From assembly GCA_964471945.1 (NCBI GenBank), contig CAYYIJ010000001.1, positions 48,168-112,167 of the forward strand: DNA of 64,000 bases, read 5' to 3'. The DNA is from an uncultured Chlorobiaceae bacterium (GTDB lineage: Bacteria; Bacteroidota; Ignavibacteria; UBA10030; SZUA-254). Under the pieces are notes generated by a model. The model was not told the DNA's origin, searched no databases, and was given only the letters and a program-made list of their open reading frames with translations. Below are positions 1 through 64,000 of the stretch, one piece after another; within the stretch, counting starts at the first letter, position 1, and each line of letters begins with the position of its first letter. The position numbers and the translations under genes are program-made.

Positions 1-708
1 AAACTGCACATTGTCCATTGCCCAGAAATACCAGTTTGCCAGTTCGCTGAAAAATCTTTTGTTGAGCTCTTTGGTATCAAGTGTTTTCTGCCATGCGTTG
101 TGCAGCTCAACAAAGTCTGTGAACTGAAATTTATCTTTGAGTTCATCAAACGAAAGGTCAAACAAAATTTCAATGTGGGCTCTGTGCGGGTTTGCAATGT
201 TGATGTCTTTAATCAAGGTAACTTTTTCCAATACGTCCTTGTTTGTGCCACGCTTGCTTTCTCGGCGGTTAATCATTGATAAGGTGAGGAACTTTCCATA
301 ACGGAAAAATACCATCACGGGCATATCAAATAATCTGTTTATCAAGCGAGTAATATCTGAGAGTCGTCCTCGTGGGTAATCATTTTGTTTAAGCTCAACT
401 GCAAAAAACAGATACGATTGAATAAGGTCTGTGTCAATTGTATTAAAAAGCCCATCCCCAGATTTTATCTCATCATCGGTCAACTGGAAAATCAACTCGG
501 CAGTTTTAATCTCATCAAACCTTGACTGGTCAACACCTCGTTCGTCTGCCCGTCTCTTTAACGAATCAAAATTAATCTTGGTTTTCTTTTTACTTTGGTA
601 ACCGAGAACATTCAGGAGTACCAAACAATTGGATTCAACATTTCCTTTTGAAAACGCTGTGAGAGCTTCTTGGATCAGCTCTCGGTGTCGCACACCATCC
701 GTTTTCAT
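1..708 (-). CDS. Partial CDS, N-terminal 236 aa, continuing past the left edge. PD-(D/E)XK-type N-terminal domain resembling MmeI/YeeA-family Type IIG RM or DISARM DrmMI-like methyltransferase N-termini.
   Basis: Reverse-strand frame is open from the ATG (rc of 706-708) to position 1, checked codon by codon. ATGA overlap with the stop of the DUF1016 gene implies translational coupling. Motifs: GDGLFNTIDTD...LFFAVELK (D...ExK), then VMVFFRYGKFLTL. Assignment to a Type IIG/methylase family is inference from recalled MmeI N-terminal layout. Confidence 0.5.
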   Translation of the reverse strand, partial: MKTDGVRHRELIQEALTAFSKGNVESNCLVLLNVLGYQSKKKTKINFDSLKRRADERGVDQSRFDEIKTAELIFQLTDDEIKSGDGLFNTIDTDLIQSYLFFAVELKQNDYPRGRLSDITRLINRLFDMPVMVFFRYGKFLTLSMINRRESKRGTNKDVLEKVTLIKDINIANPHRAHIEILFDLSFDELKDKFQFTDFVELHNAWQKTLDTKELNKRFFSELANWYFWAMDNVQF

Positions 709-1775
709 TTTTCGAATCTCTCCTTTGCCGCAATGACTGCCTTATGGAGTTTTTCTTCGAGAAGTTTCTTCGGCGGCAAACCGGTCAGGTATTGCGCCAC
801 TCGGATATTTCCTTTATTGAGCATCAGGAGTTCAATGTGCTCATCTGATTTGTCAGCGCAGAGTATTAAACCAACGGGTGATTCTTCTCCGTTAGCTCGT
901 TCATACTTGTCAAGCCAGTTCAGATACAATTCCATCTGCGATTTATAAGCGGCTTTGAATTTGCCTAACTTCAAATCGATGACAACCAACCTGCGGAGTT
1001 TTCGGTGGTAGAAGAGAAGGTCGATGTAATAATCTTCATTATCAACAGTGATGCGTCTTTGTCTTGCTAAGAAAGCGAAATCGGTTCCTAGTTCAATAAT
1101 GAATCTTTGTAACTCAGAAACGATTGCAGATTCTAAATCCTTTTCGCTGTATGTATCTTTTAGTCCAAGAAAATCAAGAAAGTACGGGTCACGGAACACG
1201 AGGTCGGGAGTGAGTTTATTACCATCTCGAAGAGATTTCAATTCTTGTTTGATGAGCCTGTCGGGCTTCTTCGAGATTGCCGTGCGTTCGTAGAGCATAC
1301 TCGATATTTTGTCACGCAGAGTGCGAACACTCCATCGTTCGATACGGCACATTTCTGCGTAAAAATTACGTTGAAGATTATCTTCGAGTGCAATAAGCTC
1401 CACGAAGTGGCTCCAGCCCAATTGTTGCGACAGTGTCGCAACAATCTTAGAGCGTGGAAATTTTTCAGCAAATGTCACCATCCGTGTCAATGCACTGTAA
1501 GTAAATCCTTTTCCATATTCGTTTGTCAATTGTGCAGACAATGTCTGCAATATCTGTTTCCCGTATTCTGCCCTCTGTTCACCGAGGGTGCCCTTAAGAA
1601 TTCTTGTGCCGATTTGCCAGTACAACATGACAAGCGTAGCGTTAACTGTTTGAATGACCTGCGACCGAGCAGTCTCAATAAGCGAACGAATCTCCCCAAA
1701 TAATTTTTGCGTTGCTTGTTCTGGCTTTGCAGGCTGAGATTTGGTAATCCTTTTAAAGTTTTTTCTTTCCCTCAT
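705..1775 (-). CDS. DUF1016 / YhcG-family PD-(D/E)XK nuclease.
   Basis: 356 aa. N-terminal LYWQIGTRIL region and C-terminal YIDLLFYHRKLRRLVVIDLKLGKF (D...ELK-like) are typical of YhcG/DUF1016, which are frequently embedded in RM/defence loci. Confidence 0.8.
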   Translation of the reverse strand: MRERKNFKRITKSQPAKPEQATQKLFGEIRSLIETARSQVIQTVNATLVMLYWQIGTRILKGTLGEQRAEYGKQILQTLSAQLTNEYGKGFTYSALTRMVTFAEKFPRSKIVATLSQQLGWSHFVELIALEDNLQRNFYAEMCRIERWSVRTLRDKISSMLYERTAISKKPDRLIKQELKSLRDGNKLTPDLVFRDPYFLDFLGLKDTYSEKDLESAIVSELQRFIIELGTDFAFLARQRRITVDNEDYYIDLLFYHRKLRRLVVIDLKLGKFKAAYKSQMELYLNWLDKYERANGEESPVGLILCADKSDEHIELLMLNKGNIRVAQYLTGLPPKKLLEEKLHKAVIAAKERFEK

Positions 1776-1793
1776 TTCTTTTTTTCCCTATTA

Positions 1794-4700
1794 CTATTTG
1801 ATAATTAGCCAAGTAATCAGTTCAAAGTCGTCTTCAACCTTGGGTAACTGGTCTTCGTCAATCAATCTTCCACCTCTGCCCTCTAATTGCATTTCATTTC
1901 GTCTGTCAAGCAAAGATGCAATATTGCTCACTGCCTTTTGCATCATACCAGAATACAAATCCATTTTCTTACCCTCGTCAGTTTCTTCATTAAATAATCT
2001 ACACAATTCTTCCAAATATTCTTTCCTGCCTGAGCATAAAAGTCGGAACATTTCTAAGATTTGTTTTGGGTGTGTAAAACTAAAACGCACATCACCGTTG
2101 TTTCGTACATACACGAGATAATATGGTTGCAATGGATTTACCTTTTCAGTTGCTTTAGCATCTTCTTTTTGTTTCAAACAAAATATAACTCCTGGCTGCA
2201 ATACATCTTTCGCTTTTTCTGTAAGGTTTAAGCTCTCAACTTCTTTTGATGTAAGTGCATATATCCCAAAAAGTGCATCGTCCAATTTATCTTTGTTCTC
2301 TTGTAGATAATTAATCAGGTCAATACGAAAATCATCCAATGTAAATTCACTCAACGAGGGAATATTTTCGTTGAGGTCATCCATTTCTAATACTTCATCT
2401 TTCATCCTTAACAACTGTTTATCACGATAACGTAATTCTGTTTCTACCAAATCTTTTATTTCATCAGGATTTAATACATTATCTTCATGCGTTGCGGTTA
2501 CATCTACCAGTGCCATCCGTGCCTCAACACGATATTTCAGTTTGATATATTTGTCTAAGTTTGGCGTAGGCCAAAAGTTTACCAAATGAATCTTATCGTT
2601 CAGCGAACCGATGCGGTCAATTCTACCAAATCGCTGAATTACTCTGACTGGATTCCAGTGAATGTCATAGTTAATAAGGTAATCGCAATCCTGTAAATTC
2701 TGTCCTTCACTTATGCAGTCTGTTGCTATCAAAATATCAATCTCACCTTCCTGAGGCATAGCTTCTTTTAATTTTTCTCTTTGCTTGGCGATCGGGCAAA
2801 AGTTGGTCAGGATATGATTATACTCAGTGAGTTCCTTAAAACCTTTCGGTTGAAAATTTGTTCTATTACCACCCGTCCCACCAGTAACCATAGCGGTATG
2901 TAAATTTAATTCTTGCATTGCCCTATCAGCAATATTGTCATAAAGGTACGATGCTGTATCAGCGAAGGCAGTAAATATCAAAACCTTTTTATTGAATTTA
3001 CCGTCACGATTTTTGGTCGGGTTGTTAGCTTTTTGTGAAATAAGGTATCTCAGTTTCTTAAGTTTTGCATCACGGTCAGGAGTTACTGCTTCTGCATTAT
3101 CACGTAATAAGCTCAACTGTTCTTTGTCTTTTTTTAAGTCCTTAAGCCAGTTGTCAAGATGCAAATGTTTTAATTCGTATCTAAGTTTCTTACCAACTGT
3201 GTAAAGCTCATTGTATTCTTCGTCTTCTTCTCCTTCCATTTTTGTATCATCTAAATCAAATTCAGAGTCTTCGGCTTTCTTTTTTAGGTAATCTTTTATT
3301 TTTATTTCAAGTGCTTCGATTTTACTTACACATCGTTGCATTGTAATTTCAAATGATTCAACTGAACTTTCCAACCGTTTCAAAAAATTTACTTTCATCA
3401 TTCCAATCAAAAACTCTTCACGGTCTTCCTGCTTAAACACAGCCGCACCGATTGATTGTGCTTTCTCAGAATAATGTTGCTTAAATTCTTGTTTTACATA
3501 AGAAGATGGTTTGAATAATGATAATTCATATTTTTCGATTTCATCTTGTAATCTATCATAAGAAAGGAAGCTACCCTTAAGGTCAATGTCGCTGTAAATA
3601 GGGTGTGGTTTCCCTCTGTCAGGGAATAAACCAATTTTTTCCATCTCGTGGCGATAATATTTCTTTATGTGATTACGTGAGCGAGATATTGTAAGTTCAT
3701 CGAGTAACTTGAACAATGCACTATCTAATTTGTCAAGAAGTTCCTTGCTGCTGATTGCTTCTCTTTGTTTTTGCTTTGCCCAATGAGTGAATTGAGTTTG
3801 TGCAAGTTTTAAAGTTTCAGAAAAACTTTTTATTTGCAGTGTTTCTGTGAAAGCTTTATCATTATCATCTGTGATGATGCGTATTTGATTACGTAAATCC
3901 TTAAGGTTAGTGTTTACTGGTGTTGCTGAAAGTAATAATACTTTTGTTTTAACACCCGAACCAATAATATCCTGTAGTAATCTTTCGTAACGGCTCTTTC
4001 GTATAATTTTTTCATCTTCATCCTTTTTTCCTTTTGTGTCGTTACGAAAATTATGGCTTTCATCAATTACGACTAAATCGAAAGCTCCCCAGTTAAACTC
4101 TGCTAACTTTATCCCGTCTGCATCTGAAGTACCGGTAATCCGACTTAAATCTGTATGATATAATACTGTATATGAAAAGCGGTCTTTAGTGAAAGGATTT
4201 AATATATTCCCCTTGTGTGCTTGATATACTGTCCAATTGTCTTTTAACTTTTTCGGACAAATCACTAATACACGGAAGTTCTTAAGTTCAAAATATTTGA
4301 TAATTGCAAGTGCTTCATAGGTTTTACCTAAGCCAACACTATCGGCAATGATACAGCCATTGTGTCGATTAATTTTATTTATCGCTGACTTAACAGCATC
4401 CTTTTGAAAATCGAACAATGTGTTCCAGATTTGAGTATCCTTAAGCGTTCCACCTTCAGTTAGTAGGTCTGCTGATTTTTGCTTTTCTATAAAATCGTAG
4501 AAAAGATGATAAAGAGTTTTGTAATAGATAAATTCAGGTGAATAATCATGATATAGTTGTTTAAGATATTGAAGTACTTCATCTTTCACATCTTCTACCT
4601 CAACACCATCCATTTCATTGTTCCATAACTTAGTGAACCATAATCTTAAATCTTCTCTATCACGTTTGCTGTCTACTTCCAGATTCAGTTCGATGTTTTT

Positions 4701-5171
4701 ATAGGTTGATAATCCCAGTCCCCTAACAGTGAAGTTTGAACTTCCTATAATAGCATCCTCTATACCGTTATTGTTGATATGATAGAGTTTGCCATGAAGA
4801 AAATTAACTTTTTTTACTGAACGAATTTCAACTTTCTTTTCAATCCAATCCGAACATTCTCTTGCAATACGGTTTTGCTCAAGTACATTCACAAGTTCAA
4901 TATTTTCATCTTGAATCATGAATGCTTTCTTAGATGCTTTAGATGGGTCGAGGGATTTGGTAAAACTTGGGTCACCATATAAAAACCGAAGTGAATTGAT
5001 TTGTCCCAATTCATTTTTCAATGCTTCATAAGCATAAATAGTGAAAAATGCAGAAACGACAGACATGTCACTCCCCGGTTTGATTTTTCCCTTTAAGAAA
5101 TCACCTACAGAACCATGCTGATGATTGTCTTTTATGGAAGATAAATTTCTTTCTCTTGATGTATCAGCCAT
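1794..5171 (-). CDS. Fusion protein: N-terminal PLD-like (HKD) nuclease domain + SNF2/Rad54-family helicase + ~300-aa uncharacterized C-terminal domain.
   Basis: 1125 aa. HKD-like motif LHGKLYHINNNGIEDAIIGSSNFT near the N-terminus. SNF2 motifs: SVGLGKT (I), VVIDESHNFRN (II), LLLSATPVNTNLKDL (III), ILIATDCISEGQNLQ...HWNPVRVIQRFGRIDRIGS (V/VI). Confidence 0.85.
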   Translation of the reverse strand: MADTSRERNLSSIKDNHQHGSVGDFLKGKIKPGSDMSVVSAFFTIYAYEALKNELGQINSLRFLYGDPSFTKSLDPSKASKKAFMIQDENIELVNVLEQNRIARECSDWIEKKVEIRSVKKVNFLHGKLYHINNNGIEDAIIGSSNFTVRGLGLSTYKNIELNLEVDSKRDREDLRLWFTKLWNNEMDGVEVEDVKDEVLQYLKQLYHDYSPEFIYYKTLYHLFYDFIEKQKSADLLTEGGTLKDTQIWNTLFDFQKDAVKSAINKINRHNGCIIADSVGLGKTYEALAIIKYFELKNFRVLVICPKKLKDNWTVYQAHKGNILNPFTKDRFSYTVLYHTDLSRITGTSDADGIKLAEFNWGAFDLVVIDESHNFRNDTKGKKDEDEKIIRKSRYERLLQDIIGSGVKTKVLLLSATPVNTNLKDLRNQIRIITDDNDKAFTETLQIKSFSETLKLAQTQFTHWAKQKQREAISSKELLDKLDSALFKLLDELTISRSRNHIKKYYRHEMEKIGLFPDRGKPHPIYSDIDLKGSFLSYDRLQDEIEKYELSLFKPSSYVKQEFKQHYSEKAQSIGAAVFKQEDREEFLIGMMKVNFLKRLESSVESFEITMQRCVSKIEALEIKIKDYLKKKAEDSEFDLDDTKMEGEEDEEYNELYTVGKKLRYELKHLHLDNWLKDLKKDKEQLSLLRDNAEAVTPDRDAKLKKLRYLISQKANNPTKNRDGKFNKKVLIFTAFADTASYLYDNIADRAMQELNLHTAMVTGGTGGNRTNFQPKGFKELTEYNHILTNFCPIAKQREKLKEAMPQEGEIDILIATDCISEGQNLQDCDYLINYDIHWNPVRVIQRFGRIDRIGSLNDKIHLVNFWPTPNLDKYIKLKYRVEARMALVDVTATHEDNVLNPDEIKDLVETELRYRDKQLLRMKDEVLEMDDLNENIPSLSEFTLDDFRIDLINYLQENKDKLDDALFGIYALTSKEVESLNLTEKAKDVLQPGVIFCLKQKEDAKATEKVNPLQPYYLVYVRNNGDVRFSFTHPKQILEMFRLLCSGRKEYLEELCRLFNEETDEGKKMDLYSGMMQKAVSNIASLLDRRNEMQLEGRGGRLIDEDQLPKVEDDFELITWLIIK

Positions 5172-5515
5172 TTTAGATTTACTATTATGTCAATACTGTT
5201 ATGGATTAAACTTTCAATATACCATCTCAACAAGCCGTCATAAATGTAAGGGAAAAAGAAAGAAGAAGCAAAATCATCCTCAAGGAAACGTGACTCCCAA
5301 ATTAAGACTACCCCCTACATCTTTTTTAGCTTTTTCTTAGAGAGCATGCTTATACCTTTGTACCTTCAAGAGCCGGTGTAATGGAGTAACACTAGGCATA
5401 CCCCCACCAATAAAAAATCCTAACAATCTACTGTTAGGGTTAACCTAATCCACCAGAAAAATCCATCCTCCCTAATAGAAATATAAAAATTATTCCCCTT
5501 AAGTTGATTAATGTT

Positions 5516-6360
5516 TCAATTTAAAGGTATAGAAATCTTGTTGACCGCATTATGAAGCTCACTCGCTGCAAGATGAGAATAAACCTCAGTAACCTTCACA
5601 CTGGAATGCCCAAGAAGCTTCTGCACCTCATAAATGCTCACCCCATCCTGTACAAGCCAGCTTGCAAAAGTATGTCTCAAGCTGTGAAAGTGGAGTTTAT
5701 CGTTTAATCCTGCAACGCTTACATACTCTTTAAATTTATGAGTAACAAAACCCTCTTTGACCTTAACATCGCTAAGCGGTAGTGTTCGCCTTTTGCCCTG
5801 TTTTGTCTTAAACGTTGGATTGCTCTTAACCTGAATTAGCTTTCGCTGCAAATCAACATCCTGCCAGCGTAAGTTGATAATTTCTCCACGCCTCATTCCT
5901 GTCAATACTGCAAATATTACTATTTCCTTAAGCCAGTTTTCTTTGATAATCAAAATGAGTTTTTGAAAGTCTTCTTTGGTGAAAAATGCAGGAGGCAATT
6001 CAGGTGTGTGTACAAGCTGTACGTTGCTGAACGGATTGCTTTCAATATGCCGTGGAGTAATATCAGTGAGAAGGCAATCTCCTGCGACCGTGTGAAGGTG
6101 TCTCAATCCAATTACAAAAATATCTACTGTTGGCTTTGCATAGGTTGCCCTTGCGTAAGAAAGATACTCTTGTGTGAGTTGTGTAAGGGTTTTTGTTTTT
6201 GGCTTCGACTATCATAACGCCTTGAACTCTGTCAGCTTTTTCAGCGCTTCATACTTGAGAGAACATTTTGAGGATTTCCAGCGCTTCTTACCTTGTTCAT
6301 CAGAATAACCAATATAATAAATGCTATTACGCTTCCAGAGGTAAAACTTTGGTGAGAGAA
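5516..6360 (-). pseudogene. Tyrosine recombinase/integrase, apparently frameshifted and N-terminally degraded.
   Basis: Catalytic C-terminal domain is in one frame (LRHTFASWLVQDGVSIYEVQKLLGHSSVKVTEVYSHL; R..HxxR..Y). It is extendable only to an ATG at 6212-6214. A short arm-binding-like N-terminal segment (KFYLWKRNSIYYIGYSDEQGKKRWKSSKCSLKYEALKKL) lies in a different frame at ~6210-6360, with no ATG, and ends in a stop that overlaps the other frame. Confidence 0.55.
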
Positions 6361-6373
6361 CCTATCTTTTTAG

Positions 6374-6448
6374 TCGGAACGGCGGGATTTGAACCCGCGA
6401 CCCCTTGCACCCCAAGCAAGTGCGCTAGCCGGGCTGCGCCACGTTCCG
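6374..6448 (-). tRNA. tRNA-Pro (anticodon GGG).
   Basis: 75-nt cloverleaf read on the minus strand: acceptor CGGAACG/CGTTCCG, anticodon stem CTTGC/GCAAG with loop TTGGGGT (G37), T-arm GCGGG-TTCAAAT-CCCGC, discriminator A, no encoded CCA. Confidence 0.85.
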
Positions 6449-6475
6449 TCTGGATTGCTGATATAAAAAAACTAC

Positions 6476-6886
6476 TCAGGTCAGCTTCACCAATAGTTCT
6501 TCAAGAAATCTTTTAATCTCAACCATATCATTCCTCAAACGATTCTCAGTCGTTTTTTGTTGTTGTGTCGGCGTTGAGGGTGCCGTTGTGGTTACACCTT
6601 CGTGTATCAACTCTAATTGTTCACCTGTTTCACTATCGGGCATATAATCTTTGAGAACCTGTTTAGCTCCTTCAATCGTATACCGTTCTTCACGCAGTAA
6701 TCTTTTTATGAACAAAATGAGTTTAATATCCTTGCTCGTATATATACGGTTACCCGCTCTATTTTTTGCAGGTCCAAGTTGCTCAAATTCCGATTCCCAG
6801 TACCGGAGTACATATTGTTCAAGGTCAGCAATTTTACTAACCTCACTGATTGAATAATACAGCTTCTTTATTCCTAATTGTTTCAT
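6476..6886 (-). CDS. MerR-family transcriptional regulator.
   Basis: N-terminal HTH YYSISEVSKIADLEQYVLRYWE is typical of MerR. 136 aa. Confidence 0.7.
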   Translation of the reverse strand: MKQLGIKKLYYSISEVSKIADLEQYVLRYWESEFEQLGPAKNRAGNRIYTSKDIKLILFIKRLLREERYTIEGAKQVLKDYMPDSETGEQLELIHEGVTTTAPSTPTQQQKTTENRLRNDMVEIKRFLEELLVKLT

Positions 6887-7037
6887 ATTAAATCCATTTG
6901 AGGATAAAATTTGATATTAATCATACCAAACATACGGAAATTCTCAATTAAAGGCAACATCCGTTCATTTGGAAATTCATGTAACCGTGTATCTAAATAT
7001 TTTTTGCTTTAACGATATAAAACGATTATATTTGACC

Positions 7038-7787
7038 ATGACAAAGAAAGAACTCAGACAGCTATTACAACAATACAAGCGTGGTAAGCTTAGCGATCAA
7101 CAAATAGTAGAGAAGATATCCTCACTAAAATTTGAATCACTTAGTTTTGCTACAATAGATCATCATCGTCAACTTAGACAGGGATTCCCGGAGGTTATTT
7201 TGTGTCAAGGTAAAACACCCGATCAAGTTGCTGAGATCGCCTCGAGGATTCATAAACGTTCACAGCCACTATTAGCAACTCGCGCAACACCTGATCATTA
7301 TAAAGCGGTGAAAAAGGAAATCCGTCAGAGCCATTACCATAAGTTTGCTCGTACAATTACAGCGAATGAACCAAAAAAGCAGTTACTGAACCGTGGAACA
7401 ATTCTCGTAATCACGGCTGGAACATCCGACATTCCAGTGGCTGAGGAAGCTTTTATTACTTCTCAAATGCTCGGCAATCCAGTTGAAAGATTATATGATG
7501 TTGGAGTTGCTGGTATTCACCGCTTGCTATCCCAAAGCGAAAAACTTATGAAAGCAAGCGTAATAATTGTAGTTGCAGGAATGGAGGGTGCCCTTCCAAG
7601 TGTGGTTGGTGGTTTAGTGGATGTACCAGTTATTGCTGTTCCAACTTCAATCGGTTATGGTGCAAGTTTTCAAGGTGTCGCAGCGTTGCTCGGGATGTTG
7701 AACACGTGTGCAAGCGGTGTTACTGTTGTGAATATTGATAATGGATTTGGGGCTGGGTTTGCAGCAAGTTTGATGAACAAAAGATAG
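7038..7787 (+). CDS. larB: LarB-like (PurE-related) nickel-pincer nucleotide biosynthesis carboxylase/hydrolase.
   Basis: Diagnostic IDHHRQLRQGFPEVI motif plus a PurE-like core VVAGMEGALPSVVGGL..PVIAVPTSIGYG. The likely start is the internal Met (MTKKELRQLL), not the ORF-track start at 6969. Confidence 0.8.
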   Translation: MTKKELRQLLQQYKRGKLSDQQIVEKISSLKFESLSFATIDHHRQLRQGFPEVILCQGKTPDQVAEIASRIHKRSQPLLATRATPDHYKAVKKEIRQSHYHKFARTITANEPKKQLLNRGTILVITAGTSDIPVAEEAFITSQMLGNPVERLYDVGVAGIHRLLSQSEKLMKASVIIVVAGMEGALPSVVGGLVDVPVIAVPTSIGYGASFQGVAALLGMLNTCASGVTVVNIDNGFGAGFAASLMNKR

Positions 7788-7820
7788 CCGAATTTAAATA
7801 AATAAATCGATAATTTAATT

Positions 7821-8960
7821 ATGCGTTTCTCTACAAAAGCAATTCACGCAGGCCAGAGGCCTGATCCAACTACCGGGGCAGTAATGACACCGGTTTATTT
7901 AACTTCGACGTATGTTCAAAAAGAAATCGGAAAACATAGCGGCTATGTTTATTCTCGTATTGCCAATCCGACACGGACTGCACTTGAGCAAAACATTGCC
8001 GCGCTGGAAAATGGGAAGCATGGTGTTGCATTCGGGTCTGGCATGGCAGCGATCGATGCAATCTTTCGATCGCTGAAACCATGCGACCATGTAATCGTTT
8101 CACACAATGTTTATGGCGGTACATACCGGATTGCAAAAAATATACTCGAAGATTTTCGGTTACAATTCGATTTCATCGACACAACAAATCTGAAATTGGT
8201 CGAACAGTCCATCCGTCAAGAAACAAGAATGATTTTCGTTGAGAGTCCAACAAATCCAACGATGGAAATAACTGATCTAAGTGCCATTGCAAATATCGCA
8301 AAGCGATATCGCCTTATCTCCGTATGCGACAACACATTTGCAACACCTTACTTACAACAGCCGCTTGAATATGGAATCGACATCGTGGTTCATAGTCTTA
8401 CTAAATATCTCAACGGTCACAGCGACATGCTCGGTGGGTTGGTTGTTACCGATGATGCTAAGATTGCAGAAATGTTGCGTTTTATCCAAAAATCTACCGG
8501 TGGAATATTGAGTTCTTTCGAAGCATGGCTTTGTTTGAGAGGAATTAAAACCTTACCTATTCGGATGGAACAACACAGTAAAAATGCAATGGCCATTGCA
8601 CAGTGGCTCTCTAAGCAAAGGAAGATCAAGCGTGTTCTATATCCGGGGCTTCCTTCACATCCCCAGCATAAACTGGCTAAAAAGCAAATGAAAAAATTTG
8701 GCGGAATGATTTCTTTTGATTTAGGCAGCTTCAAAAAGACAAAGAAATTTTTGAAAAAAGTACAACTTTGTGCTCTCGCTGAAAGTTTGGGCGGCGTAGA
8801 GACTCTAATATCACATCCTGCAACAATGACACATGCAGCGGTTCAAAAAGATCAAAGACAGAGGATTGGTATTACTGATGGACTAATACGTATATCAGTT
8901 GGCTTGGAAGATATCGATGATATAACCACGGATATTCAACGAGCTTTAAAAAACATTTAA
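7821..8960 (+). CDS. Cys/Met-metabolism PLP-dependent enzyme (cystathionine gamma-synthase/lyase or methionine gamma-lyase family).
   Basis: 379 aa. N-terminal STKAIHAGQ...TGAVMTPVYLTSTY and overall trans-sulfuration family architecture. Confidence 0.85.
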   Translation: MRFSTKAIHAGQRPDPTTGAVMTPVYLTSTYVQKEIGKHSGYVYSRIANPTRTALEQNIAALENGKHGVAFGSGMAAIDAIFRSLKPCDHVIVSHNVYGGTYRIAKNILEDFRLQFDFIDTTNLKLVEQSIRQETRMIFVESPTNPTMEITDLSAIANIAKRYRLISVCDNTFATPYLQQPLEYGIDIVVHSLTKYLNGHSDMLGGLVVTDDAKIAEMLRFIQKSTGGILSSFEAWLCLRGIKTLPIRMEQHSKNAMAIAQWLSKQRKIKRVLYPGLPSHPQHKLAKKQMKKFGGMISFDLGSFKKTKKFLKKVQLCALAESLGGVETLISHPATMTHAAVQKDQRQRIGITDGLIRISVGLEDIDDITTDIQRALKNI

Positions 8961-9085
8961 TTTGGTTGCTAATAACATTTATTTTATTTAAATTATATCC
9001 AGCTTATTAATAATCATCTTTTCTTGCGTTTATCATACAGGTGAAATATCGGAGCACTTTATCTTTCTTGGAGTAAAATTGTAAT

Positions 9086-9556
9086 ATGAAGATTAGTGAT
9101 ATTCTCGACGAAAAATTAGTCGTCAGCAACCTCCCGGGAAGCTCGAAAGAGGACGTAATCGATGGGTTGGTTGAAATCGTTGGTCAATCACCGAAAGTTT
9201 TAAATATTGATAAGGTTCGCACCGCTATATTTGAAAGAGAGAAAATCATGTCAACTGGCGTGGGCAATGGATTTGCCATTCCTCATGGAAAAACCGATGC
9301 AGTTACTGACATCGTTGCAGCTTTCGGTATCACAGCAGAACCGATCCAATATCAGTCACTCGATGAAAAACCTGTGCGTCTTATTTTTCTTCTAGTGGGC
9401 AAGGACAATCTTGTCGGTCCACATATTAAACTCCTCAGTCGTATTTCAAGACTAATGAACAAAGAGGAATTTCGTAATAAACTATTGGAAACCACTACAC
9501 CGCAAGAAATTATCGCAACATTCAAACAAGAGGAAGCGAATTATTCCGAGATGTAA
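9086..9556 (+). CDS. PTS EIIA-type-2 (PtsN/EIIA-Ntr-like) regulatory protein.
   Basis: 156 aa. GVGNGFAIPHGKTD phosphorylatable-His motif. Confidence 0.65.
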   Translation: MKISDILDEKLVVSNLPGSSKEDVIDGLVEIVGQSPKVLNIDKVRTAIFEREKIMSTGVGNGFAIPHGKTDAVTDIVAAFGITAEPIQYQSLDEKPVRLIFLLVGKDNLVGPHIKLLSRISRLMNKEEFRNKLLETTTPQEIIATFKQEEANYSEM

Positions 9557-9620
9557 CATTTTGGTGTAATCTATCATCTTCCTTACCACAATATGTCATC
9601 CAATTTATTTTGAAGCTATT

Positions 9621-10907
9621 TTGAAGTTCAAATCAATCAAAGGTACACAGGATGTACTCCCCGATGATAGTTATCGTTGGCAGTTTGTTGAACAGAAAAT
9701 CCGCTCGGTAATGCATAGGTTCAACTACCGTGAAATTCGTACTCCAGTGTTCGAAGAAACAGCCTTATTTGCACGCGGTATTGGTGAATTAACAGATATC
9801 GTTAAGAAAGAAATGTACACTTTTCAGGATAGAGGTGGAACTATGCTGACATTGAAACCTGAAATGACCGCAGCGGTTATGCGTTCCTATCTCCAACATA
9901 ACATGGGTGAACGAAAACCATTAATTAAAGTATATTATATCGCACCGATGTTCCGCCAGGAAAGACCGCAAGCCGGACGCCTTAGGCAATTTCACCAATT
10001 TGGTGCCGAAGCTATTGGCGGAAGCAATCCTTTTGTCGATGCCGAAATTATAGCATTGTCTGCCGAAGTTTACCGGGTACTCGAGGTAAAAAACTTTCAG
10101 ATTAAAATTAACTCGGTCGGTTGTTTAAATTGCCGCCCGATTTATAAAGAAATTCTGAAGAAAAATCTACATAGTGTTTTTGAGCACTTATCAGAAGATA
10201 GCAAGCGGCGATTCGAGCAAAATCCGTTACGAATACTTGACTCGAAAGATGAAAATGATCAGAAGCTTACTAAGAATGTTCCATTGATCAAGGATTATTT
10301 ATGCAAAGAATGTTCAGCACATTTCATCGAACTTCAATCAACTTTAAGATCATTGAATATTGAATTTGAAATCGATGGCAGAATTGTTCGGGGTTTAGAT
10401 TATTACACTAAAACAGCATTCGAAATCATCAGTAAAGACTTGGGATCACAGGATGCATTGGTTGGTGGTGGTCGATACGATCTTTTATTAAAAGAACTTG
10501 GTGGCAAACCAACACCATCTGTCGGATTTGCGGCTGGTGTAGAACGTCTTCTGCTAACGATGGAGAAACAGCAATTATTTGCCGGAGTAAATAACAAGCC
10601 GAAGGTTTTTATTGCTGCGGTTGATGAAGAGGGAAGAAGATACGCAATGGTACAGGCGATCATGTTGCGACGCAATAACATTCCGTGCGAAGTCGATTTG
10701 CTTGGGCGAAGCCTAAAATCACAAATGCGAGAAGCAGACCGGCAAGAGGTAGAATTTGTTATTATCATCGGCGGTCATGAGCTTGAAAAAGAGATTGTCA
10801 TTATTAAGAATATGAAAAATGGAATACAAACAAACCTTGCGGCGAAGGATTTAATTGGCTATTTTCAAGAAACGGAGGAAAAAATTGAAACGGGGGGAAT
10901 CCGTTAA
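9621..10907 (+). CDS. hisS: Histidine--tRNA ligase.
   Basis: 428 aa. Class II aaRS motifs and HisRS-typical N-terminus KGTQDVLPDDSYRWQFVEQKIRSVMHRFNYREIRTPVFE, plus an anticodon-binding C-terminal domain. Confidence 0.9.
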   Translation: MKFKSIKGTQDVLPDDSYRWQFVEQKIRSVMHRFNYREIRTPVFEETALFARGIGELTDIVKKEMYTFQDRGGTMLTLKPEMTAAVMRSYLQHNMGERKPLIKVYYIAPMFRQERPQAGRLRQFHQFGAEAIGGSNPFVDAEIIALSAEVYRVLEVKNFQIKINSVGCLNCRPIYKEILKKNLHSVFEHLSEDSKRRFEQNPLRILDSKDENDQKLTKNVPLIKDYLCKECSAHFIELQSTLRSLNIEFEIDGRIVRGLDYYTKTAFEIISKDLGSQDALVGGGRYDLLLKELGGKPTPSVGFAAGVERLLLTMEKQQLFAGVNNKPKVFIAAVDEEGRRYAMVQAIMLRRNNIPCEVDLLGRSLKSQMREADRQEVEFVIIIGGHELEKEIVIIKNMKNGIQTNLAAKDLIGYFQETEEKIETGGIR

Positions 10908-11292
10908 ACCAATAATTGCAGTTGAGTACTACTTACTTATAACACCAAAGTATAAGGAACGTGATAAAAAAGTGGTAACTTATTTCACACTAAGGACTGT
11001 ACCAGAGTTTACATATTTTAGATATGAGATTATTGTTAAACCCGTTATTCAGGATCGTACAATACGATTCGACATTCATGGGTTACGAGCACCACTAGTT
11101 ACAATCCCAAACATGGGTCCGGCTACATTTACCGCTGAATTTGAAAATTTATCTGGTGATTACACACTGATTGTTTCTAAGCATGGTAAAAAGGTAAATA
11201 GATTTTTACTGAAAATAAAAAAAAATAAGATCATCGTAGAAAAAAGTCCGGAGAATAAATTTATTGAGATCGTCACGGACGAGACAAAATAG
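10885..11292 (+). CDS. Hypothetical small Lys-rich protein.
   Basis: ORF overlapping the hisS 3' end. No ATG is available until late in the frame; the start is uncertain (TTG at 10885 proposed). No recognisable domain. Confidence 0.3.
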   Translation: MKRGESVKPIIAVEYYLLITPKYKERDKKVVTYFTLRTVPEFTYFRYEIIVKPVIQDRTIRFDIHGLRAPLVTIPNMGPATFTAEFENLSGDYTLIVSKHGKKVNRFLLKIKKNKIIVEKSPENKFIEIVTDETK

Positions 11293-11328
11293 TGAGTAAA
11301 TCTTTTATGATTAATTATATTATGTATT

Positions 11329-12159
11329 ATGTGCCCCGAATTATTTAAAATAGGACCATTCACTGTTCACAGCTTCGGCTTGATGATGGCAATCAGTTTC
11401 ATTGTCGCCAGTTGGATTTTAACAAAGGAATTAGTGCGTAAAGATTATCAACCGAATTTAGGTAGTACGATAACACTCCTCTCTGTAATTTTTGGAATTA
11501 TAGGTTCCAAACTGCTTTTTCTCATCGAAGATTGGGATAATTTTATTCTAAATCCGTTGGGAGAAGCTTTTTCGCCTGGGGGTTTAACCTGGTATGGTGG
11601 TTTTATCCTTGCAACTTTCATAATTTGGCTATACGTGAGGAGGAAGAAAATTTCTTTTCTAAAAATATGTGACGCGGCGGCTCCCGCCTTGATGATAGGT
11701 TACGGTATTGCCCGAATTGGTTGTCACTTTGCGGGTGATGGGTGTTATGGCATGCCAACCAATTTAGCGTGGGGGGCGGTGTATTCAGGCGGAACGTATC
11801 CTCCCTCGATCGCATTTCGTGAATTTCCGGAAATTGCGCAAAAATATGGAGTTGACGGAATTATTCTGAATAATATAACTGTTCATCCCACACCCATTTA
11901 TGAATTCTTTACATCAATAATTATGTTCTTAATATTGTGGAGACTCCGAAAAAAGAATTTTACTGATGGAACTATTTTTATGTTTTATCTTATTTTATCT
12001 GGGATTAGCCGCTTCTTGGTGGAGTTTATTAGATTGAACCCACGTTTACTTTTCGGACTCTCTGAGGCGCAGTTGATCTCAATCGTTTTAATCATTGTTG
12101 GGATTGTTGGTACAATAATTTTAATAAAACCCAAACAACATATGAAAATGTCAATATAA
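11329..12159 (+). CDS. lgt: Prolipoprotein diacylglyceryl transferase.
   Basis: 276 aa multi-TM protein. The GGLTWYGGFI signature and overall layout are typical of Lgt. Confidence 0.85.
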   Translation: MCPELFKIGPFTVHSFGLMMAISFIVASWILTKELVRKDYQPNLGSTITLLSVIFGIIGSKLLFLIEDWDNFILNPLGEAFSPGGLTWYGGFILATFIIWLYVRRKKISFLKICDAAAPALMIGYGIARIGCHFAGDGCYGMPTNLAWGAVYSGGTYPPSIAFREFPEIAQKYGVDGIILNNITVHPTPIYEFFTSIIMFLILWRLRKKNFTDGTIFMFYLILSGISRFLVEFIRLNPRLLFGLSEAQLISIVLIIVGIVGTIILIKPKQHMKMSI

Positions 12160-12166
12160 TTATTAA

Positions 12167-13087
12167 GTGAAATTTATGAATTCTGAAATAAAAAATACTT
12201 ACAATTCGTATTATGACCGACAACGTACCCGTCCTTCACCATTGCGTGTTGTTCATGACCGTAAACCCACTGCAAATATCATTGCAGGTCGCAATCCAGT
12301 AATCGAAGCTTTACGGGCGGGAACGATAATCGAAAAAATTGTTATTCTTGCTGGTGTCAAAGGATCTTCTATAGAAAAAATTAAACAATTGGCAAAAAAT
12401 AACCGGATAAATTTTGTTGAAGTCGGTAAAATTAAATTCCGTGAACTGGTTAGTGACACTACAACTCAAGGAGTCGTAGCAATTGTTGGCACAAAAAAAT
12501 ATGTTGAAATTTCAGATATCCTGAAAATAGCTGAGAAGCGTAACGAAAACCCATTTATTTTATTATTGGATGAGATCGAAGATCCACAGAACTTAGGGGC
12601 ACTAATTCGAACAGCAGAATGTGCTGGTGTGCATGGCGTTGCCATCTCGAAACACCATGCAGCTTCGGTAAACCAAACTGTTGCAAGAACCTCGGCGGGG
12701 GCAAGTGAACATTTACCAGTTGCTAAAGTAACTAATATAGTGAATACAATAGATGAATTGAAGAAAAAAGGTGTTTGGGTGGTTGGAACTGATTCGAAGG
12801 CGGACAAACTTTATACCGAGATTGATTACACCGGACCGATTGCCGTTGTTGTTGGGAGCGAGGGGAAAGGAATCCGTACTTTGGTAAAAGAAAAATGTGA
12901 CTTTATGGTAAAAATCCCAATACGCGGTAAAATTCCCTCTCTGAACGCTTCTGTTGCCGGCGGTCTTTTGATGTATGAAGTTGTAAGGAAACAAGAAATG
13001 AAGGATAGTCAGGATACAATTTTAATTCCAGACAATAATGAACTATCATCCGATGAAGGGAACAACTCTGATTCTGAGAATATCTAA
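12167..13087 (+). CDS. rlmB: TrmH/SpoU-family rRNA 2'-O-methyltransferase (RlmB-like) with an acidic C-terminal tail.
   Basis: SpoU MTase motifs LLLDEIEDPQNLGALIRTAECAGV, VVGSEGKGIR and SLNASVAGGLLMYE, plus an N-terminal substrate-binding domain. Confidence 0.8.
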   Translation: MKFMNSEIKNTYNSYYDRQRTRPSPLRVVHDRKPTANIIAGRNPVIEALRAGTIIEKIVILAGVKGSSIEKIKQLAKNNRINFVEVGKIKFRELVSDTTTQGVVAIVGTKKYVEISDILKIAEKRNENPFILLLDEIEDPQNLGALIRTAECAGVHGVAISKHHAASVNQTVARTSAGASEHLPVAKVTNIVNTIDELKKKGVWVVGTDSKADKLYTEIDYTGPIAVVVGSEGKGIRTLVKEKCDFMVKIPIRGKIPSLNASVAGGLLMYEVVRKQEMKDSQDTILIPDNNELSSDEGNNSDSENI

Positions 13088-13163
13088 TTTTTTATTTTTT
13101 ATATATTTTTTTTAGTATTTTGTTGTGTTAAAATCGTCCAGAAAATTTATAGGTTACGGATAA

Positions 13164-13781
13164 TTGCAATTCATTGTTAGCTTCGTAATAGGTTATGTAA
13201 TCGGTTCTTTTCCGACTGCATATCTAATTGTTAGACATCAAGCTCACCTCGATATTCGTTTGGCTGGAAGTGGTAATGTCGGAGCAAGAAATGTATATGA
13301 GGTTACAAGCTCGAAATTACTGGGACTAATAGTACTTCTAATAGATTTGTTAAAAGGTGGAGCGTCAATATTTTTAACGTACCTAATTTATGGTTGTCAT
13401 TATTGGATTTTAGGAGTTGCCGGAATTGGCTCGGTTCTCGGACACAATTATTCTCCCTGGTTGCAATTTAAAGGTGGCCGCGGACTTTCCACAACTGCAG
13501 GTGTGATGCTATTACTCGGTTGGATTTATATTGTAATATGGTTGCTGATTTACTTTACAACAAATCGATTAAGCAAAAATATTCATCTTTCAAGCATTAT
13601 CGCAACCATTGTCAGCCCCATTTTAATCCTTTTGACTGTGGAACCTTTGAGAGCATCAATTATGTTTTCTCAAATTGAGATTATGGATTTATTCCTTTTA
13701 TGTTTGATACTCAGCTCTTTAATATTATTAGCACATATTGAGCCACTGAAAGAACTTATTCGAAAACGAAATGAAAAATAA
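13164..13781 (+). CDS. plsY: Glycerol-3-phosphate acyltransferase PlsY.
   Basis: GSGNVGARN and GHNYSPWLQFKGGRG motifs; polytopic membrane protein. Confidence 0.85.
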   Translation: MQFIVSFVIGYVIGSFPTAYLIVRHQAHLDIRLAGSGNVGARNVYEVTSSKLLGLIVLLIDLLKGGASIFLTYLIYGCHYWILGVAGIGSVLGHNYSPWLQFKGGRGLSTTAGVMLLLGWIYIVIWLLIYFTTNRLSKNIHLSSIIATIVSPILILLTVEPLRASIMFSQIEIMDLFLLCLILSSLILLAHIEPLKELIRKRNEK

Positions 13782-14643
13782 ACTTGATAATCTAGAATTA
13801 AAAGATATGTCGCGTCAGATACGGCGTGATGTAATCAAAATGTTGATGATATCTAAGTCAGGTCACTCTGGAGGACCACTTGGCTTGGCTGAAGTATTTG
13901 CAAGTTTCTACTTCAATATCCTGAATATTGATCCACAAAACCCCAAATGGGAAGATAGAGATTATTTCTTTTTGTCGGCTGGTCATCTTTGTCCAGCGTG
14001 GTATGCAACGCTTGCACGAAGAGGATATTTTCCATTGAGCGAATTAACAACTCTTCGAAAAATAAATACCAGATTGCAAGGACATCCCGCTCCTGCTCAT
14101 ACTCATGGTGTACCGGGAATTGAAATTGCTTCCGGCGCACTCGGACAAGGTTTATCTGTTGCAGTCGGTTGCGCTCTTGGTGTACGACTTGATAAAAAAA
14201 CAAACAGAGTTTATGTCTTGCTTGGTGATGGCGAGCTTGATGAAGGACAAATCTGGGAAGCAGCCATGACCGCAGGTCATCATAAAGTAGATAATCTCAT
14301 TGCGATAGTTGATAGGAATGATTGTCAGATTGATGGACGTACGATGAATGTTATGAATCTTGAACCGCTTGTCGAGAAGTGGAAAGCATTTAACTGGCAT
14401 GTCCTAGAATGTAATGGAAATGATGTTAATGAATTTGTCGGGACAGTCAAACTTGCTCAAGAGTTAAGAGGGAAACCAACAGTTATTATAACACGTACAT
14501 TTATGGGTAACGGAGTTTCGTTCATGCACGATGATTACAAATGGCATGGTGTGCCACCCAATGAAGAACAAGGCAAGCGAGCATTATCTGAATTACCTCT
14601 GACAAAGTTTGGAGATTTTGTAACATTTGATTGGGAGAATTAA
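13771..14643 (+). CDS. Transketolase, N-terminal (TPP-binding) subunit.
   Basis: SGHSGGPLG, GHP...GIEIASGALGQGLS and LLGDGELDEGQIWEA motifs. Ends where full-length transketolases continue. Confidence 0.9.
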   Translation: MKNKLDNLELKDMSRQIRRDVIKMLMISKSGHSGGPLGLAEVFASFYFNILNIDPQNPKWEDRDYFFLSAGHLCPAWYATLARRGYFPLSELTTLRKINTRLQGHPAPAHTHGVPGIEIASGALGQGLSVAVGCALGVRLDKKTNRVYVLLGDGELDEGQIWEAAMTAGHHKVDNLIAIVDRNDCQIDGRTMNVMNLEPLVEKWKAFNWHVLECNGNDVNEFVGTVKLAQELRGKPTVIITRTFMGNGVSFMHDDYKWHGVPPNEEQGKRALSELPLTKFGDFVTFDWEN

Positions 14644-14702
14644 ATTGGAATGATGGATTAATGGAATGTTGAACTAGGAATATTTAAATATCGGTTTAAA
14701 AT

Positions 14703-14963
14703 ATGGAAATTAAACTAGATAAACATATTATCGAACAAATGATAAAACGTGGAACTAATGAAAACGAGATTATGGAAGTGTTGAACGAAGCTGTTGAGTG
14801 TGATGCAAAATATGATAGAAAAAGAAAATCGAAAATTTTTCATTATAACACGTTTTGGTGCGGAAAATATTATAGACAAAAGAAAGTGGAGGTTATCTAT
14901 AAGTATGAAGGTAATCAAATAATTACTATAACAGTTTATGTATACTACGGAGAATGGAAATGA
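14703..14963 (+). CDS. DUF4258-family small protein (putative toxin of a TA-like pair).
   Basis: 86 aa. DKHIIEQMIKRG...ITITVYVY pattern is typical of DUF4258. Overlaps the next gene by 10 bp. Confidence 0.65.
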   Translation: MEIKLDKHIIEQMIKRGTNENEIMEVLNEAVECDAKYDRKRKSKIFHYNTFWCGKYYRQKKVEVIYKYEGNQIITITVYVYYGEWK

Positions 14964-15169
14964 AAATTTATTATAATCCCAAGGATGATCTCCTCAGAAT
15001 CACCTTAAAGGAAAGTAAGGAAGTCAGAAATGAAAGATATAATGACGATATCGTATTTGACGTCGACAAAGAAGATAAAGTCGTCGGGATCGAAATTTTT
15101 GATGCAGCAAAATATCTCGAGATCGGTGATTTATTAAGTGTTACTCTTGTTCAAGAAAAATTGGCATAA
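14954..15169 (+). CDS. DUF2283-family small protein (putative antitoxin partner).
   Basis: 71 aa. KIYYNPKDDLLRI...VVGIEIFDA is typical of DUF2283. Confidence 0.7.
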   Translation: MEMKIYYNPKDDLLRITLKESKEVRNERYNDDIVFDVDKEDKVVGIEIFDAAKYLEIGDLLSVTLVQEKLA

Positions 15170-15172
15170 TCA

Positions 15173-16141
15173 ATGGCAAAATTTCAAATCAAAGAACATA
15201 AAGCCACACGACTCGGCTTCGGTGAAGCACTTGTAGAGTTGGGTCACGAGAATCCGAATGTTGTAGTTCTCGGAGGAGACGTTACTGGTTCAGTTCGAAC
15301 AGATTTATTCATGAAAGCTTTTCCCGATCGGTTCTTCAGTGTCGGAATAGCAGAACAAGACATGATGGGAACAGCGGCAGGACTTGCGATTGCGGGAAAG
15401 ATTCCATTCGCATCTGCGTATGGTGTGTTTGCGACAGGAAGACCTTTCGATCAAATTCGTCAATCAATTGCATACAGTCAGATTCCAGTTAAGATTTGTG
15501 CATCTCACTGCGGAATAACTGTCGGACAAGATGGCGCAACTCATCAATCACTCGAAGATATCGCACTTATGCGTGCGCTACCGCATATGACAATTGCCTC
15601 GCCGTGCGATTATCATCAAGCAAAAAAAATGGTGAAAGGTTCAATCAATTGGAATCATCCGATTTATATCAGATTCTTCAGAGATAACTCACTTGTGTTC
15701 ACCGATCCATCCGCTACATTTGAATTTGGAAAAGCTGATACACTCATCGATGGTTCTGATGTAACGATAATCGCATGTGGATTACAAGTTTGGGAATCTA
15801 TTCTTGCCGAAGAAATGCTTGAGAAGGAAGGAATCAGTGCTCGCGTAATCGACATGCATACAATCAAACCATTGGATGCAGATGCAATTTTAAAAGCCGC
15901 CAAAGAAACAGGCGCCATTGTAACTGCAGAAGATCATCAGAAACATGGAGGTCTCGGCAGTGCAGTAGCTGAATACCTTTCACAACATTATCCAACACCG
16001 CAAGAGTTTGTTGCAATCAATGATACATTCGGAGAATCTGGTTTAGGTGATGAGTTGATGAAGAAATATGGAATTGATAAAGAAGCAATTGTCAAAGCTG
16101 TACACAAAGTTATTGAAAGAAAGAAAAACAAAAGATTTTGA
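15173..16141 (+). CDS. Transketolase, C-terminal (pyrimidine-binding + C-terminal domain) subunit.
   Basis: 322 aa. GIAEQDMMGTAAGLA and the Tkt C-terminal domain. Confidence 0.9.
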   Translation: MAKFQIKEHKATRLGFGEALVELGHENPNVVVLGGDVTGSVRTDLFMKAFPDRFFSVGIAEQDMMGTAAGLAIAGKIPFASAYGVFATGRPFDQIRQSIAYSQIPVKICASHCGITVGQDGATHQSLEDIALMRALPHMTIASPCDYHQAKKMVKGSINWNHPIYIRFFRDNSLVFTDPSATFEFGKADTLIDGSDVTIIACGLQVWESILAEEMLEKEGISARVIDMHTIKPLDADAILKAAKETGAIVTAEDHQKHGGLGSAVAEYLSQHYPTPQEFVAINDTFGESGLGDELMKKYGIDKEAIVKAVHKVIERKKNKRF

Positions 16142-16147
16142 AGGAGA

Positions 16148-17359
16148 TTGAACATGAAGAAGTTATTAATTTTATTGACGATAATTATTTTGCCGCTGGC
16201 AGTCGGATTTGGATTAGGATATGGAGTTGGACATAAAAGTTTTGCACCAAATACGAATGATAGTTTCAATATGGATGAACAGCTTTCTACAGCATCCTAT
16301 ACACAAGCTAACCGTGACAGCTTCAATGAACAGATTACTGTCGGTCGTCAAAATGCAATTACACGGGCTGTTGGATTTGCAAGTCCGGCTGTAGTTGGAA
16401 TTAACGTAACAGAAGTTCGTGAATATCGTTATCATAACCCTTGGTCGCGTATGTTCGGCGATGATCCATTTTTTCGACAGTTCTTTGGAGATAGAACTTA
16501 TCGACAAGAAGTCAAAGGTCTTGGATCGGGTTTTATAATTTCACCTGATGGGTATGTCTTAACAAACGACCACGTTGCCGGCAACGCATCAAAAATTACA
16601 ATCACACTAACTAACAAAGAAAAATATGAAGCCGAATTGATCGGCACTGATTTAGTTTCCGATATTTCTTTATTGAAAATTAATGGAAAAGATTTGCCAT
16701 ATATAAAACTTGGCAATTCAGATGATGTAATCATTGGTGAATGGGTTATCGCGATGGGAAATCCGTTCGGTCTTTTCGAAATTGCGGATAAGCCGACTGT
16801 TACTGTTGGAGTAGTGAGTGCAACTGGAATGAATCTCAATGCTGAAGGTGGACGAATTTATCGCGGTATGATTCAAACTGATGCTGCAATCAACCAGGGA
16901 AATAGCGGTGGTCCATTATTGAACTCTGCCGGTGAAGTAATCGGTGTAAACGCAGTTATATACACACCGAACCAAGGTAACATTGGTCTCGGTTTTGCAA
17001 TTCCCATCAATCGAGTGAAGGACATTGTTGCTGAGTTGAAAAGAAGCGGTAAAATTGAAAGAAATTTCTGGACAGGGCTTGAAGTGCAAACCGTTGATGC
17101 ACGTGTTGCAAGATATTTCGATTTAGATAAAGCAGAAGGTGTTATTGTTACCGATGTTAAACGCCGAAGTCCAGCCGATGAAAGCGGTTTTAAACCGGGT
17201 GATATCATCATCGATGTTAACGGTGAAAAGATTATAAATGAAAATGCAATCGTCTCTATTGTTAGAACATCGAAAGCGGGAGATTTGTTGAAAATGAAAG
17301 TGATTCGTGATAAGAAAATTATTAATTTAAGTCTAAGATTAGAAAAACAACCGTCATGA
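16148..17359 (+). CDS. HtrA/DegP-family periplasmic serine protease with PDZ domain.
   Basis: Signal/TM N-terminus, catalytic triad context [18 protein letters not shown] ... GNSGGPLLN, and a C-terminal PDZ domain. Confidence 0.9.
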
Positions 17360-18651
17360 TAAATCGCTATACGCGTCCAGAAATGGGAAAAATCTGGACG
17401 GAAGAAAATAAATTCCAAACTTGGCTCCATATTGAGATTCTCGCTTGTGAAGCGCAGGCAGAGCTTGGGGTGATTCCGAAAGAAGCTGTCAAAGTTATTC
17501 GCGAGAAAGCCAAGTTCGATGTTAAACGGATCGATGAAATTGAAGCTCAGGTAAAACACGATGTAATCGCTTTTCTGACGAATGTCGGAGAATACGTTGG
17601 ACCAGAATCCCGCTTCATTCATCTCGGTATGACTTCCTCAGATATTATTGATACTGGAATCGCACTTCAGATGAAACAATCCGGCGATTTGCTTTTAAAG
17701 GATTTGACTGAGTTGAAAGATATCCTCGCGAACCGAGCAAAGGAACATAAGTACACCATCATGATCGGCAGGACGCACGGTATTCATGCCGAGCCGATAA
17801 CTTTTGGTTTGAAGCTTGCTCTTTGGTATGATGAAACTCGTCGCAACATCAAGCGGCTTGAACAGGCAAAGGAAAATATTTCTTATGGACAAATCTCAGG
17901 AGCCGTTGGCACTTACGAACATCTTGATCCATTTGTTGAAAGATATGTTTGTGAAAAATTAGGATTGAAGCCTGCACCAATCTCGACTCAGATTCTTCAG
18001 CGGGATCTTCATGCTGAATTTCTTACAACACTTGCAATAATCGGAAGTTCTTTAGAAAAATTTGCAACAGAGATTCGTCATTTACAAAAGACCGAAATAC
18101 TTGAAGCGGAAGAATTTTTTTCAAAAGGACAAAAGGGCTCATCTGCAATGCCGCACAAGCGAAATCCGGTAAATTGCGAACGTGTAGCTGGATTAGCAAG
18201 AGTTCTTCGAGGAAACGCTCAGGCTGCGATGGAAAATATTTCACTCTGGCACGAACGGGATATCTCACATTCATCGGCAGAGAGAGTTATAATTCCCGAT
18301 AGCTGTACCCTCCTCGATTTTATGATTTCAGAATTCACGAACATCACCGACAAGCTCATTGTGTATCCCGAGAACATGATGAAGAACATCGAGCTTACAC
18401 ACGGACTCATTTTCTCGCAAGAAGTTCTACTCGCATTAACGAAGAAAGGTATGACACGTGAAGATGCATATTCTGCTGTACAGAAATACGCAATGGAAGT
18501 GTGGCAGAACAAAAAGAATTTTAAAGAAGTTTTGAAATCTGATTCCAATATTACGAAGTATTTGGGCGGCAGTGAGATTGACGAGTTGTTTGATTTGGAG
18601 AAAAGTATTCGTAATGTAGATTATATTTTTAAAAGAGTTGGATTAATGTAA
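17356..18651 (+). CDS. purB: Adenylosuccinate lyase.
   Basis: 431 aa. Fumarate-lyase signature [11 protein letters not shown], PurB-typical N-terminus, and the ADSL C-terminal domain. Confidence 0.9.
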
Positions 18652-18654
18652 AAA

Positions 18655-18725
18655 TACTCTGCGTTCTCAGCGTCTCTGCGGTGAAAGAATTTCTCGCAAA
18701 GATCGCAAAGGTCGCAAAGAAATAA
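18655..18725. repeat. Short intergenic repeat of the cgcaaag-triplet family.
   Basis: gcgttctcagcgtctctgcg...ctcgcaaagatcgcaaaggtcgcaaag. Related to the elements at 26482-26658, 38690-38770 and 58551-58655. Confidence 0.6.
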
Positions 18726-18746
18726 ATTTAAAAAGAATTTCTATTA

Positions 18747-20240
18747 ATGGAGAACAATATGAAAAAATATCAAAATTTTATTAACGGCAAGTGGTGTGAT
18801 GCCAAATCTGGAAAAACATTCGAGAACCGCAACCCAGCCAACTGGAGTGAGATAGTTGGTATCTTCCCAAAATCTGGGAAAGAGGATGCTGAAGAAGCGA
18901 TAAAAGCTGCACGAACAGCATTCGAAAAATGGCGGCTCGTGCCTGCACCTAAGCGTGGAGACATTCTTAAAAAAGTCGGCGACATAATGAGCAGCCGTAA
19001 AGATGAGATTGCAAAACTCATGACTCGCGAAATGGGTAAAGTTCTCACCGAAACAAAAGGCGATGTACAAGAAGGAATCGATACAGCGTACTACGGTGCA
19101 TCCGAAGGGCGCAGACTTTTCGGCAAGACAGCACCATCTGAGCTTTCAAACAAATTCAACATGGCGATACGTGTTCCAATCGGTGTGGCTGGAGTGATTA
19201 CACCATGGAATTTTCCGATGGCAATTCCAACATGGAAAATATTTCCTGCACTGCTTTGCGGTAACACAGTTGTCTTTAAGCCCGCATCCGATACACCAGC
19301 AACAGCAACGGTACTTGTAGAAATTTTATCGGAAGCAGGTGTTCCTGAAGGTGTTGTCAACATCGTTCATGGCGGTGGTGGTGAAGTTGGTAATGCAATA
19401 GTCGGAAGTCCCGATGTGGATTTAGTCAGCTTCACTGGCTCGACTGAGATTGGAATAAAGATTTCCGAGATGGGCAGTAAAACATTGAAGCGTATCTCGC
19501 TCGAACTCGGTGGTAAGAATGCACAGATTGTTATGGACGATGCCGACTTGAATCTTGCACTCGATGGCGTGCTTTGGGGAGCGTTTGGAACAACCGGTCA
19601 GCGTTGCACTGCAACCAGCCGATTGATTTTGCACGAAAAAGTTTTCGATAAGTTCATGTCGATGCTTATTGACCGCACTAAGAAACTCCGACTTGGCGAT
19701 GGACTTCTTCCAACTACCGATGTTGGACCTTGCGTAAACGAAGGGCAAAGAAATACTGATCATAGCTATGTTGAGATTGGATTGAAAGAAGGTGCAAAAC
19801 TTTCATGCGGTGGCGATATAGGAAAAGGCGGCGACCTCGACAACGGTTGGTTCTATCAACCGACTATCTTTACTGAAGTAACTCCCGATATGCGAATTGC
19901 AAAAGAAGAAATTTTCGGTCCGGTGCTTTCTGTTATCAGAATAAAATCGCTTGAGGAAGCAATCAACGTTCTCAACAATACCATCTACGGACTCTCGTCT
20001 TCTATTTATACGAAGAATGTGAACGATGCATTCAGAGCCATTCGAGATATCAAAGCTGGAATTACTTACATCAACGCACCGACAATTGGGGCAGAAGCTC
20101 ACATGCCGTTCGGTGGCGTGAAGCAAACAGGTAACGGTCACCGCGAAGGCGGCTGGACAGTTTACGACTTCTTCAGTGAATGGAAAACTGTGTACATCGA
20201 TTACAGCGGCGGATTGCAGAGGGCGCAAATAGATACTTGA
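18747..20240 (+). CDS. NAD(P)-dependent aldehyde dehydrogenase family protein.
   Basis: 497 aa. ALDH motifs VVFKPASDTP, ELGGKNA and FGTTGQRCTATSR. Confidence 0.85.
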   Translation: MENNMKKYQNFINGKWCDAKSGKTFENRNPANWSEIVGIFPKSGKEDAEEAIKAARTAFEKWRLVPAPKRGDILKKVGDIMSSRKDEIAKLMTREMGKVLTETKGDVQEGIDTAYYGASEGRRLFGKTAPSELSNKFNMAIRVPIGVAGVITPWNFPMAIPTWKIFPALLCGNTVVFKPASDTPATATVLVEILSEAGVPEGVVNIVHGGGGEVGNAIVGSPDVDLVSFTGSTEIGIKISEMGSKTLKRISLELGGKNAQIVMDDADLNLALDGVLWGAFGTTGQRCTATSRLILHEKVFDKFMSMLIDRTKKLRLGDGLLPTTDVGPCVNEGQRNTDHSYVEIGLKEGAKLSCGGDIGKGGDLDNGWFYQPTIFTEVTPDMRIAKEEIFGPVLSVIRIKSLEEAINVLNNTIYGLSSSIYTKNVNDAFRAIRDIKAGITYINAPTIGAEAHMPFGGVKQTGNGHREGGWTVYDFFSEWKTVYIDYSGGLQRAQIDT

Positions 20241-20526
20241 GGGAGGATGTAAGTAGTTGAGTAGATTAGTAGTTGAGCATTTTCCTCCCTAGGATAGGAT
20301 TTGCCGATAACAATATAAAATCAATATCTCAGAATTTTTTTGTCATTACTGCTGTTGCAATATATTGTTATCGATGGGGAAATGCTAAGAATAACTGTTT
20401 TCAATCTGTAGAGATTTTCAATTAATTATTCTAGATGTTTGCTAATGATTAATATTAAATATATATTAGGATAATCAAAGGCTTATTTACGATATTTTTA
20501 CAAACACAGTCTTAATTTTAGGTTAG

Positions 20527-21822
20527 GTGACTAAAATGCTTATAGAATTTACAGTTGAAAATTTCAGATCAATTAAGGGAAGACAAACCTTATCACTGCT
20601 CTCGTCTGGTAAAGTTAGTGAACATCCAGAAAATTTAATTATTACTAAAGATAACCTCAGGGTAAATAAATCTACAATTATTTATGGGCGTAATGCATCA
20701 GGTAAAACTAATTTCTTGATGGCGATGAAAGCACTCGAATTTCTAGTAAGAAGGTCTGTTCATTTTAAAATAGATCAAGAGATACAACCATATGAACCGT
20801 TTAAGCTAGATAAAAACTCAAGTGACAAACCGATCAGTTTGGAAATCGATTTTATCGCAAAAGATAATGTTAGGTACAAATACTCGGTATCATTTTCAAA
20901 ATCTGAAATAATTCATGAATCGTTATTTTATTATCCGAAGGGTCAACCTGCTAAGCTGTTTATGAGGGAAAACAAAAAACCTATTATTTTTGGTACGTCA
21001 ATAAAAGGTGATAGACGCAGTGTTGAGAAACAATTATTGAGTAATCAACTTTTTCTATCCAAGGGAGCAAACAGTAACATTGAACAACTAAAAATACCTT
21101 ATCTTTTTTTTAATAAATACATTTTTGCAAGAATTTATAGTGATTTTGATTTTGATGATTCTCTTATCAATAGTTATACAAGAGCTATTGCAGAAAAAAA
21201 AGATACAAAGTTAAAAGAAAATCTTGATAAGTTGATAAGGATTGCTGATACAGGTATCTCATCTATTATAGTTAATGAAGTAGCGGTTGATAAAATAAAA
21301 TTCCCGGACGGTTTATCGGAGGATGCTAAAAGGCGAATAATAGATAGAAATAAGTATGAGATAAAAACAATTCATAAAATCTATAATGAAGGCATTACAT
21401 CAGGTGAAATCACTTTTGACTTACATGATGAATCAATGGGCACAATAAAATTATTAGCAGTAGGTGGAATGATTCTCGATGCTTTAAGTGATGGTACTGT
21501 TTTAATCATCGATGAATTAGATAAAAGTTTACACCCATTGTTAACCCGTGTACTAATAAAGTTATTCCATAACTCCATAACTAATCCCAACAATGCACAG
21601 CTAATATTTGCGACTCACGATGTCTCCCTTATGGATAAGGAGTTATTTAGACGAGATCAAATCTGGTTTACCGAGAAGGAAATTGATGGGGCTACGAAGC
21701 TATATTCGCTATCAGATATAAAAGGAGTTCGGAAAGAATATTCATATGAAAAATGGTATCTGAGTGGGAGATTCGGTGGTACACCGGTTATCAACGAACA
21801 CGAGTTGATATCTAGTTTTTAA
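20527..21822 (+). CDS. AAA_21/ABC-type ATPase, AbiLi-like (OLD-family-like ATPase without a nuclease domain).
   Basis: Walker A GRNASGKTN, Walker B LIIDELDKSLHP, H-loop IFATHD. Lower GC than flanking genes. Confidence 0.8.
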   Translation: MTKMLIEFTVENFRSIKGRQTLSLLSSGKVSEHPENLIITKDNLRVNKSTIIYGRNASGKTNFLMAMKALEFLVRRSVHFKIDQEIQPYEPFKLDKNSSDKPISLEIDFIAKDNVRYKYSVSFSKSEIIHESLFYYPKGQPAKLFMRENKKPIIFGTSIKGDRRSVEKQLLSNQLFLSKGANSNIEQLKIPYLFFNKYIFARIYSDFDFDDSLINSYTRAIAEKKDTKLKENLDKLIRIADTGISSIIVNEVAVDKIKFPDGLSEDAKRRIIDRNKYEIKTIHKIYNEGITSGEITFDLHDESMGTIKLLAVGGMILDALSDGTVLIIDELDKSLHPLLTRVLIKLFHNSITNPNNAQLIFATHDVSLMDKELFRRDQIWFTEKEIDGATKLYSLSDIKGVRKEYSYEKWYLSGRFGGTPVINEHELISSF

Positions 21823-21823
21823 T

Positions 21824-22441
21824 ATGGCTAATCGACTCAGACAAAATAAAATTCTACCCCTTAGAAAAAGGGGACTGATTCTATGTGAAGGAAAAACAGA
21901 AATAAGTTACTTCAATGGATTGAAACATGACGAGATGGTTAGAAGGCGTCTTTCTGCAATAGATATTTACATCGGTCAGCCCTCAAATTACTCACCACTA
22001 GGTCTTGTGAAAGAGGCTAAGGAGAGAAAAAAACAAGCTATAAGGGAAAAGAATCACTATGATTTTGTGTGGTTGGTGTTTGATAGGAATGGTCATGATA
22101 AAGTACCAGAAGCATTCAATATGGCACATTCAAATAAAATTAAAATTGCTTTTTCGGTTAGGTGTTTTGAGTTTTGGTTCTTATTACATTTCACTCAATC
22201 GCTAAAACCATATACGAAATGCGATGAATTAATTCATGAATTGAAAAAGAAATATCATCGTTATGATGGCTCTATCAATCACTATGAAGAATTGAAAGCT
22301 CAAACCTTGACTGCAATAAGTAATGGTGCCTGGGTAATCAAGCAAAATCAAAATGATATAGACAGGGGTACACCTTTGTACGATTTAAATGCTTATACTG
22401 ACGTACATCTACTCGTGGAGTATTTACTTAATTTGTCATAA
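21824..22441 (+). CDS. RloB-family protein, AbiLii-like partner.
   Basis: N-terminal LILCEGKTEISYF matches the RloB signature (ILIVCEGEKTEPNYF). Starts 2 bp after the ATPase stop. Confidence 0.7.
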   Translation: MANRLRQNKILPLRKRGLILCEGKTEISYFNGLKHDEMVRRRLSAIDIYIGQPSNYSPLGLVKEAKERKKQAIREKNHYDFVWLVFDRNGHDKVPEAFNMAHSNKIKIAFSVRCFEFWFLLHFTQSLKPYTKCDELIHELKKKYHRYDGSINHYEELKAQTLTAISNGAWVIKQNQNDIDRGTPLYDLNAYTDVHLLVEYLLNLS

Positions 22442-22532
22442 ATAAATTTGATATAAAACGGTTCATCTGTGGACCTCGAATCTGAAATACTCAAAGAGCA
22501 TTCTAAGAGGCAGGTGTTATAGGAATGTGAAT

Positions 22533-22562
22533 AAAAAAAGTCGGCTATTAACCGACTTTTGA
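22533..22562. terminator. Bidirectional rho-independent terminator between convergent genes.
   Basis: aaaaaagtcggctattaaccgacttttg: 8-bp perfect stem flanked by an A-run and a T-run. Confidence 0.6.
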
Positions 22563-22595
22563 ATGTTATTGTGATATTAAAAGTTCAAGAAATCT

Positions 22596-25500
22596 TTATC
22601 GGATTAATACCATCTTTTTAACTTGAGTGAAAGTCTTTGCCAGATGAGCCAATCCCACTACACTAATTCGATAGAAATACATACCGCTTGCTACTGGAGT
22701 TCCTTTACCATTCGTAGAGTTCCATTTTATGGATTTTATACCAGCATCTTGAATATCATCAACGAGTGTGATTACTTCCTGACCGAGAATGTTATAGATT
22801 TTTAATTTGACATCTGAGGTTACAGGTAGCGTATATTCGATATTGGTAATAGGATTGAATGGATTTGGATAATTTTGATGTAATGAGAATGTTTCGGGGA
22901 GGTTATTGTCGGAAACGTTATTTATTAACGAATTAACAATGAGAAAATCTCCGGGTAGATTTGGTTTTACAGTAGTGATGCGGAATATTGTACCGATTTC
23001 AGGGAGAGTCTGATTGAAATTCCCTGATGGAGGTACCGCGCCAATATCGCCATTCCAATTTACTAAAACCATTCGTGCCATGACTTCAGTTTCACGATTA
23101 CCATTATAAGTACCTGCAATCATTTCGGCTTCAGCGGTTGAATATCCTGTTGCCCCGGGCGATATATCTTCAGGTCTCTGCCAATAAATCCAATCGGTAT
23201 ATGGGTCGTTTTCACCACCCGATACACTGTGATCATATGTTCCATAGAATTTTGTATTAGGTGCACCCATATTAAAGGTACGGCTGCTATCATCATCTGA
23301 TAACCAGGGGACCAATCTGTAATCGTCAGAGGGATCTATAGGTGTACCAATTCCGATATTCCATAATTCGAACGGTACCTGAAAGAAATTTGTTCCTGAG
23401 TTATAAGCATCGTAAGCCCAACCCCCACTTGATGTAAATCGTATCTCAAAATCGAACGGAACGATCTCATACCAAAAAGTTCCATTTCGTGTAGTACGAT
23501 CTATGAAAGCAGAATAACTACCTCTGTTTCCGTTATCTGCGGTATGAATGAACCATTTGGCTGGTCCAACTTGTTGCGCATCAGTGGGTCTAGTAGATGG
23601 GAAGGATGCAAAATCCGCAGCACCACCTTCGGTCGGTACTAATGGACCATTTGCATTAGCAACTACTTCAAAATTCGAGAAGCCAGGTAAAGGTGATCCC
23701 ATTTTCCATAATATTCCATCGATTACCGGGTGTGGAAATAATTCATCGGTGGAGGATGGGGAGTTGGTAAGTTTAATCTCACCGATTGTTGAATCTTTAA
23801 GTTGCCAAACAATTTGTTGGGTCATCGAGTCTCGCATAAAAGTTATTGAGTATGTATGACCGTTCAAAAGCAATGGGTCTGCGATAATCGGAGTAAGAAA
23901 ATCGGCCGGACCTTTAATCGATAATACATCTAATGTATCTCCCCAAAGAGAACCGGGATTCCAGCTTGATATTGGTACATCAAAGTTCACTAGCTTAAAG
24001 TGATGATCAAAATATATTGTGGTCGTGAAATTCAATGTATCTCCTGATGCTGGAGCGGTTAATCTTACATAGAATGAAGTATCGGAGAGTGTACCGCCTG
24101 GAATAATAGGAATCGAATTATATGGTGTTTTATTTTGTGCACTTGTAACGAAAATCTCACTGATGTCATTAGCATTATCTGGATTTTCGATATCGAACGT
24201 TAGATGAACAAGTTCATAATTATTTATCTTTTTATCTTGTTGCCCATTCTCCCATATAACTCTCCAATTTTTCAATTGTGGCAAAGGACGAATAGCGATT
24301 CGGGAATATACCCCAGTAAATGTATCGGTACGTCCTGTATATTGTACTATTAAATCAGCTTTGAAAGGAAACTTTCGATTTTCTCTTTGTTGTATGTTTC
24401 CCCAAATATTGTCTCCAGCAAATCCATCCTGATGTAAGCCATCGTCATACAAATAGGTATAGAATTCAGATTCCAATCCATACTCAGGTGAGAAATATAA
24501 TTTTACACTCGACGCGGTTGGGTATTCCGTTAGATCCACAGTCGTTGTCAACTCGGTTGTCGTAGCACTTGTACTTCTTGATGATATTGAGCATTTAGGG
24601 TAGTGGAAACCTTGGTCGTAATAGCGCTGAGCGATAACATCAGTCTTTCGCAAGTTTTTAATAGCATCGAGTCTATCTATCCCCATGCCGCCTATACATG
24701 CAAGCATCACTATTTGAGTATCACCCACAGCCAAATTGAACGGACCCGTACAAAGCATCATACGTTTATCGTCTGGACGTGGATCAAGCTCGTAAGAGGT
24801 CAATGGATCTGCAGGGTAAGTCCATCTACTTGGTTTAGTATCTCCATTTTTTTCCAAACCTCGCATCAAGTTGTACAATTCTTGGTCATTATCTGGATCG
24901 CCTTCAGCTCCACGAACGTTAATGTACCTAACTGTAGAGCTCAATCCTAAAACTTTTTTACCCGGAACTTCTCTCTGTTCAAAACCATCTGAAGTCAATT
25001 CAAGATAACGCGCGGTATCAGTTGTTGATCCGGTAACTACTGGTCCCTGGAAAAAGTCCGCACCAAATGCTGAACCACCATAACTAATTGGGTCGGTGTT
25101 ATCAGCGTTGTACATGAAAAGCATGTTCTTTACGGTATCATCAGTTCCTGGAATATTATAGAGTGTATCTGTTGCAACGAGATCATTGGAAGCCCTATCA
25201 ACATCAGAGTCAAACCATCCCGCAATATAAACATCAGAAAGATTTTTTGTTCCTTTATTTATTATTTTCCAATACATGAAAAAGACATCACTATAGCCTG
25301 AGCTATTCAATTGGATTGACGTTTGTTGTACTTCTAAGCCAAGGGGATCTTTCTGCGATGTATCAGGTATATTATGGCGGTTCGAGTCCATATCATTATA
25401 AACACACCAACTCATCAGATCTCCCACCACTAGTGGACTACCGTCACCTTTGATAGGTGCGCCATAATTTTTGGGCCAATTTGTGTAATCGTCTATACCA

Positions 25501-25985
25501 TCTCCATTACCGGGGGGAGTTCCATCGCTACCGTCAGAATAAAGTGCAAAGAGTTTGTTTAATGGAGACCCTGGATCTGTTGCGATTGGAATTTCAGAGG
25601 TATCACGCGGATTATTTTTTATCAAGGCACCGGGTTGAAATTCAGCCTCAAAATCGACTACACTAACTTTTGGTGTACCATCGACGAGTGCCCCGATCTG
25701 CAAACCTGCAGCATAAATAATATAGGTTCCAGTCCCTTTTGGGAACTCACCGCCAGCACCATTTCCAGATAGCCGACCTGCGATATCATACGCATATGGA
25801 CCGTAGTTTGTCATCTCGAAAGCCCAGTTATTACCTGCCATAGTAACTTGGTTCTGTACCATCGCTTCATTAATTTTTTTTGTTGCGATACTTTTTCTTA
25901 CCCCCTTGCCTGCCTGTCCTTGGATACTAATGATCATTAGCAACCCAATAACTAAATACAACCGAGTTTTTAAATAATTATACAT
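22596..25985 (-). CDS. Large secreted protein (1129 aa) with T9SS type-A C-terminal sorting domain.
   Basis: Signal peptide at the N-terminus. C-terminus is NYPNPFNPITNIEYTLP...VKLKIYNILGQEVITL (TIGR04183-like). No catalytic motif recognised. Confidence 0.8.
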   Translation of the reverse strand: MYNYLKTRLYLVIGLLMIISIQGQAGKGVRKSIATKKINEAMVQNQVTMAGNNWAFEMTNYGPYAYDIAGRLSGNGAGGEFPKGTGTYIIYAAGLQIGALVDGTPKVSVVDFEAEFQPGALIKNNPRDTSEIPIATDPGSPLNKLFALYSDGSDGTPPGNGDGIDDYTNWPKNYGAPIKGDGSPLVVGDLMSWCVYNDMDSNRHNIPDTSQKDPLGLEVQQTSIQLNSSGYSDVFFMYWKIINKGTKNLSDVYIAGWFDSDVDRASNDLVATDTLYNIPGTDDTVKNMLFMYNADNTDPISYGGSAFGADFFQGPVVTGSTTDTARYLELTSDGFEQREVPGKKVLGLSSTVRYINVRGAEGDPDNDQELYNLMRGLEKNGDTKPSRWTYPADPLTSYELDPRPDDKRMMLCTGPFNLAVGDTQIVMLACIGGMGIDRLDAIKNLRKTDVIAQRYYDQGFHYPKCSISSRSTSATTTELTTTVDLTEYPTASSVKLYFSPEYGLESEFYTYLYDDGLHQDGFAGDNIWGNIQQRENRKFPFKADLIVQYTGRTDTFTGVYSRIAIRPLPQLKNWRVIWENGQQDKKINNYELVHLTFDIENPDNANDISEIFVTSAQNKTPYNSIPIIPGGTLSDTSFYVRLTAPASGDTLNFTTTIYFDHHFKLVNFDVPISSWNPGSLWGDTLDVLSIKGPADFLTPIIADPLLLNGHTYSITFMRDSMTQQIVWQLKDSTIGEIKLTNSPSSTDELFPHPVIDGILWKMGSPLPGFSNFEVVANANGPLVPTEGGAADFASFPSTRPTDAQQVGPAKWFIHTADNGNRGSYSAFIDRTTRNGTFWYEIVPFDFEIRFTSSGGWAYDAYNSGTNFFQVPFELWNIGIGTPIDPSDDYRLVPWLSDDDSSRTFNMGAPNTKFYGTYDHSVSGGENDPYTDWIYWQRPEDISPGATGYSTAEAEMIAGTYNGNRETEVMARMVLVNWNGDIGAVPPSGNFNQTLPEIGTIFRITTVKPNLPGDFLIVNSLINNVSDNNLPETFSLHQNYPNPFNPITNIEYTLPVTSDVKLKIYNILGQEVITLVDDIQDAGIKSIKWNSTNGKGTPVASGMYFYRISVVGLAHLAKTFTQVKKMVLIR

Positions 25986-26062
25986 TTTTACTCCTCCATT
26001 GATATGTTGATAGATAATTTTTATTTAATGTTAGAAAAAAAATCTGACATAGTCAAGTATAA

Positions 26063-26095
26063 AAATAAAAAAAGTCGGTTGATAACCGACTTTTA
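26063..26095 (-). terminator. Rho-independent terminator.
   Basis: aaaaaaagtcggttgataaccgacttttaa, nearly identical stem to the terminator at 22533-22562. Lies downstream of the minus-strand sod remnant. Confidence 0.6.
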
Positions 26096-26121
26096 ACTCT
26101 TAAATAAGAGAAGATGTCTTT

Positions 26122-26424
26122 TTATTTACCAATTACCAACTTTTTATAGCGTTCGTTGATTCGTCCCCAATGTAGATTTGCCATGAAATTGTCGATGTAA
26201 GCTGCACGCTTTGCACCATCCTTATGATAGTATGCATGCTCGAATACATCGAGTGCAATCATTGGGATACCACCCCAGATCGCGCCATACTGGTGTTCAT
26301 CGACGAGGATATTTAGCAACCGACCAGACCATAATCTATCTACCACGAGAAGTCCCCATCCGCTTAACTTAGCTGAGATTGCAGTTGCTTTAAAATCTTC
26401 CTTCCATCTTTGAAGCATCGTCAT
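26122..26424 (-). pseudogene. sodA: Fe/Mn superoxide dismutase, C-terminal domain only (N-terminal half absent).
   Basis: 100 aa matching SOD residues ~100-200 (GSGWGLLVV...ALDVFEHAYY...NW). An in-frame stop lies 2 codons upstream of the Met. No N-terminal SOD sequence in any frame in the ~45 bp before the adjacent MITE-like element. Confidence 0.65.
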
Positions 26425-26481
26425 ACCTCAGTTAAATAAAAGCTCACTTATTGTTTCCGAATAGCTGATCATCATTGAGTA

Positions 26482-26658
26482 ACTGATGTTACGCAAGAAT
26501 ATGGTTTATCACAAAAGTTTCGCGTGTCTTTGCGTCCTCTGCGACTCTGCGTTTAACCAAAATGCTAAATTGCTCTTGGAAATGAAGAGGAACCGCAAAG
26601 ACGCTAAGAACGCAAAGGTTCGCAAAGATGATTATTTAGTTCTGTGCGTAACATCAGT
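26482..26658. repeat. MITE-like element, 177 bp, with 14-bp terminal inverted repeats and a 5-bp target-site duplication.
   Basis: TIRs actgatgttacgca / tgcgtaacatcagt. Flanked on both sides by the direct repeat GAGTA (26477-26481 and 26659-26663). Interior carries a cgcaaag triplet. The right end overlaps the acrB-like stop codon. Confidence 0.7.
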
Positions 26659-29600
26659 GAGTAACCTTTCTTTCCTCTGATAAATACGTGTACATCGCTG
26701 GTATTACATACAATGTCAGTACACCGGAAAATATCAAACCACCGATAACGGCGATACCCATCGAGACGCGGCTCTCGGAACCGGCACCAAGTCCTAATGC
26801 AATTGGCAAGATACCGAATATCGTTGATAGACTCGTCATTAGTATGGGGCGGAAACGTGCGACGGCAGAACTTTTCACTGCATCCACAATGGATAGACCT
26901 TTCGCCTTTCGCTGGTTAGCAAATTCTACTATCAGAATTCCGTTCTTAGTTACAAGTCCGATGAGCATAATCATACCTATCTGACTGAAGATATTTATAG
27001 TTTGACTGAAATACCAGAGTGTAAATAAAGCGCCTGCAATTGCGAGCGGTACAGTGAACATGATGATGAGTGGATCTCGGAAACTCTCAAACTGAGCGGC
27101 AAGGATCAAGTATGTAAGCGTGAGCGCTAAAAGAAATACAAAAATCAAACTCGACGAGCTTTCTGAAAAGTCCCGCGCGGCACCGGCGAGAGAAGTTGCA
27201 AACGATTCATCCAATACTTTATTAGCAATCTCATCCATGGCGTTAATTCCATCGCCAAGTGAATAGCCCGGCGACAGACCTGCAGAGATTGTAGCAGATT
27301 TATAACGGTTGAATCGGTACAGTTGAGGCGGATTTGCTTGTTCGGAAATGGCAACTAAGTTATCAAGTTGTATAAGCTCGCCGTTACGACTTCGCACAAA
27401 TATTGATTTTAAATCCATCGGCTCATCGCGATTTTCACGCGTAAGCTGTCCGATTACTTGATACTGCTTCCCATCTTTAATAAAGTAACCATATCGCTGT
27501 CCGCCTAATGTTAGTTGCAATGTTTGAGCAACATCGCTGATAGAAACACCGAGTGCGCGAATTCGATCTCGGTTTATTGATATTACCAACTCAGGTTTAT
27601 TAAATTTCAAATTTATATCGGATACACCAAACGCTGGATGATTATTGACTTCGTCAATGAAGCGAGGTAGTATATCTTGCAATTTTATTAGATTAGGCGC
27701 TTGAAGTACATATTGCACTGGCAATCCGAAACGCGCCATGCCTGTACCGACACTGATAGTTTGTTCTTGAGTAACGATTGTTCGTGCGTCGTTCATCTGA
27801 CGCACCCTGCGGGATAAATCCTCAGCAATATCATTCTGTGTTCGGTCACGATCAACAGGTGAATTTAATGTTATAGTCATAGAACCTGCATTTGCGCCGC
27901 CGGCAAATCCTGAAGTGTTTGCCATGACATTCCTTACTTCCGGAACTCTTTGTCTAATCACATCGATTAAACTATTCATGTAATTATCCATTCTTTCAAA
28001 CGAGGTACCTTCAGGAGCGGTAGAACTGATACGCAGTCGACTTCGGTCTTCTAAAGGTGCAAGCTCTTTTTGAATTACGATAATAAAAAGCGATAGCATT
28101 CCTGCCGATAAAAGAATTACTATAAATGCCAGCCAACGGCGCTGTAAGAAGGAATTCAAAGAGTTACGGTATAAATCAATTAATTTGTTGAAAAACGGTT
28201 CGGTCTTATTATAAAACCAGTTATGTTTACTATGAGGCTTTATGATTCGTGAGCTCAGCATAGCTGTAAGTGTTAGTGCAACAAATGCCGAAATCGCAAC
28301 AGAGCCGCCTATCACGATACCGAATTCTTTGAAAAGGCGACCTGTGAACCCTTGCAAAAAGACAATAGGCATAAAGACTGCAATGAGAGTCATTGTTGTA
28401 GAGAGTACGGCGAAGAAGACTTCCTTTGAACCTTTCAGTCCCGCCTCAATCGGGTCCATTCCTTGTTCAATCTTGGCGTAAATATTTTCCAGTACGACAA
28501 TGGCATCATCTACGACAATGCCAATTGCTAATATCAAACCCAATAAAGTTAGAATATTAATAGAAAAATCTGCAAGATACATTATGAAAAATGTTCCGAC
28601 TAAGGACAGAGGAATTGCAAATACAGGAATTAGAGTTGTTCTCCAAGCACGGAAAAAAAGAAAAATGATCAATACGACAAGTATAAATGCAATAATGATA
28701 GTCTCTTTGACCTCTTCAAGAGATGCACGAATGTATTCTGTGGTATCGAAGCCTTTGGCAAGCTCAATGTCTTCGGGTAAATCTTTCTTGATTAGTTCTA
28801 CGCGGCGGAAAAATTCGTTAGCTATAGCAATGTGATTCGACCCGGGCTGTGGTACGATTGCAATGGCAACTCGTGGTCCCGATAATCCTTTAGTTGCCGA
28901 CCGCTCGTTTTCCGGACCAAGCTCAGCAGATCCTATATCTCGAAATCGAATTATCTGTCCGTTATGCTCACGGATTATTAGGTTGTTGAATTGTTCAGGA
29001 GTCTCGAGCCGGCTGAGTGTTCTTACTGTAAGCTCGACATCGTTTCCTTCAATTCGACCGGCAGGCAGCTCAAGGTTTTCTGCATTCAACGCACTGCGAA
29101 CATCTAAAGGTGTTAGCTGATAGGCGGCGAGTTTCGCTTGATTCAGCCACAAACGCATTGAATAGCGTTTCTCTCCAAAAATCCTTACTTCACTTACTCC
29201 CGGAATAGTTTGCAGACGTTCCTTAAATGTACGGTCAGCAATATCACTTAATTGTAATAGGTTCCTGGTGTTGCTGCCTATGCTCAATATAACTATCGGA
29301 CTTGCGTCGGCATCGGCTTTTGAGACGACTGGGGGATCAACATCGGGTGGCAAATTGCGGGCGGCGCCTGCTACTTTATCTCGCACATCGTTTGCGGCTG
29401 TTTCGAGATCAACCGCTAAGTCGAATTCGATTGTGATTGAGCTTCGACCGTCTCGACTTGTAGAGTTGATTGTGCGAATTCCCGGTACACCACTTATTGC
29501 ATCTTCAAGACGCTCTGTAATCTGCGATTCGATTACATCTGCATTCGCACCCGTATATGCTGTATTAACGGTTATTATTGCAGGGTCAACATTTGGATAT

Positions 29601-29707
29601 TCGCGTACCCCAAGGAAAGTATAACCTATTACTCCGAATAAAATAATAATAAGAGACATTACAATCGTCAGCACGGGGCGCCTAATACATACAGCAGATA
29701 AACTCAA
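26654..29707 (-). CDS. RND-family efflux transporter permease (AcrB/CzcA-like).
   Basis: 1017 aa. 12-TM RND architecture with two large periplasmic loops; typical N-terminus RRPVLTIVMSLIIILFG. Confidence 0.9.
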   Translation of the reverse strand: MSLSAVCIRRPVLTIVMSLIIILFGVIGYTFLGVREYPNVDPAIITVNTAYTGANADVIESQITERLEDAISGVPGIRTINSTSRDGRSSITIEFDLAVDLETAANDVRDKVAGAARNLPPDVDPPVVSKADADASPIVILSIGSNTRNLLQLSDIADRTFKERLQTIPGVSEVRIFGEKRYSMRLWLNQAKLAAYQLTPLDVRSALNAENLELPAGRIEGNDVELTVRTLSRLETPEQFNNLIIREHNGQIIRFRDIGSAELGPENERSATKGLSGPRVAIAIVPQPGSNHIAIANEFFRRVELIKKDLPEDIELAKGFDTTEYIRASLEEVKETIIIAFILVVLIIFLFFRAWRTTLIPVFAIPLSLVGTFFIMYLADFSINILTLLGLILAIGIVVDDAIVVLENIYAKIEQGMDPIEAGLKGSKEVFFAVLSTTMTLIAVFMPIVFLQGFTGRLFKEFGIVIGGSVAISAFVALTLTAMLSSRIIKPHSKHNWFYNKTEPFFNKLIDLYRNSLNSFLQRRWLAFIVILLSAGMLSLFIIVIQKELAPLEDRSRLRISSTAPEGTSFERMDNYMNSLIDVIRQRVPEVRNVMANTSGFAGGANAGSMTITLNSPVDRDRTQNDIAEDLSRRVRQMNDARTIVTQEQTISVGTGMARFGLPVQYVLQAPNLIKLQDILPRFIDEVNNHPAFGVSDINLKFNKPELVISINRDRIRALGVSISDVAQTLQLTLGGQRYGYFIKDGKQYQVIGQLTRENRDEPMDLKSIFVRSRNGELIQLDNLVAISEQANPPQLYRFNRYKSATISAGLSPGYSLGDGINAMDEIANKVLDESFATSLAGAARDFSESSSSLIFVFLLALTLTYLILAAQFESFRDPLIIMFTVPLAIAGALFTLWYFSQTINIFSQIGMIMLIGLVTKNGILIVEFANQRKAKGLSIVDAVKSSAVARFRPILMTSLSTIFGILPIALGLGAGSESRVSMGIAVIGGLIFSGVLTLYVIPAMYTYLSEERKVTH

Positions 29708-29730
29708 ACAATCTCCTTTCTATTAATCTT

Positions 29731-30798
29731 TCATTCTTTGGAAAGCTTAACAGCCATGCCAGACCGTAATTGCAGGATAGCAGAAGTAATTAGTGTGTCG
29801 CCAGATTTTAATCCGTTCGTGATTTCTATATATTCTTCCGTTCGAGTTCCGATTTCGACCGTATGTTCTTCGACTTTTCCATTTTTATAGATAAATACTT
29901 TATGCTTTTTCATTTCAGGAATAACCGCATACGAAGGAACGGCGAGGGCTTCTTTTTCTTTTAATTGAACTTCCACGTTTGCAAACCTTCCCGGAAGAAG
30001 ATATCCATCGTGATTTGGGCATGTGGCTCTTATCCGTAATGTGCGTGTGTTAGGATCGACTTTTGGAGAGATAGCGTAAACTGTCGCATTAAATTGTCTA
30101 GATGTGCCCTGAACGTTGAATGTGATCTTGTTTCCTAACTTTATCTCTCCCGAATATTTTTCTGGAAAAGTAAAGTCAATTTTTACTCTGCTAATATCTT
30201 GAAACGTAGTAATGAGAGTAGATGGAGAAATGTAACTGCCTTCGCTGACATATCGAAGTCCGATAATTCCATCGAAGGGAGTGCGTATCTCGGTTTTATT
30301 GAGCTGAGCTTGAACCAATTGTGCTTCTGCTTTGATTACGTTCATCTCATTTACGGATTTTTCGTAATCTTCCGGACTGATTAAGTTTTTATCGGATAAT
30401 TGGCGTTGGCGTTCTTCTTGTTGCTCGGCTAACTTTTGTTTTGAGTGGGCTGATAGAAATCGTGCTTGAAGCTCGTCATCATTTATTTTCAGGAGTAATT
30501 CTCCCCTCTTAACTTTATCACCTTCTTTAAAATAAATATTGGTAATCTTCCCGGCAATCTCGCTTCTGATTTCCACTTCTTCGTTCGAAAGAATTGTTCC
30601 AACTGTAACAATTTTTTCACTAATTTTTTCCGGAAGTAATATCTGGTATTTAACGGATATTTGTGGATTCTGTGTGCTGGATGCCAGATTGTTGTTTTTA
30701 TTTGTGCCACCTTCGAAAAGGATTTTGATAAGAACAAAAGCAACAATTACTACACAAGTAATAATTGAGGTAAGCTTATAGCGATTTATTTTTGTCAT
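29731..30798 (-). CDS. RND efflux periplasmic adaptor (membrane fusion protein, HlyD family).
   Basis: 355 aa. N-terminal TM, coiled-coil, lipoyl/beta-barrel domains. Directly upstream of the RND permease. Confidence 0.85.
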   Translation of the reverse strand: MTKINRYKLTSIITCVVIVAFVLIKILFEGGTNKNNNLASSTQNPQISVKYQILLPEKISEKIVTVGTILSNEEVEIRSEIAGKITNIYFKEGDKVKRGELLLKINDDELQARFLSAHSKQKLAEQQEERQRQLSDKNLISPEDYEKSVNEMNVIKAEAQLVQAQLNKTEIRTPFDGIIGLRYVSEGSYISPSTLITTFQDISRVKIDFTFPEKYSGEIKLGNKITFNVQGTSRQFNATVYAISPKVDPNTRTLRIRATCPNHDGYLLPGRFANVEVQLKEKEALAVPSYAVIPEMKKHKVFIYKNGKVEEHTVEIGTRTEEYIEITNGLKSGDTLITSAILQLRSGMAVKLSKE

Positions 30799-31114
30799 GA
30801 TAATGTGTAAATGACTGATGTTGACACACAGAGTAGAATCAAATTAGTCAAACCTTGAATAAAATACAAACAAAACAGTTGTTTGGCAGTAAAAGTTTTT
30901 TTTCTTATATTCTGACATGAAATTCTTCCGACAGACAGAAAAAGTTTGGTTTAAACTTCAAATTCCGCAAATCCCAGGAAGACCTTACATTCTTTCCCTC
31001 TACGAGCACCAGGAATTCTTCTAAATCGCGTTTAGTTTTTGTCATTTTAATCATGAGGCAATTTTAAAATATTGCTTTATGAAACTAATAACTTATTACT
31101 ATTAACTTATAACT

Positions 31115-32467
31115 TTGATAAGGTGCTTTATGAAATTAAATATTTTACCTAAGGACGTTGAGTCCACTATCGGCAAGCATATGCTTGTTGACGTCCTCGA
31201 TTTTATCGTTGATCTTAAAAAAAGTGAAGGAGCATATATCTGGGATTCAAAATCAAATCGCAGGCTTCTCGATTTCTTTACATTCGTTGCTTCTATGCCG
31301 ATCGGTTTAAATCATCCAAAGATGATGACGCCGGAATTCAAAGAGAAGATGGCATACGTTTCCATCAACAAACCAACTAACTCCGACGTGTATTGCGTGG
31401 AGATGGCAGAGTTCGTTGAAACATTTTCCCGTGTTGCGATGCCGGATTATCTACCGTACGTTTTCTTTGTGGAGGGCGGCGCGCTTGGTGTTGAGAACGC
31501 TTTGAAAGCCGCGTTCGATTGGAAGATGCGTAAAAATCTTGCTAAAGGAATTTACAATGGCTTGCAGGATGAATCGAAGATGAAAGTAATTCACTTCCGT
31601 CAGGCATTTCATGGACGAACAGGTTATACAATGTCTCTGACCAACACAGACCCCACGAAGATTGATTACTATCCGAAATTCCAGTGGCCCCGCATCGATA
31701 ACCCGGTTGTAATATTTCCACTAACCGAAGAAAATCTGAAAGCGGTTCAGCGAGCAGAACAGCATTCTTTAAAACAGATTAAAGATGCGATCACTCGATA
31801 CAGGAATGATATCGCATCAATCATCATCGAGCCGATACAGGGTGAAGGGGGAGATAATCACTTCAGGAAAGAATTCTTCGAAGCGCTACGCACTATTGCG
31901 GATGAGAATGAAATCATGTTGATAATGGATGAGGTACAAACCGGTATCGGACTCACAGGTAAGATGTGGGCACATCAACACTTCGTAAAACCGGATATGA
32001 TAGCATTTGGAAAAAAAACACAGGTGTGCGGATTCATGTCGAGCAAGCGGGTAGATGAGGTGAAAGATAATGTTTTCAAAGTTGCTGGCAGGTTAAATTC
32101 AACTTGGGGTGGCAGTTTAGTAGATATGGTTCGCTCGCAGCGGTATCTTGAAATTATCGAGGAAGATAAACTTGTTGAGAATGCACGTGTTGCTGGTGAG
32201 TATCTACAGTCTCAATTACAAGCTATGCGAAACGAATTTCCGAAACTCGTCAGCAATCCACGTGGTAGAGGGCTATTCTGCGGATTCGATTTACCGACAA
32301 CTACATTACGAAACGAACTGCGGAAAAAAACATCAGAAAAAGGTCTCGTGATCCTCGGAAGTGGAGAAAGAGCAATGCGTTTCCGACCACCGCTCACAAT
32401 TCAGAATCGTGAGATTGATGAGGGAGTGAAGATACTAAAAGAATCGTTGAATGAACTAAATTATTAA
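31115..32467 (+). CDS. Class III PLP-dependent aminotransferase, L-lysine 6-transaminase-like.
   Basis: 450 aa. DEVQTGIGLTGKMWAHQHF ... AFGKKTQVCG motifs (the PLP lysine is in the GKK context). LAT-like assignment is tentative. Confidence 0.75.
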   Translation: MIRCFMKLNILPKDVESTIGKHMLVDVLDFIVDLKKSEGAYIWDSKSNRRLLDFFTFVASMPIGLNHPKMMTPEFKEKMAYVSINKPTNSDVYCVEMAEFVETFSRVAMPDYLPYVFFVEGGALGVENALKAAFDWKMRKNLAKGIYNGLQDESKMKVIHFRQAFHGRTGYTMSLTNTDPTKIDYYPKFQWPRIDNPVVIFPLTEENLKAVQRAEQHSLKQIKDAITRYRNDIASIIIEPIQGEGGDNHFRKEFFEALRTIADENEIMLIMDEVQTGIGLTGKMWAHQHFVKPDMIAFGKKTQVCGFMSSKRVDEVKDNVFKVAGRLNSTWGGSLVDMVRSQRYLEIIEEDKLVENARVAGEYLQSQLQAMRNEFPKLVSNPRGRGLFCGFDLPTTTLRNELRKKTSEKGLVILGSGERAMRFRPPLTIQNREIDEGVKILKESLNELNY

Positions 32468-32488
32468 TTCATCTAATATCTTGAAATT

Positions 32489-32517
32489 AAAAGCCCTGAC
32501 ATAAAATCAGGGCTTTT
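32489..32517 (+). terminator. Rho-independent terminator.
   Basis: aaagccctgacataaaatcagggcttttt. Confidence 0.7.
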
Positions 32518-32604
32518 TGTTTGATTTACATTATTAAAGATTGCATAATATTTGAAAAAGATACCAAAAATGGTTATTATTAATTGTTTTAATAACTATT
32601 CCAC

Positions 32605-33258
32605 ATGAAGATACCATATTTTAAAAAGGTTATGCAAGAGGAGAATATAGAAAATATTACTCAAAACGAAACAAATGGAGTTAAGCAAGATATTCCAGTT
32701 CAAGTGCCTGTGTTGAGTGAAGTTGATAAGCTAAACACAATAATTGTTGAACTCGAGAATACTGTTAACCAAAACAAAGATCAATTGCTTCGGAAAGCTG
32801 CCGAATTTGATAATTATAAAAAACGTATTGAAAATGATTATGCTAATCTCGTCAAGTTTGCTAATGAAAATTTAATTGAAAAACTTCTTCCTGTGTTGGA
32901 TGATTTCGATAGATCGTTCAAGGCGGTGAAGAATTCAGCAATTCAATGTGGATCATCAAATACTGAAAATAATAGTTTCCAAAAAGGGATAGAAATGATT
33001 CATAGTAAGTTTAAAAGAATTTTGGAATTGGAAGGTGTCAAACCGCTTGAAGTTCTTGGGCAGCCCTTTGATCCCCAGCTTCACGATGCTTTATTACAAA
33101 TTCAGAATAAAGAATATCCACCTCATACAGTTTTAGAGGAAGTAGAAAAAGGTTACACTCTCCACGACAAAATTCTTCGACATGCAAAAGTGATAGTTTC
33201 TGCCGAACCGATAGATGACCATTCGCACTCAAGTGTGGAATCAGAGGGTGGAGAATGA
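32605..33258 (+). CDS. grpE: Nucleotide exchange factor GrpE.
   Basis: Coiled-coil N-terminus. GrpE signature region FDNYKKR...[10 protein letters not shown] and a C-terminal beta domain. Confidence 0.9.
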
Positions 33259-34439
33259 CAATGGCAAAACGAGATTATTATGAAATCCTCGGAGTACCTC
33301 GAAGTGCAACCATAGATGAAATAAAAAAATCGTATCGAAAAGCTGCTATGCAGTGGCATCCCGATCGCAATCCAGGGAACAAAGATGCAGAAGAAAAATT
33401 CAAAGAAGCAGCAGAAGCTTATGAAGTGTTGAGCGATGAAAATAAACGTCAACGCTACAATCAATTTGGTCATGAAGGATTGCGCCCTGGTGCTGATTTT
33501 CATACCTACACAAACTTCGATGATGTCTTCAGGCATTTCAGTGATATTTTCGGTGGTGGAATCGGTAGCAGTATTTTTGAGGATGTATTCACAGGTGGCA
33601 GAAGCCAATCACGCAGCCGATCTCAAATGGGTGTTCCCGGCTCTGATCAGAAAATTCGGTTAAAGTTAACTCTTGAGGAAATTGCAACCGGTGTTGAGAA
33701 AAAACTTAAAGTAAAACGATATAAAACTTGTGATGTTTGCAGTGGGAGTGGGTCGAGGGCAGGGTCATTAAAAGCAACTTGTCCCGCATGCGGTGGCAAG
33801 GGCGAAATACGACAAGTTGCTCGTTCGGTTTTCGGTCAATTTGTTAGTGTTACCATGTGCAATAATTGTAATGGAGAAGGACGAATAATTAAAGAACAAT
33901 GTTCAAGTTGTGGTGGAGAAGGAAGAGTCCATGGAGAATCTACTATTAAGGTAAATGTTCCTCCAGGTGTCTCTGAAGGGAATTACATACCGCTTCATGG
34001 GCAAGGAAATGCCGGGCAGCGTGGCGGTCCACCTGGGGATTTGATTGTAATAGTTGAAGAGGAATCGCATAATATTTTCACGCGTAACGGTGATGATATT
34101 ATTCTTGACCTTATCATTAGTTATCCACAAGCTGCCTTAGGCGCTGAAATAGAAGTGCCGACGTTATCTGGACATGCGAGATTGAAAATTGAACAAGGGA
34201 CTCAATCAGGGAAAATTCTTCGGATGAGAGGAAAGGGAATTCCAAATCTTCGCGGCAATTACCGCGGCGATCAACTAGTTCGTGTGAATGTTTGGATACC
34301 TACTCGTCTTTCGAAAGAAGACAAGGAACTTCTTAGATTGCTTGCAAAAAGTGATAACATTCAACCCCACGAGGGTGATAAATCTGCACATTCTGATAAG
34401 AGTTTTTTCGAGAAAATGAAAGATATTCTTTCTAAGTAA
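33255..34439 (+). CDS. dnaJ: Chaperone DnaJ.
   Basis: J-domain DYYEILGV...HPDRN, G/F-rich linker, and four CxxCxGxG zinc-finger repeats. ATGA overlap with grpE. Confidence 0.95.
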
Positions 34440-34928
34440 ATGAATTTTCTAACAAAAATCAACCAGACATTCGGCTTGACTAATACTGAGAGTCGAGTTA
34501 TACTTTTCCTTATCGTAACTTTCATCATCGGTGTGGGATTGAAAATCATTAAGTTTTCTCCTCAACAAAAATTTTCATACAATTATACAGCCTTAGATTC
34601 GGAATTCGCTGCTCGATCAAATCTTATTTCTATTTCTGATTTAGATAGTTCAAAAAATACTTCTACTGATAGCACCACAAGGATAATGAGAGTTAATAAG
34701 AAGACTAAATCTAAAGATAGTATAGCACCAAAGAGCATTAATATTAATACTGCAACGAAAGAGGAATTGATGAAACTCCCCGGTATTGGAGAAGTGATAG
34801 CGGATAGAATCATTCTCTATCGAAAGGTAAACGGTACCTTCTCATCTATCGAGGATATTATGAATGTTAAAGGGATTGGGAAAAAGAAATTCGAGCGGCT
34901 AGCACCCTACGTCATAGTGGGGAAATAA
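34440..34928 (+). CDS. comEA: ComEA-family helix-hairpin-helix DNA-binding protein.
   Basis: N-terminal TM. C-terminal tandem HhH: INTATKEELMKLPGIGEVIADRII...VKGIGKKKFERL. Confidence 0.8.
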   Translation: MNFLTKINQTFGLTNTESRVILFLIVTFIIGVGLKIIKFSPQQKFSYNYTALDSEFAARSNLISISDLDSSKNTSTDSTTRIMRVNKKTKSKDSIAPKSININTATKEELMKLPGIGEVIADRIILYRKVNGTFSSIEDIMNVKGIGKKKFERLAPYVIVGK

Positions 34929-35795
34929 ATGAGTAAAGAGATAGTTGCGGGTATTGGTCTTGATAACGATCGTGCTACTTTAGTTATACTTAAAGTCAAA
35001 GAAAAAGTAACCAAGCTTTTATACATTGAAGAATTTGTGAAAACGAACGCAGAAGAACTGTGGTTTTTGGAAAAAATTTTACATCCGGTAAATCGGAGAT
35101 TCAAAAAAATTAAAAAAGTATCAATTGCTATTGATTCTACTTCGGCTTTTCTTCATTTATTTCCTTTGGATGAGACGCTCAATCAGTCAGAACAAAATGA
35201 ACATATTCATTGGGAGCTTTCCAATTTTATTAAAGATTACAATTCCAAAGATTATATAAACGATCCTCACATACTAAAGACCCATGCACGAGAACAAGTT
35301 GCTGATGTTCTTGTCGTATCTGCTAAGCGATCCTTGATATCTGATGTCCAAGAAGCTCTGAGGAATAAAGGAATAGAATTACATATCATAGATACAAATT
35401 ATTTTGGAGCGGAATGTTCCCTATTGAATGCTATACCGGAAATAAAAACGAAGACAATTGGTTTAGTGCATCTAACGTCCAATAGTTATGATGTTGGAAT
35501 AATTTCTAATGCACGATTGATACAGTATAGTTTTGGTATTGCAGCATCTCCGGAGGTTATTGCGGAAAGATTACAAAATATAACGAATGAATCATCAATA
35601 ACACAAATATTTTGTTGTGGGTCTGCAGGATCGGTTGAATTTGTTGAAAATTTAGGAAACATCACGGGCATACACACGCTTTTTTTCAATCCTTTCGGTA
35701 AAATAAAAACATCCCGATGCAAGGATTATACAAATATCCTTGGTTCTGAGCATCGTTTTGCTGCCTCGACGGGAATCGCTTTATGGCGACGATGA
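34929..35795 (+). CDS. Hypothetical protein, possibly PilM-like (actin/Hsp70-fold) assembly protein.
   Basis: N-terminal IVAGIGLDNDRATLVILK and C-terminal ASTGIALW are reminiscent of PilM. Weak evidence. Confidence 0.35.
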   Translation: MSKEIVAGIGLDNDRATLVILKVKEKVTKLLYIEEFVKTNAEELWFLEKILHPVNRRFKKIKKVSIAIDSTSAFLHLFPLDETLNQSEQNEHIHWELSNFIKDYNSKDYINDPHILKTHAREQVADVLVVSAKRSLISDVQEALRNKGIELHIIDTNYFGAECSLLNAIPEIKTKTIGLVHLTSNSYDVGIISNARLIQYSFGIAASPEVIAERLQNITNESSITQIFCCGSAGSVEFVENLGNITGIHTLFFNPFGKIKTSRCKDYTNILGSEHRFAASTGIALWRR

Positions 35796-35796
35796 T

Positions 35797-36363
35797 ATGA
35801 GAATTATTACAGGAAAATTCAAAGGCAGAACACTGTCATCAATTCAGATTAAAGGTTTACGCCCTGCCACGGATCGCGTTAAAAGTACAATCTTTAATAT
35901 GCTTCAAAATAGAGTGCAAATTAAAGGTGCCAATGTGTTAGATTTGTTTGCGGGCAGTGGAAATTTAGGTTTTGAGGCGATAAGTCGTGGAGCTACATCG
36001 GTATTGTTTGTGGATGACTCGAATGAAATTCTAGATATCGTGGAAAAGAATGCGAAACAACTAAATTGTCTAGATATGTGTATCATTATTCAGAGTGATG
36101 CAGAATCATTTCTCAAGAAGACAGACAAAAGCTTCGATTTGATATTTGCCGATCCACCATATGCTTATGAGAGAACAGCAGAGCTTCCAGAAACAATATT
36201 TAATAGGAAACTATTAACAGCAGATGGATACTTGATAATAGAACATTCGAAACACACGAAGATTACAGAATCGAAATTGTATCAAATGGAAGTGCAGAAG
36301 GAATTCGGTAACACACGGGTTAGTTTCTTCATTCACCCAAAAGAAAAAGGAGATGATAAATGA
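35797..36363 (+). CDS. rsmD: 16S rRNA (guanine966-N2)-methyltransferase RsmD.
   Basis: RIITGKFKGRTL...VLDLFAGSGNLGFEAISRGA...ADPPY. Start moved to the internal Met; the ORF-track start at 35740 overlaps the upstream gene. Confidence 0.8.
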   Translation: MRIITGKFKGRTLSSIQIKGLRPATDRVKSTIFNMLQNRVQIKGANVLDLFAGSGNLGFEAISRGATSVLFVDDSNEILDIVEKNAKQLNCLDMCIIIQSDAESFLKKTDKSFDLIFADPPYAYERTAELPETIFNRKLLTADGYLIIEHSKHTKITESKLYQMEVQKEFGNTRVSFFIHPKEKGDDK

Positions 36364-36848
36364 GAATTGCAATTTATCCTGGCACATTCGATCCGATCAC
36401 GTACGGGCACATCGACATCATTGAGCGGGCAAGAGAAATATTCGATAAGGTAATCGTCATGGTTGCACAGAATCCTGAAAAGCAGCCGCTCTTCTCGAAC
36501 TCTAAAAGAGTGAAGATGATAAAACAAGTGGTTGTCAAATATAAAAACGTAGAGGTTGATAGTTTTAATGGTTTACTTGTTGAGTTTGCGAAGCGGAAAA
36601 AGGCAACAGCAATCGTAAGGGGATTACGCGCGGTTTCCGATTTTGAATATGAGTTCCAGATGGCTTTGATGAACCGAAAACTTGAAGATGAAATTACAAC
36701 TGTTTTCCTAATGCCTCACGAAAAATATACTTATCTCAATTCAAGTCTTGTTCGTGAGTTAGCAGGATTGGGTGGTGATATATCTGAGTTTGTACCGCCG
36801 ATTGTTCAGCAGCTTCTCTCGAAGAAAATAAAAAGTTTAAGGAAATAA
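36360..36848 (+). CDS. coaD: Phosphopantetheine adenylyltransferase.
   Basis: MRIAIYPGTFDPITYGHIDII. 162 aa. Confidence 0.95.
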   Translation: MRIAIYPGTFDPITYGHIDIIERAREIFDKVIVMVAQNPEKQPLFSNSKRVKMIKQVVVKYKNVEVDSFNGLLVEFAKRKKATAIVRGLRAVSDFEYEFQMALMNRKLEDEITTVFLMPHEKYTYLNSSLVRELAGLGGDISEFVPPIVQQLLSKKIKSLRK

Positions 36849-36851
36849 TTT

Positions 36852-38048
36852 GTGAAGCCGCTATCTATAAAAGTTCAACAGATTGAAAAATCGAGAACTG
36901 CTGTTTTGACCGGTTTAGCGAATCAAATGAGGCGTGAAGGTATCGATGTAATTGTTTTGACGGCGGGTGAACCGGATTTTCCGACACCAGCGCACATCAA
37001 ACGTTCTGCAATCAGAGCAATTGAAGAAAACCACACACACTATACTTTGCTTGAAGGTATTCCAGAATTAAAGGATGCTATCATCCAAAAGTTTAAGCTT
37101 GATAACAACCTGCATTTTGAGCGCTCACAGATATTGGTTTCGTGTGGTGCCAAGCAATCAATATTCAATACACTACAAGCTATTTGCAATTCCAATGACG
37201 AAGTAATAATTCAAGCTCCACATTGGGTTACGTATCCTTCGATGATCAAACTGGTAGGAGCTATCCCAAGGATTATTGAGACGAACGCAGAAACAAGATT
37301 TAAAGTTACTGCTAAGCAATTGCGAAAAGTAATTAATGCGAAGACAAAAGTGGTTTTGTTCAACACACCCGCAAATCCCACCGGTGCAGTTTATTCTCAA
37401 GGTGAGATTGAAGAGCTTGCCGAGGTTGTCAGGCAGACTGGAATCTATGTGATCTCTGATGAAGTCTATGAGAAGATAGTTTTTAATGGAGTGAAACACT
37501 TCAGTATAGGAAGCATCAAGCAAATAAAGGATCAAGTCATTACTGTGAATGGAGTATCAAAAGCGTATGCGATGACGGGATGGAGGATTGGTTATCTCGG
37601 TGCTACTGAAGAAATCACTCGTGCGTGTGCTAAGGTTCAGGGACAGATAACTTCCAATGCAAACTCAATCGCTCAACATGCTGCAGTAACAGCTTTAACA
37701 GGTTCTCAAGAGGATGTAGAAACAATGCGGAAAGAATTTGAGAAGCGGAGGGATTTCGTTATCGGACAGTTATCGAAAGTTTCCGGGATTGAGTTTATTA
37801 AACCACAGGGTGCATTCTATTTTTTTCCCTCTGTGAAATCGTTCGTTGGAAAGCGAGTTGACGGAAAGCTCATGAAAGATGATGAAGAGATTTGCCGATT
37901 TTTACTGGAGGAAGAACATCTCGTAATTGTTCCCGGCTCACCGTTTGGAGTTAAAAATCATTTCAGGATATCATTCGCTTGTTCGATGAAGGAATTGGAA
38001 GAAGGGATGAAACGGCTGAGAAGTGGAATTAATAAGTTACAATCCTAA
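36852..38048 (+). CDS. Class I/II PLP-dependent aminotransferase (aspartate/aromatic aminotransferase family).
   Basis: 398 aa. GVSKAYAMTGWRIGY with the PLP-lysine context. GTG start. Confidence 0.85.
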   Translation: MKPLSIKVQQIEKSRTAVLTGLANQMRREGIDVIVLTAGEPDFPTPAHIKRSAIRAIEENHTHYTLLEGIPELKDAIIQKFKLDNNLHFERSQILVSCGAKQSIFNTLQAICNSNDEVIIQAPHWVTYPSMIKLVGAIPRIIETNAETRFKVTAKQLRKVINAKTKVVLFNTPANPTGAVYSQGEIEELAEVVRQTGIYVISDEVYEKIVFNGVKHFSIGSIKQIKDQVITVNGVSKAYAMTGWRIGYLGATEEITRACAKVQGQITSNANSIAQHAAVTALTGSQEDVETMRKEFEKRRDFVIGQLSKVSGIEFIKPQGAFYFFPSVKSFVGKRVDGKLMKDDEEICRFLLEEEHLVIVPGSPFGVKNHFRISFACSMKELEEGMKRLRSGINKLQS

Positions 38049-38585
38049 TTCCACTGAGATGGATTTCATCGTATTAATGACAAACTGAATGTGTTCATCC
38101 ATCGAAACATTCAGCTCTTCACATCCTTTGGTAATATCCTCTCGGTTCACATTCGCAGCGAACCGTTTATCTTTCAATTTTTTCTTGACAGAAGAAATTT
38201 CAAGATCAGCAATTTTATTTGGACGGATAACTGCAACAGCGCTGATGAAACCGCATAACTCATCACAAGCGTAAAGGATTTTTGCCATCAGTGTATCGCG
38301 TGCAACACCCGAATACGTTGCGTGCCCTAATATCGCACGACGCACATCTTCAGGGTAACCTTTCTCTTTTAAAATCTCCGAACCCTTCATCGGATGATCG
38401 GGAGCGGTTGGATACATTTCATAATCGAAGTCGTGCAATAAGCCAACAATAGCCCACTTTTCTTCATCCTCGTTATACTTTTGAGCGTATGCACGCATGG
38501 CGGCTTCGACTGCGTACATATGTTTTAATAATGCTTCGTTTTTTGTGTACTCTTTTAAAAGAGTGAGTGCATCCTGTCGGTTCAT
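38037..38585 (-). CDS. HD-domain phosphohydrolase.
   Basis: 182 aa. H..GLLHDFDY... HD motif. Confidence 0.8.
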   Translation of the reverse strand: MNRQDALTLLKEYTKNEALLKHMYAVEAAMRAYAQKYNEDEEKWAIVGLLHDFDYEMYPTAPDHPMKGSEILKEKGYPEDVRRAILGHATYSGVARDTLMAKILYACDELCGFISAVAVIRPNKIADLEISSVKKKLKDKRFAANVNREDITKGCEELNVSMDEHIQFVINTMKSISVELGL

Positions 38586-38640
38586 AGTTATTTATCCCTA
38601 ATCATGTATTAGAAAATGTAATTGGTAGAGAAAAGTTAGT

Positions 38641-38806
38641 ACTAGAGACATCTGAAATATTGTTTCTCGTGCCAAAGGCATCATTTCGTGACAAAGATGC
38701 AAAGATCACTAAGGTTTGATGTTTGAACACAACATTTTCTTTGCGACCTTAGCGAGCTTTGCGAGATGTATTGTTTTGAATTTTTCAGAAGTATCTAATA
38801 TTTAAT
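38641..38806. repeat. MITE-like intergenic element with imperfect terminal inverted repeats (tagagacWtctgaaa). Encloses a reverse-oriented cgcaaag-family unit.
   Basis: Left end tagagacatctgaaatatt, right end tttcagaagtatctaatatt. Interior is tttgcgaccttagcgagctttgcgag (rc of the cgcaaag triplet core). Confidence 0.55.
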
Positions 38807-39121
38807 TCTTTTCCTGTTGCTTTGGGAAATAATTCAATCACAAGAATTTTCTTAATGCGATTTGTAAATTTCGCAGCAGCTCAACTTCCATCGCACCCAA
38901 CAGAGAAAAGGTCTCTTCTAAAAAGTTTACCGTTTCTTACACTTTATCCAATTTAACACTTTTTATTGAATTTTTCGGGATTATGGTGGTGGCTGACAAG
39001 TCGCCGTCATAGATTATCGTAAGCCCCGATTACTCGGGATACCCGCTTACATTATACTCCAGGATCAATGTTGTTTGGTCTTTTTGATTTCGGGAAGATT
39101 CTTTCTATATTTAACATAATT

Positions 39122-39748
39122 ATGGATATTGTCAATGCAAATATTGTCGACTATCTTTTAAATGTTACGCCCGAGCGTGATGACGTGTTAGAGGATATGG
39201 AGGAATATGCACTCGCCCGCAACTTCCCTATCGTCGGTCCATTGGTTGGCCGTTTACTCTTCCTCTTAACCAAATCAATCCAGGCACAGCGTGTTCTCGA
39301 GTTAGGTTCAGGTTTCGGTTACTCAGCTTACTGGTTTGCAAAAGCTGTTGCAAAAGATGGTGAAGTAGTTTGCACAGAAGGCGACCCCGATAATATTGCT
39401 CATGCAAAAGAATATTTCCATCGCGCGAAGATTGCAAATAAAATAACTTACCTCACGGGTGATGCGTTGAAGGTCATCGATGAAGTTAACGGGCAGTTTG
39501 ATATTATTTTTAATGATGTTGACAAACACCAATACCCAAAAGCATATCGCAAAGCTGTTCCTCGTTTGAGGAAGGGTGGACTATTAATAAGCGATAACGT
39601 TTTATGGAATGGTAAAGTTGTTCAAAACAATCCTGATAGAGAAACTGCTGGCATTCTCACCTACAATCGACTTGTATATTCATCAAAGGAATTCTTTACA
39701 ACTATTATTCCTCTTAGGGATGGTATCTCCATAAGCATCAAACTCTAA
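39122..39748 (+). CDS. Class I SAM-dependent O-methyltransferase (caffeoyl-CoA OMT / YrrM-like).
   Basis: VLELGSGFGYSAYWFA...DIIFNDVDKHQYP. Start set at the internal Met, downstream of the ORF-track start. Confidence 0.8.
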   Translation: MDIVNANIVDYLLNVTPERDDVLEDMEEYALARNFPIVGPLVGRLLFLLTKSIQAQRVLELGSGFGYSAYWFAKAVAKDGEVVCTEGDPDNIAHAKEYFHRAKIANKITYLTGDALKVIDEVNGQFDIIFNDVDKHQYPKAYRKAVPRLRKGGLLISDNVLWNGKVVQNNPDRETAGILTYNRLVYSSKEFFTTIIPLRDGISISIKL

Positions 39749-39799
39749 GTTTTTTCACACCACGGTAGATACTTACACCTAAAAAATATATTTTAAAAC

Positions 39800-39985
39800 G
39801 ATGAGTCATTCCGTCCCGACTGTGTCGGGATCGAAATCTAAGCTATTAGAGACTTCTGAAATATTATAAAACCATACCCGTCATTCCGAACGCGGGCAGG
39901 TGTTTCGGAATCTAAGCGATTTTAGACCCTGAAATGAATTCAGGGTGACCCTTTGGGTGATTTTTCAGAAGTCTCTATTATAGAT
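39800..39985. repeat. Composite hairpin-repeat region: two gtcattccg...aatctaagc units and a 138-bp element bounded by perfect 15-bp inverted repeats tagagacttctgaaa.
   Basis: gtcattccgtcccgactgtgtcgggatcgaaatctaagc and gtcattccgaacgcgggcaggtgtttcggaatctaagcg. TIRs at 39848-39862 and 39968-39982. Internal palindrome accctgaaatgaattcagggt. Confidence 0.55.
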
Positions 39986-40079
39986 TCCTGTCTACGACTC
40001 ATTTTTGCTTTTCATTTAACGATTATTTATTTTATTCATCGAATCATTTAAGTATCACTTACATTAAAAGGAAATAGGT

Positions 40080-40550
40080 ATGGCATTGACAGTAGGAACA
40101 AAAGCCCCAGATTTCAAACTTTTCGATATTGATCGCAAAGAACGTACACTTGCTCAATTTTTAGGTAAGAAAACCATTCTCGCATTTTATCCAGGTGCCT
40201 TCACCGGAGTATGCACTAAAGAATTGTGTGAATTCAGAGATGCAATGGCAAACTTTAACAATATGGATGCACAAGTTGTCGGCATCAGTGTGGATGGACC
40301 GTTTGCGAATAAAGCTTTCTCCGATGCAAATAAACTAACATTTCCACTCCTCAGCGACCATCTGCGTGAGGTTAGTAAAAAATATGGCGGTGTTCATGAA
40401 GATTTTGCCGATATAAAAGGGTATAGCGCCGCAAAGCGAGCTGTGTTTATCTTGGATAAAAATGGAATCGTGCAGTATTCCTGGGTATCTGAGGCTCCCG
40501 GAGTTGAACCACCTTACGAAGATATTAATAAAGCATTATCGACATTTTAA
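40080..40550 (+). CDS. Peroxiredoxin (AhpC/TSA-Redoxin family, atypical).
   Basis: 156 aa. FYPGAFTGVCTKELCEF peroxidatic-Cys motif. Confidence 0.8.
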   Translation: MALTVGTKAPDFKLFDIDRKERTLAQFLGKKTILAFYPGAFTGVCTKELCEFRDAMANFNNMDAQVVGISVDGPFANKAFSDANKLTFPLLSDHLREVSKKYGGVHEDFADIKGYSAAKRAVFILDKNGIVQYSWVSEAPGVEPPYEDINKALSTF

Positions 40551-40566
40551 TTTTTCATTATTACCA

Positions 40567-41046
40567 ATGGCTAAACTCAAGGTTGGTGATCCCGCACCGA
40601 TATTTTCGCTACCAAACTCTAACGGAAAGATTCTATCATTGAATGATTTCAAGGGAAAGAAAGTTATATTATACTTCTATCCTAAAGACGATACCCCGGG
40701 TTGTACAAAAGAAGCATGTGCTTTTCGTGATAATTTAGTTCGTTTAGAACGAAGAGGAGCCGTTGTTGTTGGGATCAGTACCGATACAATCGAATCACAT
40801 CGAAAATTTTCAGAAAAATATCAACTACCATTCCCTCTCTTAAGCGACGATAGTAAAGAAACAATTAAAGCTTATGGCGCATGGCAGGAGAAGTGGTTCA
40901 TGGGAAAATCCTTCATGGGTATCGAGCGCACTACATTCATCATAGATGAAGAAGGAAGGATCGCGCAGATATTCCCACGAGTGAAGGTTGATAAACATAT
41001 CTGGGAAATATTAAAATTTATAAATCCGAATACAGAAGAAGAATAA
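40567..41046 (+). CDS. bcp: Peroxiredoxin Bcp/PrxQ.
   Basis: FYPKDDTPGCTKEACAFRD. Start at the internal Met (MAKLKVGDPAP). Confidence 0.85.
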   Translation: MAKLKVGDPAPIFSLPNSNGKILSLNDFKGKKVILYFYPKDDTPGCTKEACAFRDNLVRLERRGAVVVGISTDTIESHRKFSEKYQLPFPLLSDDSKETIKAYGAWQEKWFMGKSFMGIERTTFIIDEEGRIAQIFPRVKVDKHIWEILKFINPNTEEE

Positions 41047-41067
41047 TTATATAATTAAGGAGAATTG

Positions 41068-41670
41068 ATGGAAACAACACAATTAAACATCGGTAATTCA
41101 GTACCAAATTTTATAATCGAAACCTTTGACCCCGTAAAAAACGATTTCACTGAAATATCACTCGAGTCGATAAAGAAGAAAAAGAAGTGGACAGTATTAT
41201 TTTTCTATCCTGGCGACTTCACTTTCGTATGTCCAACCGAGTTAGCTGACTTGGGGACAGTCCATAACGAATTGAAAGAACACGGCGTTGAAATCATTTC
41301 AGTCAGTACCGATACAAAATACACGCACCTTGGATGGAATCAAGCTGAGATGCTTCTGAAAAATGTAAAATATCAGATGGGTTCTGATCCGACCGGAAAA
41401 ATATCGAGGTTATTCGGTGTTTATGATGAACAAACCGGTATGGCATTTCGGGGAACATTCATCATTAGTCCTGATGGAATCTTGATTGGCTCAGAGATCA
41501 ATTATTACAATGTCGGCAGAAATGCTGATGAGCTGCTTCGGAAAATAAAAGCAAATGTTTATCTATGTTCGCATCCGAATGAAGCTTGTCCTGCGAAATG
41601 GGAAGAAGGTGATAAAACACTCAAGCCTGGTGCACGGCTTGTCGGGAAAGTATATCAAGCTTTAAAGTAA
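41068..41670 (+). CDS. Typical 2-Cys peroxiredoxin (AhpC/Tsa-like).
   Basis: FFYPGDFTFVCPTE peroxidatic Cys and C-terminal resolving-Cys region CPAKWEEGDKTLKP. RBS aaggagaa lies upstream of the ATG at 41068. Confidence 0.85.
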   Translation: METTQLNIGNSVPNFIIETFDPVKNDFTEISLESIKKKKKWTVLFFYPGDFTFVCPTELADLGTVHNELKEHGVEIISVSTDTKYTHLGWNQAEMLLKNVKYQMGSDPTGKISRLFGVYDEQTGMAFRGTFIISPDGILIGSEINYYNVGRNADELLRKIKANVYLCSHPNEACPAKWEEGDKTLKPGARLVGKVYQALK

Positions 41671-41672
41671 AA

Positions 41673-42080
41673 ATGATCTACTTGACAAGGCGAGAGAGTT
41701 TTTCTGCCTCACATCAGTTATTTAATCCGAAGTTCTCTGAACAGGAGAACTTCGAGATTTATGGAAAATGTGCATATCCACACGGGCATGGACACAATTA
41801 TGAAATCGAAGTAACAGTTGTCGGCGAACCGGATAAAAATACGGGGATGATTCTCGACCTCAAGAAGCTTTCCGAAATTATCGAAAAAGAAATTCTTGTC
41901 AAAGTCGATCACAAACATCTCAATATCGATGTCGATTTCCTCAATGGAATTCTGCCAACTGCTGAGAATATTTGTATTGTTTTCTGGAAGATTTTAGCTC
42001 CAAAGATTCAGGTTGGAAAACTCTATTCCATAAAGGTATTTGAAACTCCCGATAACTATGCGGAATATCGAGGAGAATAA
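41673..42080 (+). CDS. 6-pyruvoyl-tetrahydropterin synthase family (PTPS/QueD).
   Basis: 135 aa. SASHQL...[18 protein letters not shown] catalytic Cys/His-triad context. Confidence 0.85.
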
Positions 42081-42661
42081 TGGTGGAAAAACCAAAAAGC
42101 AAACAGAAACTTGAGGAAGCGGTAAAAATCATCCTTACCTTAATTGGTGAAGACCCAAATCGTGAGGGCTTAGCTCGCACTCCTCAACGCGTTGCCAAAG
42201 CATGGGATTTTCTCACCTGTGGCTACAAACAAGATGTCAAGAAAGTTCTTAACGACGCAGTATTCAAAGAAAAATATGATGAGATGGTTATTGTTAAGGA
42301 TATCGATTTCTTCAGTCTGTGCGAACATCACATGCTGCCATTTTATGGTAAAGCACACGTTGCATACATTCCGAATGGAAAGATTCTTGGACTTAGCAAA
42401 CTTCCTCGACTTGTAGAAGTTTTCAGTCGACGGCTTCAAGTGCAGGAACGAATGACACAGCAAATTGCAGATACACTTTTTAAAACTCTTGAGCCGGATG
42501 GTGTTGCCGTAGTTATTGAAGCGAGACATTTGTGTATGATGATGCGTGGAGTTGAGAAACAAAACTCCGTAGCAACCACGAGTGCCATGCTTGGCTCGTT
42601 CCGCGAGGACGAAAGAACACGGAATGAATTCCTTAAACTTATCAGCAATAAATTAGCTTAA
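42080..42661 (+). CDS. folE: GTP cyclohydrolase I.
   Basis: CEHHMLPF...[28 protein letters not shown]. Confidence 0.9.
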
Positions 42662-42662
42662 G

Positions 42663-43397
42663 ATGAATAAAAGTAAAGTTGAAATTTATCATCCAGTTGT
42701 ATGGGTAACTGGTGCATCGCGAGGTATTGGAAGAGAAATCGCAAAGCAATTTGCTCAGCTTGGCTGTATCGTTTGTCTATCCGGAAGAAATAAAAAAGCA
42801 CTTAAATCGGTAGTCAAGGAAATCGTTAAGGATGGCGGTAGAGCGAGCTCATTTATATTAGACATTAACAATCCCAAAGCCGTTCAATCTGTTCATCGAG
42901 TTATTCGGAAGACCATTGGAGAAGTGGATGTATTAATCAATAACGCCGGAATTTCTTCATTCAAATCATTTTTAGAAACACCGCTGAAAGATTTTAACAA
43001 AATCATTTCAACCAATCTCCTTGGACATATAGCGTGTATGAAAGCTGTTCTTCCTTCGATGGTAGAAAGGAAGAAAGGATGGGTTTTCAATATTGTCTCG
43101 ATGGTTGCAGTGAAAACCTATGAAAACTCTACCGCATACACCGCATCGAAATTAGGATTGTTCGGACTTGGTAAAGTACTGCGCGAAGAAGTGAAGAAGT
43201 ACGGTGTTAAAGTTGTGAATGTTCTGCCGGGTGCAACCGCAACTGAGATTTGGCATCCTAAAGTACGGGTGAAATATTCATCCCGAATGATGAAACCCAA
43301 AAGTGTAGCCGAAGCTGTTCTCTCTGTGTTTCAAATGCCCGATGATTTAGTGGTGGATGAATTTGTAATTAGACCAGTTAAAGGAGACCTGAGTTAA
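42663..43397 (+). CDS. Short-chain dehydrogenase/reductase (candidate sepiapterin-reductase-like).
   Basis: VTGASRGIGREIA Rossmann motif and YTASK catalytic motif. 244 aa. Tightly coupled to PTPS-folE. Confidence 0.8.
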   Translation: MNKSKVEIYHPVVWVTGASRGIGREIAKQFAQLGCIVCLSGRNKKALKSVVKEIVKDGGRASSFILDINNPKAVQSVHRVIRKTIGEVDVLINNAGISSFKSFLETPLKDFNKIISTNLLGHIACMKAVLPSMVERKKGWVFNIVSMVAVKTYENSTAYTASKLGLFGLGKVLREEVKKYGVKVVNVLPGATATEIWHPKVRVKYSSRMMKPKSVAEAVLSVFQMPDDLVVDEFVIRPVKGDLS

Positions 43398-43434
43398 GCT
43401 GGTAGATGATATCAGTTAATAAAAATTTCTTACA

Positions 43435-44193
43435 TTGCCAAATGTAAATATGCCAAAAGCTGAAATCCAATTCACATATTTCAAGGACTTAGAAAAACTC
43501 ACGAAATCGGGTCTTATGGCGTATTTAATTCTAATGATTTATGGATTATTGATAACGATTGTTGGGATCGATACAACATTCTACTTTATAACAAATATCA
43601 AACTTTGTGAATCCCTATTATTAACGCTCATAAGCGTAAATCTAATTTATTTTTTTCTACATGGGATTAATAAGATCCATGGGTTGGGAGAACTTCACAT
43701 TTGGCTTGATAAAAAGTTTTTTGGCTTTTTGCATAAATCGAATGAGATTATTTTACGCGAACTGCTCGTTCTCCTTGAGCCACACGAACGCAGCGTAGTC
43801 GAGTCACTTGTACGTTATGAACAAACTGCGATCGCACAAACAATATTTTCACACCTTGCAGAGAACCAATCAATATTTGAACGGCTTTTAAAACGTGGTA
43901 TCTTTCGCTCATGGATATGGTACTGGATCGCTATTTACGGATTGTTCGTATTTATTTTATTGACATTAACTTCTTTTTCAAAATTCTTACATCTTCCCAC
44001 AATTTATTCACAAGCTTTTTTAATATCAATTGTGGTTGTTACTGCACTGCATTTAATAATTATTTATATGTTTGGGTATAATCTCCTTTTTGCAACTAAG
44101 CGTATAATGCGTGAAATTATCAATCTTCATTATACCGAAATACTTACACTCCTCCGCTCGCACTTCAAAAAAAATCATAATAATCTTTGCTAA
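43435..44193 (+). CDS. Hypothetical polytopic membrane protein.
   Basis: Multiple hydrophobic helices. No recognised domain. Confidence 0.4.
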   Translation: MPNVNMPKAEIQFTYFKDLEKLTKSGLMAYLILMIYGLLITIVGIDTTFYFITNIKLCESLLLTLISVNLIYFFLHGINKIHGLGELHIWLDKKFFGFLHKSNEIILRELLVLLEPHERSVVESLVRYEQTAIAQTIFSHLAENQSIFERLLKRGIFRSWIWYWIAIYGLFVFILLTLTSFSKFLHLPTIYSQAFLISIVVVTALHLIIIYMFGYNLLFATKRIMREIINLHYTEILTLLRSHFKKNHNNLC

Positions 44194-44276
44194 TTAGGTA
44201 CGTTTTACTCATTTAAGTTTCCGAAAATACTTTTGTCTATTGATACCTGTGACTCGAAATTGTACATTATAATATA

Positions 44277-44825
44277 ATGCCGCTGAATATTCAAAAAAAT
44301 ACTTCTATTACATCTGAAAAAGAGTCAAAGCTCGAGCTTAAATCCAATAAATCCAAAGGATATGTCTCACTTCTTAAATACTTTTTTATCGGTTTGTCTA
44401 TTATTGTAGTAGTTTCCTCAATTATATTTTTAGTTTATATCTTTTCGCTGAAGCGGCCGGAATCAATACAACAAACGCAAGAAATTTTACAACCACCCAT
44501 TGTTGATACATCAGTTAATATAACTTCCATACCGCCTGAAATAACTCCCAAAGTCAGAGCACCTGTTGACCAAGTAGAAATACAGACACCTACTTTACGT
44601 GCATACTGCATCTATATCGCCGCATATAAAAATGAACCACCTGCTGCGGAAGAGGTCTCACGGTGGAAAGAAGCTGGCTTTGTTGCGGCAGTTGTTGAAT
44701 CTAACAATTATTTCAGCGTAGCATTAGGTCGATATCCAACAATATCCGAAGCCCAACTTTTCGCACGGCAAATGTGGGAAGCGTTCGAAAACGGTTATTT
44801 TATTGGCAGGATAAGAATAATATAA
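44277..44825 (+). CDS. SPOR-domain (peptidoglycan-binding) membrane-anchored protein.
   Basis: N-terminal TM. C-terminal YCIYIAAYKNE...FVAAVVE...YFSVALGRYPTISEAQ resembles a SPOR repeat. Confidence 0.55.
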   Translation: MPLNIQKNTSITSEKESKLELKSNKSKGYVSLLKYFFIGLSIIVVVSSIIFLVYIFSLKRPESIQQTQEILQPPIVDTSVNITSIPPEITPKVRAPVDQVEIQTPTLRAYCIYIAAYKNEPPAAEEVSRWKEAGFVAAVVESNNYFSVALGRYPTISEAQLFARQMWEAFENGYFIGRIRII

Positions 44826-44856
44826 ACACCGTCAACAATTTATTTTTCCCAATAAG

Positions 44857-44885
44857 AAACCCCAATCATTACTGATTGGGGTTTT
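44857..44885 (+). terminator. Rho-independent terminator.
   Basis: aaaccccaatcattactgattggggtttt. Confidence 0.6.
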
Positions 44886-45082
44886 ACTTTCTCATAAATA
44901 ACTGTTACTGTTGGGATAAATGTCCTTATCTTATCAACACCATCTTTTTAACCTGAATGAAGATTTTGCCATCATCCTTGTTATCGATTTGTTCGGTGAC
45001 GATGAGATAACCTAGAGTTAAACATTTTTCTTGAACACTCCACTAAAATATCTTATCTTTAATCTCATTACGATAATTAGTT

Positions 45083-47233
45083 ATGATTGAAGTTCCAGAA
45101 AATCAAATAATTCCTAAAAAAATAAATTATCATATTTGCACACTGTTATCTATCCTCGCTCTTGGATTATCGCTGCGTCTATGGCATATTACGTGGGGAT
45201 TACCAGAGTTGTATGAAGAGGCAACGCCGTTCTCTATTGCTTGGAAATTTTGGAATTGGGATATGCCCGGATTTGATTTCAATCCGCATTTTTTCAACTA
45301 TCCGGCATTCACGTTTTATTTTCATTACCTAATCCAGTCAATTCATTATGGTATCGGCTATCTCTTAGGAATTTACACTGATGTTGCATCATTTAAGGAG
45401 AGTTATACAATCTCAATTATCCTTGCACGCCTTGTTACTGCAATCTTTGATTTAGGAACAATACTTATAATATTTCTTTTTGTTAAGCATTTGGCTGGTG
45501 AAAAAATTGCTCTGATTGCTGCTGGACTTCTCGCAATTAACCCACTTCATATTCAGAATTCTCATTCAATCAATGTCGATATTCCACTCGCTTTTTTTGT
45601 AATACTCTCTTTATTTTTTATTCATAAGATTTACAGCACTTCAGAAAAGAAATGGTACCTGTTAGCCGGTTTGGGCATCGGATTAGCAACAGCCACAAAG
45701 TACAACGGTGCATTGTTGTTAGTAGTACTAATATCAGCGCATCTTTTTCGCTCACAAACCATTACTGATGCTATCCGCTCACTCAAAGATTCTTCGTTCT
45801 ATCAAAGTATAGCGATCGCGACAACCATCTTCTTTCTCTTTAATCCTTTTATCATTATTAGCTTTGGTGAGTTTTGGAGAGATTTCTCTTTCGAAAAACT
45901 CCATATGTCGTATGGACATTTAGGAATAGAACCATCTGAGAGTACACTTACTTTTTATTTTTTAAACGCTCTCCCAAAATATCTTACCTGGGTTTTTTAT
46001 ATAATCATCATAGTTTCGATCTTTTATCTCATCTTAAAAAGAAACAAATCATATTTTATATTACTCGTATTCCCAATTATTTTCCTCGTGACTATCAGTT
46101 CATGGGAAATGCGATCCGAACGATATCTTGTACCAGTTATCCCTAGCCTTATCGTCATCGGAACAATCGGAATGAGAGTGATGTGGGAATGGTTTATACG
46201 ATTACGTAAAGAACAAATCCCACAATCATACTTTGTCCTGTTCGGGATATTGGCGATCCTCGGTTCGTTAATGGCGATACCATTAGCAATCGAAAATTAC
46301 AAATATCTTCATTCGCTAACATTAACAGACACACGAACTATTGCAAAAGAGTGGATACTAAAGAACATAGTGCATCGTTCTACAATTGCCACTGGTCCTT
46401 TTGGTATAAATCTTCCTAAAGGCAATTTTTCATTTTTTATGATACCTTTTACTCCCACTGGTTCGGAAGCACTTGCACCCTTCTACGATGCCCGTTGGTA
46501 TAAAGATTTTGATCTTCTTATTGCAAGTGATTATGACTACGGACGATTTACCCTCGAGCCAGAGCGATATAAATCTGTTCTGGCATATTACGATTCTCTC
46601 AAGTTACACTGGAAAATGGTACATGAAATACAACCGACTTCAGACCAGATGGGACCAATATTCTGGTTTTATCAACCACATGATTCTATACGAACGGAAT
46701 TATTCGAGTTCGACCTTCTGAAAAAGCTCAGCATCATACAAGAAAAAAATATAGTTGCTGATTTTTTAGAACGGCTCGCTTTTGCACATTTCAATATGGG
46801 GAAATTACTCAAGAGCGGACAATTACTTACCATCGCAATAGATTATGATACTGAGAACATCAGAATATTAAGAGCATTTGCTATGACACTTTTCAAACTT
46901 GCTGAGATACCAACATGTTTGGACGTAGTGAATCGTTCACTTCAATTAAAACCAAATCAACCTGAACTGGCTGCACTCCGCGGAAGCTTACTTCTCCGTC
47001 TTGGACAATTTGCTGAAGCTGAAGCCCAGCTTTATAAAGCGTTAGAAATGAATAATAGATTAACGATTTGCTATCTCGATCTGGAACTACTTTATCGAAC
47101 ACAAAATGAAAATCAAAAAATTATTGCTATCTTAAACAAATATTTACAAATCCTTCCTCCGGGAAGCGAAACCGCTCGATTAACAGTTGAGCGAATTCAG
47201 GAATTGCATATACAAACAAGGACAACTAAATGA
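45083..47233 (+). CDS. Family 39/83 (PMT/ArnT-like) integral-membrane glycosyltransferase with C-terminal TPR domain.
   Basis: 716 aa. ~12 TM N-terminal PMT_2-like region and C-terminal TPR repeats. Tandem paralog of the next gene. Confidence 0.7.
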   Translation: MIEVPENQIIPKKINYHICTLLSILALGLSLRLWHITWGLPELYEEATPFSIAWKFWNWDMPGFDFNPHFFNYPAFTFYFHYLIQSIHYGIGYLLGIYTDVASFKESYTISIILARLVTAIFDLGTILIIFLFVKHLAGEKIALIAAGLLAINPLHIQNSHSINVDIPLAFFVILSLFFIHKIYSTSEKKWYLLAGLGIGLATATKYNGALLLVVLISAHLFRSQTITDAIRSLKDSSFYQSIAIATTIFFLFNPFIIISFGEFWRDFSFEKLHMSYGHLGIEPSESTLTFYFLNALPKYLTWVFYIIIIVSIFYLILKRNKSYFILLVFPIIFLVTISSWEMRSERYLVPVIPSLIVIGTIGMRVMWEWFIRLRKEQIPQSYFVLFGILAILGSLMAIPLAIENYKYLHSLTLTDTRTIAKEWILKNIVHRSTIATGPFGINLPKGNFSFFMIPFTPTGSEALAPFYDARWYKDFDLLIASDYDYGRFTLEPERYKSVLAYYDSLKLHWKMVHEIQPTSDQMGPIFWFYQPHDSIRTELFEFDLLKKLSIIQEKNIVADFLERLAFAHFNMGKLLKSGQLLTIAIDYDTENIRILRAFAMTLFKLAEIPTCLDVVNRSLQLKPNQPELAALRGSLLLRLGQFAEAEAQLYKALEMNNRLTICYLDLELLYRTQNENQKIIAILNKYLQILPPGSETARLTVERIQELHIQTRTTK

Positions 47234-49368
47234 AGAAAATATTTCATGATAACATTTCACTCTTTTTTATTATTTTCGTCGGTGCATTGCTTCGCATCTG
47301 GTATATTAATTGGGGGCTACCCGATTTGTATGAAGAAGCAATACCTCTTAGTATCTCGTGGAGATTCTGGAATATTGGAAACCCAGGTTATCAGTTCGAC
47401 CCGAACTTTTTTACATATCCTGCATTCACTTTTTATTTGCAATTTCTGATTCAAAACATTCATTATTTAATCGGAAATATTATCGGTGTTTATCCAAGTC
47501 TCGCCTCGTTTTTACAGGCATTCGAGCAAGATTCATCGGCTGTCATCATTATTGCCCGTTCGACTTCAGTGTTATTTGATATCACAACTATCATAATCGC
47601 CTATAAATTGATTTCTTCCATTGTAGATAAAAGAACCTCCATCCTCGCAGCATGTCTTCTTGCTTTGAATCCTCTTCATATTAAACAGGCACACTTTGTA
47701 AATGTCGATACACCACTAACATTCTTTGTTTTATTATCACTTTATTTCATAATAAAGCTGATGAAAGATCAATCACTCAGAAATTATATTGGCGCCGGGA
47801 TAAGTATTGGATTGGCAGCATCAACAAAATATAATGGTGCTATACTGCTTGCCGTTCTTATTCTCGCTCAAATGCTCCAGTCCGATTCCATGCGCAATTT
47901 AATAAAAACACTTACTCAGCCACGTTTTCTACTATCAGGAATAACATCCATTATAGTCTTTATCCTTTGCAATCCATATATCATACTTCGGATGAATAAA
48001 TTCCTAAGCGATTTCGGTGAAGTCCAACGGCACATGGAAATCGGACACCTCGGCGTAGATCAAACAACCAGCACAATCGACTACTATATTCTGGAAGCAC
48101 TTCCCGCTTACCTGAGTTGGATATTATTGATAATTTGTTGCGTAACCATTTATATTTTCTTTAAAAAGAAAGAGACAACCCAGATTGTGTTATCTATATT
48201 TCCAATATTGTATCTCATAATTATAGGTCGATGGGAGATGCGGGCAGATAGATATATCTTCCCCGCAATACCTATCCTGATTTTAATTGGCTCAATCGGT
48301 GTTATGAGATTATGGGACATTTTTCAAAAATATTTATCGAACCAACACTCGAAAGTTTATCAATCAAAAATATTCAAGTCAATTGTAGTTTTTATCGGAT
48401 TATTTATTTTACTTATTCAACCGGTAGTGAGTAATTATAAATATCTTTATCCATTAGGTTTACCCGATACACGTGCGATAGCGAAAAAATGGATAAGTGA
48501 TAACCTCCCACCCGGGTCTGTGATCGCGACCGGTCCATACGGTGTTGAGTTCCCTAGAGAAAACAAATACTTAATGTTCCGAATTCCTTACCTGTCGTAT
48601 GAAACAGAGTTAGCCGCACCATTTTACGATACGCGTTGGTACGAAGACCTCGACTTGCTTATTGCTTCCGATTATGATTATGGAAGATTTCGCATGGAGC
48701 CAAAACGTTATGGAGAATTTTTAGGATATTATGATACATTACGCACACACTGGAGGTCTGCTTTAATCCTTCAGCCTGATGAAGAAAAAACAGGCCCAAC
48801 AATATGGCTTTATACTTGTCCTGATTCATTAAAACGGTCGAAGTTCGATCCAACAATGTTCCAACGATTCCATGATAATCCAGAGAGTACTAGAATAAGT
48901 AATTTCTTGAAAGGACTTAACACAATTCTTTTCAAAAGAGGAAAGCTCGAGAAGTGTGAGCAAATCCTGAATGAGATTTTAGTTGTTGAAGTTGAAAATA
49001 TTACTATGAGAAATCAACTTGCACAAGTACTTTTTGATCTCGGTAGATATGAACAGTCGCTTGTTCAATTAGGTCTTTCTATCCAGTATAAACCAGATCA
49101 ATCGCACGTTTACGTATTAGCAGGACGTTCATTATTGAAATTAAATAAAGTGAAAGAAGCAGAAGGTGTTTTTCACAAAACAATTACGATAGATAATCGA
49201 TTAGCAGCCCCTTACCTTGAACTAATACAACTCTACACGATACAAAATGAAAAATTAAAATTATTCGATATACTCAAACGATATTTAGCAATATTGTCAC
49301 CGAAGAGCCAAGAAGCAAACGAAGTAAAGAAGCAAATAAAAGAATTGGACCCAAGCAGAAAGAACTAA
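47230..49368 (+). CDS. Family 39/83 (PMT/ArnT-like) glycosyltransferase with C-terminal TPR domain (paralog).
   Basis: 712 aa, ~50-55% identical to 45083-47233 by eye over the N-terminus. ATGA start/stop overlap. Confidence 0.7.
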   Translation: MKKIFHDNISLFFIIFVGALLRIWYINWGLPDLYEEAIPLSISWRFWNIGNPGYQFDPNFFTYPAFTFYLQFLIQNIHYLIGNIIGVYPSLASFLQAFEQDSSAVIIIARSTSVLFDITTIIIAYKLISSIVDKRTSILAACLLALNPLHIKQAHFVNVDTPLTFFVLLSLYFIIKLMKDQSLRNYIGAGISIGLAASTKYNGAILLAVLILAQMLQSDSMRNLIKTLTQPRFLLSGITSIIVFILCNPYIILRMNKFLSDFGEVQRHMEIGHLGVDQTTSTIDYYILEALPAYLSWILLIICCVTIYIFFKKKETTQIVLSIFPILYLIIIGRWEMRADRYIFPAIPILILIGSIGVMRLWDIFQKYLSNQHSKVYQSKIFKSIVVFIGLFILLIQPVVSNYKYLYPLGLPDTRAIAKKWISDNLPPGSVIATGPYGVEFPRENKYLMFRIPYLSYETELAAPFYDTRWYEDLDLLIASDYDYGRFRMEPKRYGEFLGYYDTLRTHWRSALILQPDEEKTGPTIWLYTCPDSLKRSKFDPTMFQRFHDNPESTRISNFLKGLNTILFKRGKLEKCEQILNEILVVEVENITMRNQLAQVLFDLGRYEQSLVQLGLSIQYKPDQSHVYVLAGRSLLKLNKVKEAEGVFHKTITIDNRLAAPYLELIQLYTIQNEKLKLFDILKRYLAILSPKSQEANEVKKQIKELDPSRKN

Positions 49369-49399
49369 TTGATTTAGTATTCAACCCGCCTTCGGCGGG

Positions 49400-51958
49400 C
49401 TACAGCTTTGCGGCTACTACCACTGTTTCTTTTACTGATAGAAAACTACCACCATTTCCATCGAGTGCTTCAAGGAGAACAATATAAATACCGATTCTCA
49501 CTCGGTTTCGGTCATCGTTATAACCGTTCCAAATAATTTCACCTATTGAGCCGCTTGGTTCACTATCAGCAAGCACACGGATAAGCCGCCCTTTTGCGTC
49601 GTAAATCCTCACGCGTATTAACGCAGTTGTTGATGGAAGTTGGTATCTCAATATCGTTACATCTTCAAAACCGTCGCCATCGGGTGAGAAAGGATTTGGA
49701 AAGAAAGAAAGCGATGCACTACTTTGTACAACTGTAGTGTAGATACTATTTTGTTTTCCGGGTGTTCCACCAAGCGGGTTTGCACATGTGCTCCAGTTTC
49801 GTTTATCAGTACCCGGTAGATCCGGATTGATACGTTCCAAAGATCTTCCATTAACATCTTCAACATCAGGATTGTGCCAGATAGGAAAATATTTCATGCT
49901 ATCGATTGTTGTTCTTGTTAGGTCCGTAAGTATTATATCATCCCCTTCATTATTCAAGCTAATCAAGTCTTTTTTTACTATCACACGATAGCTCGATTCC
50001 GTCAGATAAGAGAACCGATTGAAGATAGACGAGTCTGATACAATCACTAAATATTCTCCAACACTAATTATACATGATGAATGACGAATGACGTTAGCTT
50101 TCGATTCTTTTCCAGTATCCGGTTTATCCGAAATTTTCCATCCAGATATATCGACGGTTTTGTTATTAGGATTAAAAAGTTCCACATATTCCGGCTCATT
50201 TGTTTTTGGTTGATACATGATTTCGTTGATTATGAGTGAACTTGGTGGGAAAGATATTTTAATTTCACTAAACACCATATTGTCTTTTTGTCTCAAATCG
50301 TCTGGGAAATTCACTATAGCAATTAAAATATTTTTACCAAGCGCAGGGTTTAACCATTGAAATATGATTGAAATAGAATCCTTTGGAAGTATTGGAGATG
50401 CTATAAATTGAGTTGAAAAAAGTTCAACTGGGTCAGGAATCGTATCCCGATTCTTATCATGGAAAAGAGAAACTTCGAAATTTTCAATCGGTTGACGGCC
50501 AGCATTTCGGACTAAGACCGAAAGAAGAGTATTATTATAAAAATAATTCACTGCAGAGACATGGAGGACGCAGAGGTCGTGTTCGAGAGGTGTTAGATAA
50601 TTATGTCTTCCCGGCGTGCTTCCCTTCGAATCTTTACTTGTTCCCCAGTTCAACGAATCGTTTGAATCAACAGCAAAATCTATCCGTTCCAATGATTTTC
50701 CGTTTGTTCCGCCCCAAGTTGGGGAATATCTGACACTATCCATTATAGCTCCTCGAGAATCGGACAATACCACCATATCACCGTTGTTGTTAAAAAGATA
50801 TGTTGGAATGGTTGGAGATTGGATTATTTGTGATTGAATGTCGGAATGAATGGCAGTAAAAAGTGAGAGATCCTTAGTTACGATACAAAACTCTCTCGGC
50901 TTGAGATATATTGATGATGCTGTGAGATTGTACCGGGGTTTAAGATTACGATTGCTGATTTTCCAATTGTTTAGGTTAACAGTATCTGATGAACAATTGT
51001 AAAGCTCGACCCACTCAGGTTCCGGACTTGTTGGGGCGTACATAATTTCGTTAATGATAATGGTTTGAGGTGGAAAACCAATGGAAAGTGTTGTGTGTTT
51101 TATATCGTTAAAGCTATTTTGATCTCCGAGGAGAATATTTTTAATAATAATAGTATGATCTCCGAAAGATACGTTTTTTAATAACGATTGAACCTGCATC
51201 GTATCACCTTGTTGGAGTGTTTGGTTGATGAGTGAAGAGCCAAACAACTCTTCCAATTCCGGTTGTAAATTGTTGTTCGTGTCGATATAAAACTCAACGG
51301 ATATATTTTGAAACGGCTGCAAACCGGCATTCTTGATTGTAGTCATCACGATCACTGTATCACCGATGACTGGGTATGCGGGTTGAAAACGAATTGATGA
51401 TACTGCCACATCGGTATTATAGAGTGCAGTGATTGTGATATCGTCGAAGCGGATTGTACCGGTTGCACCTGTTCCATTTCCAACCACACGCCAACGTATT
51501 TTAGCCGATGGCTGATTGTTAAGTGCAGCCGCAAGCTTCAGCTTGCGTAAAACATAAGAAGTTATTCCAGGGTTGTGAAGTGTATCGCTAAGGATGATTG
51601 GAAATGTTATGCCGCCATCTATTGATGCTTCAATGATTAAACCAGAATTGTGTGTACTTGATCTTCGCTCATAAAACTTTAGTGTATCGACTTCCTTATT
51701 AGAGAAATCTATAAGAGGAGAAATAAGCCACTGAGTTATTTTTGAATTTGTACTGATGATGGCATTCGAATCCGAGCGAGGTGTTGATTTTGTAGTCGTG
51801 AAATCGCCTGTTGATGTTCTGTTAGCCGAAGTAATCCAGCCTACAGGTAACACCGGTGCAACAACGCTGTCAAAATTTTCTGTGTATGGAAAATATTTTA
51901 CCTGTGCTTGTGCCATTCCCACAAGCAGTAGCGGGAGTAGAAGTTTTTGTATATGCAT
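49400..51958 (-). CDS. Secreted protein with two lamin-tail (LTD) domains, CARDB-like repeats and C-terminal FlgD-Ig/T9SS-type domain.
   Basis: Signal peptide. LTD motifs IINEIMYAP..EPEWVELYN and IINEIMYQP..EPEYVELFN. C-terminal FPNPFSPDGDGFEDV...RIYDAKGRLIRVL. Confidence 0.7.
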   Translation of the reverse strand: MHIQKLLLPLLLVGMAQAQVKYFPYTENFDSVVAPVLPVGWITSANRTSTGDFTTTKSTPRSDSNAIISTNSKITQWLISPLIDFSNKEVDTLKFYERRSSTHNSGLIIEASIDGGITFPIILSDTLHNPGITSYVLRKLKLAAALNNQPSAKIRWRVVGNGTGATGTIRFDDITITALYNTDVAVSSIRFQPAYPVIGDTVIVMTTIKNAGLQPFQNISVEFYIDTNNNLQPELEELFGSSLINQTLQQGDTMQVQSLLKNVSFGDHTIIIKNILLGDQNSFNDIKHTTLSIGFPPQTIIINEIMYAPTSPEPEWVELYNCSSDTVNLNNWKISNRNLKPRYNLTASSIYLKPREFCIVTKDLSLFTAIHSDIQSQIIQSPTIPTYLFNNNGDMVVLSDSRGAIMDSVRYSPTWGGTNGKSLERIDFAVDSNDSLNWGTSKDSKGSTPGRHNYLTPLEHDLCVLHVSAVNYFYNNTLLSVLVRNAGRQPIENFEVSLFHDKNRDTIPDPVELFSTQFIASPILPKDSISIIFQWLNPALGKNILIAIVNFPDDLRQKDNMVFSEIKISFPPSSLIINEIMYQPKTNEPEYVELFNPNNKTVDISGWKISDKPDTGKESKANVIRHSSCIISVGEYLVIVSDSSIFNRFSYLTESSYRVIVKKDLISLNNEGDDIILTDLTRTTIDSMKYFPIWHNPDVEDVNGRSLERINPDLPGTDKRNWSTCANPLGGTPGKQNSIYTTVVQSSASLSFFPNPFSPDGDGFEDVTILRYQLPSTTALIRVRIYDAKGRLIRVLADSEPSGSIGEIIWNGYNDDRNRVRIGIYIVLLEALDGNGGSFLSVKETVVVAAKL

Positions 51959-52020
51959 ACGAATCCCTTATTCAAATATTTTAACATATTATTGATTGTC
52001 TGGGAGACGGATTTTATTAT

Positions 52021-52160
52021 AAGAGACTTCTAAAAAAACGTAAAAGTCATGGTGAGCTTGTCGAACCATGACTATTTACTACAAGCTCACGCTTCGACAA
52101 ACACAGCGTGACAGGTACTATAGGTGTTGTACACATTAAAGACGAACAGCACCTCTGAAA
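52021..52160. repeat. Palindrome-rich intergenic repeat region.
   Basis: ataagagacttctaaaaa (TIR-like), gtcatggtgagcttgtcgaaccatgac hairpin, and acaagctcac inverted copy. Confidence 0.4.
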
Positions 52161-52162
52161 CT

Positions 52163-54142
52163 TTATTCTTCCTTAGCTCGCAATGTATCCCACAAAGCGT
52201 AAGCGATAAGTCCACCGAACATAATTAAACCAAGGATTTCACCTGCATGTGATTCTGCCCATTCCGCATTATACCAATTCGCACCGCCAAATCTGATGAG
52301 AGCATTAAGAACTCCGAATAGCGAGCCGCCTGCGATAAATCCTGATGCGATTAATGTCCCTCTTGAAAATCGTGCATTGTTTAGTTTTTCGTTCTTTGTT
52401 CTAGATGTAACGAACCAGGCAACAAGTCCGCCAAAAACTAATGGAACATTTAACTCTTGCGGGATATACATCCCGAGCGCAAATGCAAGTGGTGGAATTT
52501 TCACCATGATAAGAATCAGAGAAATTACGCATCCAACAAGATATAGTATCCATGGTGCGGGTGTTTCCGACATCAACGGCTGAATCACTGCTGCCATCGC
52601 GTTTGCTTGCGGTGCGGCCATCGCGTTCGGACCTTTAAATCCATAAGTCTCATTGAGAATCATAATCACACCACCAACGGTTGCCGCGGAAACGAGAACA
52701 CCTAGAAACTTCCAAGTTTCTTGTTTTTTAGGTGTTGAACCTAACCAATATCCTATTTTAAGATCGGTTATAAATCCACCAGCAACTGATAGAGCCGTAC
52801 ATACAACACCGCCGATTATCAGAGCGCTAATCATTCCCGATGTTCCAGATAATCCAATTCGAACGAGGATGAATGAAGAAAGAATCAGCGTCATCAATGT
52901 CATTCCCGAAACTGGATTTGTCCCAACTATAGCGATTGCATTTGCTGCTACGGTAGTAAAGAGAAATGCAATTATGATAACAATCATTAATCCGACAATA
53001 GCATGAGTGAAGTTAAAGACAACACCGCCATAAAAGAAAACAAAAAGCAAAAGCGCAGCTAAGAGTATGAGTAAAACAATGAAGTTCATTTTCAGGTCAG
53101 TTTGCCATCTTACGGTCGATTCGAGGTCGCCCGCTTTCCGATGGAAGATTTCTTTGTATGCAAGTTTGAATGCCCCGCTAATAATTTTTGATGAGCGAAG
53201 TATGCCGATGATTCCTGCCATTGCAATACCACCTATACCAATCTGGCGGACGTATGATCTGAATATTTCCTCGGCACTCATATCAGCAATTAGTTTAGTT
53301 GCAGTTGCACCCAGCGGAGTTGTAAGATATTGACCGATTTCATAAAACAATGGAATCAAAACAAACCATGAAAGAAATGAGCCAGCCGCGATTATTGCCG
53401 AATATTTCAACCCCACAATGTATCCGAGGCCGAAGACCATTGCTGAGACATTAATTTTTGCAACCATCTTTAATTTATCTGCCATCACTTCACCATATTG
53501 GAACATTCTTGAAGTAACAACTTCCGCCCAAGCACCAAAAGCGCTGAAGAGGAAATCAAAGATACCACCGATTAAACCAGCTACCACAAGAACACCAGCT
53601 TGCTTTCCGCCTTTTTCACCTGCGACAAGAATTTCTGTAGTCGCGGTTGCTTCGGGGAATGGAAACTTTCCGTGCATATCCTTAACAAAATATTTTCTGA
53701 ATGGAATCAGGAATAAAATTCCCAAACATCCTCCAAATAAAGAAGCAAGGAACATTTGATAAAAACTTGTCGGCAAATCTAGAATGTAAAGAGCAGGGAT
53801 TGTAAATATAGCCCCTGCTACAATAACTCCCGAAGATGCGCCGATGGATTGGATAATAACATTTTGCCCGAGTGCATTCTTCTTTTTAAAAGCTGCCGAT
53901 AGACCAACTGCAAGGATTGCAATTGGTATTGCAGCTTCGAATACCTGCCCGATTTTTAAACCTGAATATGCAGCTGCAGCAGAGAAGAGAACAGCCATTA
54001 TAAGTCCCCAGCCAATCGACCATCCCGTTACTTCGGGATAAGATTTTGTTGGATCCATGATGGGACGGTAGCTTGCCCCCTCTTTTAATTCTTTGTACGC
54101 ATTTTCCGGTAAACCAGTAATAGTGGTGGTGGGTTGCTCCAT
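52163..54142 (-). CDS. OPT-family oligopeptide transporter.
   Basis: 659 aa, ~16 TM. N-terminus and overall layout typical of the OPT superfamily. Confidence 0.85.
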   Translation of the reverse strand: MEQPTTTITGLPENAYKELKEGASYRPIMDPTKSYPEVTGWSIGWGLIMAVLFSAAAAYSGLKIGQVFEAAIPIAILAVGLSAAFKKKNALGQNVIIQSIGASSGVIVAGAIFTIPALYILDLPTSFYQMFLASLFGGCLGILFLIPFRKYFVKDMHGKFPFPEATATTEILVAGEKGGKQAGVLVVAGLIGGIFDFLFSAFGAWAEVVTSRMFQYGEVMADKLKMVAKINVSAMVFGLGYIVGLKYSAIIAAGSFLSWFVLIPLFYEIGQYLTTPLGATATKLIADMSAEEIFRSYVRQIGIGGIAMAGIIGILRSSKIISGAFKLAYKEIFHRKAGDLESTVRWQTDLKMNFIVLLILLAALLLFVFFYGGVVFNFTHAIVGLMIVIIIAFLFTTVAANAIAIVGTNPVSGMTLMTLILSSFILVRIGLSGTSGMISALIIGGVVCTALSVAGGFITDLKIGYWLGSTPKKQETWKFLGVLVSAATVGGVIMILNETYGFKGPNAMAAPQANAMAAVIQPLMSETPAPWILYLVGCVISLILIMVKIPPLAFALGMYIPQELNVPLVFGGLVAWFVTSRTKNEKLNNARFSRGTLIASGFIAGGSLFGVLNALIRFGGANWYNAEWAESHAGEILGLIMFGGLIAYALWDTLRAKEE

Positions 54143-54196
54143 AAATTATTCCTTTGTTAATGGATTATGTTATGATAGTTGATAAAAAATAATAAT

Positions 54197-55882
54197 CTAT
54201 CTGAGTAGTATAAGTTTTTTTATTGTTTCAGACGTCGAAGTTCGCATCCGGCAAAAATATATTCCACTTGGTTGACCAGTTGCATTCCATATCACACTAT
54301 GCTCACCAACCATCACTTCTTTTTCAATAAGTGTTGTTATTTCTTCACCGAGTATATTATAGATTTTTAAAGTTATAAATTCTTTCTTTGGTATATTGAA
54401 TTTAATCGTCGTTGTTGGATTAAATGGATTTGGAAAATTTTGTGCAAGAACAATTTCCTGGGGAATAACTTCAGGTGAAAAATCAGTCACAATATCGACC
54501 GACTCATGTGATATCCAATTTGAAGGAATACTAACATTTAACCTGACATAAAGACCATTGGTTAAATGTTTAAATGTTTGATCTCCCGAATCACGCATCT
54601 CGTAAGAAAAATCATAAAACGATGGCGAATATGGATTTAATACATCTAAGTTTGAAATAGCAACTCTCATTGTATGAGCCCCAATTTTTACAGGATAATA
54701 AATTGAGCTGATGGCTTGAACTTGCTTTGAAAATGATGTTGAAGGGGATGTATATTGTACTGTATCCTGTTGTCGAATCTGTGGATAATAGTTTCCTTCT
54801 GAATAATAATTTATAGTATCAGCGTGAAGTCCAGTATTATAATTCCAAATCGTCCAATCTAAAAAAGCTTCTTTGAATGAACTGCCAGGGATCTTCAAAG
54901 CGCTGTCCAGTGCAGGAACGCTTTGCATAGAGCGCATGAATTCCCAAGCATTTCTCATTACATCTTTTGAATAACGCTTCTCAATAAATTTTCCCCAAAT
55001 GGCTCTACTGTATTCAATATTTGAGTTAGTATATGTGAAAGCAGTAGCAGGTGATGCAAAATGTCCTTTGGGCACACCATTCGGAGCTTTAAGATAATTG
55101 TAGTAATCATTAACCTCGGTATATAGAACATCTTCCATCCAGGTTGATGTAATCTCATATAAGTATAAATCAGGATCCCGATAACCGTAGCCACTTAATT
55201 GGATTGCGTGATGAAATTCGTGTGCGGCAGTAACTTTTAATCCTGCCATCCCTCGACTATAGTGTAGATTGAAATCGTTATCTATCTCGATGTGAGAAGA
55301 GTATCGTGGTGGTGAATAATTACCGATCTGATTACGGAGATATGTAGCTCCATATAAAGAACCGCCAAGTTCTTCAATGTAAATTTCATAATTTGATAAA
55401 CCTAAACGAAAAATCGGGGCATCATATCCAAGCGAATCAACTTGGATCAACCATACTTGGTTGAAATATTTTCCCACAGAATCGATATATGCCTCAGCCG
55501 TATTCTGAATACGTTGGAAATTGTTATCAAGAAGCGCTGGTTCATTAATGCCTGTGGTGTCATAATGAATCTGAAAATTTCCAATGATCCGTGATTTTTG
55601 CATTGTCGGTGCTGCAAGTAGTGATCGTATTTGGTCTTTCTGTTTTTCAGATAAATTATTCCAGTTTTTTATGATCTCGAACATTAACGGTAACCCGCAT
55701 TTCGCTGAATCGAGGTTGAATGATATTGTGGTGCTATTCTCTCTAATGATTTGCGTTATCTGACGGTGCACAGACGAATGATCTTGCTTATTATTATTCT
55801 CGCTGCTATATCCGGCAACTGTTAGCGTGCCGAAGGGGATGATCAATATGTAGATGAATTGTTTAAGAGTCGTTAGAATCAT
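54197..55882 (-). CDS. Secreted zinc metallopeptidase (HExxH) with T9SS type-A C-terminal domain.
   Basis: TAAHEFHHAIQ motif. C-terminus FPNPFNPTTTIKFNIP...LKIYNILGEEITTL. Confidence 0.6.
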   Translation of the reverse strand: MILTTLKQFIYILIIPFGTLTVAGYSSENNNKQDHSSVHRQITQIIRENSTTISFNLDSAKCGLPLMFEIIKNWNNLSEKQKDQIRSLLAAPTMQKSRIIGNFQIHYDTTGINEPALLDNNFQRIQNTAEAYIDSVGKYFNQVWLIQVDSLGYDAPIFRLGLSNYEIYIEELGGSLYGATYLRNQIGNYSPPRYSSHIEIDNDFNLHYSRGMAGLKVTAAHEFHHAIQLSGYGYRDPDLYLYEITSTWMEDVLYTEVNDYYNYLKAPNGVPKGHFASPATAFTYTNSNIEYSRAIWGKFIEKRYSKDVMRNAWEFMRSMQSVPALDSALKIPGSSFKEAFLDWTIWNYNTGLHADTINYYSEGNYYPQIRQQDTVQYTSPSTSFSKQVQAISSIYYPVKIGAHTMRVAISNLDVLNPYSPSFYDFSYEMRDSGDQTFKHLTNGLYVRLNVSIPSNWISHESVDIVTDFSPEVIPQEIVLAQNFPNPFNPTTTIKFNIPKKEFITLKIYNILGEEITTLIEKEVMVGEHSVIWNATGQPSGIYFCRMRTSTSETIKKLILLR

Positions 55883-57132
55883 TTTAAGTTATCAGTTTGA
55901 AATTGTTGAGTATAATAGCCGGGTGGGAAATATTCGTTGTTGACTAATATCGAAATAACTTCGCCGGTGATTTTATGAACTTTCATTGTAATATAAGATG
56001 GCTGATACACAAAAAATCTAATCGACGTCGTGTGAGTAAATGGATTAGGATAGTTTTGAGACAATTTATTTTTTACGATAAGTTTTATAATAAGACAATC
56101 GAGTGTCGGATCGTTGAGTTTTATTGTGCCGCTGTCAAGAAGTGTGAAAGGACCAATTACATTTTTACCAGGGCAACTGGTCAATTCGAATAGGGCAGGT
56201 TGGTCAACAAACTTCCACTCGAATGTAAGCGGAAAGGCATTCGATTGAATTTTAATTCTATAAACATATACACTATCAGGTTTTAAATTTGATGGATATG
56301 CTCGTATTGAATGATTCGTAGAAAAACGTACATCGTATCCTGGAGGGGGTGGAAGGGGAGGTAATTCTGAGTAATCTGGATTTGAAATGAGGTCTGAACG
56401 TGCTAAAAATAAATCTTTTGGTCGTCCTACTGAATCGCGAATGATTATATGGTTCCATCGCGACGTATCATCGTTTCCTTTCTGAACATAAGAAAAGGAG
56501 TGTGTTGAAGAAGATGTATGTACGTTTGGTGGAATCTGGTCAACATTCGGTATCCAGAAAAAAGAAAATTCATTCTTCCCCGGTTTCAAAACACCGTAAA
56601 AGATTGCTGCAGCCCGATGCTGATTTTGTGTGTCTCTTAAAACAAACTGCATAGTATCAAGGATAGAAAAATTGCCAACAATATCGTGGTTTTTGTTTGT
56701 TATGTTGAAAAATCTATAGTTAGATAAATTGGGAAACAAGGTTGTATCTTCTGTATAGAATGTTCCATCTGAGGATGTATATCCGAGTTGATTTGTAACA
56801 ATATCTTGGTCAGCATTAACTATCAATATTGAATCTAGGAAGTGAATTAATCCAGTGCTTGTATCTTGTAATGTTGTCGATAGTTTGAATACCGTTGAAA
56901 CAATTAATCGGTGTGTGGGATTTAGATTTTGAGGTAGAAGATTTCCACCAGAGATTTGTAAACCTCGAACGGGATTCCCCGCACTATCTTTTACACTGAT
57001 ACGCAGACTAAAAGATTCGGAAGGCGGTGATGGAGGTTTGGTTGGCACATCTTTACAAGATAAAAAATAACCAAACATGATTGCGAGGATGAGTGCGAAC
57101 ATAAATTTTAAAAAATATTTCATATTAATCAA
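55879..57132 (-). CDS. Secreted hypothetical protein with T9SS type-A C-terminal domain.
   Basis: Signal peptide. C-terminus YPNPFTHTTSIRF...MKVHKITGEVISIL. 4-bp overlap with the downstream gene. Confidence 0.6.
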   Translation of the reverse strand: MINMKYFLKFMFALILAIMFGYFLSCKDVPTKPPSPPSESFSLRISVKDSAGNPVRGLQISGGNLLPQNLNPTHRLIVSTVFKLSTTLQDTSTGLIHFLDSILIVNADQDIVTNQLGYTSSDGTFYTEDTTLFPNLSNYRFFNITNKNHDIVGNFSILDTMQFVLRDTQNQHRAAAIFYGVLKPGKNEFSFFWIPNVDQIPPNVHTSSSTHSFSYVQKGNDDTSRWNHIIIRDSVGRPKDLFLARSDLISNPDYSELPPLPPPPGYDVRFSTNHSIRAYPSNLKPDSVYVYRIKIQSNAFPLTFEWKFVDQPALFELTSCPGKNVIGPFTLLDSGTIKLNDPTLDCLIIKLIVKNKLSQNYPNPFTHTTSIRFFVYQPSYITMKVHKITGEVISILVNNEYFPPGYYTQQFQTDNLK

Positions 57133-58382
57133 TTTCTACTTTTTTCAACCCAGACTTGAACTAAATTCAGAACAGTTTCGATAGATTTTTCCATACCCCA
57201 AAGCGAAATCCACTCAGTTTTGCCGTGAAAGTTTTGTCCGCCTGTGAAAATATTCGGACATGGCAGTCCCATCGCTGTCAATCGTGAACCATCCGTACCA
57301 CCGCGGATTGGTACCCATTTGGGTTCAAGACCTGCACGCTTGGTCGCATCAAATAAACATTCAATCACACGCGGTTCTTTCTCTAAACCTTCACGCATAT
57401 TGCGGTACGACTCTTTTATTTCTAATTCAATCCTCGCTTTTGGATGTAAAGGTTTAACTTCTTGGATAATATTTTCCAATTTTTGTTTTAGCGTGTCTAA
57501 TCCTTCGGTTTTAAAATCCCGCAATAAAATATTCAGCGTCGTTTTTTCTTCTTCACCCTTGAGGACATGAGGATGAATATACGGCTCATAACCTTCAGTC
57601 GTTTCTGGTGCTACATCTTTCGGCATCCGAACAATAATATCTGCCATAGCCCGGATCGAATTAACCATTTTATTTTTCGCTGTCCCAGGATGGATGTTCC
57701 GACCATGAACGGTAATAATGGCGCTGTTTGCGCTGAATGTTTCTTTATTCAATTCACCGATTGCATCGCCATCTACCGTATAGGCAACATCAGCTCCGAA
57801 TTTTTTTAGATCGAAATATTTTGTTCCATTCCCCACCTCCTCGTCCGGTGTGAATCCAACTTTGATGTTACCATGTAATATTTTTGGATTACTTAAAAGC
57901 GATTGGATCGCGGTCATGATAATAGCAATACCGGCTTTGTTATCTGCTCCGAGTAGTGTAGTTCCGTCTGATGTAATTATAGTTTTACCAATACATTTTC
58001 TTAATTCTGGGTTCTCAGCTTCACGTATGACAATGGACGGATCACCCGGAAGAACTATATCACCTCCGTTGTATGTAAGCATTTGAGCTTTAACATTTTC
58101 ACCATTTGCGGAAGGCGAAGTATCTACATGTGCAATCAATCCAATCGATGGAACTTTTTGAAATGATCTATCTGTTGGTGGAATATTGCTCGGTAAAGTG
58201 GCTATCACATAACCATATTGATCAATATTAACATCTTGTAGCCCGAGTATTTTTAACTCTTTCACGAGCAGATTGAGTAAGTCGAATTGTTTCTTAGTGC
58301 TTGGATAAGTATCTGAATCCTCCTTTGATTGAGTATCGATCTTTACATATCGTAGAAATCTATCAAGTACTGTTTCTTTCAT
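57129..58382 (-). CDS. pepT: Peptidase T (M20B tripeptide aminopeptidase).
   Basis: 417 aa. N-terminal MKETVLDRFLRYVKIDTQS and the GADNKAG metal-binding region. Confidence 0.85.
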   Translation of the reverse strand: MKETVLDRFLRYVKIDTQSKEDSDTYPSTKKQFDLLNLLVKELKILGLQDVNIDQYGYVIATLPSNIPPTDRSFQKVPSIGLIAHVDTSPSANGENVKAQMLTYNGGDIVLPGDPSIVIREAENPELRKCIGKTIITSDGTTLLGADNKAGIAIIMTAIQSLLSNPKILHGNIKVGFTPDEEVGNGTKYFDLKKFGADVAYTVDGDAIGELNKETFSANSAIITVHGRNIHPGTAKNKMVNSIRAMADIIVRMPKDVAPETTEGYEPYIHPHVLKGEEEKTTLNILLRDFKTEGLDTLKQKLENIIQEVKPLHPKARIELEIKESYRNMREGLEKEPRVIECLFDATKRAGLEPKWVPIRGGTDGSRLTAMGLPCPNIFTGGQNFHGKTEWISLWGMEKSIETVLNLVQVWVEKSRN

Positions 58383-58550
58383 GGTTATGTCCTAATTCGA
58401 ATATTATAAATTGTTTTGGAAATCGTTTAGAAGCATTGTATGAATTTTCGATAAAAAATCCAAATAAATGCAAAACCTGGATAAATCGAAAAACTATATT
58501 GACAACCATCACGGATAAATTGTGCAATGATTCATAATTTATATATGTTA

Positions 58551-58655
58551 ACCAAAATGCTAAATTGCTCTTGGAAATGAAGAGGAACCGCAAAGTCGCT
58601 AAGAACGCTAAGGTTCGCAAAGATGATTATTTAGTTCTGTGTGTAACATCAGTAT
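58551..58655. repeat. Truncated second copy of the cgcaaag-triplet MITE-like element.
   Basis: ~105 bp, >95% identical to 26553-26658, including the right TIR tgtgtaacatcagt. The left ~75 bp of the full element are absent. Confidence 0.7.
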
Positions 58656-58837
58656 GTTAAGTACTTCTTATGGATTACTAAATAATTTGTTTGATGGTGG
58701 TAAAATTCGTATAATCACACAAGCATTTAATCTCTCGTTGATATATGTTTCTATAATAGGATAGATTTTTATTTTTAAGATAATGAGATATATTAAGTTG
58801 AAACCTCTGAAAAACTTTTTTCATCATTATGTCATTC

Positions 58838-58900
58838 TGAACGCCCGCCTGCCAAAGTCGGCAATGGTGGACGGCGGGCAGGAAGTGAAGAATCTTTCTC
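58838..58900. repeat. gtcattcYgaacgc hairpin-type repeat unit.
   Basis: gtcattctgaacgcccgcctgcc...ggcgggcagg, related to the units at 39803 and 39879. It was translated as the false N-terminal extension of ORF 58783. Confidence 0.45.
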
Positions 58901-58935
58901 GTTTTTGCAAGACAAGATGTTTCGCTCCGCTCAAC

Positions 58936-60126
58936 ATGACAACTAATTATGAATTTTTCAGAGGTTTCAAGTTATTTGTAATATTATTTTTTTTGTTGTT
59001 GTTAGTCGAGGATACTGGACATTCCCAGATCGTTCAGGATTCTTCTCTCTCGGTAATCCTTGAACGTGCGTATTCTCTTTTGGATAGCAATCCTAACGAG
59101 GCGGAACGTTTGTTTGAAAGTGCTATATCAATCGAACCGATGAATGTTGATTATCGGAGACAACTCGGATATATATATAACTCACTTCAAAAATATGATC
59201 TTGCTTTGCAACAATTTTACTTTGCTGAAAGTCTATACCCATCAGACACAATAAAATTGCAGATTGCTTATACATATTTACTTGTTGACCAAAAAGAAAA
59301 AGCCGAGAAAATTTTAGAAGAACTCGAATCAAGTTCATCCCAAGATATTAAAATAAAAGCTCGAGAGGAGTTAAAAGTAATCCAAGAGAGGCAATCCAAT
59401 TGGTGGACGCGTATTTACACCGCAGCATTTTATGATACCCGGTGGGAGACATCATTTTTACAAGCTGAAATGCAGCGTGGATACTTCCTGACCGATGATA
59501 AAATCCTTAGCGGTTTTGGTTTCATCATGCTATCTGGTGATGCACGTTCACGTGGTGGTCTTACGCCTATGATTATATCTGATAATTCTCTAATACTTGG
59601 ATTAGGGATTAATATTAAACCACTTGAAGGATTTCAAATTAATATACAAGATGGTTTAGCTTTTGATTTAATCGCTGAAGGCACTTTATTAAAACCAAAA
59701 AATGATTTTCGGACAGTTGCAATTTATTCGTACGGAATTTATCCTACGTTTACATACAACTCTAAATTTAAAACTCCATATACACCGTTTGCCGATATCT
59801 ATTCATCCGTTGGATATTATTCACGTTACCAGAACAGTATCGGGTATCTTCAGGGAAGATTGGGACTTCGCATGATAGAAGTGTCGTACACTGCTGTTGA
59901 TATTTTTTCGAAGGGCAATTTAGTTCGCGACACCGAAAAAGAATTTTACAATAATCTAGTCGAAGGTGGAATTGGAATTCAAATTATACCCCATATCGAA
60001 TGGGGAGTTTATTTATCGGCGGAATATGATGTTGGTCAGTATTTAAATTATTTCGGTAGTCCTAATCCATATAAACGTTATTACAGTATGTGTAGATATT
60101 TTCTAATATTTGAACGTTCCTTCTGA
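58936..60126 (+). CDS. Exported TPR-repeat protein, possibly an outer-membrane TPR/beta-barrel partner of the downstream synthase.
   Basis: Signal peptide begins at the internal Met (MTTNYEFFRGFKLFVILFFLLLL). N-terminal TPR-like repeats and a C-terminal aromatic-rich beta region ending in F. Confidence 0.45.
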   Translation: MTTNYEFFRGFKLFVILFFLLLLVEDTGHSQIVQDSSLSVILERAYSLLDSNPNEAERLFESAISIEPMNVDYRRQLGYIYNSLQKYDLALQQFYFAESLYPSDTIKLQIAYTYLLVDQKEKAEKILEELESSSSQDIKIKAREELKVIQERQSNWWTRIYTAAFYDTRWETSFLQAEMQRGYFLTDDKILSGFGFIMLSGDARSRGGLTPMIISDNSLILGLGINIKPLEGFQINIQDGLAFDLIAEGTLLKPKNDFRTVAIYSYGIYPTFTYNSKFKTPYTPFADIYSSVGYYSRYQNSIGYLQGRLGLRMIEVSYTAVDIFSKGNLVRDTEKEFYNNLVEGGIGIQIIPHIEWGVYLSAEYDVGQYLNYFGSPNPYKRYYSMCRYFLIFERSF

Positions 60127-60129
60127 CAT

Positions 60130-61542
60130 ATGATTGACTGGTTAATCGAAATATTTCGCGCTTCATACTCAACATTGTATATGGCGACCTTTATTGTTGC
60201 AACCTTTCTATTCATGAGTGGTTTAGACGATTTATTTGTTGATATGTATTATTGGGTTCACCATCTATTCATGCGAAAGAAGTTCAATAAATTTCGATAT
60301 GAATCTCCTGAAAAGCTCCATCAAATTGTTGAGAAACCCATCGCTATTTATATACCAGCATGGCATGAATACGAGGTTATAGATAAAATGTTAATCAACG
60401 CTTGCAGCACAATTCAATATAAAAACTACGATATATTTGTCGGTGTTTATCCGAACGACCCTGCTACTCTCATGAAAGTTGATCAAATCAGCAGGCAATT
60501 TCCAAATGTTCATGCAGTGATATCCGAAAAAGAGGGACCGACAACTAAAGCAGATAATCTTAATCAGATACATGAAGGAATGATTCGGTGGGAGAACAGA
60601 ACGGGAATACGATATGATATTATTGTAATGCACGATTCAGAAGATGTTGTTCATCCCATGTCTTTAAAGATCCATAATGCATTAATTCCTGAGTACGATA
60701 TGGTACAAATGCCAGTGTTTCCGTTGAACACAAATCATTTAAATCTTGTGCATTGGACTTATGCAGATGAATTTGCAGAATACCATACAAAAGATCTCTT
60801 CGTTCGCCAGCATTTTAGTGGATTCGTGCCATCAGCAGGTGTCGGAACTGCATTCAACCGCTGGATCATCGAATTTATCGGTACGTCGTATGCGAAAAAT
60901 ATTTTCCGTTCTACCTCGCTCACAGAAGATTATGACCTCGCATTGCGATTAGCATTAGGAAAAGCAAATCTTTTATTTACATATAAACCATTTGGAATTA
61001 ACTGTGCAACCCGCGGGTATTTTCCACATTCGATGAAAGCATCTATAAAACAAAAAAGCAGGTGGATTACCGGTATTTGTCTCCAATCATGGCAAACTAT
61101 TGGTTGGAAAGGTGATGCTAAGTTCAGATTTGTACTATACCGCGACCGAAAAGCAATCATTACGAATCTTATAAACTTTTTTGCCTATGTCGTAATACTT
61201 TATTTAATTCTTTATGAAGGGATTCGGTTTGGATTCGCTGCGTATCGCCAACTTCCACCGATCGTTGTTAAAGGAACCATATTGTGGGATCTCGTTGTAA
61301 TTGATAGTGTTCTGATGCTATGGCGAATAGTACATAGATTCATAACGGTGCGGCGTGTATATGGTTTTTGGGCGGCATTCCTGAGTGTAATTCGATTACC
61401 GGTCTCGAACATTATTAATTTTAGTGCAACTGGAAGGGCGTTATTTCAATTCACAAGGGCGGCATTTCGTAAGAAGGAATTAAGATGGGAAAAGACAGCA
61501 CATCATTTTCCTGCTGAATCAGAACATGCAACCCACTATTAA
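60130..61542 (+). CDS. Processive family-2 glycosyltransferase (polysaccharide synthase; BcsA/PgaC-like catalytic core).
   Basis: N- and C-terminal TM helices. Motifs VGVYPNDP, TTKADNLN, HDSEDVVHP (DxD-type) and QKSRW (QxxRW). Confidence 0.7.
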   Translation: MIDWLIEIFRASYSTLYMATFIVATFLFMSGLDDLFVDMYYWVHHLFMRKKFNKFRYESPEKLHQIVEKPIAIYIPAWHEYEVIDKMLINACSTIQYKNYDIFVGVYPNDPATLMKVDQISRQFPNVHAVISEKEGPTTKADNLNQIHEGMIRWENRTGIRYDIIVMHDSEDVVHPMSLKIHNALIPEYDMVQMPVFPLNTNHLNLVHWTYADEFAEYHTKDLFVRQHFSGFVPSAGVGTAFNRWIIEFIGTSYAKNIFRSTSLTEDYDLALRLALGKANLLFTYKPFGINCATRGYFPHSMKASIKQKSRWITGICLQSWQTIGWKGDAKFRFVLYRDRKAIITNLINFFAYVVILYLILYEGIRFGFAAYRQLPPIVVKGTILWDLVVIDSVLMLWRIVHRFITVRRVYGFWAAFLSVIRLPVSNIINFSATGRALFQFTRAAFRKKELRWEKTAHHFPAESEHATHY

Positions 61543-61578
61543 TTATTTAAAAACAATCAAATTCATAGGAGGAAACGA

Positions 61579-61947
61579 ATGAGCAAACAGATTCGGATTT
61601 TATATGTGGATGATGAAGATCATTTAAGATTCTTAGTCCAACACCAGTTATCGGATGAGGGATTTTATATCGAAACTGCGGACGACGGTGATACTGCGTT
61701 AGAGATGTTGAAAGAAAAAAGTTATGACGTTATTTTATTAGATATTCGAATGCCGCGAGTGAATGGCTTGGAAGTATTAAAATATTTAAAACAAAGAAAG
61801 GTTACATCTCGCATTATCATGTTGACTGGGGTTGATGATCTCGCTGTAGCTCTTGAAGCTGTCAAGAGCGGTGCTATAGATTATCTAACAAAGCCGTATG
61901 AGATAAAGGATCTAACCAGAGCTATAATGCGGAGTGTTGCTAAATAA
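61579..61947 (+). CDS. Stand-alone response-regulator receiver (CheY-like) protein.
   Basis: 122 aa. DDE...D(55)...K receiver residues in ILYVDDEDHL...ILLDIRMP...KP. Good RBS ggagga. Confidence 0.85.
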   Translation: MSKQIRILYVDDEDHLRFLVQHQLSDEGFYIETADDGDTALEMLKEKSYDVILLDIRMPRVNGLEVLKYLKQRKVTSRIIMLTGVDDLAVALEAVKSGAIDYLTKPYEIKDLTRAIMRSVAK

Positions 61948-62016
61948 TTTTTTTAAGTAGAGAGATGCAATGATATCGAATGCTTTGCATCTTCAGAATA
62001 AAATATGTAATTTATT

Positions 62017-62117
62017 TTAGTTATTGGGGTCAAGTCCTATGCAACGGGAAACTTCCAAACCCCGTCAGGTCCGGAAGGAAGCAGCGGTACGAAGCTATTT
62101 TCGTGTGACGTGGGGAA
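62017..62117 (+). ncRNA. ffs: Signal recognition particle RNA (small/4.5S type).
   Basis: Contains the near-invariant domain IV sequence GUCAGGUCCGGAAGGAAGCAGC. The 5' ggggtcaagtcc and 3' ggaagcttgacc can pair as a closing helix. Confidence 0.7.
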
Positions 62118-62427
62118 GCTTGACCTCTTTCTTTTCATTATTGCAATCCAACCGAGAATTTCTTATTTTATATCTGTCAAATCTATAAATTAAACGAATT
62201 TTTAATTATTTTAATGTTTAGTAATATAGCAACAGGTCAGTGGTTAACGATGTTGGGTATGATAATACAACGAATTTATCTCCCCCAAAAGGGGATTTTA
62301 CCCATTTCGTTCCAGGGCTTCGCCGCGGCATCGATCCGTTGGCGCCGTTGTACTAATGAATTAATGGATCTTCACCGGGTACTCCAAAAAATATCTGGGA
62401 ACGATTCGAAGGGACGAAGTAATAACA

Positions 62428-64000
62428 ATGCGAAAAGAAATTATTATCAATGCTATTGCCAACGAAATACGGATCGCCATCACGGAGGATGGTCGCTTAG
62501 CAGAGCTATTTGTTGAAACTCCAGAAAAAGAGCGATCGGTAGGCGATATATATTTAGGGAAGGTTGCCAAAGTAATGCCCGGCATCAGAGCTGCATTCAT
62601 CAACTTGGGTTTGAAACAAGATGCATTTCTCCATTTTTCTGACATCGGAAACTCTTTTGGTGAATATTCTTCTCTTATTGGGGATGAAGACTCTGATGTT
62701 GATATTGAGGAAGACAACGATGGAGATGAAATTGCCGTGGAAAATGGGTCCCAAACATCTGACATCAAAACAACCCTGCCACGAAGGACTACACAATCAG
62801 TATCACAAATTAAGCGACAAGGGCTCAAAGAGAATGGAAAAGACAGATCGATTCCGGAGCTGAAAAGAGGACAGGATATCCTTGTTCAGGTAACGAAAGA
62901 ACCTATAGGAAAAAAAGGAGTTAGAGTTACGTCCGAAGTTTCTTTACCTGGTCGTTTCCTAGTTTTACTCCCATTTGAGGGTAAGATTGGTGTTTCCAAA
63001 AAACTTCAGAATTTCAAAGAGAAGCGGCGTCTTCGCCGAATAGTCAGAAGTATGCTTCCAGAAACTTTTGGAGCGATCATTCGGACTGTTGCGCAAGAAC
63101 AAGATGAAGCAACTCTAAAGCAAGATATTGAATCACTCCTTTCAAACTGGCGAGACATTGAAAAAAGTATCAAATCGGAAGACGCTCCTACACTTGTTTA
63201 TAAAGATATGACCACGACATCGAGTGTAATTCGTGATCTCTTTTCCGAATCTGTTGATCGCATTGTCGTTGACTCAAAGAAATTATTTAAAGAGATTCGG
63301 TTATATGTAAAATCAGTCTCACCTGAACTTGTAGATAAAATCGAGCTATACAAAGAACGTGAACCTGTTTTCGATACTTTTGAGGTCGAGAAAGAAATTG
63401 TTGCTGCCTTAAGTCGGAAAGTTTGGCTTAAAAGTGGAGGGTATATCATTATAGAGCAGACCGAGGCGATGGTCGTTATTGATGTCAATAGCGGAAGGTA
63501 TGCAGCGAAAAGAGAACAAGAATTAAATTCGCTAAGAACTAATCTTGAAGCTTCACGCGAAATTTGCAGGCAGCTCCGGCTGCGTGACATAGGCGGAATA
63601 ATCGTTGTCGATTTTATTGACTTAGAAGAAGAGAAGAATCGTAAAAAAGTTTATGATGAACTACGGAAAGAATTTAGGCGCGATAGAGCCAAAGTAACAG
63701 TTTTACCAATGACCGAAATCGGTATTGTCCAAATCACTCGCCAACGGATTCGACAGAATATCTTGAGTAGCTTTAGCGAGCCATGTCCCGTTTGTGGTGG
63801 GGGAGGTATGGTCGAATCAAAATCTAGTATTGTAAATCATATCGAGCGATGGATCCGCCGTTTTAAGGCAGAATCACATGAATTCCGCTTGAAACTCAAA
63901 GTCCATTCCAATATCGCACAATATTTACGAGAAGGAACGATAAGTCGAATTACGAAAATGATGTTTCGTTATCGTCTAATTATACGCATTGAAGAAGATG
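62428..64000 (+). CDS. Ribonuclease G/E family (Rne/Rng), 3'-partial; continues past the right edge.
   Basis: Open frame from the ATG at 62428 to the window end, with no stop. S1 domain GDIYLGKVAKVMPGIRAAFINLG. Catalytic-domain segments DIGGIIVVDFID and PCPVCGGGG (Zn-link). Confidence 0.85.
   Translation, partial: MRKEIIINAIANEIRIAITEDGRLAELFVETPEKERSVGDIYLGKVAKVMPGIRAAFINLGLKQDAFLHFSDIGNSFGEYSSLIGDEDSDVDIEEDNDGDEIAVENGSQTSDIKTTLPRRTTQSVSQIKRQGLKENGKDRSIPELKRGQDILVQVTKEPIGKKGVRVTSEVSLPGRFLVLLPFEGKIGVSKKLQNFKEKRRLRRIVRSMLPETFGAIIRTVAQEQDEATLKQDIESLLSNWRDIEKSIKSEDAPTLVYKDMTTTSSVIRDLFSESVDRIVVDSKKLFKEIRLYVKSVSPELVDKIELYKEREPVFDTFEVEKEIVAALSRKVWLKSGGYIIIEQTEAMVVIDVNSGRYAAKREQELNSLRTNLEASREICRQLRLRDIGGIIVVDFIDLEEEKNRKKVYDELRKEFRRDRAKVTVLPMTEIGIVQITRQRIRQNILSSFSEPCPVCGGGGMVESKSSIVNHIERWIRRFKAESHEFRLKLKVHSNIAQYLREGTISRITKMMFRYRLIIRIEED

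Follow-up and report, generated by a model that had tools for sequence, protein, structure and literature searches.

What are the clusters of the heptamer CGCAAAG that lie between the genes of this 64-kb window (the whole stretch of DNA analysed here), and how might they have come there? The window contains 19 copies of the word, where shuffled sequences give 6.8 +/- 2.5, and the composite pattern CGCAAAG-N1-3-CGCWAAG-N1-3-CGCWAAG has four matches where shuffling gives 0.00. A pattern scan places these triple-heptad sites at 18695-18719, 26594-26617 and 58589-58612 on the + strand and at 38739-38763 on the - strand; a fourth heptad extends the array of copy 2 to 26627 and that of copy 4 to 58622. 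Relaxing the pattern to take in related heptad arrays brought no further real member to light. The dispersed family of four intergenic copies proposed in the initial annotation is therefore real, and all four arrays lie outside long ORFs. The heptads of the shared core described there also held up, but not their fixed spacing, which varies from 8 to 10 nt. Moreover, the copies are not one-sided, free-standing arrays of sites but arms of imperfect palindromes: an inverted partner arm, overlooked in the initial annotation, is present for three of the four (copies 1, 2 and 3; copy 4 has none), and the window hairpins measure 63-180 nt.

Copy 1 lies between the stop codon of an adenylosuccinate lyase gene (ADSL, 18651) and the start of an aldehyde dehydrogenase gene (ALDH, 18747). 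Its left arm (18657-18680, - strand), CTCTGCG tt CTCAGCG t CTCTGCG or CGCAGAG/CGCTGAG/CGCAGAG on the - strand, base-pairs with the right arm whichever strand is folded. The right arm (18695-18719, + strand) holds three exact CGCAAAG at a 9-nt period and, read as atTTCT-CGCAAAG at CGCAAAG gt CGCAAAG, has the terminus and the three heptads that define the module described below. In the 14-nt loop (gtgaaagaatttct, 18681-18694) the module termini (..GCG-GTGAAA and TTTCT-CGC..) meet head to head, an arrangement, in outline arm-TGARA|TYTCA-arm, that we call type A. Copy 2 consists of a left arm (26528-26551, - strand, CTTTGCG tc CTCTGCG a CTCTGCG), a 42-nt loop (26552-26593) and a right arm of four heptads (26594-26627, + strand, CGCAAAG a CGCTAAG aa CGCAAAG gtt CGCAAAG). 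Both copies show type A, which is the minority arrangement, and in folds with RNA parameters their arm pairing reaches z -5.6 for copy 1 and -6.4 for copy 2 on the - strand. Copy 3 is a type B hairpin (38665-38766, - strand) made of an array arm (38739-38766, - strand, TCT-CGCAAAG ct CGCTAAG gt CGCAAAG, with the flank caTCT), a loop, a degenerate partner arm (38688-38714) and CGAGA/TCTCG closing pairs. Copy 4 (58550-58653, + strand) is the right half of the MITE that carries copy 2, with its loop, four-heptad arm (58589-58622) and right TIR (58640-58653), and lacks a left arm; ATGTT flanks it on both sides (58545-58549 and 58654-58658). The four heptads of copies 2 and 4 follow a GAAC terminus.

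Since several copies are nested in larger elements, it could be argued that they are ordinary DDE-type MITEs only, the arrays being internal sequence of two window shells with no significance of their own. The TIR shells claimed earlier around copies 2 and 3 were indeed both located. That of copy 2 (26482-26658) has 14-bp TIRs, ACTGATGTTACGCA at 26482-26495 and its complement at 26645-26658, and the direct repeat GAGTA on both flanks (26477-26481 and 26659-26663); with this TIR and target-site duplication the outer shell behaves like a classical MITE, of a separate family, and as a whole it folds into a single hairpin (ssDNA fold z -5.2). An AcrB-like gene takes its stop codon (26654-26656) from the right TIR of this MITE. 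Copies 2 and 4 share the shell, and their reported near-identity was confirmed, 58548-58653 being 97% identical to 26553-26658. Copy 3 lies in another MITE-like shell, unrelated to the first (38643-38797, TIR TAGAGACWTCTGAAA; TAGAGACATCTGAAA at 38643-38657 and TTTCAGAAGTATCTA at 38783-38797). Copies 2 and 4, at least, were duplicated as passengers of a different MITE shell, and because this duplication is owed to a TIR shell with 5-bp flanking repeats, a DDE-type transposase may move them here. As an account of the arrays themselves, however, the MITE-only explanation deserves almost no credence: copy 1 has no MITE shell around it, the sister of the copy-3 shell (at about 39846-39990) has the TIRs alone in common with it and a different interior, and the module, with its conserved termini, occurs in many phyla without these shells.

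The module in question opens with a short terminus, which reads TCT, TCTCA or TTTCA, and continues with three CGCNRAG heptads at 8-10 nt spacing; copies 1 and 3 fit a looser definition of the arm, with about three C-R-C-N-R-A-G heptads. Genomes of many phyla (more than 10 phyla of bacteria) yielded at least 120 loci with this module and viral sequences at least 120 contigs, against about 10 chance matches expected in the whole genome collection by a rough estimate that assumes uniform base composition. After removal of arrays spanned by an open reading frame with an open-frame filter, 237 non-coding arrays gave a 5' flank consensus of T-Y-T-C-A, spacers composed mostly of G or A, and a heptad spacing of 8 nt in 325 cases, 9 nt in 185 and 10 nt in 15. 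Among arrays free of search ascertainment, 171 had two heptads, 217 three and 14 four; slippage would not give such a preference for three. Modules were found alone or as inverted pairs in two arrangements: in the 227 arrays classified for pairing, the partner was a downstream arm in 92 and an upstream arm in 35, and 67 were solo. No direct repeat indicative of target-site duplication was seen outside the termini of 87 paired and 31 gene-bearing elements. The idea that periodic mismatches are a designed feature was rejected, only 8 of 98 mismatch types recurring in all three heptads. A search of the literature by exact repeat strings or family names found no description of these repeats.

The ADSL-ALDH site offers a direct view of the behaviour of one copy. 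The spacer is 95 nt long with copy 1, 102 nt long with a related hairpin in one relative (L122), and 18 nt long and empty in others (L124/L125); the orthologous site thus shows gain or loss of the element. Many copies elsewhere lie 0-20 nt past a stop codon or between cistrons, including phage portal, connector and tail genes, and these positions invite an explanation at the RNA level, in which transcribed stems serve as RNase III substrates or 3'-end stabilisers, like E. coli REP sequences or phage T7 intercistronic sites, and the heptad period is incidental. Stems of 25-30 bp with regular mismatches would suit such a role, and the stem of a full element would enclose an entire ORF. Nevertheless, the better-folding strand and the transcribed strand were uncorrelated (10 vs 10, Wilcoxon p 0.83, n=21 co-directional contexts), and orientation showed no bias with respect to transcription, solo arrays being sense in 9 cases and antisense in 13. 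In addition, arm mismatches cluster at heptad positions 4-5 and include transversions without wobble pairing, no Rfam family matches the elements, and an RNA function leaves unexplained why one conserved word should be repeated three times per arm across many phyla. We therefore consider it unlikely that RNA structure is the primary role; an RNA-level effect may be secondary to the insertions. Strand-specific RNA structure was also rejected, the G.U versus C.A asymmetry of copies 1 and 2 being reversed in L122 at the orthologous site.

Scans for known signals agree that the copies are not simple terminators, as the initial annotation had already suggested. An intrinsic (Rho-independent) terminator, with a GC-rich short stem and a T run, was not called on any of the four elements, and the terminators of the genome itself, e.g. 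those at 22536-22560 and 26070-26094, belong to another type. A promoter scan gave no signal on the elements. At the gathering score, Rfam recovered only tRNA-Pro and SRP RNA in the window, and by E-value nothing beyond generic hairpin matches below threshold, on copies 1 and 2. Resemblance of TTTCAC to a parS half-site, the Tn3 inner IR, the pause consensus of RNA polymerase, Rho rut sites and MetJ-like boxes were considered and dropped as candidates.

Three direct heptads at 8-9 bp spacing, with CGC..AG conserved and a variable centre, resemble the 7-8-bp repeats bound by MetJ, ParG and omega, and copies 3 and 4 sit between divergent genes. The arrays could accordingly be duplex operators at which a nucleoid-associated or ribbon-helix-helix-type regulator binds three heptads cooperatively and controls adjacent promoters. 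The wider sample makes this quite improbable. The neighbours are unrelated housekeeping genes with no recurrent function, orientation is random, spacing changes from 8 to 10 nt within a single array, an inverted partner stands 2-150 nt from most arrays, operons and phage late-gene clusters contain copies, and the site is empty in a close relative. Indeed, the preference for operon ends and divergent promoters read from the window did not extend beyond it: of 33 hairpins in other genomes with both neighbouring genes assignable, 21 lie between co-directional, 9 between convergent and 3 between divergent genes. The role proposed for a nucleoid protein is likewise without support. Beside 153 arrays, no gene family was enriched (transposase, recombinase or other) except PDDEXK_3, with 4 of 185 flanking ORFs; the 25 Pfam families found most often in each of the two sets of flanking ORFs (185 in total) included no transposase.

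The gene that does accompany the arrays encodes the GxxExxY protein (TIGR04256/PF13366), of about 125 aa, with a PD-(D/E)XK nuclease fold and a conserved D...E-x-K (D67, E77 and K79 in the numbering of an alignment that begins with L030:3726-4100). In 80 metagenome loci picked by GxxExxY homology only, an array lies within 200 nt upstream of the gene in 68 of 78, downstream in 69 of 77 and on both sides in 61 of 75. Within 120 nt, an array was present at 70 of 75 loci, against 15 of 60 control intergenic gaps from the same contigs, the enrichment being only about 3.5-fold over other intergenic gaps of those contigs. The median gap is 13 nt from array to start codon and 9 nt from stop codon to array. 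These close flanking modules lend some indirect support to the earlier suggestion that the arrays may bind a transposition-type protein. The commonest layout is forward-array/gene/reverse-array (31), followed by the reverse layout (15), a ratio like that of the two arrangements of gene-less pairs (92:35 against 31:15). CGCAAAG is the top heptad word at these loci (107 occurrences), and the termini at both ends of gene-bearing elements are sharply T-C-T. The full element is about 450-480 bp long, inverted modules directly bracketing the gene. Homology between different GxxExxY loci ends at the arrays, and two loci (L251 and L271) have the same flanks with the element inverted. It also occurs in isolates, between fabD and fabG in Sphingomonas parapaucimobilis and after radA in Bacteroides finegoldii, in the latter with 9-nt spacing as in the window; GxxExxY proteins are represented by WP_347090946 in the former, by WP_032839887 in the latter and also in Daejeonella rubra. 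Besides GxxExxY, no second recurrent cargo family was found among array-bracketed ORFs.

By tblastn, no GxxExxY gene was detected in the 64-kb window, and some 80 kb from related Ignavibacteria (L001, L023, L122-L125) had none either. We therefore rank the window copies among gene-less derivatives, not full elements: with arms but no gene, they stand to the full element as MITEs or REPINs stand to their autonomous partners. Taking together what was observed of their anatomy, their distribution, the association of arms and gene, the empty orthologous site and the lack of strand bias, we judge, with a probability of roughly 0.6, that all four loci belong, as palindromes without a gene, to a very widespread inverted-repeat family linked to GxxExxY. 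The arrays and GxxExxY together point to an undescribed family of DNA that is probably selfish. In such a family, the three heptads of each arm would be recognition sites for the GxxExxY nuclease or its oligomer, the substrate being duplex, hairpin or cruciform DNA, and the protein, supplied in trans from elsewhere in the genome, might move or maintain the gene-less copies. These would be gained and lost in intergenic spacers, also inside operons, copies 2 and 4 having additionally been copied as cargo of an unrelated MITE. The lack of the gene in the DNA searched, the enrichment of only about 3.5-fold, the minority arrangement of copies 1 and 2 and the duplication of copies 2 and 4 within a different shell weigh against this reading. 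So does one exact GxxExxY protein (P0174), which lay beside LeuRS/FtsX in all 23 contigs read, 7 of them shown, suggesting a stable rather than a hopping gene. Protein and word divergence were weakly correlated (Mantel r 0.17, p 0.002), a relation that shared descent alone could explain.

The bracketing of a small gene by hairpins also recalls integron cassettes, where attC sites, imperfect palindromes of 60-140 nt, come right after small cassette ORFs, sometimes in strings. The hairpins might then act like attC for an unlinked site-specific recombinase, with GxxExxY as the commonest cassette. Strings of genes and hairpins do exist in one locus (L030: a small zinc-finger ORF, GxxExxY and hairpins), near-identical hairpins stand on either side of the gene in L250/L258, a hicAB cassette occupies the same ADSL-ALDH spacer in L123, and a minority of termini, TTTAAC...GTTAAA, are attC-core-like. 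Most termini, however, are TCTC(A)CGC and not RYYYAAC/GTTRRRY: at flank positions -3, -2 and -1, where AAC would fall, the frequencies are A 0.16, A 0.23 and C 0.30, and the majority terminus is TCTCA/TTTCA. Moreover, no integrase was seen linked to the elements or among recurrent flanking families, and there is essentially one cargo family, GxxExxY. An integron-like system is thus very improbable, and we retain the reading of the copies as gene-less members of the GxxExxY-linked family.

That family has partial counterparts among known repeats. With DDE-derived MITEs it shares terminal inverted repeats, a short variable non-coding interior, a gene-bearing counterpart with the same ends, and nesting, but its array termini lack target-site duplication and it has no DDE transposase; only the two outer shells of the window are classical-MITE-like, and they are separate families. 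In Mu, Tn7 and the IS607 family, several short direct repeats per end bind the element's own recombinase. Those repeats measure 12-22 bp and the recombinases are of the DDE or serine type, with no homology found here. Repeats of the TAACTGA type reportedly consist of contiguous heptamers. According to MacGregor (2015, PMC4679880), TAACTGA repeats (Beggiatoaceae, cyanobacteria, Bacteroidetes) and cyanobacterial STRR are 7-nt words iterated 2-6 times in intergenic DNA of distant phyla, with a transfer mechanism that is not known, and TAACTGA repeats are direct and mostly just upstream of start codons. The present heptads differ in being 1-3 nt apart and typically three, and in having a conserved terminus, inverted pairs and a nuclease gene that they flank. 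REP/REPIN sequences are short intergenic imperfect palindromes in many copies, occurring either singly or as inverted doublets able to form larger hairpins, mostly downstream of genes, without target-site duplication and with a single small element gene flanked by repeats (Bertels & Rainey 2011, PMC3116915; Di Nocera et al. 2013, PMC3733652). The present elements are like them in all these respects. REPs are, however, defined by a 20-40-bp palindrome with a GTAG or CGTC tag left unpaired at one of its ends (PMC3733652), in contrast to the paired TYTC(A)-CGC termini without such a tag and the arms of three tandem heptads seen here. The gene also differs, a PD-(D/E)XK nuclease instead of RAYT, a Y1 HUH transposase, and the present word is common to many phyla whereas REPs are largely lineage-specific.

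A bolder reading, which we advance tentatively and hold to be somewhat less probable than its opposite, is that the GxxExxY nuclease and the triple-heptad inverted repeats form an unrecognised selfish or mobile class. This would be a minimal nuclease transposon or homing cassette of about 0.45 kb with abundant gene-less hairpin derivatives, spread over most bacterial phyla and phages and inserting seamlessly between the genes of conserved operons; the heptads would be the recognition code of the nuclease, and the word variants (CGCAAAG, CGCCAAG, CGCAGAG, CACAGAG and others) co-evolving specificities. The GxxExxY family comprises 23,860 clusters at 50% identity; almost no literature on it was found, no solved structure was found by sequence, and it showed no membership in known defence systems or phage families. 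If the link to the arrays holds, it would provide a first functional context for one of the larger uncharacterised bacterial protein families, and explain a class of intergenic hairpin repeats, frequent in phage contigs and environmental genomes, for which the literature searched has no name. PD-(D/E)XK enzymes would then join HUH and DDE on the short list of enzyme types that maintain miniature palindromic repeats. Recognition of the module would also help annotation, by flagging insertions inside operons and by reducing the over-extension of ORFs across arms, as seen in L030 and L338. A coding explanation for the arrays themselves, as a small peptide or as RK-rich repeats, was rejected for the window and most loci, since a period of 8 nt does not keep the reading frame and the spacing is variable. 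Some viral matches with a 9-nt period are truly coding (e.g. L127, L130, L136 and L139).

The four CGCAAAG heptad arrays of the window and a family spread across phyla have one defined, non-random module in common, an arm made of a short terminus (TCT, TCTCA or TTTCA) and about three CGCNRAG heptads spaced 8-10 nt. Dinucleotide-preserving shuffles of the 64 kb contain 6.8 ± 2.5 copies of the word CGCAAAG, and the window has 19. The pattern CGCAAAG-N1-3-CGCWAAG-N1-3-CGCWAAG, absent from all of 100 shuffles, is present at four sites, so the repeat family of the initial annotation is borne out within the window. The pattern scan returned exactly the sites named there, numbered here from left to right as copy 1 (18695-18719, +), copy 2 (26594-26627, +), copy 3 (38739-38763, -) and copy 4 (58589-58622, +), and a looser scan for related arrays found no further real member in the window. 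All four are intergenic, as had been claimed, lying outside long open reading frames: copy 1 between the adenylosuccinate lyase and aldehyde dehydrogenase genes (both +), copy 2 between the gene of an AcrB-type pump and a fragment of superoxide dismutase (both -), copies 3 and 4 between divergent genes. The near-identity of copy 4 to the 26.5-kb copy also held (97% between 58548-58653 and 26553-26658).

The arrays are nevertheless only part of the structure, and the initial annotation overlooked complementary left arrays in copies 1 (CTCTGCG tt CTCAGCG t CTCTGCG, 18657-18680) and 2 (CTTTGCG tc CTCTGCG a CTCTGCG, 26528-26551). Because each has this second array of complementary heptads, copies 1 and 2 are imperfect palindromes. 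Their - strands fold with RNA parameters at z -5.6 and -6.4, respectively, and the 177-bp MITE around copy 2 forms one hairpin (z -5.2, DNA-parameter fold of the entire MITE). The partner arm is degenerate in copy 3 (38688-38714) and missing from copy 4. The TIR-bounded shells reported around copies 2 and 3 are real and mutually unrelated. In the copy-2 shell the left TIR (26482-26495) reads ACTGATGTTACGCA and the right one (26645-26658) is its complement; GAGTA is repeated at either side, and the pump gene ends on a stop codon that the right TIR supplies. The copy-3 shell has the TIR TAGAGACWTCTGAAA at 38643 and 38797, and its sister copy at ~39.85-39.99 kb differs in the interior. A MITE-like family with the TIR TAGAGACTTCTGAAA and interchangeable hairpin interiors was noted at 38643-38797, 39846-39990 and ~52035-52055; its 39.9-kb member holds 'gtcattccgaacgcgggcaggtgtttcggaatc'-type hairpins in place of the heptad hairpin. 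Copy 4 has the pentamer ATGTT on both sides (58545-58549 and 58654-58658), though its start lies inside the copy-2 MITE loop; it resembles the product of transposition, with a 5-bp duplication, by a one-ended or internal-end form of the MITE, and chance could also account for this. Copies 2 and 4 have clearly been duplicated as part of another MITE, and the reading of the arrays as just a MITE interior fits worse. The view that they are not simple terminators was upheld, none of the four being scored as intrinsic terminators; those of the genome itself (22536-22560 and 26070-26094) read AAAAGTCGG...CCGACTTTTTTT. The hairpins of these two terminators are 92% identical (AAAAGTCGGYT..AACCGACTTTT plus a T run) and bound the region of the 1129-aa T9SS protein gene. 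No Rfam family matched the elements.

Gene-less elements appear and disappear at orthologous sites. The nearest homologues of the adenylosuccinate lyase (84-89% identity) belong to MAGs named Ignavibacteriales or Bacteroidota, and the lyase-dehydrogenase pair is syntenic in four related Ignavibacteria contigs (L122-L125), with a differing spacer: 95 nt holding copy 1 in the window, 102 nt holding a related hairpin in L122, a hicAB cassette in L123, and an empty 18 nt in L124 and L125. The L122 hairpin conserves the left arm and has the words CGCTGAG, CACGGAG and CGCGGAG in the right one. Gain or loss of the element therefore takes little evolutionary time, and the words of its arms can change. 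Elsewhere in the window, the segment ~20300-31100 (~11 kb, between the aldehyde dehydrogenase and a class-III aminotransferase) is missing from syntenic L122 and resembles a variable island, containing an AAA_21/AbiEii-like ATPase with a partner ORF, the 1129-aa T9SS-tail protein, the superoxide dismutase fragment, the copy-2 MITE, and the AcrB pump with its membrane-fusion protein. The fragment itself (26122-26424, -; 100 aa) matches only the Fe/Mn superoxide dismutase C-terminal domain, the N-terminal domain being missing, and is probably a truncated pseudogene at the island edge; the MITE begins ~60 nt upstream of it. A toxin-antitoxin-like DUF4258/DUF2283 small gene pair (14703-15169), present in L001 and L122 and not in L123 or L124, is inserted between both halves of a split transketolase.

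In one scan of 185,579 species genomes, the module was found in at least 120 loci, against a chance expectation of about 10 in the whole collection that we estimated assuming uniform base composition. The matches listed include Acidobacteriota (many Pyrinomonadaceae), Chloroflexota, Cyanobacteriota, Bacteroidota, Planctomycetota, Verrucomicrobiota, Nitrospirota, Pseudomonadota, Myxococcota and others. Viral contigs gave at least 120 matches, with elements between portal, connector and tail genes; a minority of the viral matches listed are coding repeats with a 9-nt period, and an open-frame filter took out every array that a reading frame runs through. Among the matches listed, 237 non-coding arrays have T-Y-T-C-A as the five bases 5' of the first heptad (T 0.61 at -5, T 0.64 at -3, C 0.64 at -2), heptad spacings of 8 nt (325 times), 9 nt (185) or 10 nt (15), G or A in most spacers and a purine-rich 3' side. 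When only arrays free of search ascertainment are counted, 171 have two heptads, 217 three and 14 four, with almost none in shuffles, and this three-heptad mode differs from the geometric decay expected of slippage. Other words occur with the same architecture in the same loci (CACAGAG, CGCAGAG, CGCCAAG, CGCAGAT, CACAAAG, CACGGAG); differences between arms lie mostly at heptad positions 4 and 5, transversions included, and CGC and AG are nearly fixed. Of 227 non-redundant arrays among the matches listed, 92 are of type B (TCA-array...array-TGA, downstream arm), 35 of type A (array-TGA...TCA-array, upstream arm), like window copies 1 and 2, and 67 are solo, the remainder being weakly paired. 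Paired elements measure 60-220 nt and showed no target-site duplication. In viral contigs with long arrays the word drifts from CACAAAG through CGCAAAG and TACAAAG to TACAAAA, and other viral contigs have a tandem 85-nt unit with a triple array inside each unit (L173, ~5950-6060; L142, 4640-4830).

Elements often start 0-20 nt from a stop codon or end just ahead of a start codon, a placement that might suggest a role in RNA. However, the transcribed strand folds better in 10 of 21 co-directional contexts (p 0.83), and solo arrays are sense in 9 cases and antisense in 13; with this lack of strand preference in folding and orientation, an RNA-binding array or an RNA element specific to one strand is disfavoured. 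We thus favour a symmetric DNA-level element, and RNA processing, as an RNase III substrate or 3'-end stabiliser, may be a side effect. Readings as an attC-like site or as an operator array also fit worse. The 185 ORFs flanking arrays belong to unrelated housekeeping families, with no transposase among the recurrent ones, and the sole hint was PDDEXK_3, in 4 cases.

This family, the ~125-aa PD-(D/E)XK "GxxExxY protein" of NCBIfam (TIGR04256/PF13366), turned out to be the cargo of the module: modules in inverted orientation bound the nuclease gene in a minimal cassette. In array-selected loci, all PDDEXK_3 genes found have arrays at their ends; that of L052 has a different word and is 2.5 kb away from the array by which its locus was selected. 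Among 80 metagenome loci chosen solely by homology to the protein, 68/78 have an array within 200 nt upstream of the gene, 69/77 one within 200 nt downstream, and 61/75 arrays on both sides; at a limit of 120 nt, 70/75 have one. The arrays lie a median of 13 nt ahead of the start codon and 9 nt past the stop. Since 15 of 60 other intergenic gaps of the same contigs also carry an array, the gene-side enrichment is ~3.5-fold. Gene-less arrays are common in contigs with a GxxExxY gene, and gene-less versions far outnumber gene-bearing ones. Judged by the nearest arrays, 31 loci have a forward array upstream and a reverse one downstream and 15 have the opposite, a ratio similar to that of gene-less elements (92:35); a single forward array, the gene and a single reverse array make up the layout seen most often (18/58). 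Gene-bearing elements end in a sharp T-C-T on both sides, with nothing conserved outside and no target-site duplication. Their words are mostly CGCAAAG (107), followed by CGCCAAG (50), CGCAGAG (23) and CGCGAAG (20). Homology between loci ends at the arrays, and L251 and L271 carry the element in opposite orientation within identical flanks. Isolates also have it, between fabD and fabG in Sphingomonas parapaucimobilis and after radA, with the 9-nt spacing of the window, in Bacteroides finegoldii; the TCT-CGCAAAG flavour of the window recurs in Peijinzhouia, Daejeonella and marine Flavobacteriales. No second recurrent cargo family was found among other array-bracketed ORFs. In L250, L258 and L261, two near-identical complete hairpins in direct orientation surround the gene, as if a circle with one hairpin had recombined into a resident hairpin.

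The GxxExxY family counts 23,860 clusters at 50% identity, and D and E-x-K positions do not vary within the alignment made of it. A superfamily survey lists it as functionally uncharacterised, with members in prokaryotes and viruses and multiple transfers from one division to another (PMC3424549). No PADLOC or PHROG family includes it, sequence search gave no solved structure, and plasmid records are rare (7). The heptads might be recognition sites of this nuclease, which would move or maintain the elements, presumably from a gene copy elsewhere in the window's genome. Against this role, neither the window nor ~80 kb of contigs from related Ignavibacteria contains a GxxExxY gene; against mobilisation, one exact GxxExxY protein always had the same context in the contigs read, and the duplication of copies 2 and 4 within another MITE counts against nuclease-driven movement. 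Protein and word divergence correlate weakly (Mantel r 0.17, p 0.002) and the two arrays beside a gene resemble each other more than they do arrays of other genes; shared descent alone could produce both results. We put at roughly one in three the chance that GxxExxY genes and heptad repeats form a new class of selfish element, and class the window feature with palindromic miniature repeats that are non-autonomous. Among known kinds, REP/REPIN with its RAYT gene comes closest; it likewise shows singlets, inverted doublets, no target-site duplication and a small flanked gene; tag, arm structure and enzyme class differ. TAACTGA repeats are reportedly contiguous heptamers. They are described as direct repeats mostly just upstream of start codons, and they provide the nearest precedent for an unexplained cross-phylum heptamer (PMC4679880). 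Searches by repeat strings and family names, with subscription journals outside their scope, found no description of the elements or of the gene-repeat link.

Heptad arrays can distort gene calls. In L030 (4670-5464, -), a sugar transferase frame without a stop before the array reads on through it, and in L338 (1483-1911) the annotated GxxExxY CDS is stretched over both arms. Several GxxExxY representatives (P0241, P0242, P0244, P0250 and others) have 275-295 aa and two matched stretches, and represent real fusions or else tandem genes with read-through of the array between them. Other arrays with an 8-nt period lie right after stop codons (window 14644-14690 and 20250-20277; L122 12880-12900; L123 7675-7740); their words contain stop codons (TGGAATGA TGGATTAA TGGAATGT; GTAGTTGA GTAGATTA GTAGTTGA), and with this period three repeats put a stop in all three frames.

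Follow-up and report, generated by a model that had tools for sequence, protein, structure and literature searches.

A probable MITE with IS701/ISAba11-type ends at the stop codon of an acrB-like gene

Results

A 177-bp element lies between an acrB-like gene and a sod remnant

The window, by which we mean the whole 64-kb stretch of DNA analysed here, carries on its minus strand an intact gene for an AcrB-like RND efflux permease of 1017 amino acids (26654-29707). The encoded protein aligns in full with a homolog of 1018 amino acids, at 95% identity. The last codon and the stop of this gene are located at the insertion point of a MITE-like element of 177 bp (26482-26658, read directly from the window sequence). 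On the other side of the element, also on the minus strand, is an ORF of 100 amino acids (26122-26424), a remnant of an Fe/Mn superoxide dismutase gene (sod) that retains the C-terminal domain only, and a good terminator is found downstream of this fragment (26094-26070). The original prediction had placed the sod ORF next to the left side of the element, at 55 bp; the two are indeed close, and the measured distance from the element to the start of the ORF is 57 nt rather than 55.

The element is bounded by a left terminal inverted repeat (TIR), ACTGATGTTACGCA (26482-26495, plus strand), and a right one, TGCGTAACATCAGT (26645-26658, minus strand), which are complementary at 14 of 14 positions. 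An exact 5-bp direct repeat, GAGTA, flanks it on both sides (26477-26481 and 26659-26663). Both the 177-bp element with its 14-bp TIRs and the GAGTA duplication had been proposed in the original prediction and are borne out by the sequence. The direct repeat can also be read as the 7-bp TGAGTAA (26476-26482 and 26658-26664), and the locus runs, from left to right, ...catcatTGAGTAA, then the element, CTGATGTTACGCA...(149 nt)...TGCGTAACATCAG, then TGAGTAAcc.... Since the flanking repeat has the form T-GAGTA-A, either the inverted repeat or the target may claim the outermost A/T pair, and the final A of the left TGAGTAA could just as well be the base with which the inverted repeat starts. A 14-bp TIR with a 5-bp duplication and a 13-bp TIR with a 7-bp TGAGTAA duplication are therefore the same thing and are indistinguishable from sequence. 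A MITE of the IS630/Tc1-mariner type was considered and rejected, as flanks of the form T-GAGTA-A hold no duplication of a TA dinucleotide.

The interior of the element (26496-26644) is a non-coding, imperfect long palindrome. Its core arms (26519-26554 and 26591-26626) are made of the units CTTTGCG/CTCTGCG and CGCAAAG, spaced by about 9 nt. The predicted shape of the whole element is a hairpin of nearly full length, for which the folding energy is lower on the minus strand (-69.2 kcal/mol, z -8.5) than on the plus strand (-62.4 kcal/mol, z -6.3). There is no transposase gene inside the 177 bp, the sole ORF being a 64-amino-acid read-through of the hairpin, in agreement with the non-autonomous nature ascribed to the element at the outset. 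Searches of Rfam gave no match to the element, neither locally at E<=1 nor window-wide at the gathering score.

The frequency at which such an arrangement arises by chance was estimated from 200 simulated versions of the window, generated with a first-order Markov model. These contained, per window, 0.7 perfect inverted repeats of 13 nt placed 20-400 nt apart, and none of them, in all 200 windows, carried a flanking direct repeat of at least 5 bp. In the real window the 14-mer was found four times at up to two mismatches, compared with 0.38 expected. A chance origin of the repeats together with the flanking duplication is excluded. A link to the heptamer TAACTGA, which forms repeats in Beggiatoaceae, cyanobacteria and Bacteroidetes (PMC4679880), was also considered and dismissed, as the window shows no enrichment of it (7 occurrences versus 10 expected).

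The element supplies the stop codon of the acrB-like gene

The TGA stop of the acrB-like ORF (26654-26656) lies inside the right terminal repeat, which confirms the overlap noted in the original prediction. At present the 3' end of the gene reads ...act cac tga (...KVTH*), the stop being taken from the element's own repeat (cTGAtg). When the element and one target copy are removed, the end becomes ...aag gtt act caa tga (...KVTQ*), and the empty site on the minus strand is predicted to be ...AAAGGTTACTCAATGATGATCAG.... The insertion point falls in the last acrB codon, one base before the original stop, and the stop supplied by the element sits at the same position as the original one. As the repeat provides the stop, the pump protein is unchanged save its last residue.

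In the closest relatives, the AcrB proteins of which are 90-95% identical, the DNA downstream of acrB is different and unrelated, and the homology of the window to these relatives at the DNA level stops near 26675. A linker of about 95 bp thus joins the end of acrB to the sod fragment, and the element lies within this linker.

The sod-like ORF contains PF02777 (Sod_Fe_C) and lacks the N-terminal PF00081, consistent with the earlier view that only the C-terminal domain remains. Its homology to full-length proteins starts at 26406-26415 (tblastn), about 60-75 bp from the element. In the homologs, the records of which are partial, the alignment begins at residue ~76-83. These homologs are ordinary two-domain dismutases. 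In relatives, sod is preceded by iron-sulfur cluster genes (suf/isc), and two assemblies with long contigs have it called as two ORFs, one for the N-terminal and one for the C-terminal domain. A tblastn search of the 64-kb window found no sod N-terminal domain anywhere in it, so that no intact sod, of the kind that correction of a sequencing error might have restored, can be recovered. The ORF is, as judged from its sequence, truly truncated and probably a remnant rather than a functional dismutase. Both target repeats of the element are intact; hence its insertion did not cause the truncation of sod, and it arrived after the rearrangement that brought acrB and sod together. A TIR-like stretch at the sod breakpoint, TAACTGAGGT (26425-26434), was evaluated as the scar of an older element and rejected, its orientation being wrong and the match weak.

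Full-length insertion sequences with the same ends are found on plasmids

A weak BLAST match of an Endozoicomonas element (described below) led to plasmid pCHL69-1 of Cyanobacterium sp. HL-69. This plasmid holds a 1,110-bp element with exact ACTGATGTTACGCA repeats at both ends, and the single gene of this element is annotated as 'group ISAba11 transposase'. The test for membership in the IS701 family was made on the protein of this plasmid element, which scored 343.8 bits against NCBIfam NF049921 (IS701 family transposase), above the cutoff of 250; the protein also matches Pfam DDE_5 and DDE_Tnp_1. A tblastn search with the pCHL69-1 transposase detected homologs on 211 plasmids, six of which we examined. 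Transposases from plasmids of Stanieria (70% identical to that of pCHL69-1), Polaromonas (54%), Thiothrix (54%) and Acinetobacter schindleri (51%) are encoded by elements with the end CTGATGTTACGCA, and the elements of Moraxella (48%) and Piscirickettsia (47%) have the ends CTGAAGTTACGCA and CTCACCTTACGCA, respectively. The element around each of the six homologs is 1.09-1.15 kb long. Full-length insertion sequences with the same TIRs, which the original prediction had envisaged, are thus present on public plasmids, with identical 14-bp ends and a transposase of the IS701/ISAba11 group.

Including pCHL69-1, three of the seven plasmid elements are flanked by perfect duplications (ATTTA, TATTT and TCATA), each in the T-N5-A frame in which GAGTA stands in the window; the other four have no target duplication. 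A more distant member from Fulvitalea (Bacteroidota) is 43% identical and has diverged ends, CTGAnCTTTCGCT. Metagenomes are very rich in this transposase family, with 7,339 cluster representatives at E<=1e-30 among the candidates scored. ISAba11 itself is a member of the IS701 family, and its insertions in Acinetobacter have been linked to resistance to colistin and other drugs (PMC9771954). ISAba11 insertions are reported to have a 'characteristic 5 bp direct repeat', with TATAG and ATTTA as examples (bioRxiv 10.1101/2020.10.08.331108).

Compared at the sequence level, the ends and the duplication length of the window element are those of the IS701/ISAba11 group: the 14-bp termini ACTGATGTTACGCA are identical on the plasmid members from Cyanobacterium, Polaromonas and Acinetobacter, and the target duplication is of the same 5-bp, AT-rich kind. 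Members of the group are about 1.1 kb long and encode a DDE transposase, whereas the window element has 177 bp and no transposase gene, and it therefore depends on a transposase provided in trans. Beyond the 14-bp repeats there is no similarity between the window element and the full-length insertion sequences, so it is from the ends and the duplication length only that we infer descent from them. IS982, IS4/IS10 and IS1595, considered as parents on the basis of their end sequences, were superseded by the IS701/ISAba11 elements. A Pfam scan of 20 ORFs of the window revealed no transposase gene, be it of the IS701/ISAba11 kind or of another.

The short form is present at a second locus of the window

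BLASTN of the element against the window revealed a second copy, truncated at its 5' end, at 58548-58653 on the plus strand (family D1), a further copy of the kind for which the original prediction had proposed to look. It is 97% identical over 106 nt to 26553-26658 and ends in the right repeat TGTGTAACATCAGT. The sequence TATGTTAA is found at either border of the copy (58544-58551 and 58653-58660), an arrangement that fits a normal insertion and a subsequent deletion, which would have removed the stretch between the left terminus and an internal TTAA. The 64-kb window thus contains one complete and one truncated copy. The same DNA is also represented by a Logan contig (SRR11582140), and this contig stops 49 nt inside the element, which is probably the behaviour that assemblies tend to show at repeats. 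Another repeat family in the window carries TA flanks.

The second copy bears on a different history of the acrB-proximal element, namely that a full-length ISAba11-type insertion sequence inserted at the stop codon and then lost its interior in place, so that the 177-bp form never moved. The ends and the duplication are exactly those of full-length elements, and a single complete copy in 64 kb is what such a history would leave. However, the interior resembles neither the full-length elements nor their transposase genes, and the same short interior recurs at 58548-58653 with a flanking repeat of its own, which argues that the short form itself has spread. We consider deletion in situ very unlikely.

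Elements with the same ends occur in other organisms, with target duplication shown in Endozoicomonas

The 20- and 21-mers of the right end were scanned against a genome collection and a metagenome collection. In the genome collection the 21-mer matched a Thiomargarita MAG only, and the metagenome collection gave no match to either. The Thiomargarita MAG carries, directly after carA, a 72-bp element of the form CTGATGTTACGCA...TGCGTAACATCAG that has no target duplication, as well as an additional end at a contig start (CAYFOB010000011.1, bases 43-55). A metagenome scan for a TIR followed by a ribosome-binding site and ATG, modelled on that contig start, yielded six matches, five of which look like chance; the sixth contig has three solitary ends with no partner end.

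Scanning viral contigs with the 14-mer detected real elements on two contigs only (L083 and L116), almost all matches being chance occurrences within coding sequence (e.g., ...LRNISD...). A search of the viral contigs for paired ends with gaps of 30-210 nt added nothing new. L083, a phage-like metagenome contig, has two copies of an element of about 216 bp. One of these copies is flanked by TTACTTTGA, and its two ends, CTCACGTTACGCA / TGCGTAACGTGAG, carry changes that compensate each other. L116 is Endozoicomonas montiporae, in which a 94-bp element with TTAATAA flanks interrupts a gene. The ortholog of this gene in E. lisbonensis is uninterrupted (180 amino acids) and has a single target copy: the empty site reads ...GTCTTC-TTACTGA-AAGAAG... 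and the filled site ...GTCTTC-TTATTAA-(element)-TTATTAA-AAGAAG.... This pair demonstrates that elements bearing these ends insert with duplication of the target. The interiors of the Thiomargarita, E. montiporae and L083 elements are unrelated to that of the window element, and the ends alone are held in common.

These observations also speak to the possibility that the palindrome is a structural hairpin, either a terminator or an RNA-stabilising stem-loop 3' of acrB, with an inverted repeat of local origin and a coincidental flanking repeat. The fold is very stable, most so on the transcribed minus strand, and it is positioned directly after the stop codon. Yet the stem is not followed by a run of T, a scan for intrinsic terminators called none on the element, the flanking direct repeat was not reproduced in any of the 200 simulations, and mobile elements from other phyla, as well as complete insertion sequences, have this 14-mer at their ends. 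The common ends and the filled and empty sites of Endozoicomonas contradict a local origin, to which we give hardly any credence.

Equally improbable, in our assessment, is that the element is a REP/REPIN sequence moved by a RAYT (an IS200/IS605-like tyrosine transposase) or an integron attC-like site for a tyrosine recombinase. The element is an imperfect palindrome, its core GATGTTACGCA is identical over 11 nt to the DR2 IntI1-binding site of attI1 in a literature string search, and a truncated ORF of the phage-integrase family is located at 5516-6106. Neither class, however, duplicates its target, whereas duplications are seen here and in the Endozoicomonas pair, and the ends belong to an insertion sequence with a DDE transposase. 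The consensus of attC is RYYYAAC...GTTRRRY. The box order of the element, GTTACGC...GCGTAAC, is the reverse of this, and there is no cassette array; the 11-nt similarity to attI1 was judged coincidental, its polarity and context being wrong. The Pfam scan of 20 ORFs of the window revealed none that resembles a RAYT.

Discussion

We are confident that the sequence at 26482-26658 is a non-autonomous MITE with ends of the IS701/ISAba11 type, which was mobilised in trans and inserted at the acrB stop. It has the features of a MITE that can be read from its sequence, namely TIRs at both ends, small size, no transposase gene and the target duplication, GAGTA (or TGAGTAA), on both sides. The parent insertion sequence would be of the kind found on plasmids of other organisms, and a partner transposase in the source genome, now or in the past, is what we infer. 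In the course of events that we propose, a full-length insertion sequence of about 1.1 kb elsewhere in the genome would provide, or would have provided in the past, the transposase. The transposase would have bound both ACTGATGTTACGCA ends, cut out or copied the element and inserted it into an AT-rich T-NNNNN-A target that had been opened by a staggered cut of 5 bp; repair of the gaps would then have created the GAGTA duplication. Through the insertion the 3' untranslated region of acrB gained a hairpin, predicted to be very stable, in front of a sod fragment that was already dead.

A broader reading, which we regard as doubtful, is that ends of the ISAba11 group define a hitherto unrecognised MITE family across phyla, with a different hairpin, typical of the host, in each lineage, and that the copy at the acrB stop has been kept for stabilisation or insulation of the mRNA. 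The members of such a family, tentatively, would be the elements of the Ignavibacteria-like bacterium studied here, of Thiomargarita, of Endozoicomonas and of the phage-like contig, all with the same 14-bp ends. As for retention, it is conceivable, though unlikely, that the mRNA of the efflux pump is stabilised or insulated by the minus-strand hairpin of -69 kcal/mol, in which G-U pairs favour the strand that is transcribed.

Returning to the MITE with IS701/ISAba11-type ends, it can be compared with other bacterial MITEs such as Correia elements of Neisseria, RUP of Streptococcus pneumoniae and MITEAba12 of Acinetobacter. Like the window element, these are short, non-coding and hairpin-forming, have TIRs and a target duplication, and lie in intergenic regions or at gene ends. 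They differ from it in parent family and in the length of the duplication: the duplicated target is TA for Correia elements and RUP, and 9 bp long for MITEAba12. The MITEs of Candidatus Thiomargarita nelsonii (Flood et al. 2016, PMC4853749) resemble the window element in general architecture, and a Thiomargarita MAG, as noted above, has elements with the terminal repeats of the window. The published MITEs in hupL and in the dsrA intron have other ends, a 19-bp inverted repeat with a 10-bp direct repeat, and TATAG termini (PMC4853749), and the repeat strings of the window are absent from the supplementary sequences of that paper. Identity with the published Thiomargarita MITEs is unsupported, since the ends differ. 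The literature that we searched contained no paper describing a MITE derived from the IS701/ISAba11 group.

The 177-bp element is an ordinary MITE that leaves the general view of transposon biology unchanged, and its value is that of a clean and fully dissected case of a MITE probably derived from the IS701/ISAba11 group. For annotation, the adjacent sod ORF should be labelled as a remnant, since a functional dismutase needs more than the domain that is left. Assemblies probably break at the repeat, given that an independent contig of this DNA stops within it. The 13-14-bp ends of the group are conserved in Cyanobacteria, in Beta- and Gammaproteobacteria and in an Ignavibacteria-like bacterium, and the 14-mer is a usable probe for annotating such elements.

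Termini of the MITE on other contigs

The 13-bp form of the 14-bp terminal inverted repeat that bounds the 177-bp MITE (window 26482-26658) occurs as three exact, intergenic copies on the metagenome contig L134, at positions 7289-7301, 9068-9080 and 10955-10967, among genes that we interpret as a type I restriction-modification locus. No partner end is recognisable for any of the three, and one of them adjoins a REP-like hairpin. These copies may be solitary ends or remnants. A contig of a Thiomargarita MAG (L002, positions 1-55) begins 42 nt within an element whose terminus is the repeat of the MITE. Reading inward from this repeat, AGGAG is followed after 7 nt by an ATG (MLGT...), which may be the start of the gene of a full insertion sequence lost to the assembly break.

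Other repeats and hairpins in the window

Stand-alone hairpins at 18657-18720 and 38690-38766 carry CTCTGCG and CGCAAAG units at a spacing of about 9 nt, as in the core of the MITE; for both, the minus strand gives the better fold (z -5.5 and -3.2, respectively). A single arm of a similar kind is present on a Calothrix plasmid (L137 1501-1533).

We also noticed a second MITE-like repeat family, whose members lie at 39845-39977, with terminal inverted repeats GAGACTTCTGAAA / TTTCAGAAGTCTC, and at 58795-58973, with AGTTGAAACCTCTGAAAAA / TTTTTCAGAGGTTTCAACT. Each member is flanked by TA, as are IS630/Tc1-type elements, and motifs of the form gtcattc(c/t)gaacgc... occur in the interiors of both. 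Three other stretches, at 38771-38796, 38961-38984 and 41348-41370, match this family in part.

Further genes of the window and of relatives

A short ORF of the phage integrase family (196 aa) adjoins the tRNA gene at 6374-6448, and this region (5516-6448) may lie at the border of an integrated element. Directly upstream of the variable region comprising the T9SS gene, the sod remnant and the MITE, an AAA_21/AAA_15 ATPase gene is followed by an RloB-like gene (20527-22441), a pairing characteristic of defence systems of the abortive-infection or OLD-like type. Two 39-nt direct repeats (22530-22568 and 26064-26102; 85% identity) enclose the gene of a 1129-aa T9SS-tailed protein together with the sod remnant. 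Both repeats form a terminator-like hairpin, AAAAGTCGG...CCGACTTTT, and may indicate that a terminator was duplicated or that a cassette has its boundary here.

Among the relatives, two long-contig assemblies have sod called as two ORFs, with the N-terminal and C-terminal domains apart (L123 5744-6378 and L124 5734-6360); these are probably assembly frameshift errors rather than real splits. In two relatives with acrB, a short ORF remnant that reads ...SALDYQTPNEFL... is located 3' of this gene (L126 11035-11120 and L127 4690-4770), and appears to resemble the C-terminus of IS3-family transposases. These putative IS3-like remnants suggest that the 3' flank of acrB is a site of repeated rearrangement.
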